Shown: positions 1 through 64,000, counted from the first letter of the stretch. The stretch is DNA of 64,000 nucleotides from Marsupella aquatica (GCA_973895155.1 OZ316894.1:10321774-10385773); one strand, 5' to 3'. The notes: generated from the sequence alone by a model not told the origin. Translations and numbers: made by a program.

Positions 1-188
1 GATAGGAGACTCACAGTCTGTCATATCCTTGGACTGTAACCTGGCGTCCCGGAAGTACCACGGTTTCTTGATGAACTTGACCTCTTCACAAATGTCTTCA
101 CTTGTCCAAATCACGTCTGTGAGGATTGTCATGAGATTTTCAGCCTCGGCAGATCCACTCTTTCCACTAGGACCCATGATGACAAAGT
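1..188 (-). other. Probable coding exon of an unidentified gene running off the left edge
   Basis: Minus-strand acceptor TTTGCAG near 189-195, followed by an open frame FVIMGPSGKSGSAEAENLMTILTDVIWTSEDICEEVKFIKKPWYFRDARLQ; no family recognised. Confidence 0.3.
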
Positions 189-203
189 CTGCAAATCTGA
201 ATG

Positions 204-500
204 CTCGGGGGTCTCACTATATGGGGACCTCCCCATCGCCTGCGACGTTTTTAGGCCTCAGACCCCCTAAAATGTAAGAAAAAAATGTTATTTTTTAACC
301 CCTATAAAGTTAGAATATTCTTGGAATATTCTAAAAATTGGATTAAAAAGACCCTAATGTTCTTATAAGTCTCAAAATTGAATTTAAAAGACCCTATTGT
401 TCTTCTACAAAAATTCTTAAGTCTTCCCTTAGAACCAATAAAATGACCCTATCCTTCGTCGCACATGATGTGCCATTTTTGTGGAAGTGAAACCCCCGAG
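204..500. mobile_element. MITE copy 1 (14-bp TIR CTCGGGGGTYTCAC, 8-bp TSD)
   Basis: Starts CTCGGGGGTCTCAC, ends GTGAAACCCCCGAG; TCTGAATG duplicated at 196-203 and 501-508; near-identical inverted copy at 26080. Confidence 0.93.
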
Positions 501-1069
501 TCTGAATGCAAGGAGCAATAAATTTATTGCTTTGACAAACCAAAGAACCAAAAACCACCAATAGCGGAAACACAACACAAGGACAAGTCACTCGCATGCA
601 AACATCAATACAACTTAGAAAGTGCTCATTCACGTACAAGCATTAGGTCATTCCATGAGTGATACCAACTCCGATAAAATTATTGCAAAAACACTAATTT
701 GAACAATAGTGTAATCTTTTATTTCCACAATTTCCCAAATGCTTTTTAAAATATCTTTATTTGATTATTATATATTATTATATTATTTATGACAATAATT
801 TTCAGTCTTCTATAATTAATTTAAATTATATAAACCTACATACAAAAACAAATTGTTACTAATAATTATAAATGAAAGACACAAATATAATATAGTTCAA
901 ATTGAATAACAAAATTTACTCAAAATAAAAGAGTATTTAACAATAAAAAATAGAGGCCAATCAAAATATTGCATGTGAGAACAATAATATTGTATTATAT
1001 AAAAAAAATGTTACATCATTTGGCTTCTTACTCATATCTACTCCTATTTAAATGTATATCTATTACTAT

Positions 1070-1780
1070 CTATGCTATATTTAAAATTTCTGATTTATAA
1101 TTATAATCACTAAATTTTGTTACATGATCTATGTTTCCTTTCCTTTGAAACACCTGGCAAGATTTCCATTTTTCACTATTTTCTTCCCAAGTCAAAGCTA
1201 AAGATTCTTGCGACCAATCTGGATAATAATCTTCAACATAGTTCCATGAAGTATCAAACTCGCAAATTCTAGAAAGAAAAGGAATGAGTTGATTTCTTAA
1301 AAACATATCATTTTCATCTCCATGATATGAAAGTGGATATAAAGATGACCAGAAAGGATTGCAGAATGTATTAATTGGGGAATCTAGAAGGGTCACATTT
1401 TCACGGATTAGATGAGGCATTTTACTAAAAACAGTTTGAACTAGTTTCAAATACACAAACTCGTGATTTGAATCAAGACCAATTCGTGATAATTTTTCTT
1501 TCCAAAATGAAAACTTGAGGGCACGTCTTTCACCATCGCTAAGTAATTGTGCCATGTATTTTGTCAGTATTTTTTTTGACATAAGTGACCAAATTCCAAC
1601 ATCAAAATTCTTCAAACAAAATTGAATGAACTCGTTGAAAAATGGCCTGAGACATAGAGTAACATTCTCCACGGTAACGCATCTTGCGTTGTCGCTCTTC
1701 TTTGATAACTCACAAGGACAATAAAGAAATGCATCCATATCAAGAACAAGTAATCTGGTCGCTTTAAACAATTTCACCAC
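1070..1780 (-). CDS. FCP1/SCP (NIF)-like HAD phosphatase domain, terminal exon (element B cargo)
   Basis: LLVLDMD (HAD motif I), LRPFFNEFIQFC, FDVGIWS, YLKLV, NVTLLDSP..FCNP; preceded by acceptor CAACAG at 1781, so the start lies in an upstream exon. Confidence 0.8.
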   Translation of the reverse strand: MVKLFKATRLLVLDMDAFLYCPCELSKKSDNARCVTVENVTLCLRPFFNEFIQFCLKNFDVGIWSLMSKKILTKYMAQLLSDGERRALKFSFWKEKLSRIGLDSNHEFVYLKLVQTVFSKMPHLIRENVTLLDSPINTFCNPFWSSLYPLSYHGDENDMFLRNQLIPFLSRICEFDTSWNYVEDYYPDWSQESLALTWEENSEKWKSCQVFQRKGNIDHVTKFSDYNYKSEILNIA

Positions 1781-1915
1781 CTGTTGAATCCAATAAAAAA
1801 AATCAATAAAATGAAATTAGCATGTAGAAATATGTACACTATTAAATTTATTAATCATTTAAAATTGTATGGTCATGGAAATTCCAATGTAACAAAGTAA
1901 TCTGGCATATTTATA

Positions 1916-2600
1916 CTAATTTAATCTCTTCTGCATCAATCGAAGAACTACCTCTCGTCTACTTTCATTTAGACTACTCCAATTCAATAGATATGGTATT
2001 CCAAAACTTTCGCAATGAGCGAACATGATCACAAACATTCCACAATTATAGGAATCTACTTGTCTTGGAATGTCTTTTGGAAATGATAGGTTCCAAATAT
2101 TCATGTCAACAGGTGGAAGTTTTTTATCCTTGGCTTCGTCTATGAGATACTTTGACAAATTGTCAAGTACCTCTGAATTTTCATCATGTAATGAATCCAA
2201 ATATTTTAAATTTTTGTTTTTGAAGTCAATTACAACTAAACTCCAATGCGCACTTTGGTGAATTGGTACAAAAACCTTTTCACAATCAAAAATGGTATAT
2301 CCAAATCTGTTGGACCATCTTGAAATGCTCGAATTGTAACAATATCCAGTATTTGTAAGTTTACCGTAAAACCACGTATTGTGAAAATGACATCTCATAG
2401 ATGCTTCTCTTTCTTTCAATAAAGTGAAATATCCGTTAATGATCTCTAAAACAAGCCAGGATCCGGGTCCAAGAGATTTCATAATGTTACGAGTAATGTC
2501 GACCTCATTGATGGTAGTCAAAACCTCTTCACCATCCAAAGATGTACTTAGGCATTTGTCTATCAACAACTCGCTACACTCAGATAATATCACAGCCTCT
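1916..2600 (-). CDS. Ulp1/SENP (peptidase C48) SUMO protease domain exon
   Basis: SWL..EIINGYF, FHNTWFY, VFVPIHQSAHWSLVV (His), YLDSL (Asp), PRQVDSYNCG (Gln/Cys); acceptor at 2601, donor near 2688. Confidence 0.92.
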
Positions 2601-2735
2601 CTGCAAAATCAAATTATATTTTAGCGACTCACTTATTTCAAAACAGTTAACACCAAGGAAATGTTCACTAATATCAACAAGATCTTACCTTGGGAACTCG
2701 TGATCTAGATGGTTCAGTCCTCGAGTTTATCACTT

Positions 2736-5205
2736 TTAAATCTGAAGTAGAGAGAATATCTTTTGAAGTCCATTCCACACCGCTATCCACTCCCTTGACA
2801 CTTGGGGACTGTTCCGCCGCTCAAAACCCAGCACGAGTTCCTTCTTGACAGGCAAAGGTATAACCGGCTCCAAGAGTTTCTGTTTCTTCAAGCGCCGGCC
2901 CCCAAAAGGAAGACGTAACTCTCTCAATGTATCCGCACACTGCGTGTCTGTAGCAATTTCCAAGTCGGGATTATCCACCAACAATTCTTGATGATTATCT
3001 CCAGAATAAGGTAGGTCTTCTCTCTCATCCCAAGTACTTTCTGACCCCAAAATTTGTGCCCCCAATCTACCTTTTCCCTTATCTTTTCTTTCCTTCAGTG
3101 TCTTAAATCTATCCTGTTTTTCCTTTTTCTCCACTTCACATCTCTCACTCTCTTTTCTCTCCTCCTCGGCACTCTCTCGCTCCTTTCTCTCCCGATCGGC
3201 CCTCTCCCCCTCCTCTCTCTCTTTTCTCTCCTGACCTTCCCTTTCCTTTCTCTCCCGCTCGGCCCTCTCCCCGTCCTCTCTCTCTTTTCTCTCCTGCTCT
3301 TCCCGCTCGGCCCTCTCCTCCTCGGCCCTCTCTCCCTCCTCTCTTTCCCTCTCTCGCTCCTCTTCTTTCTTGATTCTCTCCGGCTCTTTTCTCTCTTTTC
3401 TCTCCTCCTCGGCCCTCTCACTCTCCTCTGTTTTCTCTCCTGCTCTTCCCTCTCCTTTCTCTCCCGCTCGGCCATCTCCCCGTCCTCTCTCTCTTTTCTC
3501 TCCTGCTCTTCCCTCTCTTTTCTCTCCCGCTCGGCCCTCTCCTCCCCGGCCCTCTCTCCCTCCTCTCTTTCCCTCTCTCGCTCCTCTTCTTTCTTGATTC
3601 TCTCCTGCTCTTTTCTCTCTTTTCTCTCATTCTCTTCTTGTTCTCTCTTCCTCTTTTCTTTATTCCTCTCTTCCTCCTCCTCCTCCTCCTCCTCTCTCTC
3701 CCTCTCTTCTTTCTTCTCCTCCTCTTCTGTATATTTCCCCTTCTGTTTCTTTTGTTCTCCCTGCTTGTCTTTCCTGTCTCCCCCTTCTTTCTCTTTCTTA
3801 TCCCCCGATTCTTTCTCTTTCTTGTCGAAATCCTCTCTCTCCTGCTCCTCCTCCTTGTCCTTTTCCTTTTCCTCCTGCTCGTCCTCCTTCTCCTCCTCCT
3901 TCTTGTCTTTCTCTTGCTCCTCCTCCTTCTCCTCCTTTTCCTTTTCCTCCTTCTCCTTGTCTTTTTCCTGCTCCTCCTCCTTCTCCTTTTCCTCCTGCTC
4001 GTCCTCCTTCTCCTCCTCCTCCTGGTCTTTCGCTTGCTCCTCCTCCTTCTCCTCCTTTTCCTTTTCCTCTTGCTCATCCTCCTTCTCCTTTTCCTCCTGG
4101 TCTTTCGCTTGCTCGTCCTCTTTCTCCTCCTCCTCCTGGTCTTTCGCTTGCTCCTCCTCCTTCTCCTCCTTTTCCTTTTCCTCTTGCTCATCCTCCTTCT
4201 CCTTTTCCTCCTGGTCTTTCGCTTGCTCGTCCTCTTTCTCCTCCTCCTCCTGGTCTTTCGCTTGCTCCTCCTCCTGGTCTTTCGCTTGCTCCTCCTCCTT
4301 CTCCTCTTTTTCCTCCTGCTCCTCATCTTCGTCTTTCTCCTCGTTGTTGTTGTGCTCCTCATCTTGCTCCTCCTCCTTGTTGTCATGCTCTTTGTCTTCC
4401 TCCTCCTTCCTTTCTCTCTCTCTCGCTTTCTCATCTCTTTTCTTTTTTCGATCGTCTTCTTTATTTTTCCTCTGTCTTTTTTCTTTTTTCTTGCCCGCTG
4501 GTTTCTCTTTGTGAGAACTCTCTTCTTCCTCTTCCTCGCTCTCATTGGTAGATTTTCTCTCCTTTCCTTTCTTTCTCTGTCTCTTTCTCTTCTCCCTCTC
4601 TTCTGACTTGCTTTCCTCCTCATCCCCTTCGTCTGTTTTCCCCTTTTTTTGGGAGTTACCTCCTCTGGATTTGCTTTTGTTCCGAGATCCTTCCTCACCT
4701 TCATCCTGCTTCCCTCGATTACGTGATCTTCTCGATTGGTTACGTCTCTTTTCCAAGGCAAGCTTTCTTTCCAGTTTTGACTTCGTTCTCCTCAACTCTT
4801 CAGCCTGCCGTTCTCTACTTTCAGAATTATCCGAGACATCGCCCTCTGAATCCTCCTCATCTGTCGGTGGCTTGGAAATTCATCCTCCCAATTTGGAGGG
4901 CTCTTGTCGCCTTCTCCGTCAGTTTCCTCCTCGCTAGCATGTCGGTCACATCTGCTTTTGCGCCGACGTTCATATTTCTGCCCCTTATCACCGTAATCAT
5001 CATCCTCATCATCCTCGTCATTGGCATGATGATCTCCACCATCATCATTGTTCCCTTCACTATTGTTTTTCTCATCCGCATCACTTTGCATATCCTCCCC
5101 GTTAACCTCCTTATCCGCTTCGGTATTGTCTTCATCCTCGCCTTTCTGATCATTTGATGGCTGTTGACGTGGACTCCGTAAATTCTTCCCTGAGCGTTTC
5201 TGCAA
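2736..5205 (-). pseudogene. Long Glu/Lys/Arg-rich low-complexity coding region linking the MTase-like and Ulp1 regions (frameshifted)
   Basis: Overlapping minus-strand ORFs 4792-5205, 3095-4795 and 2736-3134 with EEQAKDQEEEEKED and ERERKEREE repeats, collinear with the flanking exons. Confidence 0.6.
3130..4460. repeat. Pyrimidine-rich (CT) coding tandem repeats
   Basis: Repeated CCTGGTCTTTCGCTTGCTC units (~4020-4290) and CTCCCGCTCGGCCCTCT units (~3190-3550). Confidence 0.85.
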
Positions 5206-5371
5206 GTCTTTACCTGCAAAACAGAATGCAACAATTTATAGTCTGACGTCTTACTAAAATCAAACCTGCAATAATAAAAATGATGAAGAATAAAATCAGA
5301 CTCGGCCGGAACACTGTCCCGCAAGCTCAAAGGTATCCAAGGAACACTCTCCCGTTACGGTTGAATTGCCT

Positions 5372-6869
5372 TCACGAACAATACCCGGCGGAACACTGTC
5401 CCAAGTTAGAACGGAGCAAAAGACAGTGAAAAACTGTACCTCCAAGCGGTCCCGATGGGAGGACTGAAGGCAAGGAATATAGAGCAAAGTCTTCCTCCTT
5501 TGTATCTCTTTCTTCAAGACAATACTCCTTCAGAGTAGTCTCAATCTGCTCCGGGTTGAGGTGATAGTTCTCTTGGAGAAGGTCGGAGAGATCATCTCGA
5601 ATTTTGAAGATAGACTTCCCCTTTGAAATTTTCCTCCGGAGCAACTTCTCTAGAGAGTCACGTTCGGGACATTTTGGCTCTTCGAACAACGGAAATAGAG
5701 TGTTGAAGTAAGTCGAAGTCAGATCATGACTCTCTAGAGCGCAATAGCTTGTCACACAAATAGAGTTCCCCTGGATGAAAAAACAAATTTCTCGGGAATT
5801 AGGAGATGAATATATTCATAATCCTCAAAAGGTCAAAGAAACACTCCACGACTGGTTGTAGGAACTTACCATCAGTAATTCTATCATGCGTCGATTATCT
5901 CCAAAACAAACGACCGAGTCTCCAGAAGACAGAAATAGCCTCACGAAACATTGAAAGAAGTTTGAGCTTTTTTCGTCGCTCCAACGCTCCACTTTCTCTT
6001 GTTCATCAAAATTTGAGATCTTCCCTCGCAATGACCCTAACATAAAAGCCTCCTTGTCTTTGGAAGTAGTTGAATCTGCATACGCCTCATAAAAAAATGC
6101 GTAGAGTACATACTGGGTGATTCTCCCATCATTCTCCAATAAGCTCTCTTTGTCCCGCCTAACAGAACACTTCATAGTGTATTGGGTTGGGACGCATACA
6201 TATCTCTTTGCTTGAGACATGCCTTTCATTACATCACATATCTCTAACGGATGGATCACAAGCACCACCTTGTGATTCAATGTTCCAATTGTTGCCGTTG
6301 ATCGAAATAATCTCCGATAAAAATCGTGGTCATAAGGACCATACTCTGCTGTTCTAGTTGAATCAAAAAAGAAAAAGTCGACTTTTTTTCTTTGGGACGA
6401 TTTCCCAAGACTTTCAAAAAATTGTTTCCCACCAAAACCATCAATTGATTCCAGATTCAAGAGCTCGTTCGGTTTGACAATGAGCAGATTACCATCTCAG
6501 TCCACTGACCTCAAAATTGAGTCTGCAAGACTCTTGAATGACGCCGGAATTTTGTCGATCATCTCTCCCCATAATGTATTGTTCTGCCTCCCAATGTTGA
6601 ACACTTTTTGAGGCAACAAGTCGCGTAACATTTTCATTCGCTCTTGATTGATGTGGAAAAATTCCTTGACCTCCTTTACCTTCTCCTTACGGTCACCTTT
6701 GCTGAGAATCCGGAACTGGTTAATGGTACACTTCTCAGTAAATTGGTACAGAAATACACATTCAAATATCCTCTTGTGCTTCTTTTCTATACAGAATTCC
6801 ATCAGTGACCTCCACCCTTCCATAGCGACCGGATCGTAATTCTTGTCGGATAGCTTGTTTGGGAAGAAT
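5372..6869 (-). pseudogene. 3' half of the element-B ParB-MTase-like gene (degenerate DNA-methyltransferase-like region)
   Basis: Joins in frame to 21622+ when element A is removed (…KIASYLISGTKVSLLFFPNKLSDKNYDPVAMEGW…). VDFFFFDST and KSSNFFQCFVRLFLSSGDSVVCFG resemble motif IV and motif X/I regions of beta-class N4/N6 MTases. Confidence 0.6.
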
Positions 6870-8031
6870 CAATACTTTCACTAACTCTGGAATATTATAG
6901 TCCACTTGGAATTTTGATAGTGTACTTTTGGAAAATTGAATGTTACTTTTTAGAAATTTGAAAACATAGTTTTTGAGTTTTAAATAAGGGTTCTGAACAA
7001 TTCCAATTTTCTTCCGGATACTTCAGCACCAATTTTGGAAACTTCAAGTTGTGATTTGGTACAAACTTTTGAGACATAACATAAGAAAAGGGGCTTAGGT
7101 TCACACGTTGTTAACTTCATCCCAATGAGTTTTTTAATAGATAGAGACCAGCCACGAAAACCCACACGACAAGGGGGAACAAGCAGCCTCACACACAACA
7201 AAGAACATGCACAGCATACCCCTAAAAGCCCCAAAAAGACGAGGGCCAGAGAGTCGCACAAGAGTAAAGAGTAAAAGCTCAACAACAAGAGTCGCCCTGA
7301 CACCTAAGGGGCACGACGGAACAAAAGGTGCACTCAAAGCTTCAATGAAGAGTAACATATGATCATAAAAAGTGGGCGGGACCAAGTGTAACAATCCAGA
7401 GGAGCATATAGTTTAGCAAGCAGTTTTGCAAGCTTTATCGATGCCTAGAATGATGCATACAAGAATTCTACATGTCTTGTTGTGAGGGAGGAGTATGATA
7501 GACGGAGGACTTTGCACAAGCTGTTCATCCGCACTTGAGCGCGAGCCACTCTCCTCCACCAACACACGCAATAGGAGAAGGCATCGTGAGAACAAAGGGT
7601 CTCTATACTCTCTCCTCCCATCCCACACGTAGAGGGAGAAGCGTCGTGTGAAAAGAGGCTCCTCTCTGCCGAAGACCAAGTCGCTCCAGAAATAGAAGGG
7701 CAAAGAACAAGGGATTGCAAATGAAAGAGCACCAACATCCTATTCCACATTTGTACACATAAAGATAAGCTTGGTATATTCATAGGAAACATATGTGCCT
7801 AACAAAAATTCTGGTTGATGTCGGCGTAGCATCCCTGAAATATATCAACCACCCATGCTCAGAAACACCGAAGCCTCCCAAGTGGAAAACACTAAGGCGG
7901 AAAACGCAAGCACTTTCTGTTCACACCTAAACATGATGCACGATCAACTAACAAATTCCTACGCGATGATCGCATCCACACAAAAAACAGCTCCAAAACA
8001 CTTCCCGAGAGCTGACTCCAGAATGCCTCAT

Positions 8032-8517
8032 TCAATCGTTCCAGGATGATGGCATCCACTCGTCGGAGTCTGCATTATCGCTATCTAGAAATTCTTCCCT
8101 TGCCCATTCCTTCAGACTTCTCTCGGAGCTTCGTTTCTTCTTCAAAGGTCCGTAATACTCAGCCAAATGATCCCTCTTCCAACGACGCCTCATCTTCCGA
8201 CATTCCTCCCGACGGATCCTCTTTTGTTGCCCCTCCGTGGCCTTTGTCGACTTCTTCTCTTTCTCTTTCTGTTCCTCCTCCACCTCATCTGCAACAGGTG
8301 CCTGGTCGTTTGTCTTGTCATGACTAACCACAGTTTGGTTGCCAAGAGGAGGAATGGTTTCTGTTCTTGCAGCAACTCCAGAGTCAAAACTATTGGATGG
8401 CTCCGAGCACACAGAGAAGTTGGACCGCTCCTCATTTGCATTCTCTGCCTGTAATGCTCTAGAACTCTTCTCCGCATGTAATGCTGAAGGACTCCTCACT
8501 CGTCTCCCAGGTGCCAT
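8032..8517 (-). CDS. Hypothetical charged protein, element A cargo
   Basis: 161-aa ATG-initiated ORF with basic NLS-like stretches; no family recognised. Confidence 0.35.
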   Translation of the reverse strand: MAPGRRVRSPSALHAEKSSRALQAENANEERSNFSVCSEPSNSFDSGVAARTETIPPLGNQTVVSHDKTNDQAPVADEVEEEQKEKEKKSTKATEGQQKRIRREECRKMRRRWKRDHLAEYYGPLKKKRSSERSLKEWAREEFLDSDNADSDEWMPSSWND

Positions 8518-8669
8518 TATGAAAGTTAAGGAAAATCACCACGATCCAAAATGGTTGTCAAACGCTCAATTTGGAAAAGGAAGATTTGATCAGAAGGAGA
8601 GAGATGTTGGAGACTGAGCCAGAAGTTCATCACAAAGCATAACTTGAAGGAGAGAAACAAGCCTCTCGA

Positions 8670-9390
8670 ATAAGGGTGTGTGTGATGAGATCCGGGATTT
8701 GCAAGTCATAAGTTCATTAAGACATCCTACGCGAGCATCGTGTGGCACAATTATGATACAAAAACCCGTGACCGGGCACCACACCATCATTGTGGCCACA
8801 ACAGACCCGAGCCATAGGTCGACATGCGCGCCATTGCAGTGAAAGTGAAATTCAGTCCAAGTACACATCTTTCACTTTCCGAAGGTCATAATGATCCTAG
8901 AGCTGGGTAGTCCGGCCTACACGAGCCTCGTGCGGAAAGTAACTGGAACCAACCAGCTCCAACCTTGCCTATTGTTCTCCCACAGTCCTCAACCCGACAA
9001 AATACATTACGTGTGAATATGGGTCTGTGTGATGAGATCCGGGATTTTCAAGTCATAAGTTGATTATGACATCCTACGTGAGCCTCGTGTAGCACAATTA
9101 TGATACAAAAACACCTGTCAGTTTAACCTCAATAACGGAGGAAATTGAGCTCATCCCAAACAAATCTCATGATCCGGCACCAAACCATCATTGTGGACAC
9201 AACGGACACGAGCCAAAGGTCGACATGCGCGCCATTGCACTGAATGTACACACCTTTCACTTTTCAAAGCTCAATATGATCCTCGAGCTAAGTAAATCCG
9301 GCCTACATGAGCCTTGTGCGGAAAGTGACTGGAAAAAACCAGCTCCAACCTCGCCTATTGTTCTCCCACAATCCTCAACCCAACAATTAG
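8670..9390. repeat. Imperfect direct duplication (~350-400 bp unit), two A palindromes per unit
   Basis: TGTGATGAGATCCGGGATTT at ~8680 and ~9029; AGGTCGACATGCGCGCCATTGCA at ~8816 and ~9217. Confidence 0.8.
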
Positions 9391-9447
9391 GACGTGCCAT
9401 GCATCGCCAATTGTCTTCCACGCGAGTCTCGCGTCGAGTTAAGGATA

Positions 9448-12400
9448 TTAGTTCTCCTCAATCGTTTCTGTAATGTAAACCTTCACACTTTCCAAAACTC
9501 TCGCTGGAACTTTTACCTTTGCTTTCGCTTTTGATGTCCATCCGGTGATGGTTGAAGTTGCAAGCATCCAATCATTCGTGACTGGGGGAATGAGGTAATT
9601 GGGATCCCTTTCCCACGTTTGCTTTGAATTAAAGCAGTCCCGATATCTTTCTGATTCGGTTGCCAAACTGTTGCGATTAAGAGGGCGCCACCATTCAACT
9701 TGGAACTCTCCAACATTTGCATTGTCGGTATCTCTTACGACACAATCGATTGCTTTTGCAAGCCAAAATCGTTGCGGAATTCTGGTTTCAAATTCATCGG
9801 TGGGTCGAATAATAACAAATGTATTCTTTTTAATATCTTCCAGAGGACTAAATCTTGACCTCTCACGCTCAGAAGGGTGTCCGACAAAGATTGTTTGCCT
9901 CTCTTCTTCATCTTCTTGAAGCTCTCTTTCCAGATTATGCATCACCCCATTGTCTTTGCTTGGGTTGGTATCCACATTCTGACCATACTGACGATACCCA
10001 GTTCCATGGTTCGTTCGAGGCCAGAATCCATCAAGTAATGGATAATCTACCCCTGCTAGCGAAGGAGAGCAAAGTGTATCCTGAAACACAGAAACAATGT
10101 TTTCCCAGTATTGAATCTCTGGACTTCGGAGACAATATCCCTCTGATGTAACATCCTTCCATGCAGTCTTCAGCCATGAGATATAATGGATCAAGTACTC
10201 CAAAATGTCATTCGCCCGCTTGTGAGAAGACTCCATCCGCTTGGAATATGGACTTCCAATTGGAAATTTGTATTGGTTTCTCTCTGAGTCAAACAACCAA
10301 ATTGTTTGACCCTTTGTAGGTAGCCAAGGCGTATCAATTTTCTCTCGATATTGGTAGACTGGGACATTCTCCTTCATTGAGAACAAGAATTGAACAGGTG
10401 CTGATTGACCCTGGATCCTTTTGACAAATGGTCCTACATAAGCTTTGTAAGATGCAACTTCGCGGATGAACCTGGGAATCGGATGTTTCTTCTCGCACTC
10501 CCAAACCTCCACCATTAAACCAAAAAATGTGGTAAGCTCTCAATTGTAGATCCTTATCCCCACTCTAGAGAAGAAGGCATCCACATCCTCATGAGTGTGC
10601 CCGACCATCAAAAAGGAAAGAGTTACTGACTCAAACACTCCTTTTAGAACAAGCTCGCTATAGAAAGCCAGAACTGTCTGGTTCTTGTTATCCTTTCCCG
10701 AGTTATCAAGTTGAAGGTGGAGGTGTCAAGGAAGCGCCTTGAAGGGTAGGGATGTTGAAGACTCTACGCGACTCTCGTGTGGCACATTATCACCAAGCCC
10801 TGCGAAGTGAGCAAGAGAGATCTTTTTGGTTTCGAGGTATCCTACCTCAAAGGCACGCCGATCCAAGAGGGATACAAAGATTGGATATGTGACGTCAGAG
10901 GTGTTGAGAGCTAAATCGCCGGTCTTATCTCCCACAAACGATTCGAGATCACGAAATAACTTTGCAAGCGAAGAGACTGTAAAATCAGGATCGCTTGCCC
11001 ACAAACCAGAAAGGGCAAAATGTGCATAAATTCCAGGCTCCCGTCCATGCGTTAACATCCCCGTCAGCGTCATTGGTAGCGGGATTGATTTGCCTCCTTG
11101 GCTCTTGAGTGTAGAAGTCATTTTAGGGATTCCGGTCTTGGCTTGATCCATTTTATCGTGAATCACAGACAAATATTTGTCGGGCTCCTGGTCCGCTGCA
11201 AGTTTTGCTGCATAGTAGATACTCCTGCGTGATTGTTGTTCCAACATGTGCCGTTCGCGCTTTGCCTTGATTTCTAAAATCTTATCCACCCATTTCTCCC
11301 CCCGAAGTGTTTCTTTAATGGTCGTGCAGAGATCGCATTTTGCAAAGTTGCTCCGATCTTGGAATTGGAAATTGGGGAAATATTTATCCAAAAGCTTGTA
11401 GAAGGTTGGGAGAGAGGGCGAATGAATACCCAGGTTTTTGTTAAGCTCGCAAGCCTCTTCAAAAACATCTTTTCTCCCGTAACTTATTAGAACCCTGAAA
11501 ACAACTTCCTGCTTGCCTGAAACACCAATTTTGTGAAGATGTGGCATTGGTTCTGCACATTTCTGCAGGATACTTTGAATTGATTCTGTGAACAACACAA
11601 CGTAGTCTTTGGTCTTGATGGTCCCTTCATTCCCATGAACACCAACTTTTGCCCCCTCCATGTATCGTGAATACATTGTGTAAAATGTTCCTTGAGAAAA
11701 TCCATGAATATTCCAGAAAGCTTCCTTGCAGATCCTGCTTCCCTTGAATACAATCATGCCTGAGGCGATGGTTTGATCGTCACGACAGTGAAGATGATTG
11801 AGCACATAAGTATGTTGCTCAACATGCGATAGACCATAGTACTCTTCCCTAATGTCAGTGACGGTCTCACGGAGTTGTCGTCGACAACAACTCTGTGAGC
11901 AACAATCAACCCGATAAAGAGTATCTATGACACCCGAGACATCTTTTGATTGCGTCTTTTCTTGAGTCGGTTTCTCTCCTTCTGGTTTGAATCTTGAGGA
12001 TTTCTTCGTTGATTGTTATAGCCCCTTTTTGGCTTGATATATGAGAGAATTCTAACTCCCTCATCGTTACCATCATTCCGATCTAAAAGATCACTAAGAC
12101 ATTCCATTCCAGGCTCAATCCTAGTTTTGCTGATTGGCCATCGAACTGTGCATGGTGATCTGTCAACAAATTGAGGGAACATAACTTTTCCCAAGCCAGC
12201 TTCAATAGCTAGACTCAAAATATTCACACCAACATGATCTTCCCCAACTCGCTCGTTGTTAATGGACGCAAGAGGATGTGGGTTTATGATGCAACCTCTT
12301 GCGAGCAAGGTTTCTCCGTCGTCCGCATAGAGAAGGGCAAACTTTTTGAACCATGTGCTACGATCTTTCAGATCCTCCGCAAAAACCTCTGTCCCCTCCA

Positions 12401-12758
12401 GTTTGGTGGCTGATTCAGAATTACCTTCAATATTGTCAACTGGGTCATCAATGACATAAGCTGACTCTATTTGACCTCCAAGATTCATGTCATTTGCATG
12501 GCGGACATCTTGCCGATCCCACAAAACAACGGAGTTCACCGACTCTCCTACTAGATCAGCTCCCAGATGTGGATACGGCAGCTGTGCAAGGTGAAAGAAA
12601 GCATTGTCCACCGCCACACTTATCCGTTCTGCTCCAAGCAACACAGAGTGGCAGGTGTCGAAAGGTAGAACACAAAAAACCTTTCCACCAGCAACTGGTT
12701 GTTCATTGATAAGCAAGTGAACGACTTCTCCAGGTAGAAGCTGCGTTCTTGAAGCCAT
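9448..12758 (-). pseudogene. DDD transposase of element A (Sola1/DUF7869-like), disrupted
   Basis: Cys-rich CC..CC and FAKCDLC motifs, then IHDKMDQAKT, LQLDNSGKDNKN (~10680-10715) and FLMVGHTHEDVDA (~10575-10615). Frameshift near 11930 and premature TGA at 10726. Confidence 0.85.
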
Positions 12759-12899
12759 TTTGGATCTAAGGAAAAAAGATTACAACAAAAACATCTTTTA
12801 AAACATCCTACACGAGGCTCGTGTGAAAATCTCTAACTCGAATGTAAGCAAATATCACAGACCTGAAAATTCACCTCCAGTTTAAACAAGCAATGAAGA

Positions 12900-13530
12900 G
12901 AAAATTCTATTGTATCTTAGACAAGGGGAACAACACGAGACTCGTGTAGACAATCAAACATCCAAAATTCAATAGAGATTACTACTGAATACACAATAGT
13001 AGGCTCTTGAAACTTCTACACAGAGATGGATATTCTGAAATGAGTATTCTTCTTAGAGAAACTTTCTATGGAACGTTGTATTTGGATAGACGAGGGGAAC
13101 AACACGAGGCTTGTGTAGACAATCCAAAGTCCAATATTCAATAGAGATTACGATTGAATACACACTAGTAGGCTCTTAAAACTTCTACACAGAGATGGAT
13201 ATTCTGAAATGAGAATTCTTCTTAGAGGAACTTTCTATTGAAAGTTGTATTTGGATAGACGAGGGGAACAACACGAGGCTCGTGTAGACAATCCAAAGTC
13301 CAATATTCAATAGAGATTACGACTGAATACACACTAGTAGGCTCTTAAAACTTCTACACAAAGATGGATATTCTGAAATGAGAATTCTTCTTAGAGGAAC
13401 TTTCTATTGAAAGTTGTATTTGGATAGACGAAGGGAACAACACGAGGCTCGTGTAGACAATCAAAAGTCCAAAATTCAATAGAGATTACTACTGAATAAA
13501 CATCAATAGGCTCTTAAAACTTGTACAGTT
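12900..13530. repeat. 169-bp tandem repeat (~3.7 copies) upstream of the A transposase ATG, one palindrome per unit
   Basis: CAACACGAG-N-CTYGTGTAG at 12931, 13100, 13269 and 13438. Confidence 0.93.
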
Positions 13531-13619
13531 AAACAACATCCCAATGGGAAAGACTCAAGCAAATACATTCACATACTAACACAATCACTAAAACAAAATT
13601 GAAAATGACAGGAGCAGTA

Positions 13620-14260
13620 CCTGAAACAACAGAGCACGCTTTAACAAAAGTCCAACCTTGGACTGAAGGCACGAATGAGTCAGATCTCAAACAATGACTT
13701 GCACGAAGTGGTCTGTCACGTTATATAGTGAGTGGGGGTGCGAGAATGTCAGACTTTCAACTCTACCAGATTGTCGTGTAGTACTTTTTTGTGGCGGCGT
13801 GGAGTGTGGTGAGCAGCCATTTCCATAAATGCAGATTGGTTTGGCGGCGGGTGGTGGTTCGCCATGTTAGTGACACGTCCTCCACCAGATCCCGAGTGTC
13901 AGGTTTGGCGGCCGGGTAGCGACCGCAATCATTGTTGCAACCGCAAGGGGTATATGTTGCTTTCCAGCTCGCTGTCGCTCTCATTCTCTTTCTCTGTCAA
14001 TCACGCTCTCTCTCGCTCTCTCTCTCTCTCTCACGCTCGGCCCTTAGATTGTTTCACGCTCTTTCACGCTTGCCTCGGACTATAAAAGGACCTCGGGCCT
14101 CGGACCTTGGATCATTTGTGTTTTCTATTTGTTTTTGCTCAACTGGTCAGTGCTTGACATTGTCGTGGAGGAGTTCGCACGTGCGAGGGCAATGACGACT
14201 TCTTTGGCAGAAAATGATGCCGGCTTACTTGCTCTGGCTGCATTGAGGAAGCTCAAAGGT
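13620..14260. promoter_or_regulatory. Probable bidirectional promoter region of element A
   Basis: GC-richer interval with a CT microsatellite and TATAAAA at ~14081, between a minus-strand donor (~13620) and a plus-strand donor (AG|GTAA ~14259). Confidence 0.45.
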
Positions 14261-14529
14261 AATTTTGACCTGCATTTCTCTGTTTTCTATGGATTGTGCT
14301 AAACTTGAGTCTGCTCTACACGAGAGTCGTGTAGAATGGGTCTCTTTCATCGACCCATACTCTCTATTTGAGAGCCCTTATGTCAGAATTTAGAATTTCC
14401 TGTTCAGTTCTACGCGAGTCTCGCGTAGACCGTTTCTCCAATCTTGGAAGACAATGGATTTCTACGCGACTGTCGTGTAGAAACTCAGGTTCTGTAGAGT
14501 GTTAAATCCTCGTTCGGAGGTAGTACCAT

Positions 14530-14967
14530 TTGGAATCAAAACATTATTCATGTGACTTTATTCTTTCAACTTTTCTAGAGGAAGGCGCTCATTGCAAGGA
14601 CGATTTGGAGAAGATTGAGGGATTGTTGCAAAAAAGTATTTCTGCTTTTGATATGAGTTTGATGGAGAATTCCATTCTCCAAAAAGCGTTGGAGGATGGA
14701 AAGGAAGCAATAGAATACGAGCGGGAGCAGATGTTTGCAAAGTATCGATGGGCACAGATCCAACATTTGACTACTTGCGACGTAGCGACAAAGTCCATGA
14801 AAGCTTCTCTTGAGATGGAGAAGTTTCAAGATCGTCAAGTTCATGACTTGCGCCAGGAGCTGGCCGATGGCCGAGAGAGGGAAAGACAATTGGATACCAA
14901 AGTGCGATGGATTGAATTGGAAAAAAACAATTGTTGCCTTCATGCCACATGTGTTCGCATACTTTGA
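14530..14967 (+). CDS. Hypothetical coiled-coil protein, element A
   Basis: 145-aa ORF with heptad-like L/E/K pattern; no family recognised. Confidence 0.35.
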   Translation: MESKHYSCDFILSTFLEEGAHCKDDLEKIEGLLQKSISAFDMSLMENSILQKALEDGKEAIEYEREQMFAKYRWAQIQHLTTCDVATKSMKASLEMEKFQDRQVHDLRQELADGRERERQLDTKVRWIELEKNNCCLHATCVRIL

Positions 14968-15365
14968 GTTAGGGTTCTCTTATGTTTCTAGCGGATCAGA
15001 TTGTTTTCTTAAATCTGGACAATGTTTTAACTCCGAATGATGATGAGCTCAAATGGCTCATACGACTATCTCCAGAGATCTGATAGTCATTTTTTGCAGG
15101 ATCATTTACACGCCAAAGAGGCCAGAGGTCTGATAGTCATTTTTGCGGGACCGTTTACACGCCAAAGAGGCCATTTTGTAAAGGATGTTTTGACATCATT
15201 TTGTTTGTAATGAATCAACAGTTTTTCGGCTCACTTTATTTTCTATGCGAGTGTCGTGCAGATGTTTGACATATTTCTCCTTGTCTTCTAGGAGTTTGCT
15301 CTGTTTATTTCCGTTTTGACAGGCTTCGCATTGAAACTCCGACGGTCACAAAACTTCAGAATATT

Positions 15366-18300
15366 TTGGCGACAGTGAATTCATGGTCTTTTGAATTGCA
15401 ACCAGTCAAAGGCAACTACCGTTTGATTGTGAGGGGAGTTAAAACAGAAAATGGACGAAGAAACTTTGTGAGTTTTGGCACTCTCGCAGACTGTACGAGG
15501 TTTGCGCCCCCAAAGGACAACCCATCTCTTCTGCTGACATTGGAGTGTGAGAGTTCTTGGAATTTCAAGCAGATGGTTGCTCCACTTCTTGGGTTTTGCT
15601 CAGCACATTGTCTTGAACCTTACAACCAGAACACAAATGTTGTCTCTTGCGGTTTCTTTGATCCTTTAGTGGATAGATGGCTGTCACCTGATCGGGTCTT
15701 TATGGCTGATGAAATAATTCTAGGGCTTGGACGGGTCTCCTATCTCATGAAGCAGTCCGAAAATTTTATCTCTCGGACACGAGAGGTGGATCACATAATG
15801 CGGATGAAGATCCCAGACGATGACTGGAGGAGAAAGATGACTATTTCTCCGAATGTTGTGTTCATGAAACACTTCAGTGAGACAAAGGTGGAGGAATGGA
15901 TTCGAGAGCATCCAGTAATCCAAGACTTGGTACGCCCAAAGAAGAAAGAAGCTGGTGGAAAAGAGATTGACGATGATGATGGGGAGGGAAAGGACGAGGA
16001 GGACTCCTTCGAGGATGACTCGTCCGCCTCTGGAGAGAGCAAGTCCCATGAAACGATATCAGTCTATGAGACAGAAAATGAGGATGACGGAGAGGAGGGA
16101 AGTGTCCAAGAAGAGAGCAAGAAGACTTTTCATAATCGGGCGGGGTCAGAGAATGAGTCAGAGTCAACAAGTTTAGAAGGTGCAGTTGAACTAACCAACG
16201 ATGATGGTGAGAGTGGGGAATTCAACAAAATGAGGTCATCCCACCAGCAAAGCCTCCAACAGAGAAGCGATACGCAAAGACTTCAAAGGGAGTTTCGCCC
16301 AGGAAGGGGAAAGCTGGTGTCGTGTCAGAGTCATCCACACCCAGTTGGAAGAAAAAAGCAGTGGATGAAAAATCACCATCAGGGAAACTAGGCCAGAAGA
16401 AGGTTGATTTTGAGAAAACAAAAGAAGAAGCTAAACTACCTCAGAAGAGAGTGAGAGTCGTTGATCAAGCAGATGAGCCGCCTGCGGCAAAAACAGGCCG
16501 CAAGAAGGTTCAACGGGAAGAACAAAAAGAAGACAAGAAACCATCTCGAAAGAGAGTTCTTGTTTCTGACCAGTGCGAAGTCGTGCCTCAAGTGAAAGGT
16601 GGAAAAAACTTATCTTTGATTGATAAACAAGAAGAGGCAACATCTTCTCGGAAGAGAATTCAAGTTGTCAAGGAAGCGCAAGGAATACGAAAATCAAGCA
16701 AAGCAAAGAAAGTCGCTTCACCAGAAAAACCTGAGGAGGAGAAACCGACTCAAAAGTCTCGGGTTGGACAGAAATCTGAGTCGGTCAGGAAGAAAGTTGA
16801 GAAGGTTGAACCGGAGATCAGGACGCTGAAGCGAAAGGGAGTCGTAAAAGATCCTGCACCAAAGGGAAACAAAAAAGCAAAACTTGATGTTGAATCAGTA
16901 GTTGTGGAATCAAGGGCAAAGCCTCCTAAGCAAAGGGGAACGACCACAGAGTCGGCTGAAATTGTTGTGAAAACTCCCATGGTCAAAGCCGTGGGGAAGA
17001 AGGCCCCAAACGTTGAGAAGCAGGCTGTCATCACCTCTCAAGCTGTCGTTCGCAAGCCCAAGAAAGCAAAGAAAAATCAGGAAGCTGTTGAGAGAACCCT
17101 AGTTCCGCGAAGCTAGTTGTCGACCGTGCTCGTCTGGAGACTGCAGAAAAAACATTGGAGTTGAATAAGTCTTGGTATTGTTTCGAGATATTCAGATTTT
17201 TTTCTGTCCCGGTTGAAAACATCCATCCCCCTCCTGCCAAGATGAATGAGAGACTCCTCAATGAGGAGCATGTCAACCATCTTGCACAACTGATGATGAC
17301 AAATGCAGGGCAAGAACCTTTACCTGCAGATTTGGTTCCTTACAAGATGATCGACGGAGTACCGAGTTTAATTGACCTTGCGGGAAAGGACATTGACACC
17401 AAGAAGCTTGCGGAATTCAAGTTCTTTGCCATCAGTGGTCAACATTCCACAATGGCCGCCAAGAAAATTATCCGGAGTTCAAAGACCCAACCATCTCTCA
17501 TGCAAACAGCCAATTTGCTCAAATATCGTTGAGCGCGAATTCTCAAAGGGTCAACTCCGGTGAAAGTTCTTGTGGAAATTTCACACGCAAACAACCTTCA
17601 GGCGGAGGCACATCGGTTTTCATCTCCATTTATTGATCAAGTGAAACATGCAAGAATGCAATACAGTGATATGGGGCGACCAGCTCGTCCACTTCCATCG
17701 GGTCGAAAATCTCCAGAATTTCAGGTAGGTTCTCCATGAGAGTTGTGAACAAAATCCTTTCTACGCGAGAGTTGTGTAGAGCCTTTCCAGTATTTGGGGA
17801 TTCGAAACTTTGAGCTGGCTAACTTTGAGTTGTTTGGTCTTTCCTCCCAGGAGTATGAAACACTTGCGAAAGTTACGTTAAAGGTGAATAGCATCAGCGA
17901 GTACAATTGGATTTTGTTTGCTCCCGAGAAGCTCTACTCTTTATGGAGAGAGGTTTGCAATAATTGGCTCAAGGGTAATCTTTTGGATTCATCCGGACAA
18001 ATGACAGGAAAATCGAAAGAAGCAAAACAGTTGACAGGGACAACATTCCGGGTTTTTGAGGGTGCCGTAGAATCCGACATCTTGGAAATCCTCCACAAAG
18101 TGAATTTGGGGGAGGCGCTTTTGATGAAAAAAAAACATGCTTTGACTGATCTTCCCGCCATGTCAGAATTGGCAAGAAAAGCAAAGTATACGGAGAAACT
18201 TAAGGGGGCAATACTTCGATTCTATCGGGAGAAGTACGAAGGGGTTTTCTTGCAAGGATCAACTTGGGGTGATGTAGTTCAGCAATATAATTTCACTGAT

Positions 18301-20121
18301 GAGGAATTGGATCGTTGTTGTGCAATGGTGGACACTGGATATTTCAAGAGCCTTGTGAAGGTGTCACTAAAAGCAGAGATGCCGGAGCCACTGAAAAATA
18401 GGTTGAGAAATATTCACCAAAAGAGGTTTGGCGGCCATCTCCGCGCAAGGATGGATCCTTACCGAGTTTTCTATACTGGAAATCTGCTCGCGTCTACTGA
18501 TCCTCCTTTTGATTCGGCTAGCTGCAAGGAGTCAATATTGGCATCTCTAGCCATTGTTGATTTGACCCATACTGGAAAACCGGTTTGGACGCAGTCCGAA
18601 ATCTTGAACTTCTTGAAGATCGTCGTGAATATCCCAACAAATGATCTGGTAACAGTTGTTTTTTTTGTTCGTCCTGGTATTATTCTTGCAAGAATAATTG
18701 AAGTTGTTTGAGATCTCCCGGAGAACTATAATGCGCACCTTGAATATGGTTCGTTCATGAGGAGTTCTATGGTTAATGCTCCTTTGCAACACATGAGAGG
18801 CCATGCGGACATGGTTCTTTTCCTTGGCGTCTCCCAAGATCGGGTTCCTGATTGGGAAAAGCATTTCAAGGATTTTACCGGTCACTTTGTGTTGGAGGAG
18901 TCCGACCTCGAGGAGACAATCAAGCCAAGTCGAGAGGATTATTCCGATATTTCGAAGAATGATATGCAGGAGAAAAAAAGGGACACATTGATCTCACGAC
19001 TTGAAGGCCTTGTTCCTTTCAAATTGACGACTAGACGGCCATTCACATTGAATATTAAGCCCAGTCGCATCCTACAGAGTTTTATTCATGCATTTTCGAG
19101 GGAGGAAATTGTCCTGGATTTTTTCACAGGAGGGCAGGTACTGAAGAATGCATTGATGCTTGAGCGTGAGTGTTTTTCATTCTGCTCTGACCATGAGGAT
19201 GTCTCTGACCTCACGGCTTATGCAGAGAATCTTAAAGTGTTAGTTCCGGTTGCACAATTTGCCAAATCATTGTGGAAACCTCCTGGCCTTGAAGGGAGTT
19301 CGACTCATAACTCCAATGCTAGTGGAGCAAAAGAGGGCCAGCATTATCAGATTGTCGGTACAGTTTTACATTACGCCGGGGTGGAAGCGGAGGAAAAGTT
19401 TATAAGTTCCATTGGGGAGATGAGTATTGGTCCATCAGTCGTTCCAATTGCAAGTTGCGAAGGATTTCCTCTTGTAATGGCTGAAGGAGGTTATGGTTTG
19501 GCAGATAATTCTGAAAACTTACAGGCGGGCACGGGGTTGATTGCGTTCAACGAAAATCTGGAAGATGTTGTGGATGATGTCTCCCTACACACGTATCATG
19601 TAGATCCTCCAGGGTTAGAGTGCAACAGAGGTGTTGAGCAATCTCTTCTGGTTGATGCTTCAGTTCTTCGAAGTGGCCCAGTTTTTGATGATTGTGAGGC
19701 AAAAAATACACTCAAGGATGTCGAGAAGGGGGTGGTGGATTGTGGACCCTTAAAAGAGATTGTTGTGGAGGAGGTTGGGATTGTGGAAAAAGATCACACT
19801 CCGATTGAATTTCAATGCGATGACAATGTTGACTCTCGTAGCGCTGAAGTAACAGGAGAGAATGATAACTCATTTTCTCTCACAGCGAATCCAGAGGTGT
19901 CAGAGAGGCGAGTCGATTGTGCGGAGGCAACCAATGAGGCAGGTGCCAATTTCCTCTCTCTTGTCTCAAGTCATAAAGTTCTAAGCATAAACAAATGTCC
20001 TCTCCCATCTCCGGATCCAATGGATAACAAAATGAGGATTGACAATTGCCTCAGTGATGTTTTGGATCAGGATGCGGTTCTAGTCAGGACTAATGGGTGC
20101 CTAATAACTCGTGGACAATGA
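15366..20121 (+). pseudogene. Element A ParB-like + helical + DNA-MTase-like multidomain gene (disrupted)
   Basis: ParB/Srx-like RLLNEEHVNHLAQLM…FFAISGQHSTMAA…HANN (17200-17600); intron ~17725-17790; LAIVDLT and KPSRILQSFIHAFSREEIVLDFFTGG…ERECF MTase-like motifs; TGA stops at ~17530 and ~18709; frameshifts near 16350 and 17110. Confidence 0.75.
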
Positions 20122-20236
20122 TTTCTGCGCGAGACGCGTGTAGAGGGATACAGACGGGGTATTTGATTTCAAGTGGTCTTTGGTCAAGATTGTTGCAATG
20201 ACTAACCATCCGGACTCGATATTTTTATGTTTGCAG

Positions 20237-21293
20237 AGTTTGTTCCCAAACTCCACTCAGAGATCAAGCGAAAGCTCTTGATTTTTGACCTTAATAAGGT
20301 TTGTTTTGATTCCGTAAAGAGTAAAAGCTCCGGACCATTTCGGAGGCTCACATCTGTGAGGGGCGTTCACTGGGGAAGACGGGGCGGGAACACATTTATG
20401 TATGTGGAGCGTCCAGGACTTCACAAATTTTTGCAAGTGATTTTCAAGTATTACGATGTCGCGATATGGACTTGCGCGGGAAGGCCGAGAACAAATGAAA
20501 TGATGGATCTTGTTTTCAACGATGCTGAACGAAAGCAGTTCAAGTTTGTATCACCCAAGAAGAAACGTTTGACACTGGCTTTTTGAGGTCAGATATTACG
20601 GATGGGAAGGCAAACATACTTCTCAAGGAAATCCAAACTATTTGGGATCGTTTTGGCAATAGATATGGTCCGACAAATACTGTTCTCATTGATGACTCTC
20701 CTATGAAGTGTTTCGCGAATCCAAATGTTAACACGTTGTTTCCAGTTCCATTTGTTCACAACATGGGAGGCGACACTTTTCTGATGGAGATATTGCTTCC
20801 ACTTGTTCAAAGAATGCACAATGCTTTTGATGTAAGACACTTTCTGAATGTTAACTACCCAAAATGGTCCGCCTACAATAAGGGTGAAGCCCAAAGGAGG
20901 CATTGTGATATCTTTGCAGGACTCACTCAAGCCTGGGGGCACCGCGTTGCTGGCATCGTCGATAATTTCACTGTCCTTGATCACTCGGCAGACGAGATTT
21001 CCTGGGAAGTGAAGCATACCGTGCAAAGTTTGCCACCGGTGCAGGATATGAGTGACCGTGACATCAATTCAATTGCTAAAGGTCTACTTGGAGATGGTTA
21101 TTCCGACCCATATTTGCAAAATAAGCGGCAATTTGTTTGGGAAGTCCTAAAAACTAGGGACCTTACTTCTAAGTTTAGAAACTTGTATCCTAAAGACACT
21201 TGCAACCGAGATAGAAAGTTTGATAAGTCAGGAAGTAGACTTACTTGCTCAAATATGTTTTGTAGCAACACACATTCAATGATCGTTATTTAA
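20237..21293 (+). pseudogene. FCP1/SCP (NIF)-like HAD phosphatase exon of element A (frameshifted)
   Basis: KLLIFDLNKV, ERPGLHKFL, YDVAIWTC, LLKEI, NTVLIDDSPMKCFANP; acceptor TTGCAG at ~20236; frameshift near 20570. Confidence 0.82.
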
Positions 21294-21621
21294 AAATTTG
21301 GAGACTTGTAATATTGACGGGAGGCCTATTACAAGTAAACAATTGTTATGGACTTCTGTATGGTTCCCGTTAGTGGGTGACAATGAAAATGTGACATTAC
21401 TCATGTGACTATTCTCCACCAAATTCGTACGCCAAAAATGTATTTTACATGGATTTGGAAATTTCAACTGGTGTTTAGGAAACTTGAAAGAGTGTTCTAG
21501 AAATTCCAGTTCCAAGTTTTGGAAACTTCATTTAAGGTTGTTGGATAATGTATTTATTTAATTTGGAAATTTTACCAAGCCACTTTGGAAAAAAGAATTT
21601 CCAGAATTAGTGAAATCACTG

Positions 21622-23416
21622 ATAAGAGCGACACCTTGGTACCTGAGATCAAATAGCTTGCAATTTTTTTCAAGTCGCAATCTTCAAGCCCTTACATGTG
21701 CTTGAAGAATCTCCTCTTCAGATGCCATGTGGTGCGATCAACATACGGCTTTGCTTTTGACTGCATCACTCGATTGGATTGGACTAACACACCATCTTTA
21801 GACAAGCGCTAAACCTCCATCCACAATTCAAATGTGTCGTCCTTCATTTTGAATAAAAAAGGGGCCATCTCAATAAATCTCATATTCCCATTCTCGATCA
21901 CTGTATTCGGATATGCAATTCTTGCGGCAGCACAAAAAGGCTGCACAATACAAATCAATAATTTAGATACTCACATTCCCTCTCGGACGGCACACTGTTC
22001 CGTCGCTCAGTTGCAACCCATGAAATTCAATAATGGAGCAACTTCAAAATTTCTAGAGAGTCGGGAAAAATCTCTATTTCAGATCATGACATTCCTGCCC
22101 TGACAAAACACAGATCATGACATTCCTGCCTTCTTTCCTCAACTTACGAATAATCTTACCTTCCATGTGGAGCTTGCTTTTTGTCCACTCATTGAGGGCG
22201 GTCTTCCTGCAGATACCCAGATTTTCCTCACTTGTTTTGCCATTAATAAGAACTGACTCTCGGGCATTGTAGCCTTGTTCATATTGTTCAAAGCCTGGGA
22301 GAGGCCCATGATCTTCGTGTTCCCAGAAAAGTTGAATGGCGTCCAAAAAAGAGTAGCTGTCACGGTCATTAGATTTTGCTTTCTTGCTTCATCAAACTTG
22401 GGGTCTGCAATAAGTAATTTGTAAGCCTCAATTGTGTGTTGTCTTCCCACTATCCAATAGTAGCTCGCGCTCACATCTGTGAGAGTTGGCCTCGTCTTGA
22501 AAGGGGCCCCATTGTAATTTGGATCGACCTTGGCGCGTTCTTCATCCCACTGGATAAGCACCAAGTAAACACGGTTCTTCTCTAACGTGAGGGACGAGTG
22601 ACCCATCATAGAACCCTTCAACACCTCACAGTATTTCCTGTCAAAAACTCGACATTTGTATTCGTCCGGCCCTAATTTACACTTAAAAGTCTCTAACTCA
22701 AACGACTGTCCATTGAAAAGAGTCACGTCCTTGTATTCATTCATCAGAGTACTAAACATCTCCTTTGCATTTTTTTCGTTCACCTCCTCTAGAAGATTTT
22801 CGGGGCGGATTTCTTTTTTTCGTCCAACAGAGAATATCCGGACAAAATCGGTCTTACTCCACTCAAATATTTTTGTAAAATATTCGACTATGCTTTCACC
22901 CGAAACATCTTCAGGAGTCATTGGGAATAAGTGTTCACCATTTAGGAGTTGATAGGATGCAGAATCTCTATATTTTTCTGCTTCTTTGAGTGCCTTGTCA
23001 ACTGCATCCTGATCAAACTTATTGTAATCTGGAAGCCTCATACAGAAGGCAAGCTTTGTACCATCCTCAATGTCCTCCATTAAGAGACATATACACTCCT
23101 GGTAGTCTCTTAAACCGAGGTTGTTCTTGACCAAAGAACCCACAATCCGGTGGTCCGAGATTACTGCAAATGAATCAGTTTCAAAACACAGAAACAGGCT
23201 TCCACCATACCAAACAACTCCCCACTTTGTACATTTCTCCATCTTAAACGGATGCACTGCTTTCGACTCATCACAAATCACATTCCGCAACTTTGCACCT
23301 TTAAACTTCCCCAAAGAAATATTGATATTTTCAGTCGAAACCTTTCGGACCTTTGTCCTGCGAGTATTTTTGCTCTCCCCCTTCCTCTTGGACCCCGATG
23401 CTTCATTTGAAGCCAT
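21622..23416 (-). pseudogene. 5' half of the element-B ParB-like gene
   Basis: YKCRVFDRKYCEVLKGSM…YWIVGRQHTIEAYK…LSQALN (ParB-like GxH motif); donor near 22159; downstream LKRRFFKHM*GLEDCDLKKIA aligns with element A LTGTTFRVFEGAVESDILEIL. Confidence 0.75.
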
Positions 23417-26079
23417 CTGTAGAAAACATTTACGGTTGTTAATTTTCATGTCAGCCAGAACAGTGTTCCGTCGCTGGAAGATAGCAAAGAGAACTCAAGG
23501 AAAATTTTCTCTATTCTTTATTCCTTTAACAAAGAACATTACACTGAAGTCGCTGACTTCTCAATTTTCTAAAGTCCTAAACCTACCGACGACAAGGTTT
23601 CGCTCTTCCTGAGGTAAGTCTAACCACCTCGAGTTTTAACTATTTCAGTATGATATTTGTAATTCTAAAAATTCAAGGGTGTTTTCAATTCCTTGAAAAA
23701 CTCTATTATAATTTACAAAAGGATAAAATTTAATAGGAAAAGTTAATATTTTTACATTAACAATGGGATTTTTTTTGTGAACAAAAATATTAAGAAGGGG
23801 TACACGGGGGGTATCTGTTCTCAGGGGGGTTCACTTGATATAGTAAGAGTGAGGGCCCAGGGGATCAAACAAGGGAACCAGAAATGAGGGAAAAATGGAA
23901 ATGATAATTAGGGTTAATGAGAACCCTAATAAGGATTAGCGCCTAAGTGACTCCTTAAACAAGGCATTTAGTTATAGTGATTAGGGGTAAAGGTTTAGGT
24001 AACCCTTGAGTGGGTCATCACCATCAAACTTTGTTGCCCGCTTTTGTGTTTGAGGGTGAACTGAAAGTCAATTCCCTCGGACACTTTCCTGACACGTTTT
24101 TAGTTTACAAGACCGACAGCGGACGGGCAAGAGTTTTAGAGTTGTTTTTGTTATAACACCGTCCATTGGGAGACTGGCGGTCTTAAATAACTTACTTATT
24201 TAATATCTTAGTTGAATTGTGGTTTGTCAAAAAGAACTTAGTCAAATGAATGATAGTTTTAAATAACTCAAATCTTAGTGAAATTGCCAACTGTTAAATA
24301 AGGGTCATCCAATTCAGTTGAGACAATCATGGAAGGTCACATTTGAGCCACACTGACCACTTGTCACCATTATATTGTCCCAACACCCAACGCGTGGAGA
24401 GAATTGTAGTTGTTCTGGACATGTATGTAATGACTACTGTGGAGTGATTTTGTTCATCAAATGTCTTATATTACCAAGACAGTGATTAATGTTTCAGTTG
24501 TTTCCACTCTCTCAATCAGTATGACTTCACATAAGTTATTTAGGTCGTAGTCGTTTATGTCATTGACATTCATGATTCAAGTTATTAACAGCCATATATG
24601 TATGAATGGTTAATATCCGATAACATTAACAACAATATATGTATCAAATAATGGTAAGTTATCCAATAACATAAACTAAGTATTAATACATTCACAATCC
24701 ATAAAAGTATCATAATTTATTCATAATAGTACCAAACTAAACAACACTCAGCCTTGTGAGGGTGTTTATCCTGACTCCGTCACATGGATTTTGTACCGTA
24801 GCTACCCCTCACTGCCTCTCTTGCCATGAAAACAATACCAAGTTAAAAGAAGAAAGCAATTAACTCCGATAATACACAGTTGCGCCACTTTTTAGAGTGG
24901 TCGTCATTCAAATTTGCAGGGCACAAAAATTAAAAAATCTGACCAAAAGAAAGAATAAAACAAAATTGAATTATTTAGATTGAGTCAGTGTGAAATAAAG
25001 AGTGACACATTTTTCAAGCAAGAACTAAAGGGGAATTGGGAATGTCAAGGAATGACAATTTGATTTAGAGATTTCACTGAAGTCTGAATTTGGCAAGTTT
25101 TGAATTAGAGGTTAATAGACTCATGACCTTGACGCAACTATTCACCAAATGGAGAAGGGCAAAGCTAAAGCTTTCAGAAGATAGAAGTTGATAGCGTGAT
25201 AATCATAAGCAATTGTCAAAATCAAGATTTTTCGCCTCATGCAACCAAATTCTCAACCTAAGAAAGTCAATACAATTTGTGGCAAGTCCATTTGGAACCA
25301 GATCAAACCAGATCAAAGTCTGATCAAATGAATTGTATCAATTCATTGAATTCAAGTTCCAACCATAGCTGGCAGTTTGCCTGAATTGCAAAAGACTACA
25401 AATCTTAATCCATGTGCTAGTTACCCTTTAACAAGGAAGTTATCAACTGAAGTTAGTTATTAGTCATTGTTTATTATATGAAAAATATATACTTTTCAAA
25501 TTTCTTTTTACGGCATGGCGTCCCAAAATTTACACACAAATTAACGCAAACACTAATAAAAACTGTAACTTACTTTGATTCAAAAAATTGACCAGTCTTG
25601 TTTGTTGCGATTGTTGTTGACGTGGCATGCTCTGGTGCCAGGAATTTTGGAAGGGACCTCTCATGGGGTCCGTAATAAATGGGACACTAACGAAGGTCTT
25701 TTGCTAACTACAACGTCATCTTCTATTAAAGTGACTACACAATTAGTTGAATTTCCCATCAACCTTGGCCAACACATATTTGACTAGTAACTAACAAATT
25801 AATGAAGAATAGCTTTGTCACAGGCACCCATTTCTTCTCCAGCCTCCGCTCTCTTGGGCCCCCGTCGCCCTCGCCCTCTTTCCAAAACCCCTGGCTGCCT
25901 TCCTCTCGCCTAAGCATTCCGCCATAGTCCAACTGTGTCTGCCTTCAAGGTCACCGTAAGTGGTGAAAGACAAGGAATACAAAAGCTGGTTGAAGAGCTG
26001 TGGACAACACACTAGCAGGAAGTGCTTCAACCAATCCACTGCCAAACGGAACATAGTCACATTCTTTTAGTAATTAAAC

Positions 26080-26374
26080 CTCGGGGGTTTCACTTCCACA
26101 AAAATGGCATATCACGTGCGACGAAGGATAGGGTCATTTTATTGGTTCTAAGGGAAGACTTAAGAATTTTTGTAGAAGAACAATAGGGTCTTTTAAATTC
26201 AATTTTGATACTTATAAGAATATTAGGGTCTTTTTAATCCAATTTTTGGAATATTCCAAGAATATTCCAACTTTATAGGGGTTAAAAAATAAAAAAATTC
26301 TTACATTTTAGGGGGTCCGAGGCCTAAAAACGTCACAGGTGATGGGGAGGTCCCCATATAGTGAGACCCCCGAG
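26080..26374. mobile_element. MITE copy 2 (inverted relative to copy 1)
   Basis: Same TIRs; 8-bp TSD AATTAAAC at 26072-26079 and 26375-26382. Confidence 0.93.
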
Positions 26375-26537
26375 AATTAAACAGAAACTCACTCAGTGAA
26401 ACTTCATAATAAATCAAGTACAGACTCTGTTCACAATAAGGATCTTTCAAGAAAAGTCCCCACCACAAGGGGGTGGTAGAAAGCAGACAAGGCTTCAAGA
26501 AGATGGGAATGAAAAAAACTGCCTCTAAGCTCAATTC

Positions 26538-27204
26538 ATCCAAATTTTGGTACGTTATCCCCAATTCTGTGTTCTTTACTCTCTGCCTCTACCCTTTATT
26601 AGGTCACAACAGGTGTTCTCCCAAAGAGTCCTCCCTGTCCCCCGTATTGAGTACTTCTCCTTCGCTGTCCAGGTACTTTCTGAGAAAGTTGAAGAAGGTG
26701 AAGAAGTCTCATGCCTTGGACAGATCCTTGCCATCAATGAGGTTCAACTTCTTTACTTTCCAGCACCTTCCAATCACTCCAGTCATCGTCTCTCTCCGAA
26801 ATGATTTTCTCTGTTGTTTAATGTGTTACCCTTCTAGTTTTGAAGTTATCAAATGCTGAATAATGTGTACATACCAGATCTTTGAAAAGAAGCTCACCAC
26901 AATTAAGAACTTCGGTATCTGGGTGAGGTATGTTATCACAACATGTACAAGGAATATCGTGATACCACGTTGAATGGAGCTGTAGAGCAGATGTATGATG
27001 AGATGCCTTCTCGTCATAGAGTTTGGTTCCCTTGCATCCAGATCATCAAGACTCTGATAGTCCCTCTCTCTGTGCAAGCGAGAAAATACCAAGCATGTTC
27101 ATGATTCAAAGATAAAGTTCCCCTTGACGTACCGCAGGATTCGACCTCCATCGCGAAAGCTGAAGACGACTTACAGGGCCACCAAGCCCAACACATTTGT
27201 TTGA
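26538..27204 (+). pseudogene. RPL18A: 60S ribosomal protein L18a (eL20) pseudogene, 5'-truncated, two introns retained
   Basis: SKFW|YFLRKLKKVKKS..GQILAINE|[41 protein letters not shown]…[20 protein letters not shown]; GT-AG introns 26550-26672 and 26742-26877; several indels. Confidence 0.92.
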
Positions 27205-27397
27205 GTAGTGCGGGTGCAGGTTCCCAATTTTGAAACAATTTGGCTCATTTTATGTCCCGAGGGACTCCTGGAGTTTCTGTATTGAGTTTCTCAGTAGGTC
27301 AAGATGCTTAGTATAAGGAAATTCAATTTTCACTTCGTTCCCAACTTCTATTAATTGAATGTACAATTGCTGGAAGCAAGAAGAGAAGCCACAATCT

Positions 27398-27607
27398 ACC
27401 ATCCGTGTTTTACTGTCTTGCAATCATGGTGGCATTGTATGATCTTGAGTTAGATCAAATGGATGTAATTACTGCTTTCCTGAATGGATTGCTTGACGTG
27501 GAGATTTATATGACTTAGCCTCCAGGTTTTATTGACGACCAAGCCAGACACTTGGTGTGTCAGCTCTTGCGCTTCTTATACAATTCGAAGCAGAGTCCCT
27601 GACAATG
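27398..27607 (+). pseudogene. Ty1/Copia reverse transcriptase fragment
   Basis: LYDLELDQMDVITAFLNGLLDVEIYMT*PPGF…VCQL…LY..KQSP; a further DDMLILVENKSDVAHLK scrap at ~37840-37900. Confidence 0.85.
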
Positions 27608-28566
27608 CGTCACACCATTTAGAGTGGTAGTAAAGTATATCGTATAGAGGTTTTATAAGTATGCTATATGAGCACTTTGTGTTGAGTTTGAGTTGGTGTG
27701 GGGGATAGTTTTCCCTTGTGTTGGCTCAAAGGCCTCATCTTTCAATGTTGAGCCTTTGAGCATGAGCTTGGTGGCTATGGTCACTACAACACTATCGGCC
27801 GGTTTTGCGAAGACAATCTCATCGCAACTAACAAGCCCCTGATTTTCATAATTCTGGCTATTGCGAACATACGCGCATCGCACCCCCTTCGCACTTTGCG
27901 AACCTAATAACTTTGCACGCGGACCATCGCAACGGCATCACAACATCATGGCAAACTGAGAAGCTGAGAGGTTTGCAATATTCAATACTTCTGCGATCCA
28001 TTATACGTCGCATAAGGTTCGCAAACATACACGCACACGTCCCGCGCGGGCGTCAATATTTGAGACGGATTTACCATCGCATCATATTTGCGATTGATAC
28101 TGGTTCAATTGTTTTGATGGGGATTGTATGACAAAGAGCGATACCGGTGATTTCAGAAGTTTGTGAACGGTTGCGATTAGGAAAGTGCGATCCTAGAAGT
28201 ATCACAAAAACCCAACATATTTGGATCTGAAGTTCTGAAGTTAATTGACTCAAAAAGTGCAACACCTTGGGGTTAATATTGTGCGATGGGAATGAGTTTT
28301 TAAAGGGTTCGCAAAATTATGATCACACAAGATTCAATACATTATTTGCGAGGGGTTTTCCTTGGAACCCAATGTGGAAGGCAAAATTGTTGTTTTATAA
28401 AATGGAAAAGCATGAACAATATGATAGGGCTTCAAAGAACCCTATACATGGACAAGAGGGGGGAAATATCTGATGCTAGGTCCACCCTTCTAAACCTATG
28501 CTGCCTCTTCCTACCCTAAGCTCCGGCATGACAAGTCACTCTCATGCATGTATCTCTACAAAATAA

Positions 28567-30613
28567 CTAGAATGGGCTCTTGCGGCTCCTCTTGGTTGGC
28601 TTCTTGGCTGGCTTCTTGCCCTTATCCTTCCGGGGATCCTGTTGGTGACGGGTGCGTGATGGCCGTCGGCGCTCCTGCTCCTGCTCCTGCTGCTCCTCTG
28701 GCTCCTCCTGCCCCTCCTGCTCCTCCTCCTCATCCTCAGGGTCCTCCTCCTCCCCCTGGTCATCAACGTGTGCTGATGACACACGACTACCACCACTACC
28801 ACGGTGGGAAGAACCTACCTCACGACTACTCCCCCCCCCGAGCACCACTAGTACCAGGAGTAGCCCCCTCATCGTCATCACTACTGGTCACATCAGCACC
28901 CGACTCCTCAGGCTCATCCGAATCCTGCATCCATTACATATCATTAGTTTCCGCAAGACATAAAGGGTCACTCACAATGTTCGTATGCTAATCATATGGT
29001 TCACACTTAGACACTTACAGTAGCCAACTCGGCATCTACCATCGCAAAGAGGTACTTTCGTCCATGCTCTATCGCCACCTCAATATGCTTTTTTGATATC
29101 TTCCTTTTGTACCTCCGATACTGCCATGCATAAAACCAATTAAAATTGGTTAAATTTGCCCTTAAGCATACCCTATAGCCACAAGTGACGCCTAAATCCT
29201 CAACTACTAAACATGACCCAAAAAAATTTAAAATTCAAATTTGCGAACCTATAAGCATAGCAACTTGCGAACCACCTTTTTTTGCGAAGGCGTTGTGATG
29301 GAGTTTGCGATGCGCATTTGTTCGCAAAGGCATCGGAAAATTGAAATGGAAAAAGTCTATGATAGACTTTGCGAGGGGTTTGCGAACAAATACGCATCAC
29401 AACACCTTCGCAAACTGTGTTCCCGAGAGTTTTTAAAAATTTGCCAGAAATTCTAAGTGTCAGAGTTGCCCTAAACTAGTAACCAAGCAAGCATGCACAA
29501 CAGCAAGAACCTTCGGGGATGTCATTCACTTGCATTGCACAACTCTGAAAGGAATAGAGAGGTTAGGGAGGAGCAAGAGGCACTCACAAAGTGTGACTTG
29601 AGGCCGGGGAGCCCGCCTTGACCCAACTTGTGGACTGGATTGGGGGTGGATTTCACTCGTTTGGCTGCATCTGTGAAACGCTTGGGTGGCTTTCCCTCCT
29701 GGTCGGCCACCTTCTGAATCTCAGCTACCTTCTGCTCAAGTGGCTTCAGGTCGTGGTCAGGGGGGAGCTTCCCGGCCTCCTTTGCTTTCAAGGCTCGATC
29801 TAGATTTCCCTTCCACTCTTCCAACTCGTGAGCTGCCTTAATTTGCACCTCAATCTTGTAAAACGAATTCCAGATGTCCTCGGTGAAGTGGAGGGGTCTG
29901 CGCAAGTTCCTGTATGATCTCAAGTCTTTCAGGTGGGCTCTAATCTTCATCCTGTCATGGTATCGCATTTGAGACATAGAATTTGAAATCTTATCTGCCA
30001 ACCATTGCTCATCTATGTCAGGCCCATTGCGAAATGCATCCTTGATTTGGTTGATGACCCTCTTTCGCTCTGCCTTCTCAATCTTCCCCCACTGCATGCC
30101 TCGTGAGAAATTGCTTGTGATAATCTGCTTGATTGTGCTCTTAGCCCCTGCATATGCTAGCTCAGTTGGAGTCCCACTCGTCTCCAAGGCAATGAATGGA
30201 AGTTTTTTTCTTGCTTCCTCTTTCTGACGTTGCTCCTCCCTCTGTTTTCGAATTGAATCTCTCTCCTCTCTTCTCTTCTGCTTCTCTAGGGCTTGAGGAG
30301 AGGCAACTCCCGACTTAGTTCTTTCCTCTCTCTTCCTTTTTTTCTCTCTAGCCTTCTCTTCAGCTGCGGCCCTCTCCTCCCCCTCTCTAGTAGCTTGTCC
30401 TGCTACAATCCCAGTTTGCAAAACCTGTCCAAGAATGGCACTCAAAGAGGCAAGCCCTGCTGGAGAATTGAGATTCACTTCTCCCAATTGTGCAGCACTG
30501 AGATGTTGGGCCACTAAGTCTGCCCAGGCATTCTTCTCTTTCTCTGGATTTCCCCCATTGCCACTACCACTACCACTACCACCTTGCCCTCCACTCCCCT
30601 CACCGGTAGCCAT
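28567..30613 (-). CDS. CACTA ORF2 (TnpA/Ptta-like regulatory protein), spliced
   Basis: Main exon 30613-~29590 ends PVHKLGQGGLPGLKSHF|GTGAG; further exon-like segments at ~29020-29120 and ~28930-28567. Confidence 0.65.
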
Positions 30614-31079
30614 AGCTCCCCTCTCTCACAGTCTCCCTCGTACTGTTGCGCGCGCCCCGGCCCTTCTCGTCTCGCTCAAAAACTGAAATGAGCCCGAATG
30701 CGAGCTCCCGCCGATGTTTACGCCATTCAAAAACGAGTTTGCGATGACATACGCATGGGAAACTGCGAAGCCCGCGCCCTCGCAAATAGTCTCGCAACTT
30801 GCGAGGCACTTTCGAATCTATTCCCTTCGCAAAGCCATCGCAACCCGCAGAAGACCCAAAAAATTGTTCTCGGCCTCTGTTTTTGCGAAGCAAGTGCGAA
30901 GGTCGTAGGTTCGCAAAAATATTCTCTAACTTGTGAAATAATTTGCGAGGCAGGTCTTATCGGTTTAGGGTTGGAAAACACTTTGGGGTGTCAAACGGCT
31001 ATTAAGGTTTGTCAAACGACATTTAAGGTATGTTAAGTGCCCATAAGTTAACATGGAAGGGGTGTCAATGGATGTTTGG

Positions 31080-31900
31080 GTTGTAAGGATAACTAGAATA
31101 TAAGTTAACAAAGGTTTGGGTTTAATTAAAGGTTAGGTTTATATTTGGTTTTAATCTAGGAGTATTTGGTTTAATTAAGGGGGTTAAAACTTGGGTTAGG
31201 TTGGAATAAAAGGGTTGGGTTTAAATTAATGGGTTTGGCTTAGGGTTCAAGGTAGAGGTTTGCATGAGGTTGTGAGTAATTACAGGGGTTGGGTTTGGTT
31301 TTAGTTGAGGGGTTGAATTGTGGTTGTTTTTTAAAGGGATTGGGTTTGGTTTTTAGTTGGGGGGTTTAATTGTGGTTTTTTTAAAGGGGTTGGGTTTCTA
31401 ATGTAAGTGTTTGGGTTGGGGTGTAACATGATATAGGGTTGGATTTGGTTCTAATTGAGGGGGTACAATTTTTGCTTAAGTTTTAAAAAAGGGCCTCAAT
31501 TTAGGGGTTAGGGTGAAGTTTAGAATAACTATAGGGGTGGGGGTTGGCCTATATAGGTAAAGTAAGGTGTAGATAGGGTAAGAGTTTTATATGTAATTGG
31601 GGGATTTGGGTTGGGTTTAGGGTAAAGGTTTGAAATTTTAATGAGGGATTTGGGTATTGGTTAGGATAAGGGTAAGGGTTTAGGGTGCTTGAGGGATTTG
31701 GGTTAGGTTTTAATGAAGGGTTTCATTTCATGGTTTGGGTTTAGGGTAGGGGTTTGGGTTTAGGGTAAAGGTTTGAATTTTTAATGAGGGATTTGGGTAT
31801 TGGTTAGGATAAGGGTAAGGGTTTAGGGTGATTGAGGGATTTGGGTTAGGTTTTAATGAAGGGTTTCATTTCATGGGTTGGGTTTAGGGTAGGGTTTGGG
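31080..31900 (+). repeat. Degenerate telomere-like (TTTAGGG/TTTGGG) tract
   Basis: G/T-skewed GGGTTTAGGGT variants with an internal direct duplication (~31610-31750 vs ~31755-31895). Confidence 0.8.
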
Positions 31901-32334
31901 TTACTTATATTTCTTTGTCTATCTCATTAACATGGAGAGGAAAACTCTTTGGCGTTGTAGGGCACTTCCCCATGTTTTTTAAAGTTTTGGCTAATGCATG
32001 ATAATGCCTTGCGAGAGCCCGGGCATCTGAAAGGTATAACATTTTCTCATGCATTTCTAGTCATTGCTGTAAATATGGAGGGTTACAATCTATCATCCTT
32101 TTTTTCTGGTTCACCATAAGGCATGGCTTAATTCATTGTATATTGGCAGATTTTCCCCTCCTTCCAGATTTGGTTCATGAAATTTGAGCCACAAGATCCG
32201 TCAAGGCATTGCTAAGCCCGGGTCTCATAAAGGTATTTTTCTGTCAATTCTTTTTAATATGTTTAGGTAGGGATTATCAATGATGGTTTTGGTGAAGTTT
32301 TTACTAATCGCCTTCCAATTGCTATACTTGTCAG

Positions 32335-33496
32335 ATGTCTTCATCCTCTACAACTTCCACCACATCAGATTCCTCTTCCAATGAAGAAAGTCATCCTCCT
32401 CCTCAACCTGAACCAACCGTACGTTGACCTAGTGGTCCACCACGCCAACTTTGTGGTTGTAAAAAATGTGTGGGGATGGTTGTCCAAAAGTCATATGTAT
32501 GTGCGGAGCACATTGCTCGATATGGCCAACATCGAGGTCTTACACCGGGAGCTTCTTCATCCCGTATGGTGAGTTGTAAACTTACTGTGATTTCCATTTT
32601 ATTTTGTAAATCTTGCTAGGTAGCATAAAATAAAATTTGGGAGGTTCATCACACTCACTTGGTTCCATTTCTTCCTATAGGTATCCAGTAGGCCTACACC
32701 CACTACACCAACACCCTATGTTCCCTCACAAGGAGTTCTAGATGCTATAGGCTCGGCACTTTCACAAGCTTTTCGTTTAGTGGCAGCAGGGCAAGGTAGT
32801 GTTGGGACAATTAAGGGTGACGGTATTGTTACAAGAGGGAAAAAAAAGTCAAAAAGACAGCCTAGAGGGGAAGTGGATCAGTACACTTGTAGGGTTGATG
32901 GTAGATGGGGCCCTTGTACCTTCACAGGGAAGTGTGTTCCTATCATAAAGGATTGGAATCCGGAGTGCCTTGGTTTGCCATGTGATATAACCTATGGTGA
33001 GGAGATAGAAGTTTGGGGAAGACGTTGGGTTGTCAAGAGTTTGACCCTAGGGGAGAGGCATGGGTATGGGATTTTCTCTTGTCAGGACATTATTGTGGAT
33101 GATATGGGTGGAAAAGGGCGCTCTTCAGATGGACCAACGTTGTTCCCGTAGGGTGGACCCATTTACAAGAGGAGACATTGGAACATGATCCTTGTTCAAC
33201 ACCCTGAGTGGAAGACTTATGCATTGGACATGGATACTTTTGATGGTTGCACCAGAAAGTATTGTGACCAGCGTATAATTGATGGTGATCCCATCCGTAG
33301 TGAGAATATTGCCGGTTTCATCAACAGTACTGTGGGGACCCGGCCTAAGCGTAGGAAAAACTGTGAATGGGTTTTTGTTGATGGTCCCCCTCCAGCCCCT
33401 TATGGGCAGAGATATCATCATGACCATTGTCTAGTTGTAGCTAATAGGACCATTCTGGTTGGAGAGGAGTTGTTTACACATTATGAATGGGATTAG
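32335..33496 (+). pseudogene. Transposase-associated Zn-binding exon spliced to a SET-domain exon
   Basis: Exon 32335-32568 (CGCKKC…C..H…YG); exon 32681-33496 with GYGIFSCQDI, YALD, IIDG, NIAGFINS, NCEW, VVANRTILVGEELFTHY; stops at ~32425 and ~33149. Confidence 0.82.
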
Positions 33497-33646
33497 GATT
33501 ACTTTAGGGACATGTATTATACGTTCATCGTATGTGAACGTATGTTTTGTAATGACATGTTCTTTTTATATTGTTAATAATATGTTTTGAGCACTACTAT
33601 ATTTGGCGTTAATTTCATTGTGAATACTTTATTGTATTTTCTATAG

Positions 33647-36600
33647 AATGTGCGGCCTAGTCAAGATATGTTACCAAGGAGGTTGAGAGCTACATATCAA
33701 GAAATGGGCTTGCCACAAGACGGGGAAACATCATCAGCAGATTCCTCATCAAGTGACAATGATAATGACAGTCCAGATGAAGGGGCACCTCGGACAGATT
33801 ATGAGGTCATGCAAGACCAAGAGTCAGCCATGGATGACTTCATGACAGATTGGTTTGGTGTAGACATTGGTGGTGAAGGAGGTGTCCCACCCAATGAAGG
33901 AGACCCTCCACCAAATGTTGCACATGATCCAAGGCCTCAACGTACACCTGAAGGACAAAAACAATGGGAAGAAGCTGAGGCACATGCTAGAACACCTATT
34001 TATGGGGGTGCTCGTTTGAATAGACTATCTGCCATCTTGGCATTGATGAATCTTTAGGCAAAACACAAGGCAAGCAATGCGCTACTATTGGATTTGTTTG
34101 CAATTTGCCATGATCTCTTGTTACCTAGTGAAAATGTGTTGTCAGGAACTTGGAAGGAGGCAAAGAGGGTTCTATCATCCATTGGCATGGAATACCATAT
34201 CATTCATGCTTGTGTGAATGATTGCATTCTCTATCATGAGACCAATGCCAGCGCAACTGAGTGTCCAATTTGTCAAGAGCCTCGATATGAAACCAACATG
34301 TTGACCTCAAAGGTGCCTAGAAAAGATGTTCGTTGGTTTCCTATTATTCCTCGATTGTTGCACATGTACCGATGTTCTGACTTGGCAGAATTGATGGTAT
34401 GGCATAAGACACATCGATCAGAGGCCGGTGTCATGCGGTTGCCAGTTGATTCCCCTGCTCACAAGCATGTGGAGTCACAATGGCCAGAATTTGCACGTGA
34501 CCCTCGTCATGTGAGGTTGGGGTTGGCATCAGATGGGGTAAGCCCACACTCCCTTGGAGGGAAAGGGCGCCCTACTTCGGTTTGGCCGGTGGTTGTTATG
34601 AATTACAACCTTCCCCCATGGTTGTCCATGAAAAAGGGATTCTTATTGCTATCATTGATTATCCCAGGTCCATCTAAGGTAAAAAACATGGACACCTACT
34701 TGGCGCTCTTGGTTGGGGAACTCCATAAATTATGGGGGGGTGTATGGGCATATGATGGTCGGACAACTACAGGAGGGTTACCACGTGTCTTCCAATTGAA
34801 GGGAATCATTATGTGGACCATGCATGACTATCCAGGTGAGTGGTATGGATTTGTATTTTTTTCATGTATTGGAGATCAAGTTTGTTTGGAAGGAAGTCCC
34901 TCTTTAATTCTATGTACATGAACTTTTCAATTCCTTTGACTCTAATTGAGAATGTTATTTTGTGAGCAGGGTTTGGGTTTGTTTCTGGGTTCCAAACTCA
35001 AGGGTACAAGGCATGCTCCACTTGTGGTCCAAGCCTTCACGATATGGCCAAGTACTCAAAATGGCTGCACAAGATAATCTACCTTGGTCATACCAAGTTT
35101 CTTCCACTTGGGCATCACATGAGGTCTGACCCCCTTTTGTTTTCAAACTTTGACATGATCAATGGTGATGAGCGTGAGATACCTGACCGCACAACATTTT
35201 CGTATTGGAAGTCCATAGTTGATAGGGTGGCAGACCCTGAAGATGCCATGGGATTTGATGGTAGTGGATTGACAAGGTGGGGTATACTGGCCACTTTGCC
35301 CTATTGGCCTGAGTTGAAGATTCATCACTTGTTAGACCCCATGCATATAGAGGGAAATGTTGGGAAGGCTTTGATCAAGCACTTTTATGGGGAAAAGAAC
35401 ATTAATTTTAGGGAGGCATGCCAGGATCTAGAACGACATCCAGATGTATGGATAACAGTTGATGAATCCACAGGGATGGAACATCGTCCTTCAGCTCCAT
35501 GGGTTTTGAGTGTTGGTGAAAGAAGAGAGTTTCGACAACGCATAGGGCAGATGCGGTTTCCTACAGGCTATGGTGCCAATCTACGTAAGGCTTTTGGGAT
35601 GGAGGATAGTCATAAATGGCCAATGTATCTCAAGACACATGACTATCATCGTTTACTACAACATATACTTCCTGTGGCAATCATAGGTTTGGGGAGTGAA
35701 GAAGTGCAAGATGCCCTTTGGTCACTGGGCACTTTGTTGAGATGGATATGCTCAAAGGAAATATATGAAGAAGAGATACCACGGATGGAGGTATTGGCAG
35801 CAGAGGTGGTATGCAAGTTGGAGAAGGCCCTCCCTCCTTCCTTCTTTGATTGTCAGGTGCATCTTCTCGTTCATCTTGTGAGGGAGGTTGCCATTGCCGG
35901 TCCGGTGCATTGTAGGTGGATGTATTGGCTGGAAAGGAATATGGCCGTGTTAAAGGCTTATGTACGGAACCGTGCACGAGTGGAGGGGAGCATGGCAACT
36001 GGATACTTGGCATCTGAGAGTATGTTTTATTGTAGTAACATCTTAGCTACCATTGATCCTAGTTTTCCACGCATTTGGATGGAAGAGAGGGAAGTGGAGG
36101 AGGACCGTTTAACAGGTGCAAAAAAAACACGCTTACTAACCGCAGTGGAGTTGACACAGGTTAGTACTTTCATGTTGAGTAACAGCAATGTGATGGAAGA
36201 TTGGAGAGAGTTTTATGAGGATGCAAAGAGGGAGAGTCGTCGCCCAAGGATCTTTCCAAAGTTCCTTGAGTATATGAAGGAGAAAGTACTTCAGTTGGAT
36301 GCTATGGTGGCCCAAGGTGAGAATGTATCACATTTTCCAGATATGACTCCTGAGGTTCGAACAATTGTTCATGGTCCTTTAAGACTTGTTCAAACCAGAA
36401 CAGCAATGTGGACACAAGGGAGGCATTTCAGGATTTCTGACCTTGATGAGAAGAGGGGAAGAACTTTTGATTGTGGAGTTCAAGGGCAGTTCATGCAAGA
36501 TTCACAAAGTAGCCGTCATGACACTAATGTGATCAGAGATGTGGTGCCTCACTATGGGAAGATTGAGGAGATCTTGATCATATCCTATGATGCCGATTCC

Positions 36601-36915
36601 AAATTTGAAGAGTATGTCTTCAAGTGTAAGTGGTTCAAAATTCACCTGGTTGGTGATAATCGCACGGTACTTCTTGATGAGTGTGGGTTTACTCGACTGA
36701 AGACATCAGCAACTAGCTTTCAACCATCTCATTGGCAAACATCTGAACCATTTACATTCCCAAGTCACCTTGAGCAGTGTTTCTATATTCCGTACCCACC
36801 AGACCTAGAGTGGTCAGTTGTTATACCGTATGTGCCACGGTCCCGTTCCATTATCTCGGAAAAACCTGACGTTATTATTATGTCAAATGGAGGCGAGGAT
36901 GAGGACCAGGTTTGA
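33647..36915 (+). pseudogene. CACTA TnpD-type transposase (Transposase_21, DUF4218 and DUF4216-like regions)
   Basis: IHACVNDCIL, RHVRLGLASDG, YNLPPW, HDYPG, LDPMHIEGN, KTHDYH, VHLLVHL, RWMYWLER, HYGKIEEI, FKCKWF; intron 34836-34969; one premature TAG at 34055-34057. Confidence 0.93.
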
Positions 36916-38109
36916 TGCACTAGTAGTAAAACTTGTTGTGGGCCCAGAATTTGACCCTAAACTAACTATCATGGTTTTATTTATATTAACATATTACTTT
37001 TCTTCTTTTGTTTTACAAACACTTAATTGGACTTTGAAATTTCATCTCACTATTATATATGCAACCTTAGCCGTTTCCAAAGCTATCCTCATGCATGCCA
37101 CCTTTTTGAAAACCCTAGCTGTAACCTAAACACATGCATTCTCCATCTTGTAAAGAAACTCTCTCAAACATTTCCATTCTACAAAATTTTCAAACAACTC
37201 TCTTTGCAAAACATTTTCAAGCTTGTCAAGAAGCAACTTCTGAACACTTTGTGAATAACACACCATCGGTAATTGTGATGCCAATGTGTTCTCAACTTTG
37301 CGAATCAACTGGATTCGGTAACTTGCGACTATTTATGCTTCACAATATTGTGCGAAGCTAATAGGTTCACAATATATATTTGAGTACATTATTATCGCTA
37401 AATTATGAAACAAAAGAGATCCAAATGCAGTCGCGATGGTCGCGGATCCACAAATACTTTGTGAGACGAATAGTATCTGAAAGAGTTGCGAATTCAATCC
37501 GATCTCAAACAAATTGCGAGGTATTTAGCTTCGCAACACCATGTTGCGAACCTGTGAGCATGGTTTATTGTGATGCGTGTTTGATTACAAAATATCTGAA
37601 GTCGATGACATCGCAAGACCATCCCGGCGTAAAAAAAAAGCTTCGCAAAAGGGGCCAATATGTAGTAGTGGGTGTGGCTAACCAGGTTGTGTGCTTGTAA
37701 CGTGGATTCCTTGAAGCGTTGGACTTGACATATATGTGTGATCGCGTCGGACAAGATTGTTGTTGGATTAGCACCCGCCAATCATTGTTTGATTTGCAGC
37801 ATTGAAGATTATTGTGGGTTTTGGGCATGTGTGGACATTGGATGACATGCTGATCCTGGTTGAGAATAAGTCTGATGTTGCCCATTTGAAAGCAACCACG
37901 CTACCAGTAGACAGTTGGTAAGTAGAGAAATAAGATCGCGTTAGACAAACATACGTGATAAGAGGAACCCAATCCAACATCCATTTATTGTCATACATTT
38001 TGGGTGAAAAAATCAAAACCAGAAAAAATCAAAATCATACATCTTGGGCGTCACGACATCTTTTCTCTTGACGACATCTTGGGTGTCACGACATTTTTTT
38101 CTTCACATC

Positions 38110-38138
38110 TTTTGTGCAACGCACGGGTATTGAGCTTG
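38110..38138 (+). mobile_element. Helitron-like 3' terminus (degenerate)
   Basis: GTGCAACGCACGGG hairpin followed by CTTG|T, resembling the plant Helitron end …GTGCAACGCACGGG…CTAG|T. Confidence 0.55.
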
Positions 38139-38700
38139 TTTCTAATGAAACCTAAGTTACGGTGAGCCTTGAATAGTACCTTGAGGCATTTGCAATAAAT
38201 TATAGATAGTTTAGTTTAATTAACTAAGCAAGGACTATTTGAAATAGGGCTAACAAGTGGGAAGTAGTGGATAAATAATTATAATTTCAACTAAGATGTT
38301 TTAATTAATTATTTAGTAACCATGTAAGATGTAAGGTGGTCATTTGAATAGTGCACAACTCTAATTTAAGATGTCTCGGTTAGAATATGATTGTACCTTC
38401 TAAGTAGAAAGGATTGGGGAACCTTATATGACGTTACTTTATGTCATTCATCACAATCATGGGATCATTTCCAAATTTAAAAGTAATTAAATATTATTAT
38501 TAATAGTAAGTAATACTAGTAAAATTACTAGACAGTCTGCGCTTTAGTTGTATTAGTTTTAGATAGATGTATATTTTTCCATCATAATATTTTTTTTAGA
38601 TGTAATGTTGAGTCATCTTAAAATTGTTATATTGATAATTTATTAAATTCATTGCCTATAGGATGTGGCACATATTATGGATAATTGGTTTTTTCACTTA

Positions 38701-39239
38701 TCTTATTATAAAAGCCCCAACTCAAGTCTACTTTTAAGAACCTAGGTCTAGAGTAAAGCCTCTAGACCATAACTCTATGGCCATAGCATGGGAAAAATTC
38801 ATGACATGACTATGATATATGTGAACTGGTGCATGCAAGTTTTTTTGATAATTTCTAAGTATTTAGATTCAAAAAATATGGGCACTATGGCCCCCACCAC
38901 AACATATGTGCATGGAAGATGGAAATGGTCACTGATGTGCACATAAAGGAGAATAGTATATTATACATGACTATTAAATTGATAAGTTTTTTGAATCATT
39001 CATTAACCTTCAAAAAATATAAATAGATGATATATTTTGATAATACTTTTATTATCCTCTCGCTATTCACGTTCAAAGAACGGGTAGTCGGGAATGGTAT
39101 ATTATATAAGACTATTAAAATGATGAGTTTTTTTATCATTTCATTAACCTTCAAAGAATATGAATAGAGAATATATTTTGATAATACTTTTATTATCCTC
39201 TCCGCTATTCACGTTCAAAGAACGGGTAGTCGGGGCTAG
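38701..39239 (+). mobile_element. Small non-autonomous Helitron
   Basis: A|TCTTATTATAAAAG 5' end, CGTTCAAAGAACG hairpin and CTAG|T 3' end; the last ~140 bp are tandemly duplicated. Confidence 0.75.
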
Positions 39240-42200
39240 TTAATATTAATTATTCAATGTTTTGATAACTTATCTTAATATCATCGCTTTCATGAAAACA
39301 ATCCGCCAAGGAGAAGAGCGCATGCGGAAGAGGCCACCAAAACTGAAATTAGAAAAAGAATTTCAAATTTCAAATTTCCCCCCAAAACCTTTTTCGGGTT
39401 GAGAAGGTACGAGCACGTTGTTTCAAGTTTTGGTAAGAGTTTGGTCGTCTCTCGTAACTTTTGTTTCATTCTTGTTTTGAGATTTCTGTGATTGCTGCGA
39501 GGCGGAGGAGTAGTTGCTTTTGTGGATTCTCCTGGCGTGTAGGAGCTTGTTTCAGCCGGGGCCGAGTGGACCATCTTTTGGACTCAGCGCTTCTTGAATT
39601 GTAGTGACAGACATTAGCCTCTTGATCGGTGACCGTTGCACAACTGAAGAGATTTTGGGCGCAGATTAGCAGGTGATTCCCTCTCTCCATTTTATCATGT
39701 GAATTTAGAGCAACAAAGTGTCTCAAGAATTGAATGTCTCATTTAAACCTCGTCTCTTCACACTTTGAGTCTTCTCTTCTATTGATCTGCTGAGTATGGA
39801 TGGAATTTTCAGTCGACAGTTTTATCGGATAGAATTAGAGTCCACTCCTTCACTCTCCGGTGTTTTAGGAGATGATTTAAGAAGTTTTGAGAAACAACAC
39901 ACTATTCCTTTGATTTAGTAATCCTGCATGTCTCTCAAGCCTTCGGAGATAGAGAGATAAGGACGAGAACATTGTTATTCTGAGAATAATATCCTTGATG
40001 AATGTTTGAAGCTGTTTCGTCGACGGGACACTGTTCCGCCACCCAATTGAGTCCATGATTTCAAATAGTGACTTGGCAGAATAATCCCCTTTGGCGAACA
40101 ATTACATCTTCAACGGAACACTGTTTCGGGGGCTCAGTTAGTCGGGTAGCTGGTCTAGGTAGGGAGGGACGGAACACTATTCCGAGGGACATTGCTACTC
40201 AAGTGTTGACAAATCCGGGTAGAGGGTGTGGGTATGGAGCAACGGAACACTGTTCCGGGGGACTTTCAATTTGACAATTCAATGCCTCTTGTGTTGTCGG
40301 TTGGAGACTAACCCAAGTTCTTCCTTTTAGTGTAATTTTATTGCTAATTAGATTGTTTTAATATCGATAAGGCGACCAAAACTCGAGTGAGAATGATTCG
40401 AAGTTAACGGACAACTATCCCGAAGCTCCCGTGAGTAGTAGTTGTGAATATTAAGACACGCATGGAACCCATTTGGTTAGGATAGATAGGACCATTTTTG
40501 GAAGTTTCCTGCGACGGAACAGTGTTCCGGAGGACATTGTTAGCCCAGTACACACCGTTTTTTAATTCGTCTCGAGCCACAAATTAGATACCCTAACTTG
40601 GGGTATAAAAATTTGTATCCTGAATAGTGTCAAGTGGTGTTCGGATAGGGATAGTAAATTAGCCACCGGTCGGAAGATGGGACCCACGGGATAGTGTTTC
40701 GTAGGTAGTCATTTATTTTTAGGAAGATATCCCCATTTAGTGTTCGGATATTTTTGAAGAGACAATATTAGATTTCTGAGAGATGAAATGTTGGAATTTC
40801 AAAGGGGGAGACTTTGTTCAATGTAAATTGTTTGAGTGGCTTTAGATAGGGAACCCATTTTATGAATGTCATGAGCTATATTGTCTAATCTCTTTATGGT
40901 TTTTGGATCAGTTACAAATGGTGACGTCCAAGAATTGGATTCGACTTGGGAAAGAAGTTGGAGTATGCAATGGACCTACTTTGGTTGCGAAGGGGGTGAT
41001 TATGAATATTGATCCGATGTTTAAGACCCAAGATGGATCTTTAGGTTCGGCTCGAGTGTTGGTAAGGGTTCAGAAAGTTGTCAGTCTGGTTGAAGCAAAC
41101 ACTCTCAAATTTGAAGATGGGTCCATCATGGCTTGGAGGCGGTCGGATCTTCTTCCCCCGGCTCCAGATGAGATTTTGATTCCAAACATTATGCAACACC
41201 GCCATCAGAGTGAGGAGACAGATGACATTCAGGAAATCCAACTCAGGATAAGGAAATTATCATAAAGAGAGGAGATTGGCGAGAAATGACTGTCAAAGTC
41301 ATTGATGAGGGTAATGTCAATTTCTCAATTGCGATGGTGAGTACCACCAATCCGGCTGTCGTGTTGCAGGGGACACTACTCGGGGAGACACATGTAGGCA
41401 TACTCATTACAGAATTTGTTGATGGTGCTAGAAGGGACCATTTGAAATACAAGGATTGCCTTGTTCCTTGGCCGATCGCAAGGTTAATTGCACCAGGAGG
41501 GAGAAGTTTACTTTATCACCTTCAGAATCAAGGATCTGAACAACATGATGTCTCCAGTGGGAAGAGGTCGTATGTTCATAAAGTGAGATCTCAAAAAAAA
41601 ACCCGAAGGGATGTTTCAAGGAAAGAAAGAGCATTGTCACCTGAAGATATCTTACTGATCAGTACATACAACTATTGTCGGCAAAAATGCTCACTAGTAG
41701 AAAACATGGTTGTTTATGACTGCAACAATGACAACCCAACTGGTCTTTTCATCAAAATAATGACGCATTTGATTCCGTCTTTCCAGACACGTTGCATTGG
41801 ACAAATGCGTCATGGTCATATCGGACAAATGACCTAAAAGTCTCATGGTCATTTGTTATTGTCCAAAATGACTCTAATATTTTTGGGTCATAAATGACTA
41901 ACGGTCCAAAATGACGTAAAAAATTGTCATCGACGGTCTTGTGCCGTTCATTGTTGACGGTCACCGTCACCAATAACAGAATGCCACGTGTCCATCGACT
42001 AAACAAATAATATGTCATTTCAGACAAGTCCAAAATGACCCATATTTTGAGCGAATGAAATACAGACACATGGCATCTCTAGTGATCAACATGTGGCAAT
42101 AATTTCTTGTCATTACAGACATGTCTAAAATGACTAAAGATGTGATGAATCATTAGCCGCCATGTGGATCATTCTCTCATAGCACATTGGAGAAACTTTG

Positions 42201-45200
42201 TTGTCATTTCGGATATGTCCAAAGTGACCCTAGTTTAAGCAAGTTAAGTGACGACACATTACATAAGTCAATCAGTCATTTTGGACAGTCATTACAAATG
42301 TCATATTGTCATGGCTAAAATGACTACATAAGGGGTCATTAAATATGTTATTTCACGGTGTCATTTTGGATGTCATAAGGCACCGTCATTTATAATGTCA
42401 TTTTGAGTGTCATGGAGGGTGTCATTTTGACACTCATGTATTTAGAAGTTTTCTATTGCATCCTTAAAAAAAGGAAATCACTAGATGTTACTTAAAAAAT
42501 GATAACGGATGACATTCAATATGATAAATGCATAATACATATAGAATGACAAATCATACATCTCTACATAAGGAATACAATCATCCAAAGATAATGGAAG
42601 TTACTCATAGATGTATTTTGAAAGAACCAAATAGAAATCATGCTTTATTCATTAAGACTCAATGATTGAAAAGCTATGTGGGAAACACAATTTGGATAGT
42701 TTAATCAATGCATCTACAATGGAATGAGGGCACTCTTGACCATCTAATCCTGTAGCCTATCTTTAGCAATCTACGGTAGCTTATTGTGTTTCAACTCTAT
42801 CAGAAATGTTCTAATTAAGAGTGACTTTCCTTGCTCACCACAAATTAATCACTATGTACAATTGATACAAAGACAATCCTGTACAACACACAAAAGGTGT
42901 GAGACATTGCAGTTCTCAATATGTCTCTATTATATGCAGTATTGACTATTAGAATGTTGGCTGCAACTGGTTAGACATAACTTACAACAATCAAATAAGT
43001 GACATGAAAAAATAACACACTCTAGTGATCCTGTATTGCGGGCATTGTCTGAGAGGCAAGTACTTGTTATAAATTCCAAGAGGTACCTGCCCACAAGTCT
43101 TCGTCCTCCGTGTAGCTTGTGGAACTTGTTCAGCTTTCCATTATCAACATTCTCTTGCCCTCATCAAAATTATTGGCCAGATCCTCCAATTCCATCCCAC
43201 TGTAGCATCCAGAGTCCAGTTCATTCCAACATTGCATTGGTAAGCTAGCCTTAATTATTGTCATCGCAAACTAACAAGTATCTGAATTCTGCTCTTTCCA
43301 TCATGAGATAACATATCATTTGAGTCTTCAGGTTGCAGGATCTTTGCGAAGATGACAGCCAACATTGAAATTCTAAATTAGCATGCCAGACTTACCAAAA
43401 GACCTCTCAAAAATATCCTCTTGTCACCAAAGTTGAACATAAACAATGCCAGCAACTTACTCATGTTTATCTAGGTCCTAGTCAAGAGCTTAATATCTAG
43501 TACCCATCAAAAGTGCAAGAACGCAAGTCGAGCAATGGGACCAAACCAATAAGTAAATTTGGAGAAGGGACTGCACCTTTCTAGGGTGGCACAGGGACCA
43601 ATGGTACCTTTTATCCTCAAGTCCTTTGACAATCATTTCAAATATATCACTGCCAGCAAGTACAAAACAAAACATTAATTAATTTTTTATCAAAGCATCT
43701 GTCCCTACCAGAATTTCACATAAAAAGTAGATTCCTTCCTGGCTCGTCATCCAAAAAAACCAAGTGAACAAGTCAAAGATGAAGTTGGTTATTGGTTAGA
43801 GTAAATCCTTTCAAGTCAAACAAAGGGATGCAGGACATGCAATTAGCTGCTTTGCTAAAATTTCTAGACTTTCATAATACTTGATATTTGAAAGCTTCAT
43901 GATACTGGAAAACTGTGTCCTTGTCCAGGTCCTCACTAGATCTTATTGGATCTGAAATGTCCATTGACACTATGTGCAATATAAAATTTCAACTATCAAT
44001 ACAATATATACTACAATCTGGACAAATGAATTGGACATATCCTGCAATGAAAGAAACCAGGATGGATTAAAAATTGGAGAAGCGAACATAAGCGCCTTTT
44101 CTAGGATGGCCCTGGGATATAGAGAGATGTCTCTGCAATAGTAATTAGTTGCTAGAATTACTGAATCAGAAAATATTCCTAGCGAAGGAGGATCCCACAG
44201 GCTATCATATGGTTCTGTCAAATGTTACAATGACACAATTAATAACTTGCAGCTTTCAATCGACTAAAAGCAGTAGAGAAGAAGTATATAGTAATACTCC
44301 TCATTCTCCTCTGTCCCATGTTGCACATAGTAAATGCTCCAATATTTAATTTGTTGAGCTTTTGCAAAGGGATTCAAACTCTGAAATTATTCAGTTCACC
44401 AGAGCAGACACCCCAGCCAAAAACTCTGCCAATGCAGCAAAGCAAAGTAAAAGCCTTACCTTGCTTTTTAGTCACTGAGGCCACTTGAAGAGACCTGATC
44501 AAGAGACTCGCTCCTCCCAAATCTCTGCTAAAGGACCTGCAATGTCTTGAGAAGCTACATCCCACCAACACCATGGAATTAATAGAAGCAAGGACAATGA
44601 GGAAATTAAAGGACGATGAAACATACTCAGAGGAGCTCCAACTTACCAATGGTGGCAAGCTAGACTGTTCCCAAAGCTGACAAAAACGTTTGATGGCCCG
44701 GGTGAAACATACTATTCATGTGGGCAGAAGACTCACCAATAAATCCAAAACAACAACTTTGACATGCACCTAGACAGAAAATTGGTCTAGATTGTAATGG
44801 GTAATAAAAACGAAGCTCAACCGGGAGACAAGTAGTGGAAACAGTGCTGTCTTAAATAGAAAAGCAGATACAATAAAGAGAGATAACCTTTAAAGTTAAC
44901 TTGTCTAAAAAGCAAGGCAGATCCAGATAGTGCATGCGGCAGGAGACATCACTTACGAATTGAGCAATTCAAGACTTGAAAAAGGGAAACAAAAAAGTGT
45001 CCCAAGCTGAAAAAGAGACGTCCCTTGTCCAACTTCCTTGGGCATTAAGAGTTGAAAAGTACTGTGGCCCGTCAACTGTCAGATTGAAACACAGAAGAAT
45101 AAAGCAAGGTCTTTGATTGAATTTGCTTTGGCCATTCACTCTATCTCCATCTCCTGTGACTACGTAAATTACGATGATCAAATGTATTGCAGTTCAACAG

Positions 45201-47479
45201 CTAAAATCTAAGGGAAATATCCACTCATGGCGCTCTCGTACCATCCACCTCCTTGCTGGCAATTCTTAGAGCCAATCATTTATAGATTTATAACCAACAA
45301 GCTGATTCGGCTACTGTACGTGACTGTCTTGTATAAGAAAATAATGTCTCAAACTTAGAAACTACAAGTGCAATGAAGGACGTACTGATTCGGGGATGAA
45401 TATCAGAGGTCAAGTACCAGCACCGAATGTAAAATCAATCTCGTGGAAGATAGATGAGCAATTAAACTGGCCAGTTGCATCCAAAATCTGTATGGCAAAA
45501 CCTAAGTGGATGGCAGCGGCTGCCTGGAGAAAAGAGAAGGGGATCATATATAGCTCAATGCAGCTCCAAGCTGGGAGATTGGGGTGCAATAGCAAGGCGC
45601 CCGCAGCTGCAGCCAGCCACCTAATTAATTACAATCAATTCTCCACTGAAATCTGTCATTTCCGTCGCCGTTGTACTCACCGAAGGTTCAAATTACGACT
45701 ATCTCTACCTAGTGTAAAATAGTTTGCAGTTAATTACAGCTAAGTCAACATTAAGGCTGGACTCGGGCCTTTCTGCCCAGGAAAGCATACGCAAACCATT
45801 TCCATAGCTTTGAACATTTCCCGCAACCAGAACACTCGAACATTGTGTTTCACCTGAGTCGCATCCCTTCCATTGAGACCCGTAGCTTTTCGCAAGTCAT
45901 GAAAAAGTCTGCTCAGACGGACGCTGCTGACTCATTGCATTCATGGATACAGCAACTCAATTTATCTTCCCACAGATCAAATTGGAAATTGCAAAGTAAG
46001 GGCATAGCTGCAATTGGAGGCATGACCAGCTTCGGACATTGAAAGAATGGCTGATTGCAGCAAAGCACAACAAACCAGGGAACACTGATACCAGTTGAAG
46101 CAGTGATTTGACGGTCCATATGTGCACGAGCCTGCCAACAAAGATAGCACAGACGTCAAATTGAAAGCCCATCTGCAGAGTCGAGTGGAGCAAAGGAATA
46201 ATCAGTAGTTGAAAGAATCTAGCAGCATGCTGGAGAAGGTTGGATCAAGCTATGGAAACATTGGGAGGGCAGAACAACTGAGAGATTTTGTCATGATACA
46301 ATGAACATGCCGGAGTGATAGGGCACTAAGTCCAGTCTCCATGGCTAGAGAGCTTGAAGGTCTGGCAGCACCCAAAGAACTGAGCGCGCGCAACTATTTT
46401 CAAGAGTGGGAATTTTGAAAATACAGAGGGAAGTAGTTAAAGCCGTTTTACACTGTAAATCACTCCTTATGGACCTGTAAACTGACTATAAACCATTGTA
46501 AAGCTGGTTTTTAGAACCTAGAGTGAACCCTAGTCAATTTGGATGACCTATGAAGTGCAAGGGTTGAATTTCAAAAATGAATTAGAAAGAAGAAGGAGTG
46601 ATCACATTTACAAGAGTGTAAGTCCTGACTTACAAACCCTATAAACAACTGTAAATGGGGTGCAAAGGAGGTGTAAACCAGCAATTTTACCCCCTTTCCA
46701 AGATCTGTAAGCCACCTTGTTGAGTAGTAGATTTTACCCGAAGGGCATTCTGAAATTGAATGCCAAACCCTGCAGGAAAAGGGGAAAATATTGGGTATTT
46801 TTTTATTTGGGGTACTTGTCAAAAAACATTGCCACCTAACATTAATTATCTACTGTGCATGACAAATTCTAAAATGTGGTACCCATCTATTATTTTAGAT
46901 TATCAAACCTATCCGTAAAGGTGGTACTTCTTTTGATACTTGTTTGGACAGAATTTTGGCTGATGCTACCCAAATTCATCTGACTTTTGATAGGATATGG
47001 AATTGCTACAGTATGGCTTCAAGGGAATCCCAATGAAAATACTCATCCAAGATCGACTAGCTTTTTGTCCCACATCCTCTTGTTGGGTAGTGTGGTGTAT
47101 ACTGTACGTAGGAGCACTAGACCCTAGACTAAAAGTTATGCTTTGTTGATGCTCCTCAATGACAAAAACAATGATCATGTCATTATAAATGACACCTTTG
47201 TCTATTTTGTAAACGCATGGATACAATTCCATTAATTTTTTAGTAGTACATTTCCCCTTTCCACTTAACATGACTGCATATATATAATGTATGTTAAGGC
47301 AATTTTTTGGGTGATGGGTTATTTCTCAAAACTATGTGTATGCACTAGATCAAAATTTGTCAAGACTCGCAGATTAGTCAAATGCATCAATTAAATGGTA
47401 TCATTCAGTGACGGTATCATAGTCATATTCATTCCAAAATTAATGCTATAGTTAAATAACTCTTGCACTAAGAACCACC

Positions 47480-50400
47480 AATAAATAAGAACAAGTATAG
47501 TGCCCCGCACCCTTCACATGGGTTGTGTGGTGTATGTAGATCTCCACAACACTTTGAGGCCCACCTCTAGACCTTAGTTCCAAATTGGCCATTTTTTGTG
47601 GTCTTAAATGACATCATGAAGGACCCCTCTAATGACCACATATGCAGTCATTTGGCTCATATGACCTCCAATGTGACAGCTCTAATGACCATTTTTCATA
47701 TCACTGGCATTTATGACACCCCATTGTTCACAAATGACCCAATAAAGGGCCATCTATAGAGCCCCTTCTATATTCCTTTGCAAAATGAAAATAATATTTC
47801 AACCCCTAACACCCCACAAACACCACCAAGGCAAACACAGGGACGACACCCTTCCATTGGTGTGGCAACACCCCTAGTAGAGACAAAATTCAGTTCCATT
47901 TGCCTTTGGATGAGGTGATATCCCTATTTCGTGACACTTTTGGCATATCCCTCTAAAGTGGTATGACTTGGGAGGGATTTAATTTCCCCAAAAATTTGCA
48001 TCATGCCTTTGTGTCCACCAATTAAAAAAGCTAGACAACTGTAAGTCAAATGTAATTTACAAGTTCATACATAAATATAAATGTACGTTTGACTCAATGG
48101 ACCTTCACTCATCATGGCCTACGAAAAGCTCCTAGAACCACAAGCTAGGGTCATTTGTGCTGGTCCATAATGACACCATGAGGACCTCTCTAATGATCAC
48201 ATATCCAGTCATTTGGTACATATGACCTCCAATATGACAGTCAAAATTACCCCAATTTGAGTCATTTTCATAATGACACACCATTGTTGCATATTGACCA
48301 AATAAACATTACAATAACGCCTCAGAATGCCCCATCACTATTCATTTGCAAAACAGAGTATCCCCCATCCAAACACCAATACAAATATCACATAGTTACA
48401 TGGAATGACGACAACCCTCCATTCTTGTTGCACTACCTCTTGGAGAGACCAAAAAAAAAAGGGTTCCATTTGCCTTTGGATAAGTGATATCCATTGATTG
48501 TCACTTTTTGGCAATTCACTCTAGAGTCATACTACTTGGGAGTGATTTCCCCAAGATTCCATCATGCCTTACGTAAATGCAAAACTATGCGTCAAAATTA
48601 ATTATGGTGCACTAGTGGTAGGAGAATAGTAAATATAGTGTTCCACACCTAGTGGAGGGGTTGTCAGCTCTATGTAAAGCCACATGGCACTCTAGGGCCC
48701 ATCTCCAACCTCTAGCCCAAACTGGTCATTTGTGCTAATCCTGAATGACTACACAAGGGACCCCTCTAATGACTACAAATACATTCTTTTGACACATATG
48801 ACATCCCATATGACAATTTCAATGACCCTACATGTAGTCATTGGTAATTATGACATGCAATGGTTCACAAATGACCGAATGAAGACCCTTCGGGGGTTTC
48901 ACTTTCACAAAAATGGCACATCATGTGCTACAAAGTAGATGGTTATTTTATTGGTTTGAAGGGAAGACTTAAGAATTTTCTGAGAAGAAAAATTGGGTCT
49001 TTTAAATCAAATATTCCAACTTTATAGGGGGTGAAAATTAAATATTTGTTCTTACATTTTAGGGGGTCCAAGGCCTAAAAATGTCGCAGGTGATGGGGAG
49101 GCATCCATATAGTGAGACCCCCGAGGAAGGCCCTAGTACCTCCAAAGCGAGCCCAATCTATATTTCTTGCAAAATTGGAATATTCCTAGCCTCTACCTCA
49201 AACCCGCACACACACCCTAGAGAGCAAAGCACTACGACCTTGCCCATTCCATTGATGTTGCACTATGTACCTCTTAGAGAGACCAAAAAATGTTTTAATT
49301 TGCATTTGGATAAGAAGGTACCATCCATAATGACACTTTGGCAAATCACTCCAAAGTTGTATAACTTGGGAGTGATTTTTCCAAAGTTGCATCTTGCCTA
49401 AAGTAAACACAAAAACATGGCTCCAAAATGTTTATAGCGCAACTAGTGGTCAGAGAATGACGAGTATAGTGTCCCGCACCTAGTGAAGGGGTTGTCAGCT
49501 CCATGTAGGGCCCCATGGCACTCTAGGGCCCACCTAAATCTCCTAGACCCAACAGGGTCATTTATGCTAGTCCATAATGACACCATGAGGGACCTCACTA
49601 ATGACCACATATACAGTCATTTGGTCCAAATGACCTCCAATATGACTGCCAAAATTACTCTTACTGCAGTCATTGGCACTAATGACACACCATCAATAGA
49701 AAATGACCCAATGAAGATTACAACACCTACTCACAATGCCCCAACACTATTCTTTGCCAAACAGAGACTTATCCCCATCAAACACCAACACAAAAAGCAC
49801 ACAATTACATAGAAGGAGAACAATCTTCCATTGGCGTTGCACTACTTCTTGGAGAGACAAAACAAACGGCTCAATTTTCCTTTGGAAATGATGGTATGAC
49901 TCTATGGTGACACTTTTGGCAAATCACTCCAAAGTTGTATGACTTGGGAGTGATTTCCCCAAGGTTCCATCATGCCTAAAGTAAACACAAAAACATGGCT
50001 TCAAAGTGCTAATGGTGCAACAAGTGGTTGGAGAATAGCAAATATAGTATTTTGCACCTGGTGGAGGGGTTGCAAGCTGTATGTGGGGCCACATGGCACT
50101 CTAGGGCCCACCTCCAACGCTTAGTCATTCATGCTTGTCTTCAATGACTGCACTATGGACCCCTCAAATGACAACAAGTCCAATCATTTGACTTATATGA
50201 CATCCCATATGACCATTTCAATGACCCTACTTGTAATCATTGGCACTTATGACACGACTTTGTTAAAAAATGACTCAATGAAGGTCCTAGTATCTCCAGA
50301 GAGAGCCCACTCTAGATTCCTTGTAAAATTGGAATATTCCTATACCTTTAAACATCGCACACATCATAGAGGGAAGCACCACTGTCACGCCCATTCCATG

Positions 50401-53030
50401 GGTGTTTCACTACCTCTTGGAGAGCCAAAACAAGGTTTCCTTTGCCTTTGGATCAATGAAATTCAACCATGGTGACACTTTTGGCAAGTCACTCCAAAGC
50501 CGTATGACTTGGGAGTGATTTCCCCAAGGTTCCATCATGCCTTAAGTAAACAAAAAAATATGGCTCCAAAGTGTTCATGGTGCAGCTAGTCATTGGACAA
50601 TAGTGGGTATAGTGTCCCGCACTTAGTGGAGAGGTTGCCACCTTCATGCAGGGCCCCATGGCACACTAGGGCCCACCCAAAGCTCCTAGACCCAAAGGGT
50701 CATTTCTGCTGGTACATAATGACGATATTTGTAGTCATTGGTATTTTTGAGACAAGTATATTCATAAGTGACGGAATGAAGGCCCTAGTACCTCCAAAAA
50801 CAGCCCACTCTAGATTTCTTGCAAAAGTGGAATAAAACCCTAAACCCTTAAACCCTCATGCATATGCACCATAGAGGGAAGCACCACAACCATGCCCATT
50901 CCATTGTTGTAGCACTACCTCTTGGAGAAACAAAACAAATGGCTCCATTTGCCTTTGGAACATAAAATATTCATCCATGATGACGCTTTTGGCAAATCAC
51001 TCCAAAGTTGTATACTTGGGGGTGATTTCCCCAAAGTTGCATCAACACCTTAGGTAAACACAAAAACATGTCTCAAGATTAATGATGGGTGCAACTACTG
51101 GCTGGAGAATAGTAAGTAGAGTGTCCAGCACCTTGTGAAGGGGTTGTTGGCCCCCCATGTAGTCCCTATCCCCAAACTGGTAATTTGTGCTTCTCCTAAA
51201 TGACTGCACAAGGGACCCCTCAAATCACCACAATTCATGTCATTTGGCTTATATGACATCCAATGTGACCATTTTAATGACCCTACTTGTAGTCATTGGT
51301 ATTTATGACTGAACTTTGTTTGGAAATGATCCAATGAAGGCCCTAGTACCTCCAAAGAGAGCCCGCTCTAGATTCCTTGCAAAATTGGAATATTCCTATA
51401 ATTACCCTAAACCCGCACCCACACCATACAGGGAAGCACGACTCCCCTGCCCATTCCATTGGTGTAACACTACCTCTTGGAGAACCCAAAAACAACTTTT
51501 ATTTGCCTTTGGATGTGATGGTATGCATCCATGGTGACACTTTTGGCAAATCACTCCAAAGTCGTATGACTTGGGAGTGATTTCCCCAAAGGTGCATCAT
51601 GCCTTAAGTAAATGCAAAGACATGTGTTCAAATTGCTAATGCTGCAACTAGTGGTTGGACAATGATGAGTATAGTGTCCCGCACCCAGTGGAGGGGATCT
51701 CACCTCTATGTGGGGCCACATGGCACTCAAGGGCCCACCTCCTGCCCCTAGCCCCAAACTGGTCATTTGTGCTTTTGCTTAATGACTACACAAGGGAACC
51801 CTCAAATGACCACAACTGCAGTCATTAGATTTATATGACTTCCCATATGACAGTTGTAATGACCCTACTTGTCGTCATTGGCGTTTATGACGGTCCATTG
51901 CTCACATATGACCCAATAAAGGCCCTAGTACCTCCAAAGAGAGCCCGCTTTAGATTCCTTGCAAGGTTGGAAATTTCTCTTCCCTAAACCCGCACCCACA
52001 CCATACAGAGAAGCACGACTCCCCTGCCCATTCCATTGGTGCAGCACTACCTCTTGGAGAACCCAAAAACAACTTTTATTTGCCTTTGGATGTGATGGTA
52101 TGCATCCATGGTGACACTTTTGGCAAATCACTCCAAAGTCGTACGACTTGGGAGTGATTTCCCCAAAGGTGCATCATGCCTTAAGTAAATGCAAAGACAT
52201 GTGTTCAAATTGCTAATGCTGCAACTAGTGGTTGGACAATGATGAGTATAGTGTCCCGCACCCAGTGGAGGGGTTCTCACCTCTATGTGGGGCCACATGG
52301 CACTCTAGGGCCCACGTCCTGCCCCTAGCCCCAAACTGGTCATTTGTGCTTTTGCTTAATGACTACACAAGGGAACCCTCAAATGACCACAACTGCAGTC
52401 ATTAGACTTATATGACTTCCCATATGACAGTTGTAATGACCCTACTTGTCGTCATTGGCGTTTATGACGGTCCATTGCTCACATATGACCCAATAAAGGC
52501 CCTAGTACCTCCAAAGAGAGCCCGCTTTAGATTCCTTGCAAGGTTGGAAATTTCTCTTCCCTAAACCTGCACCCACACCATACAGAGAAGCACGACTCCC
52601 CTGCCCATTCCATTGGTGCAACACTACCTCTTGGAGAACCCAAAAACAACTTTTATTTGCCTTTGGATGTGATGGTATGCATCCATGGTGACACTTTTGG
52701 CAAATCACTCCAAAGTCATACGACTTGGGAGTGATTTTCCCAAAGGTGCATCATGCCTTAAGTAAATGCAAAGGCATGTGTTCAAATTGCTAATGCCATA
52801 ACTAGTGGTTGGACAATGATGAGTATAGTATCCCGCACACAGTGGAGGGGTTCTCACCTCTATGTAGGGCCCATGACACACTCGGGCCCACCTTAAGCTC
52901 GTAGACCAAAAATTGTCATTTATGGTGGTCCACAATGACACCATGAGGGATGTATTGAATGACAACTTATATAGTCATTTGGTCAAAATGACCTCTAATA
53001 TGACTATTGACATTATCCTTATTGCAGTCA
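47480..53030. repeat. Tandem satellite, ~575-bp monomer, ~10 copies
   Basis: Identical ORF translations 577 bp apart (51925/52502); GGCAAATCACTCCAAAG…TGGGAGTGATTT recurs once per unit. Confidence 0.93.
48889..49125. mobile_element. MITE copy 3 (internally deleted) inserted in the satellite
   Basis: TTCGGGGGTTTCAC…GTGAGACCCCCGAG; TSD GAAGACCC/GAAGGCCC. Confidence 0.88.
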
Positions 53031-54225
53031 TTGGCATTCTTCAATGACTCTACAATTATGACCGGTGTCTGGAATGACTATTAAGTATTTTAATCTTGAT
53101 ATCTCTTGGGTTCTTTAATGACTCTATAAGTAGTCATTTATGCAATAAGTTCATAATGACTGTATGTTATTGTGAACATTGATATATCATGATTTTGAGA
53201 TTGACCCTATATTTAGTCATTTATGCGACAAGTCCATAATGACAGTATGTTGTTGTAAACACTGATATATGCTAATTTCAAGATTGACCCTAGAGTTAGT
53301 CATTTATGAGAGAAGTCCATAATGACGGTATGTTGTTGTAAACACTGATATATTCTTATTTTGAGAGTGACCCTAGATTTTGTCATTTAACACCGTTGGT
53401 TAAAATGACAGAAATATATTTTTGTCATTTATCACCGTTGTCCAAAATGACCCAAATAGATTTTTGGTCATTTCAATCATTGTCCAAAGCGACTATAATG
53501 GTGCTAAACACTGATTTATCATGGTTGTTATTTATTGGGTCATTTAGGACATGTGTCTAAATTGACCATTTTAGGAAAATTGTGTCATTTTGGTCGCATC
53601 AGTCATTACAGACATTATACAAAATGACGCAAAAGTTACCATTTTGTCATTTTAGTCTATTGGTCATTGTGGACAGTCATTCTCCCGTCATTCTTTTTGT
53701 GTCATTAGAAATTTTGGTCATTGATTCATTTCCGTCATTAGATGATTGGTCATAAAGGGCCCTATTTTCTTCTAGTGGCTGTCAATACTTTGATCGTGAT
53801 TTGGCTCTCCAAATCAGGGAGAAATACTTTAGTAAGTCCTTCCAACAAAGGAAAGAGGAGGAAGTCTTGGCTATTCAGAATGCGCTCGACACATTAGAAG
53901 GGGAGAGGCTGTTAGGTGTTGAAGGCGTTCCAATCTGTTTGGAGGCATGTAAGGTGTTGCATGCCAAGAAAAAAACCCAATTCGATATTATGAAAAACAG
54001 GTTAGGGAAGGCCTTAAGATATCACAACATGGCAATCTTGGGAAGACAAGGATGTCGGAAAGAGTTTCGCAGTCGTTGATGTCAATGAAAATGATTATTG
54101 ATGAGAGTGCAGATAATCATCCTGCCAAACAGAGGACTCTGGCTGACAACTCAAGGGTTGGTCTCTGAGAGTTGCCAACAAGCCTCACTTGGGAGACAAT
54201 GAGGGAGAGGGTAAATGATATAAAC

Positions 54226-55773
54226 TGTAGTTTGCTATAGAGAACCAAAATAACTTTTTTACGTCTCTAAACTCGGTATTCGTTCCCGTTAAGAACAAGA
54301 TTGGGTTGGTTTGATGTAATAAACTAAAAATAAAGCTTTAAGTTGTTGTGTCACACATAGTAATCAATCTTGACTACTTTAATTAGGTACTTTGAAGATC
54401 GCTCCACAGCGGTGAGCAGTTTTTGATGATAACTCAACATCATATAACCATCAATTAAGCAAAAGGTTGCAATTAACAAAACACAAGGAAAAATCTCTTA
54501 GAGTATGCTTAAGGGAGTTTGGAATATACCAAGGTTACTCCTTAGACATAAGCAATAATGGAATGACTTTAAGGGAATTCAAATCCACACGGCTTTTCAG
54601 ATCTAAACTGCATACTAGAGTATCCTTTTAAAATGCCGGCAACATGTCTTGACCTTTCTTCCTAAGTGATACTTAGTCAAGATCTAAAAGGATAAATACT
54701 TCAGCATTTAGATGGTACTAAGCAACATGAAGGTGAAAACATCATTTCCAATGCAACTTAAACTCAATGGGTTAACTCTAAGAACTTGTGAGATTACAAT
54801 GTGTCACCAAAGCGGAATCTGACATTATAATTCATGAGATTCATAACTGAGGTTTTACTTCAAGTATTTGGGTTCCAAAATACAAGAAGGAGGTAAGTCC
54901 CTCCTAGGATTGCCTGCTCTGAACTTCAAAAAGTCCAAAATCACAAGGACAACACCAAGGGGCGACAAGTCATGTCTGACTTACTTACTTCTGCTTATTA
55001 GTAGTGGAAGGTACTTATAGTGAAAAACATCGAGGAAAAACCCTTGGGGGTTGAAGAGTCATGACCGTTCAAAACCCTCAAAAAGTCAAAAATGAAAACT
55101 AAGTATGAAAAGGTCTAAAACTAACTAAGTTAAGTTTACCGTAGTATCGTAAGATCGTAATTCGTAAAAGCGTAGGTTCGTAAGATCATAAGATCGTAAG
55201 ATCGTAAAGTCGTAGTCGCGGGAATTTAACGATAACCCTAAACTCAGCAAACTAAAGTATTTCTAACTTTCTAACTACAATCCAAAGTGATTGAGACTTT
55301 GCCAATGTGTTTTCCTATGTATAAGCTGTCTACTGAAAAAGACTTGATGAGTTTTGGAATCTTAAAACATGTCTAATAAAATCAAGCGGGGTACAGTAAC
55401 TGAAACTGCCTCTGACACTTTAACAAAATTGCAGGTTTGCTTCAGTCTTTTGGTTGTCGAATATCCTCTGGTTCTCTAATTTCTACTTTCCAAATAGTGC
55501 GCGTCCGAATAGCTTCCCTTACTTCATCACAGTGAGGTTGATCCCGGATGTAAGGTAGACATCTCATCTATCTTCCCCAATACATAAGTGGCATCCTTTT
55601 CTCCAAAAAGCACTGGTTGATTCTGATTGCTTCCCGTAAGATGCCTATGACATCTAAACAATTGCACGAGTTGGCGTAAAAAATGTAAGTTTAAGTGAAC
55701 TTAAACTTTAGCGACCAGAAAATTTAAAAATTTGCACTTAATCTTAGCTTTTCAAGTTTACTGTATATCCACA
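54226..55773. mobile_element. Solo LTR (~1.55 kb)
   Basis: TGT…ACA termini, 5-bp TSD TAAAC (54221-54225, 55774-55778); removal restores the transposase frame. Confidence 0.88.
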
Positions 55774-58224
55774 TAAACATTGCTCTCGGTCTAGGCCGGA
55801 TATCTCAACCGACAATGAGTTTCCTTCACCAAAAATATTTCAAAGAGGTTTTGATTCACAAGAAGGGAAACAACTTTTCAAAATGCAACACATGTAGTGA
55901 GTTGCAGCAAAGGAGGGCTCGCCTTTCTGGAGGAAAAGAGGAGTTGGAGATTTTTAGAAGAGATGAAGAGGAGCATCATGAAGATCACACACAAGGGAGA
56001 CTCTTATATCATGCATGGAGGTCGCACTCAGTTGCACATCCCAAGGAGTCAGTTTGTATAATCCATGACAAGATGGACCATTGTAAAACTGCTCTCCCCA
56101 AAATGCCATGGAATCCAAAAGATTGCGATGGGTCGATCCGACTACCAATCACTGTAACAGGTATTTTAACTCATGGTCATGGACCAAAAGCTGTGGCTCA
56201 GTATAATCTGGCTTGCTGGGCTCCAGATTCAAATGCAAGCGTTGGGTCAATTGACTCAATTCTACGGATGTTAGAAAATCCGGAACCGATGATAAATTCG
56301 CTTCGGGAGGGTCCGGATTCCACAAAGATCTTCAACAATCTTCTATGGGGGAGAACAGATGTTCTTGAGGAAGATGTGAGGAAAGCATTTAATGAAGACT
56401 CCAGTTTCATCGAAGAGCAAGGTAAGATAATTTTGAAGTTGAGAGTTTTAATGTTGTAATTATTATTAGCCATGATTGTTTTGGATAGAATTGATAGTGT
56501 AAAAAAAGGTTACTTGAAGTACACATTTTTCTAATTAAAAAAATATTTGGATTTGGAATGATGCAGCTAAGTCATCATCTTTGCCTCCGAGTCAATGTTT
56601 CAGGCCTCTCCCACGTACACTAAAATTGCAGCTTGACAACGCACCAAGTGATAACAAAAATCGATTTGTTATGGCTTATTTATCATTGTTAACAGCAAGG
56701 AAGGTCTTTGAGGAGGTACAACTTGGATTCCTTATGGTAGGGCATACTCATGAAGATGTTGATGCCATGTTTGGAAACTTTTCTGAATCTCTTATGCACA
56801 ATCCAACATGGACATTACCTGATTTGATGAGTTTATTCATGAGAGCAAGAACACCGAGTCCGGTTCCACATTTTGTACAAGAAGTACCGGATTTCAAAGG
56901 ATACGTAGAGCCTTTTTTACTGAGAGGCCCAGACTCATTGGTGGGGCATGGAAAGCCCCGCCTATTTAGATTCTATGTACGAGAGGATGGGATGCCATGC
57001 TTTCAGTATAAGCTCAAGTCCAATGATGATGTCCCATGGGTGCCAAAGGAGGGTATTGACTTGTGGTCTTGGGGAGAAGATGGATGTCCAAACCTTCCGT
57101 CTGGGATGCCAAAAAGACTTCCTATGACGGAAATAAGCATGTTGGCTGATGTTCGGGTGGGAATACAAAAACATTTGAAGTTCTTCCAATTGATCGTGGA
57201 TAGAAGTGAGACAGAGGAATTAAAAGAATCTTGGGATGATCTCATCCAATATTGGAAGGTTGTCTTAGCGACACTGGAAACAGAGGTTGTACAATATAGG
57301 CCAGAAGATGGAGAACACTTGAAAGGTGGATTTTGGCCACAGACAAATTGGAGAGACAATGTGCCTATCACTTTTCGGAATATTGCGTGTGAGTTGGATG
57401 CAAGAGAGGACTATGTTGGACTTGTGAAGAATAGGCCACGGGAAGCCTTTCAACCGAGAGTAGATATTGTGAAGGGCCATTTTATCTTGCAAAGACCAGC
57501 AACGGAGGATATAGAGAACTACCCGGTTCATTTGGGACGAGTGGTGAGCGATGTGGAAGAAGGAGAACTGAATGATGAGAACAAGCTTGAACATGTGTGT
57601 TCAGTGGAGTGGTTTCGGCCTCATATGGGCAAGAGTGAAGTGGGGCAAAAAGAAAGATGGAAAAATTGTTGGAGTAAAAATGGGAACGGGATGAACGAGA
57701 ATATCCTATGCCTCACAAAATAACCGTGAATAGTGTTTTGTGGTGTTTCAAGTCTCGAAACACTAAAACTGGTTTGGTTGGAATTCCTAAATCTGTTGTT
57801 GCTAAAGCACAAGATAATCTTGAGAGATGCAAACAAGTAGAGGCTGGCGCGGTTAACCAAGAATGAGGTCAGACCAATGCAGGGCCAAATAAAAGTACAC
57901 TTTTAATTACTTATAGGGTTTAGGGTGGATTTTGGCGATAAATCAGATGCACTCTAGCATTGCAGAGTTATGCTCAATTTAGGGTTTAATTAGGGTACAT
58001 AAATTGATGTAAATATGTATTGCACCATTTAATTACAATCATATTTATGTAAAAGTTACTTGTTGTATTCCTATAGTAAGTTGGTTTCATATGATTCTGT
58101 CCCACTATGGATGATTGTCAAAGAAATATCCCTCAAAGATCACTATTTATTCTTGGTGTGAAGTTTCATGATGTTCTAAACTTCATTGTCAATTAATTTA
58201 ATTAATTTAATTAAAGATCATAAA

Positions 58225-59097
58225 CTATAATATATTTAGAAAAAACTGGAATTTAACCAATACCCTGGTATTCACAAAATTGGGGTTCAAACAAATATGA
58301 GCACCATATAATTTGACGGCCGAGATTACATTATTGTACATGTCAACATCTGAAAATGAGACCTTAAACCCTAATCTTCTTCTCCAAAGTGGAACCTCGC
58401 CTGAGCAAAGCGTGAGATCCGCTTCTTGGGCCATCGGGGAATATGAGTGATGCTATGATCATAAGCCCACAGCCAATGGAAATCAACATCACCAGTCTCA
58501 GGGTTCACTACTGCTACTGAATACCGGCGTGACAAAATGTCACAACAAGCATTTGTGCAACATTGACACATCTCACCATTGGCAAGGACGCTCGTCCACA
58601 GGCAACATACATAGACTAACTTAAACAACTCACATAAAGGCCGGGGGGAGTTGACGAGTCCTGTATCATGAATATAGTTTCCCACCAGTATTGTCAATCA
58701 AAAACTCGGTGGCAAGAGGATTGTCTAGCTGGTCAATCGCATCCTGAATCTCATCGAATGCTCTACGTCTATTGTGGGCATAGAATTCTGGTTCATATGC
58801 AGGATTGCCCTTCACAACATGACAGCAGTGTAGTATAAAATGTTTTACTGCACCGGTTTTCAGAAAGAGCAGGATAACTCTTCTAGAAAATGCAACATAC
58901 CTATCCCACCGGATATAAATTTCTCCCTCTACCTGGTCTACGTAGAAGTGGAATGCGTTATTATAAAATGGTTTTGCGACCAGCCTGCAAATCTTTAAAA
59001 TTAGTGATTCATCCAACCTCCTTAGCTGGTCCAACATGGCGCCATTCCCCCATTCCGGAGGATCCATGAAGGGTACAAAAATGCGTCGCTTGAGCAT
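58225..59097 (-). pseudogene. Hypothetical frameshifted cargo gene (Cys-containing C-terminal part)
   Basis: Three overlapping minus-strand ORFs (58666-59097, 58371-58697, 58225-58434) with protein-like composition; unrecognised. Confidence 0.4.
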
Positions 59098-59431
59098 GGC
59101 TTGATCAGCGAATGGAAATCAGGAATAAATTTTGGAGAACATTAACTCATTCCAATTTTACAAATTTATTCCAACTTTACAGTACCTTGTATAACGTGTT
59201 GTGAAGCCAATGCACTTGTCAGCTAATCATCCATAGATGCGCACAAAACTACACTCTGGACCACACAACCCAAAGTAAGGCGAAGCAATTCAGTGTCATT
59301 TACATTCAAAGTATTTCTTTACAAGCTCTTCTCGAGCAAACCACCCACTGAAAACTATTGACTACTAAATCGACCAGAGGAATGAGGAGTGCGATAAATT
59401 TATCGGATGTTTGCAATAATGCCTCATCCAC

Positions 59432-59899
59432 TCAGACTTGTCCATGCCATGCAAGAATTGTCCGCTTCCCACTTTCTCCAAGATTCACCCAAACTCTAAG
59501 AAACGCATCTAATCGATCATACGAGAAGCACCCAAGCATATCTATGGGAGGGAGGAAATGAGTTTCCTCTCGGAAGACCCTAGCAATATGTAGGTTTGAG
59601 AGATGGTTGGCATTAGGAATGCTTGCAAGCATTTTGTTTATGTCATTAATCTCACAGATTGCGTATTTCAATAAAGCCCAAAATTGTGTACCAACAACAA
59701 GATGGTTCCATTTATTTGAGGTGGCTCCAAGACAAATGATTGTTCTCATTCGAGCCAGTCGTTCTTCGGGTAAAAGTTTTAGGCCAAGGCCAAGGTGTTC
59801 ATCTTGTGTGCAAGACAATGCCAAGAGAGGCCAAATGTGAGATTCAATGAGTTGATCAGGAAGTCCATTCAACAAACTTCTGCATTCCACACCGGACAC
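59432..59899 (-). CDS. F-box-like N-terminal motif protein
   Basis: LLNGLPDQLIESHIWPLL…LGATSNKWNHLV resembles the F-box pattern LP.E/D..I…L..VSK.W..L. Confidence 0.5.
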   Translation of the reverse strand: MSGVECRSLLNGLPDQLIESHIWPLLALSCTQDEHLGLGLKLLPEERLARMRTIICLGATSNKWNHLVVGTQFWALLKYAICEINDINKMLASIPNANHLSNLHIARVFREETHFLPPIDMLGCFSYDRLDAFLRVWVNLGESGKRTILAWHGQV

Positions 59900-60699
59900 T
59901 TTTCCTCGAATATATTTTTGACGCTCGTGGGTAATACGGATGCCATCTTAGCAACGATTAGGTTCTCCGACGTAGCCATTAAGAAGAGCTACCAAAACCA
60001 CAAATAAAAGTACCTTCAATCACCAAGTTTAACCAAAGATATCCACAGTACCAACCCTAAATGATAGTTTAAAGATTAGGACTCGGACCGTATTGTATTC
60101 GCTGCACATGGGTAGGACTTGTTTAATTAAATGTGTCCTTACAAAATGCGCCGCAATGTGAAGGTTGCAACACTCATTGTGAAAGGTTGACCCAAGGGTC
60201 CTCGTTCCAAATCTAACAACATAAGTATGCCAATTTATGGTACTTGTTGTCAAGATGACAACTGTAACAATAGTTACAAGAAAACTCCAAAGAATGGAAA
60301 CATGCCGTTAACATCAATCTCGAACGGAACTCCTGCACAATTCATTCCGCAAATTTCAATCCGGAGAGGATTCTGCCTATCTCTAGGATCAATACCACCC
60401 ATCCACAACGCTCCTACACCAATGGGGAGAACTTTGCATTGCACGAGTTTTTTGTACAACCGGCGTGCACAATTTTGAATTAAGACAGCCATTTCTCACT
60501 ATACCTGTGATCCACCGAGTGCAATTGACCTTTCGTTGTGCCTCCTAAACCCTGCAGCACTGCGACATCACAGAGGAAGATGAGTCTCCAACCAAAACAG
60601 AGGAAGATGAGTCTCATAGGAGGGTGCGATAAGTTTATCGCACCTCGCATTCACCTTGAAGACATGACTCCCTCACACACCTAAGCCCTGTAACCATCA

Positions 60700-60960
60700 A
60701 AAGAATGAGCACTCCCATAATTTTATTGGATGTCCTCTGAACCATCTTCAATCCATCACAAGAATGGAAACTCCGATAAATTTATCGGAGTCTCAAGCAA
60801 TCTTCAATCAATCACAGGAATGGTAACTCCAATAAATTTATGGGAGTCTCAAACAATCTTCAATCAATCACAGGAATGGAAACTCTGATAAATTTATTGG
60901 AGTCTCAATTAATTCTTTATCCATCAAAGGAATGAATACTCCGATAAATTTATCGGACCT
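60700..60960. repeat. 56-bp tandem repeat, each unit carrying the C palindrome
   Basis: ACTCCGATAAATTTATCGGAGT variants at ~60711, 60770, 60826, 60882 and 60938. Confidence 0.88.
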
Positions 60961-61579
60961 TGAATATAGTCTATGGAATGAATGCGCACTCCTCTAATTT
61001 TACTAGATCAAAGGAATGCAACAAGAGGAATGTAGAATGCGATAAATTTATCGCAGTCTGCTCGGATCAGGACATTGACACCAAATGACAAGTCAACCTT
61101 ACATGGATGATACTCGAACTGGAATGGTAGTTCCAATAAATTTATCGGGTTCTATGGAGAAAGAGTCAAGTCTCATGAGGGAATGATTGTAAGACTTGAT
61201 AGGAGTTCAGTAGTTGCTTTGAGTGAGGTGTTGTTTGCTCTGGTGAAAATCAACTTTTTATGGGCAGCCCGCTCCTCTTTATAAAGGGGAAGCTCTAACC
61301 ATGGTTACTTCCCCTTAACCATGGTTACTTTCCACCTTAACCCGGGTTAGTGCGTGGTTGACCCTCGATTACATGGTTTTGGACCAAGTTACTCGTAGTT
61401 TGGACTTTTTCACAGACCAAATGTAAAACCCGATGCACGTATCGCTCCCTGCATTCCCGCGGTGATGCAATGTAGGCAACTGTCTGGTGTTTTTTTGCTT
61501 TTTTGACAGTTTTATCGGAGATTGCATTGCCTTAAAAAAAAATAGAATCGGGCTAAACGAGAAGTGTGTCACACTTCTC

Positions 61580-63850
61580 GGTCGGTCCAAAATTGTGTTC
61601 CAAGACAATCCCCTTCTCCCACATCTGGAAAATTGTCTCTTGAAGATCCCAAATTTCACCCGTTTGAAAAGCAATCTGGAACGTTGGGTCATGTTTGGCC
61701 ATGCTATCACAAACACGGGGAGTGTATTCCAACATACATTGCAGACAACAAGCTTAATTTGCAAACATCCTTGGTCGATCCTACATCCATTTCAACAAAG
61801 ATATTGTGGCACACACGAACTCTGTCAATATTAGTCATGTTCTTCCTATACTCCTGGTCATAATATATTGTGCTGAAAGCCCAACTTCTAGACCTCCGAT
61901 TTGGTAAGTCCTACGTATACCCAAGCTTCCAACTCACCATGAATTTTCTTCACTAGTACATATTAAGCTGATTTCCGATGCTCAATTTTTGCGAACAATC
62001 GGCGTCCGATTCTTTTAGCATCGGAAATTCCGATTATCACAAAATGGCAATATGCCATACTCTTGGCTTCGGATATCTTCATCACCGATATAATTGACAA
62101 CGGAACCTTTCCGATGCGTTAAAAAATGGATCATATCCGTTAGAAAACACATCGGATCCCTCAACAAAAACTTTGATTGATATGTCCAATGTTTTTTGTA
62201 ACGAAAATGATGTGCGTTACAATATTGATCGAAAAGTTCCGTAGTTAATAAGAACGGATATTATATCCGATTGTGCTAACATGGCAAAGTCCGATGCTGG
62301 GAGAATGGGAAAGTCCGATGCTGGGAGTATGGGAAAGTCCGATGCTGGGAGAATGGGAAAGTCTGGTTGTGGCAAAAAGACAAATTTTGATTGTGTTAGA
62401 ATGAAAAGTTTTGATGTGTTAGATGGGGTATGTGGTTGCACCGACATACTCTTCCCAAAAGATGCAATCATTCTTGCATGCATGAATAACTTTATACTTG
62501 AGGCAAATGGACTTGAGTGTTGTTTTTGCCTCCTTCCAAGACCCAACATATTGTTCCCTTAAGGAAATATGTGCTCAACATGCAACCAAGTCCAAAATAC
62601 ATCATCTAGAAGGAGATTGCTTCTCTCATGTAGTCTTTGTTGCAAGTCCAACAACAACATAGTTGATAAAAGATGAGACAATCAGGAGCCATTGATGCTA
62701 AGGCTTTGGAAGGACCAAAATATCATCAATAACTAATAAGCCATATTATATTATTATCGAATATTATCGACGAATGACCCCTGCCAAATTTCTATTGGTT
62801 TCTCCTAGGGGAATGTAACAGGGTAACTAGAATAGGTCACTTGATGCAAAGATCTAATCTCATGATAGAGAAAAATGGATCAAGAATGGGTCCAAATTAT
62901 GGGTCTTAGTAAATTCACAAGTGTATAAAATCCCCAAACACTCTAAGTCAAACAACAAAAGTGCTAAGCTTGCATGTACAATGTAAGGAATAAGAACCAC
63001 AAAGTTAAGCTCATGTTGGAGGAATAGCAATTGGGATGGGTGACCAATTAGTTGAGAAAATTTGAAGAGTTCACATGTCAAGGGAAATGGGCACCTAGCT
63101 CATATTTCCAAATGAAAGTAGAACCCAATTAAAGGATTGGAAGAGATGGGTGACCTGCATGTCGCGTCCGCTGAAATGCATATCCCATTTTGATTGCTTT
63201 GGACTTTCCCATTCTCCTAGCATCGGACTTTCCCATTCTTCTAGCATCGGACTTTCCCATTCTCTCACCATCGGACTTTCCCATTCTCCTAGCATCGGAC
63301 TTTCCCATTCTCCCACCATCGGACTTTCCGATAGAAGTCCGATTGTCGATATCCGATACTATTAAAATGGCATGTTGCAATGCTAGTAGTATCGGATGTA
63401 TGGTTTTTCAAAATTTATTTTACAAAGGCATCCGATGTGGAGAGAAACGGAAAAAGGAGGTAAAATGTACTAGTGCTTCCCATACATTTTATACAATTCG
63501 GCCTTTGCCCGAGCACCATGATTTCCTCCAATAATTCTATACTTCCATACTCTGGACTTTCCAATGTCCCAATCCTTGATTATGGGACAATCCTCCGGAT
63601 CCACACACAACACAAACGGTGCGCTAAAGTTAGTGGGGTTCTTCCTTAGAAGAATCTTGATATTCTCCACATGCAATTTGTCCACTGGTCTGATCAAAGT
63701 TGACTTCTCTCCAACTTCATCAAAAATTAATTTGTTGACATGCAAGAGGCAGTTGTCCTTTGAACCCTTCGCTGCATCAGTAGACTGAGCTCCGCTTTGA
63801 TGGCGTCAGTCTCATACATCGAAAGAGAAGTCTCCTCCTCTTCATCAATC
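61580..63850 (-). pseudogene. Element C ParB-like gene (third homologue), interrupted by a small CACTA
   Basis: LIRPVDKLHVENIKILL…YRIIGGNHGARA…YGK|KIHGELEAWVYVGLTKSEV*KLGFQHN…FQIAFQTGEIWDLQETIFQMWEKG, matching element A WILFAPEKLYSLWREVCNNWLKG. Confidence 0.75.
61951..63475. mobile_element. Small non-autonomous CACTA (1525 bp)
   Basis: Perfect 11-bp TIR CACTAGTACAT/ATGTACTAGTG, 3-bp TSD CTT, TCCGAT/ATCGGA subterminal repeats. Confidence 0.93.
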
Positions 63851-64000
63851 TAGAAAACACCGTTTGAAATTAGATTACAAAAGAAACAGCAAAATTTTTA
63901 TCGGAATCCTCATTCATCAATAGAAAATCAAAGTTTGGTAACACTTACTGATCGAATGGAAGGAACCTCGGCTTGTATATCCAAATGAGGCAAACGCTCA

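Follow-up and report, generated by a model that had tools for sequence, protein, structure and literature searches.

Giant transposons in Marsupella aquatica pair ParB-like genes with element-specific palindromes: a candidate self-recognition system

Overview

The stretch of Marsupella aquatica DNA analyzed here (the window, 64,000 nucleotides) holds three co-resident element families with exclusive palindromes, here named E1, E2 and E3, one of them nested in another. Each carries a ParB-like gene, and on balance we favor a model in which a dimeric ParB-fold protein would bind the palindromes of its own element and keep the genes of that element expressed against host silencing. The original prediction placed ParB-like genes at SGQH ~17430, GRQH ~22440 and GGNH ~63520, and all three were found. 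E1 proved to be nested inside the accessory gene of E2.

Anatomy of the three elements

E1 has the organization of a complete transposon, with the following features:

6868-21623: E1, 14,756 bp, complete DDD (DUF7869) DNA transposon, putatively Sola-like, multicopy
Both ends of E1: terminal inverted repeats, 25 bp, imperfect, beginning ATCA, 16 of 20 terminal bases matching
6864-6867 and 21624-21627: target duplication AAGA, 4 bp
9448-12758, minus strand: transposase, DUF7869, with motifs HDKMD, QLDN and GHTHEDVD
14579-21293, plus strand: accessory gene opposite the transposase, predicted splicing, coiled/acidic/basic front end
~17150-17620, plus strand: ParB-fold domain (SGQH), followed by a helical region
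~18480-19230, plus strand: methylase-like domain
20237-21293, plus strand: NIF-like domain (PF03031 match at 20206-21290)
8032-8520, minus strand: third, small ORF without Pfam match, preceded by the E1 site cluster (8727-9418)

Both transposases in the window match DUF7869 and contain HDKMD, QLDN and GHTHEDVD, which we take to be the Sola catalytic motifs; the first and third are present in all 13 homologues. The target duplication of E1 has the length given for Ectocarpus Sola1 and Sola2 in the accessible part of their description. Based on the DDD motifs, DUF7869, the termini and this duplication, we place E1 as Sola-like only. A CACTA-type reading of its ends was rejected: the repeat reaches further and the target duplication is 4 bp. 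One contig of high depth stops exactly at 21623 and depth goes up inside E1, with E1 contigs at ~6 to 10x the depth of single-copy contigs (runs X1 and X3). The transposase of the window copy is disrupted by one frameshift and two stops, and other copies of it differ by one base at 11928; more generally, a stop and four frameshifts in the window's E1 are missing from other E1 copies in the contig comparison.

E2 surrounds E1 and is split by it:

about 660-58300: E2, 13.8 kb net of inserts, left end undefined
21628-23631, minus strand: accessory gene, 5' part, up to the E1 insertion
23419-22160, minus strand: ParB-like exon (GRQH), then a predicted intron (22159-21941) and the next exon
660-6867, minus strand: accessory region, 3' part, frame continuing at 5825-6867 after the E1 insertion; also holds an acidic low-complexity region
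1916-2608, minus strand: Ulp1 SUMO protease domain (PF02902 match at 1919-2608, E 3.3e-29; H-D-C present)
1070-1794, minus strand: NIF-like domain (PF03031 match at 1070-1813)
39200-57870, plus strand: transposase gene, DUF7869, its collinear pieces split by two inserts
41259-41693, 53774-54240, 55779-56354 and 56587-57681, plus strand: transposase pieces

The nesting follows from two observations, namely that taking E1 out of the ParB-like accessory gene restores the E2 reading frame, and that E1 has its own terminal repeats and 4-bp duplication. A shared transposase type had been proposed for two of these elements, and two DUF7869 DDD transposases were found: the copy at 53.7-57.9 kb is assigned to E2 because its N-terminal part at 41.3-41.7 kb follows E2-type sites, while E3 shows no such transposase in the window. 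No convincing inverted repeat with target duplication was found between 500-1075 and 57860-58460, and the joining of E2's two halves rests on common motif and layout. A 220-bp inverted match (288-507/26073-26292) was rejected as an element end and corresponds to two copies of a 295-bp MITE.

E3 lies to the right of E2:

58400-64000, minus strand: E3, high copy, extends past the window
63805-63474, minus strand: ParB-like gene, GGNH type, resuming below 61950
58371-59947: three further ORFs
61951-63470 (ends approximate): non-autonomous CACTA element with CACTA ends and a CTT target duplication

The CACTA element sits in the E3 ParB-like exon, and contigs skip this insert. Within the window, E3 has neither a DDD transposase nor a methylase-like region or NIF domain. 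An F-box assignment for the ORF at 59432-59947 found no Pfam support. In all elements, introns were placed from GT/AG ends and homologues.

A distinct palindrome in each element

Each element was predicted to carry a different CG-containing palindrome, and this was borne out:

E1: CTACRCGAGnCTCGYGTAG, 16 copies at 8727-20143, up to 3 mismatches
E2: CGGAACAnTGTTCCG, 9 copies at 5307-40529, up to 2 mismatches, all non-coding, at 5307, 5389, 21988, 23456, 40024, 40114, 40170, 40243 and 40515
E3: CGATAAATTTATCG, 8 copies at 59392-61147, four of them in a 56-bp array at 60711-60957

The own-element counts of 16, 9 and 8 compare with averages of 0.01, 0.05 and 0.02 per dinucleotide shuffle (100 shuffles); the motifs were partly taken into account in setting the region borders. 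E1 sites precede the small ORF, form a 169-bp array (12918-13527) within the putative 5' intron of the transposase and recur in putative introns of the accessory gene, and five E2 sites (40024-40515) fall in the putative 5' intron of the E2 transposase. Introns and tandem arrays had been named as the places of concentration: 32/33 sites are indeed non-coding, the exception being one E1 site in coding sequence (10764), although coding sequence makes up 48-71% of each element; arrays or duplicated blocks account for only 13/33. The expected absence from other elements applies to E1 and E2, whose motifs match neither the other elements nor the other 31.4 kb of the window, and fails for E3, with two more copies at 516 and 672, outside it.

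These data bear on another reading, in which the motifs are either sites for host transcription factors or neutral words multiplied by local duplication, and in neither case have anything to do with the element proteins. The 13 sites in arrays or blocks and the two outlying E3 copies would fit such an origin, which we nevertheless consider very unlikely, given that flanks are unrelated at 20/33 sites and that the motifs (14-19 bp) differ by family and are exclusive even between the nested E1 and E2.

A more serious alternative, and the main one, is that the palindromes are transposase sites, used in self-activation or in a transposition complex, with the ParB-like gene carried as cargo for a different role. 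Because both genes are present in each Sola-like element of the window, the window gives no means of telling whether transposase or accessory protein is the binder. Moreover, the 3-kb contig of L002, a relative found in a different sample, has ten copies of a fourth palindrome upstream of and inside the transposase gene but shows no accessory gene; a further palindrome of its own in a relative also counts toward the favored model. Transposases can also be sequence-specific activators: the AtMu1 transposase of Arabidopsis switches on its cognate copies, and the motifs bound by TnpA are specific to its family (bioRxiv 10.64898/2026.08.24.746577). Against this, TnpA works at termini, whereas E1 sites are internal, none lying <1.4 kb from the E1 ends, in contrast to the TCGCAA words that cluster in the window's CACTA element. 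Related transposases at L001 and L003 (one related family, two of three loci) come without any repeated palindrome, an observation that weighs against the favored model as well. E3 combines a ParB-like gene with palindromes while no DUF7869 transposase is present in the window, and in the unrelated Plavaka transposase lineage inverted-repeat arrays accompany ParB-like genes. Taken together, we regard the transposase-site explanation as unlikely.

A predicted ParB-like fold without the P-motif arginine

Structure prediction, the check proposed originally for the ParB fold, gave a confident model of the E1 domain (pLDDT 93.8) that aligns with Myxococcus ParB (Z 9.6, rmsd 2.2 over 94 residues). 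Its 13 top-ranked Foldseek matches comprise only ParB, Noc, PadC and sulfiredoxin (best E 0.011), and KorB is among its structural matches (Z 7.6). For E2, profile comparison gave a probability figure of 97%; the E3 profile is weak (15%), with language-model features of 0.91-0.96. The predicted structure thus supports a ParB fold for E1 and the profile does so for E2, with weaker support for E3. The domain escapes sequence searches of Pfam, NCBIfam and PDB, the few weak PDB rows being chance, and a word-indexed search with the E2 ParB region, in longer proteins only, returned 0/362 candidates. E2 sits on a long branch of a quick-search ParB tree. The nearest named clusters by language-model features are DUF3723 (PF12520) fungal proteins (E2 0.95, E3 0.92), a lead only, with no Pfam match to this family by HMM; DUF3723 is linked to Starship elements. 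The region downstream of the fold, modeled on the methylase-bearing homologue P0105 from seven sequences, is helical with pLDDT 41, and its Foldseek rows were uninformative; a helix-turn-helix did not emerge from this low-confidence model.

At the GxxR position of the P-motif (Box II), 56/60 family members have Ser and none has Arg. Loss of this arginine abolishes nucleotide binding in tested ParB-fold proteins, according to the accessible part of the source (PMC12704722).

The KorB match (Z 7.6) also supports a reading in which the accessory protein binds its own palindromes as a KorB-like repressor or copy-number brake rather than as an anti-silencer. The placement of sites at the promoters of both genes and in their 5' introns, and the only modest amplification of E1, are in keeping with this; the de-SUMOylase cargo and relatively preserved CpG point instead to activation, and the VANC precedent has an equal motif layout in the available text (PMC5735166). 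We consider a brake decidedly improbable. More specifically, CpG values in E1 and E2 are 0.68-0.80 in five of six classes (0.50 in E2 transposase coding sequence) and lower in CACTA coding sequence (0.36) and an ATGAC-rich insert (0.28), while two unrelated inserts reach 0.67-0.72, and age and selection confound this comparison of E1/E2 with inserts.

Accessory domains with apparently dead catalytic sites

A run-on of two ParB-like genes into a methylase-like region had been proposed, and this was recovered for E1, which matches the profile of homologues P0105, P0106 and P0099 at 3.6e-36, but not for E2, whose continued frame at 5825-6867 matched nothing in profile comparisons. These homologues match PF01555 (E 2.6e-5, 4.4e-5 and 0.0039), under the curated cut-off, and weakly resemble M.RsrI and CcrM; the beta-class N4C/N6A layout, with motif X and the SAM-binding motif I at the C-terminal side, is supported for E1 by its profile match. 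Motif IV, [DNS]PP[YFW], is absent in 7/7 longer homologues, which have DFGR, DLAR, DTTH or DFAR instead (DLTH in E1), motif I is changed to FFSGG or lost, and the DPPF of E1 is unconserved and outside the aligned strand. The predicted NIF and Ulp1 domains were both confirmed as domain matches. Neither NIF-like domain keeps DxDxT (DLNKV in E1, DMDAF in E2), while the Ulp1 His-Asp-Cys triad, present in E2 only, is intact, with HW, D and QxDxxNCG visible. The catalytic sites of the methylase-like and NIF-like domains thus appear to be dead.

It is hardly probable, in our view, that the methylase-like domain is active and marks the element as self by writing N4-methylcytosine or N6-methyladenine on the palindromes or close to them. 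The PF01555 matches, the likeness to M.RsrI and CcrM, the Asp retained where the motif IV strand ends and the predicted activity of the Ectocarpus Sola1-1 methylase in the available text (PMC12477816) speak for it, against the altered motifs I and IV described above. It is likewise doubtful that the protein is a canonical CTP clamp with active modifying enzymes attached, because the GxxR Arg and a DPPY-type motif are missing and the NIF domains depart from DxDxT.

Proposed mechanism

E1 and E2 are large cut-and-paste transposons whose DDD transposase faces away from the accessory gene, and in the favored model the accessory protein, rather than the transposase, would bind the palindromes. In ParB/parS, the palindromic site is bound by a dimer, and the two-fold symmetry of the palindromes fits a dimeric binder. 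An invariant GQHS/R/SxxxN pocket may bind nucleotide without canonical CTP hydrolysis, the catalytically dead methylase-like domain may bind DNA or shield CG sites, and Ulp1 may strip SUMO from chromatin at bound sites, with the NIF-like domains as scaffolds. Protein and motif of each family would have diverged together, so that co-resident families would not cross-regulate. E3 probably works in a similar way, using a distant ParB clade, with its transposase beyond the window.

A bolder version, which we rate as quite unlikely, is that giant transposons of this kind have radiated in seed-free land plants and that their ParB-fold proteins are nucleotide-gated clamps with a non-canonical GQHS pocket. 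Each would load only on palindromes of its family, slide along the element and remove silencing by means of the modules it carries, namely a de-SUMOylase, a phosphatase-like module and a dead methylase fold. If true, a eukaryote would harbor naturally occurring anti-silencing clamps that are orthogonal to one another and programmable.

Among plants, the way in which transposons escape silencing has been demonstrated in few systems (VANC, TnpA), and ParB-type self-recognition on giant eukaryotic transposons is so far a proposal for algae. E1 is young and multicopy, the breaks of the window copy being absent from its other copies, and together with three exclusive protein/motif families this makes a 3 x 3 protein-by-motif comparison directly possible. 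If the model is right, a bacterial DNA-clamp fold extends to eukaryotic chromatin control and supplies orthogonal binder-site pairs.

Comparison with known systems

The nearest layout, compared by published description and as far as the accessible text goes, is Sola1-1_Ec32 of the brown alga Ectocarpus, a 21.5 kb Sola element whose ParB-like plus N4C/N6A accessory gene was proposed to bind and modify its own sequence (PMC12477816). E1 shares with it the giant size, a 4-bp target duplication (biased to end in A in Sola1-1_Ec32) and a ParB-like plus methylase-like gene opposite a Sola-like transposase. They differ in termini (AACCG and a 282-bp repeat in Sola1-1_Ec32; ATCA and 25 bp in E1), and in the same text the methylase is predicted active and palindromes, NIF and Ulp1 go unmentioned (PMC12477816).

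The accessible sections on red-algal Plavaka giants (EnSpm/CACTA lineage, 17-19 kb, with PAG2 and PAG3) make the VANDAL analogy explicit and describe an accessory cassette that moves between superfamilies (bioRxiv 10.1101/2025.02.11.637652). As here, a ParB-like accessory gene adjoins tandem inverted-repeat arrays; Plavaka has another transposase, a ParB fused to a 2OG oxygenase and a methylase on a separate gene with SET, and the section on these elements does not describe family-specific motif types (bioRxiv 10.1101/2025.02.11.637652).

Our elements resemble Arabidopsis VANDAL/VANC and Spm TnpA, as far as the available account of these goes: the motifs are particular to each family, lie within introns and upstream of genes, have gained copies through tandem repeats and, by our model, are read by an element-encoded protein. 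Those systems belong to Mutator or CACTA elements, with short, non-palindromic, direct-oriented motifs, proteins that are not ParB-like and experimentally shown function (PMC5735166 for VANDAL/VANC). Pfam scans gave no VANC or MULE family match, and the window transposase is DUF7869, so the likeness would be one of working, not of membership.

Bacterial ParB/parS, Noc, KorB and the anti-silencer VirB (the latter from a partial source) share the N-terminal fold and palindromic sites, and phage ParB-N6N4 methylase fusions, in the accessible text, are a precedent for the ParB-methylase fusion (PMC12704722). Unlike these systems, the family analyzed here lacks the GxxR arginine and has no ParA partner in the window.

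In conclusion, binding of an element to itself has already been proposed for red-algal Plavaka, and the layout is known from Ectocarpus Sola1-1. The openly accessible papers and preprint texts searched describe no land-plant ParB-bearing transposon. What appears new is the land-plant host, the co-resident families with exclusive motifs, the apparently dead catalytic sites and the phosphatase plus SUMO-protease cargo.

Nested transposons and their accessory genes

The 64-kb window is a stack of plant transposons nested in each other, three of which (E1, E2 and E3) carry a ParB-like gene. The original prediction of these genes was largely correct as an observation, although its picture of the family needs corrections. 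The features of E1 and E2 are the following:

6868-21623 (14,756 bp): E1, bounded by 25-bp inverted ends that match imperfectly and flanked on each side by an AAGA duplication
within E1, minus strand: transposase with DUF7869 and three acidic motifs
within E1, plus strand: accessory gene with a ParB-like exon, a helical region, a methylase-like region and then a NIF-like region
within E1: small third ORF
23419 (start), minus strand: E2 accessory gene, interrupted by E1 and resuming at 6867-5825
beyond 5825: acidic repeat region, Ulp1 protease (E 3.3e-29) and NIF domain (E 7.3e-11) of the E2 accessory gene

The reading frame of the interrupted gene is regained once E1 is removed, and the 6868/21623 end pair was the sole return of an exhaustive scan of both E1 end regions. 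Contigs from four public runs were placed on positions 4900-23900 and their depths compared. For run X1, depth was 19.9 on a 2,066-bp contig that agrees with the flank at every base and 111-163 on E1 contigs, and one contig of this run ends exactly at 21623; for run X3, depths of 67-69 compared with ~670-700 for E1. This depth step, which does not equal copy number, indicates several copies of E1. Since the stop (17530) and frameshifts (11928, 14943, 16218, 20550) of the window copy do not occur in the deep contigs, the E1 family is younger and more intact than that copy. A fern homologue (P0093), in which ParB-like, methylase-like and NIF parts stand in a single annotated 990-aa protein, supports the view that the E1 accessory parts form one fusion gene, with putative splicing. 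A quick tree built from 70 rows places the E1 ParB-like domain nearest, among named relatives, to one from the liverwort Calypogeia fissa (SH-aLRT 97); further named relatives come from Riccia sorocarpa and the fern Adiantum nelumboides, and a related transposase comes from the moss Ceratodon, so that the host is likely to be a seed-free land plant. Riccia sorocarpa itself holds at least three deeply separated ParB-like lineages (P0064, P0080, P0086, P0090, P0095, P0097, P0099).

By using a profile of 13 transposase homologues, a second transposase was recovered as five collinear pieces (41259-57681), with an insert at 54220-55772 that contigs bypass. Because five E2-type palindromic sites lie directly upstream of its first piece, we assigned it to E2 and not to the nearby E3. 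Without its inserts, E2 measures ~13.8 kb and has a divergent gene layout like that of E1; no ends of E2 were found, so the union of its halves is based on motif and layout. The E2 transposase also holds a 12-kb insert (41760-53750) with ATGAC-rich ends and ~570-bp long tandem units at 47.5-53 kb, where CpG and CHG depletion is the strongest in the window. A high-copy insert (23632-26070) lies in the E2 promoter region.

E3 (~58.4 kb to the window end) is a more deeply covered family, and its GGNH-type ParB-like gene is interrupted by a 1.5-kb CACTA insert that is absent in other E3 copies. Within the window, no transposase, methylase-like or NIF region of E3 was found. E3 and the remaining repeats comprise:

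58371-58697: Cys-rich ORF adjoining the next
59432-59947, minus strand: E3 ORF with an F-box-like stretch and no Pfam match
61951-63470: non-autonomous CACTA that interrupts the ParB-like exon of E3 and carries inverted subterminal arrays of 24 bp together with an N-terminal piece of Tnp2
27781-37667: CACTA element with CACTACAAC ends, a GGT duplication, a Tnp2 transposase and a SET-domain ORF (33152-33496)
200-500, 26080-26378, 48890-49125: three copies of a MITE-like repeat of ~295 bp with short inverted ends
26871-27203 and 27372-27600: decayed ribosomal protein L18a retrocopy and Copia-type reverse transcriptase fragment

Clusters of TCGCAA words occur at both ends of the larger CACTA element and at 29.2-29.4 and 30.7-30.9 kb; they resemble the TnpA Spm1 motif CCVTCGCAAA given in excerpts of bioRxiv 10.64898/2026.08.24.746577.

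The accessory protein has a predicted ParB fold without a CTPase signature

A search of 1.84 billion representatives returned 78 relatives of the E1 ParB exon, and the E1 ParB-domain model, made from an alignment of 60 of these rows, had a mean pLDDT of 93.8. Foldseek with this model gave no match with E < 0.001; its best 13 rows were ParB, Noc, PadC or sulfiredoxin. When 609 chains were realigned, the best 12 rows were all ParB-like, and Myxococcus ParB aligned with Z 9.6 and an rmsd of 2.2 over 94 residues. The E2 ParB-like domain matches the E1 family at 97%. The E3 gene gave no HMM match with the E1-family profile and reached 15% by profile comparison; by language-model features it falls with DUF6551, DUF3723 and ParB_N clusters at 0.91-0.92 and with unnamed clusters at 0.94-0.96. 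The ParB-type assignment suits E1 and E2 better than E3.

G98, Q99, H100, S101, R128, S146 and N150 are kept in at least 54 of the 60 family rows, and the position of the ParB GxxR arginine is occupied by Ser in 56 of the 60 and by Arg in none. In those ParB-fold proteins that have been tested, the binding of a nucleotide depends on this arginine, according to excerpts of PMC12704722. The fold and pocket being conserved and the arginine missing, the accessory protein is, judged by sequence, not a canonical CTPase.

For the region further downstream, two homologues have PF01555 hits that stay under the family cut-off, along with weak matches to RsrI and CcrM, which are methylases of the beta class. 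A profile of methylase-like homologues matched E1 (3.6e-36) and did not match E2, so that, of the two elements to which such a region had been ascribed, E1 alone has support for it. As a DPPY-type motif is found in none of seven longer homologues, the methylase fold is probably inactive; that it is an active enzyme, as its likeness to RsrI and CcrM might suggest, we find hardly credible. The NIF domains expected of two elements are indeed present in E1 and E2, with DxDxT kept in neither. The Ulp1 triad of E2 is intact.

Each element carries its own palindrome

The E1 palindrome (CTACRCGAGnCTCGYGTAG) has 16 sites with up to three mismatches, every one in E1, and the E2 palindrome (CGGAACAnTGTTCCG) has 9 with up to two, every one in E2. 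Ten sites were counted for the E3 palindrome (CGATAAATTTATCG), 8 within E3 and the others at 516 and 672, so that the privacy claimed for the palindromes holds for E1 and E2 and is looser for E3. The latter two sites lie upstream of an open 68-codon minus-strand frame (1-204) that matched none of the proteins searched; they hint that E2 itself may be inserted in an E3 copy, i.e., at three nesting levels. The consensus patterns were derived from the same data as counted, and the mean expectations from 100 dinucleotide shuffles per element are 0.01, 0.05 and 0.02 for E1, E2 and E3. When spaced palindromic words were counted blind, each palindrome ranked first in its own element. That these are host or neutral motifs is, in our judgment, very unlikely.

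Non-coding sequence holds 32 of the 33 own-element sites (coding sequence makes up 68, 71 and 48% of E1, E2 and E3), and the inferred intron directly after the ParB exon carries a site in both E1 and E2. Arrays or duplicated blocks account for 13 of the 33, fewer than the predicted concentration in tandem arrays would imply. This distribution, like the anatomy of the elements, is directly observed. Among three related transposase loci on metagenome contigs, L002 has a fourth palindrome (CACGGGTGnnCACCCGTG-type) whose 10 copies (50-700, 2830-2977) occupy an upstream 47-bp array and an intron; L001 and L003, which form one family, showed no palindrome in 4.3 and 2.5 kb of contig.

A putative self-recognition system

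We consider it somewhat probable, and the likeliest of the readings, that the accessory protein, as a dimer, binds the palindromes of its own family and thereby sustains expression of both element genes. In promoters and introns the dimer would occupy the palindrome, which has two-fold symmetry, and the bound protein may make use of its probably dead methylase fold and, in E2, also of the SUMO protease; we infer the identity of the binder, its dimeric state and the direction of the effect. The main rival, in which the transposase and not the accessory protein binds the palindromes, draws on the ability of transposases to act as sequence-specific activators (bioRxiv 10.64898/2026.08.24.746577, excerpts), but we hold it to be unlikely since the E1 sites are internal, those nearest to the element ends lying 1,859 and 1,480 bases away, and since pairs of ParB and inverted repeats recur with an unrelated transposase lineage.

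CpG observed/expected ratios are 0.68-0.76 in E1, 0.73-0.80 in the accessory and non-coding parts of E2, 0.65 in E3 and 0.50 in the E2 transposase; they are lower in CACTA coding sequence (0.36) and in the ATGAC-rich insert (0.28), and two other short inserts have 0.67 and 0.72. This pattern, confounded by age and selection, lends weak support to lower methylation of the elements. Binding by the accessory protein could also act in the opposite direction, the system being a repressive one, which seems to us quite doubtful; sustained expression is the reading that we prefer.

Comparison with known systems

We class the elements as Sola-like; excerpts of PMC5751038 and PMC4455052 contain no Sola sequence criteria. 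In the literature searched, we found no land-plant case of a ParB-bearing transposon. ParB-HTH methylase fusions exist in algae and fungi (PMC4738411, excerpts), and Ectocarpus Sola1-1_Ec32, a Sola element of 21.5 kb flanked by a 4-bp duplication, has an opposite-strand ParB-plus-methylase gene for which binding and modification of the element's own sequence have been proposed (PMC12477816, excerpts). In red-algal Plavaka elements a ParB-like gene adjoins inverted-repeat arrays, and the VANDAL analogy is made explicitly (bioRxiv 10.1101/2025.02.11.637652, excerpts). The VANC motifs are non-coding, family-specific and multiplied by tandem repeats (PMC5735166, excerpts), and we infer that the present elements may function like VANDAL and its VANC proteins.
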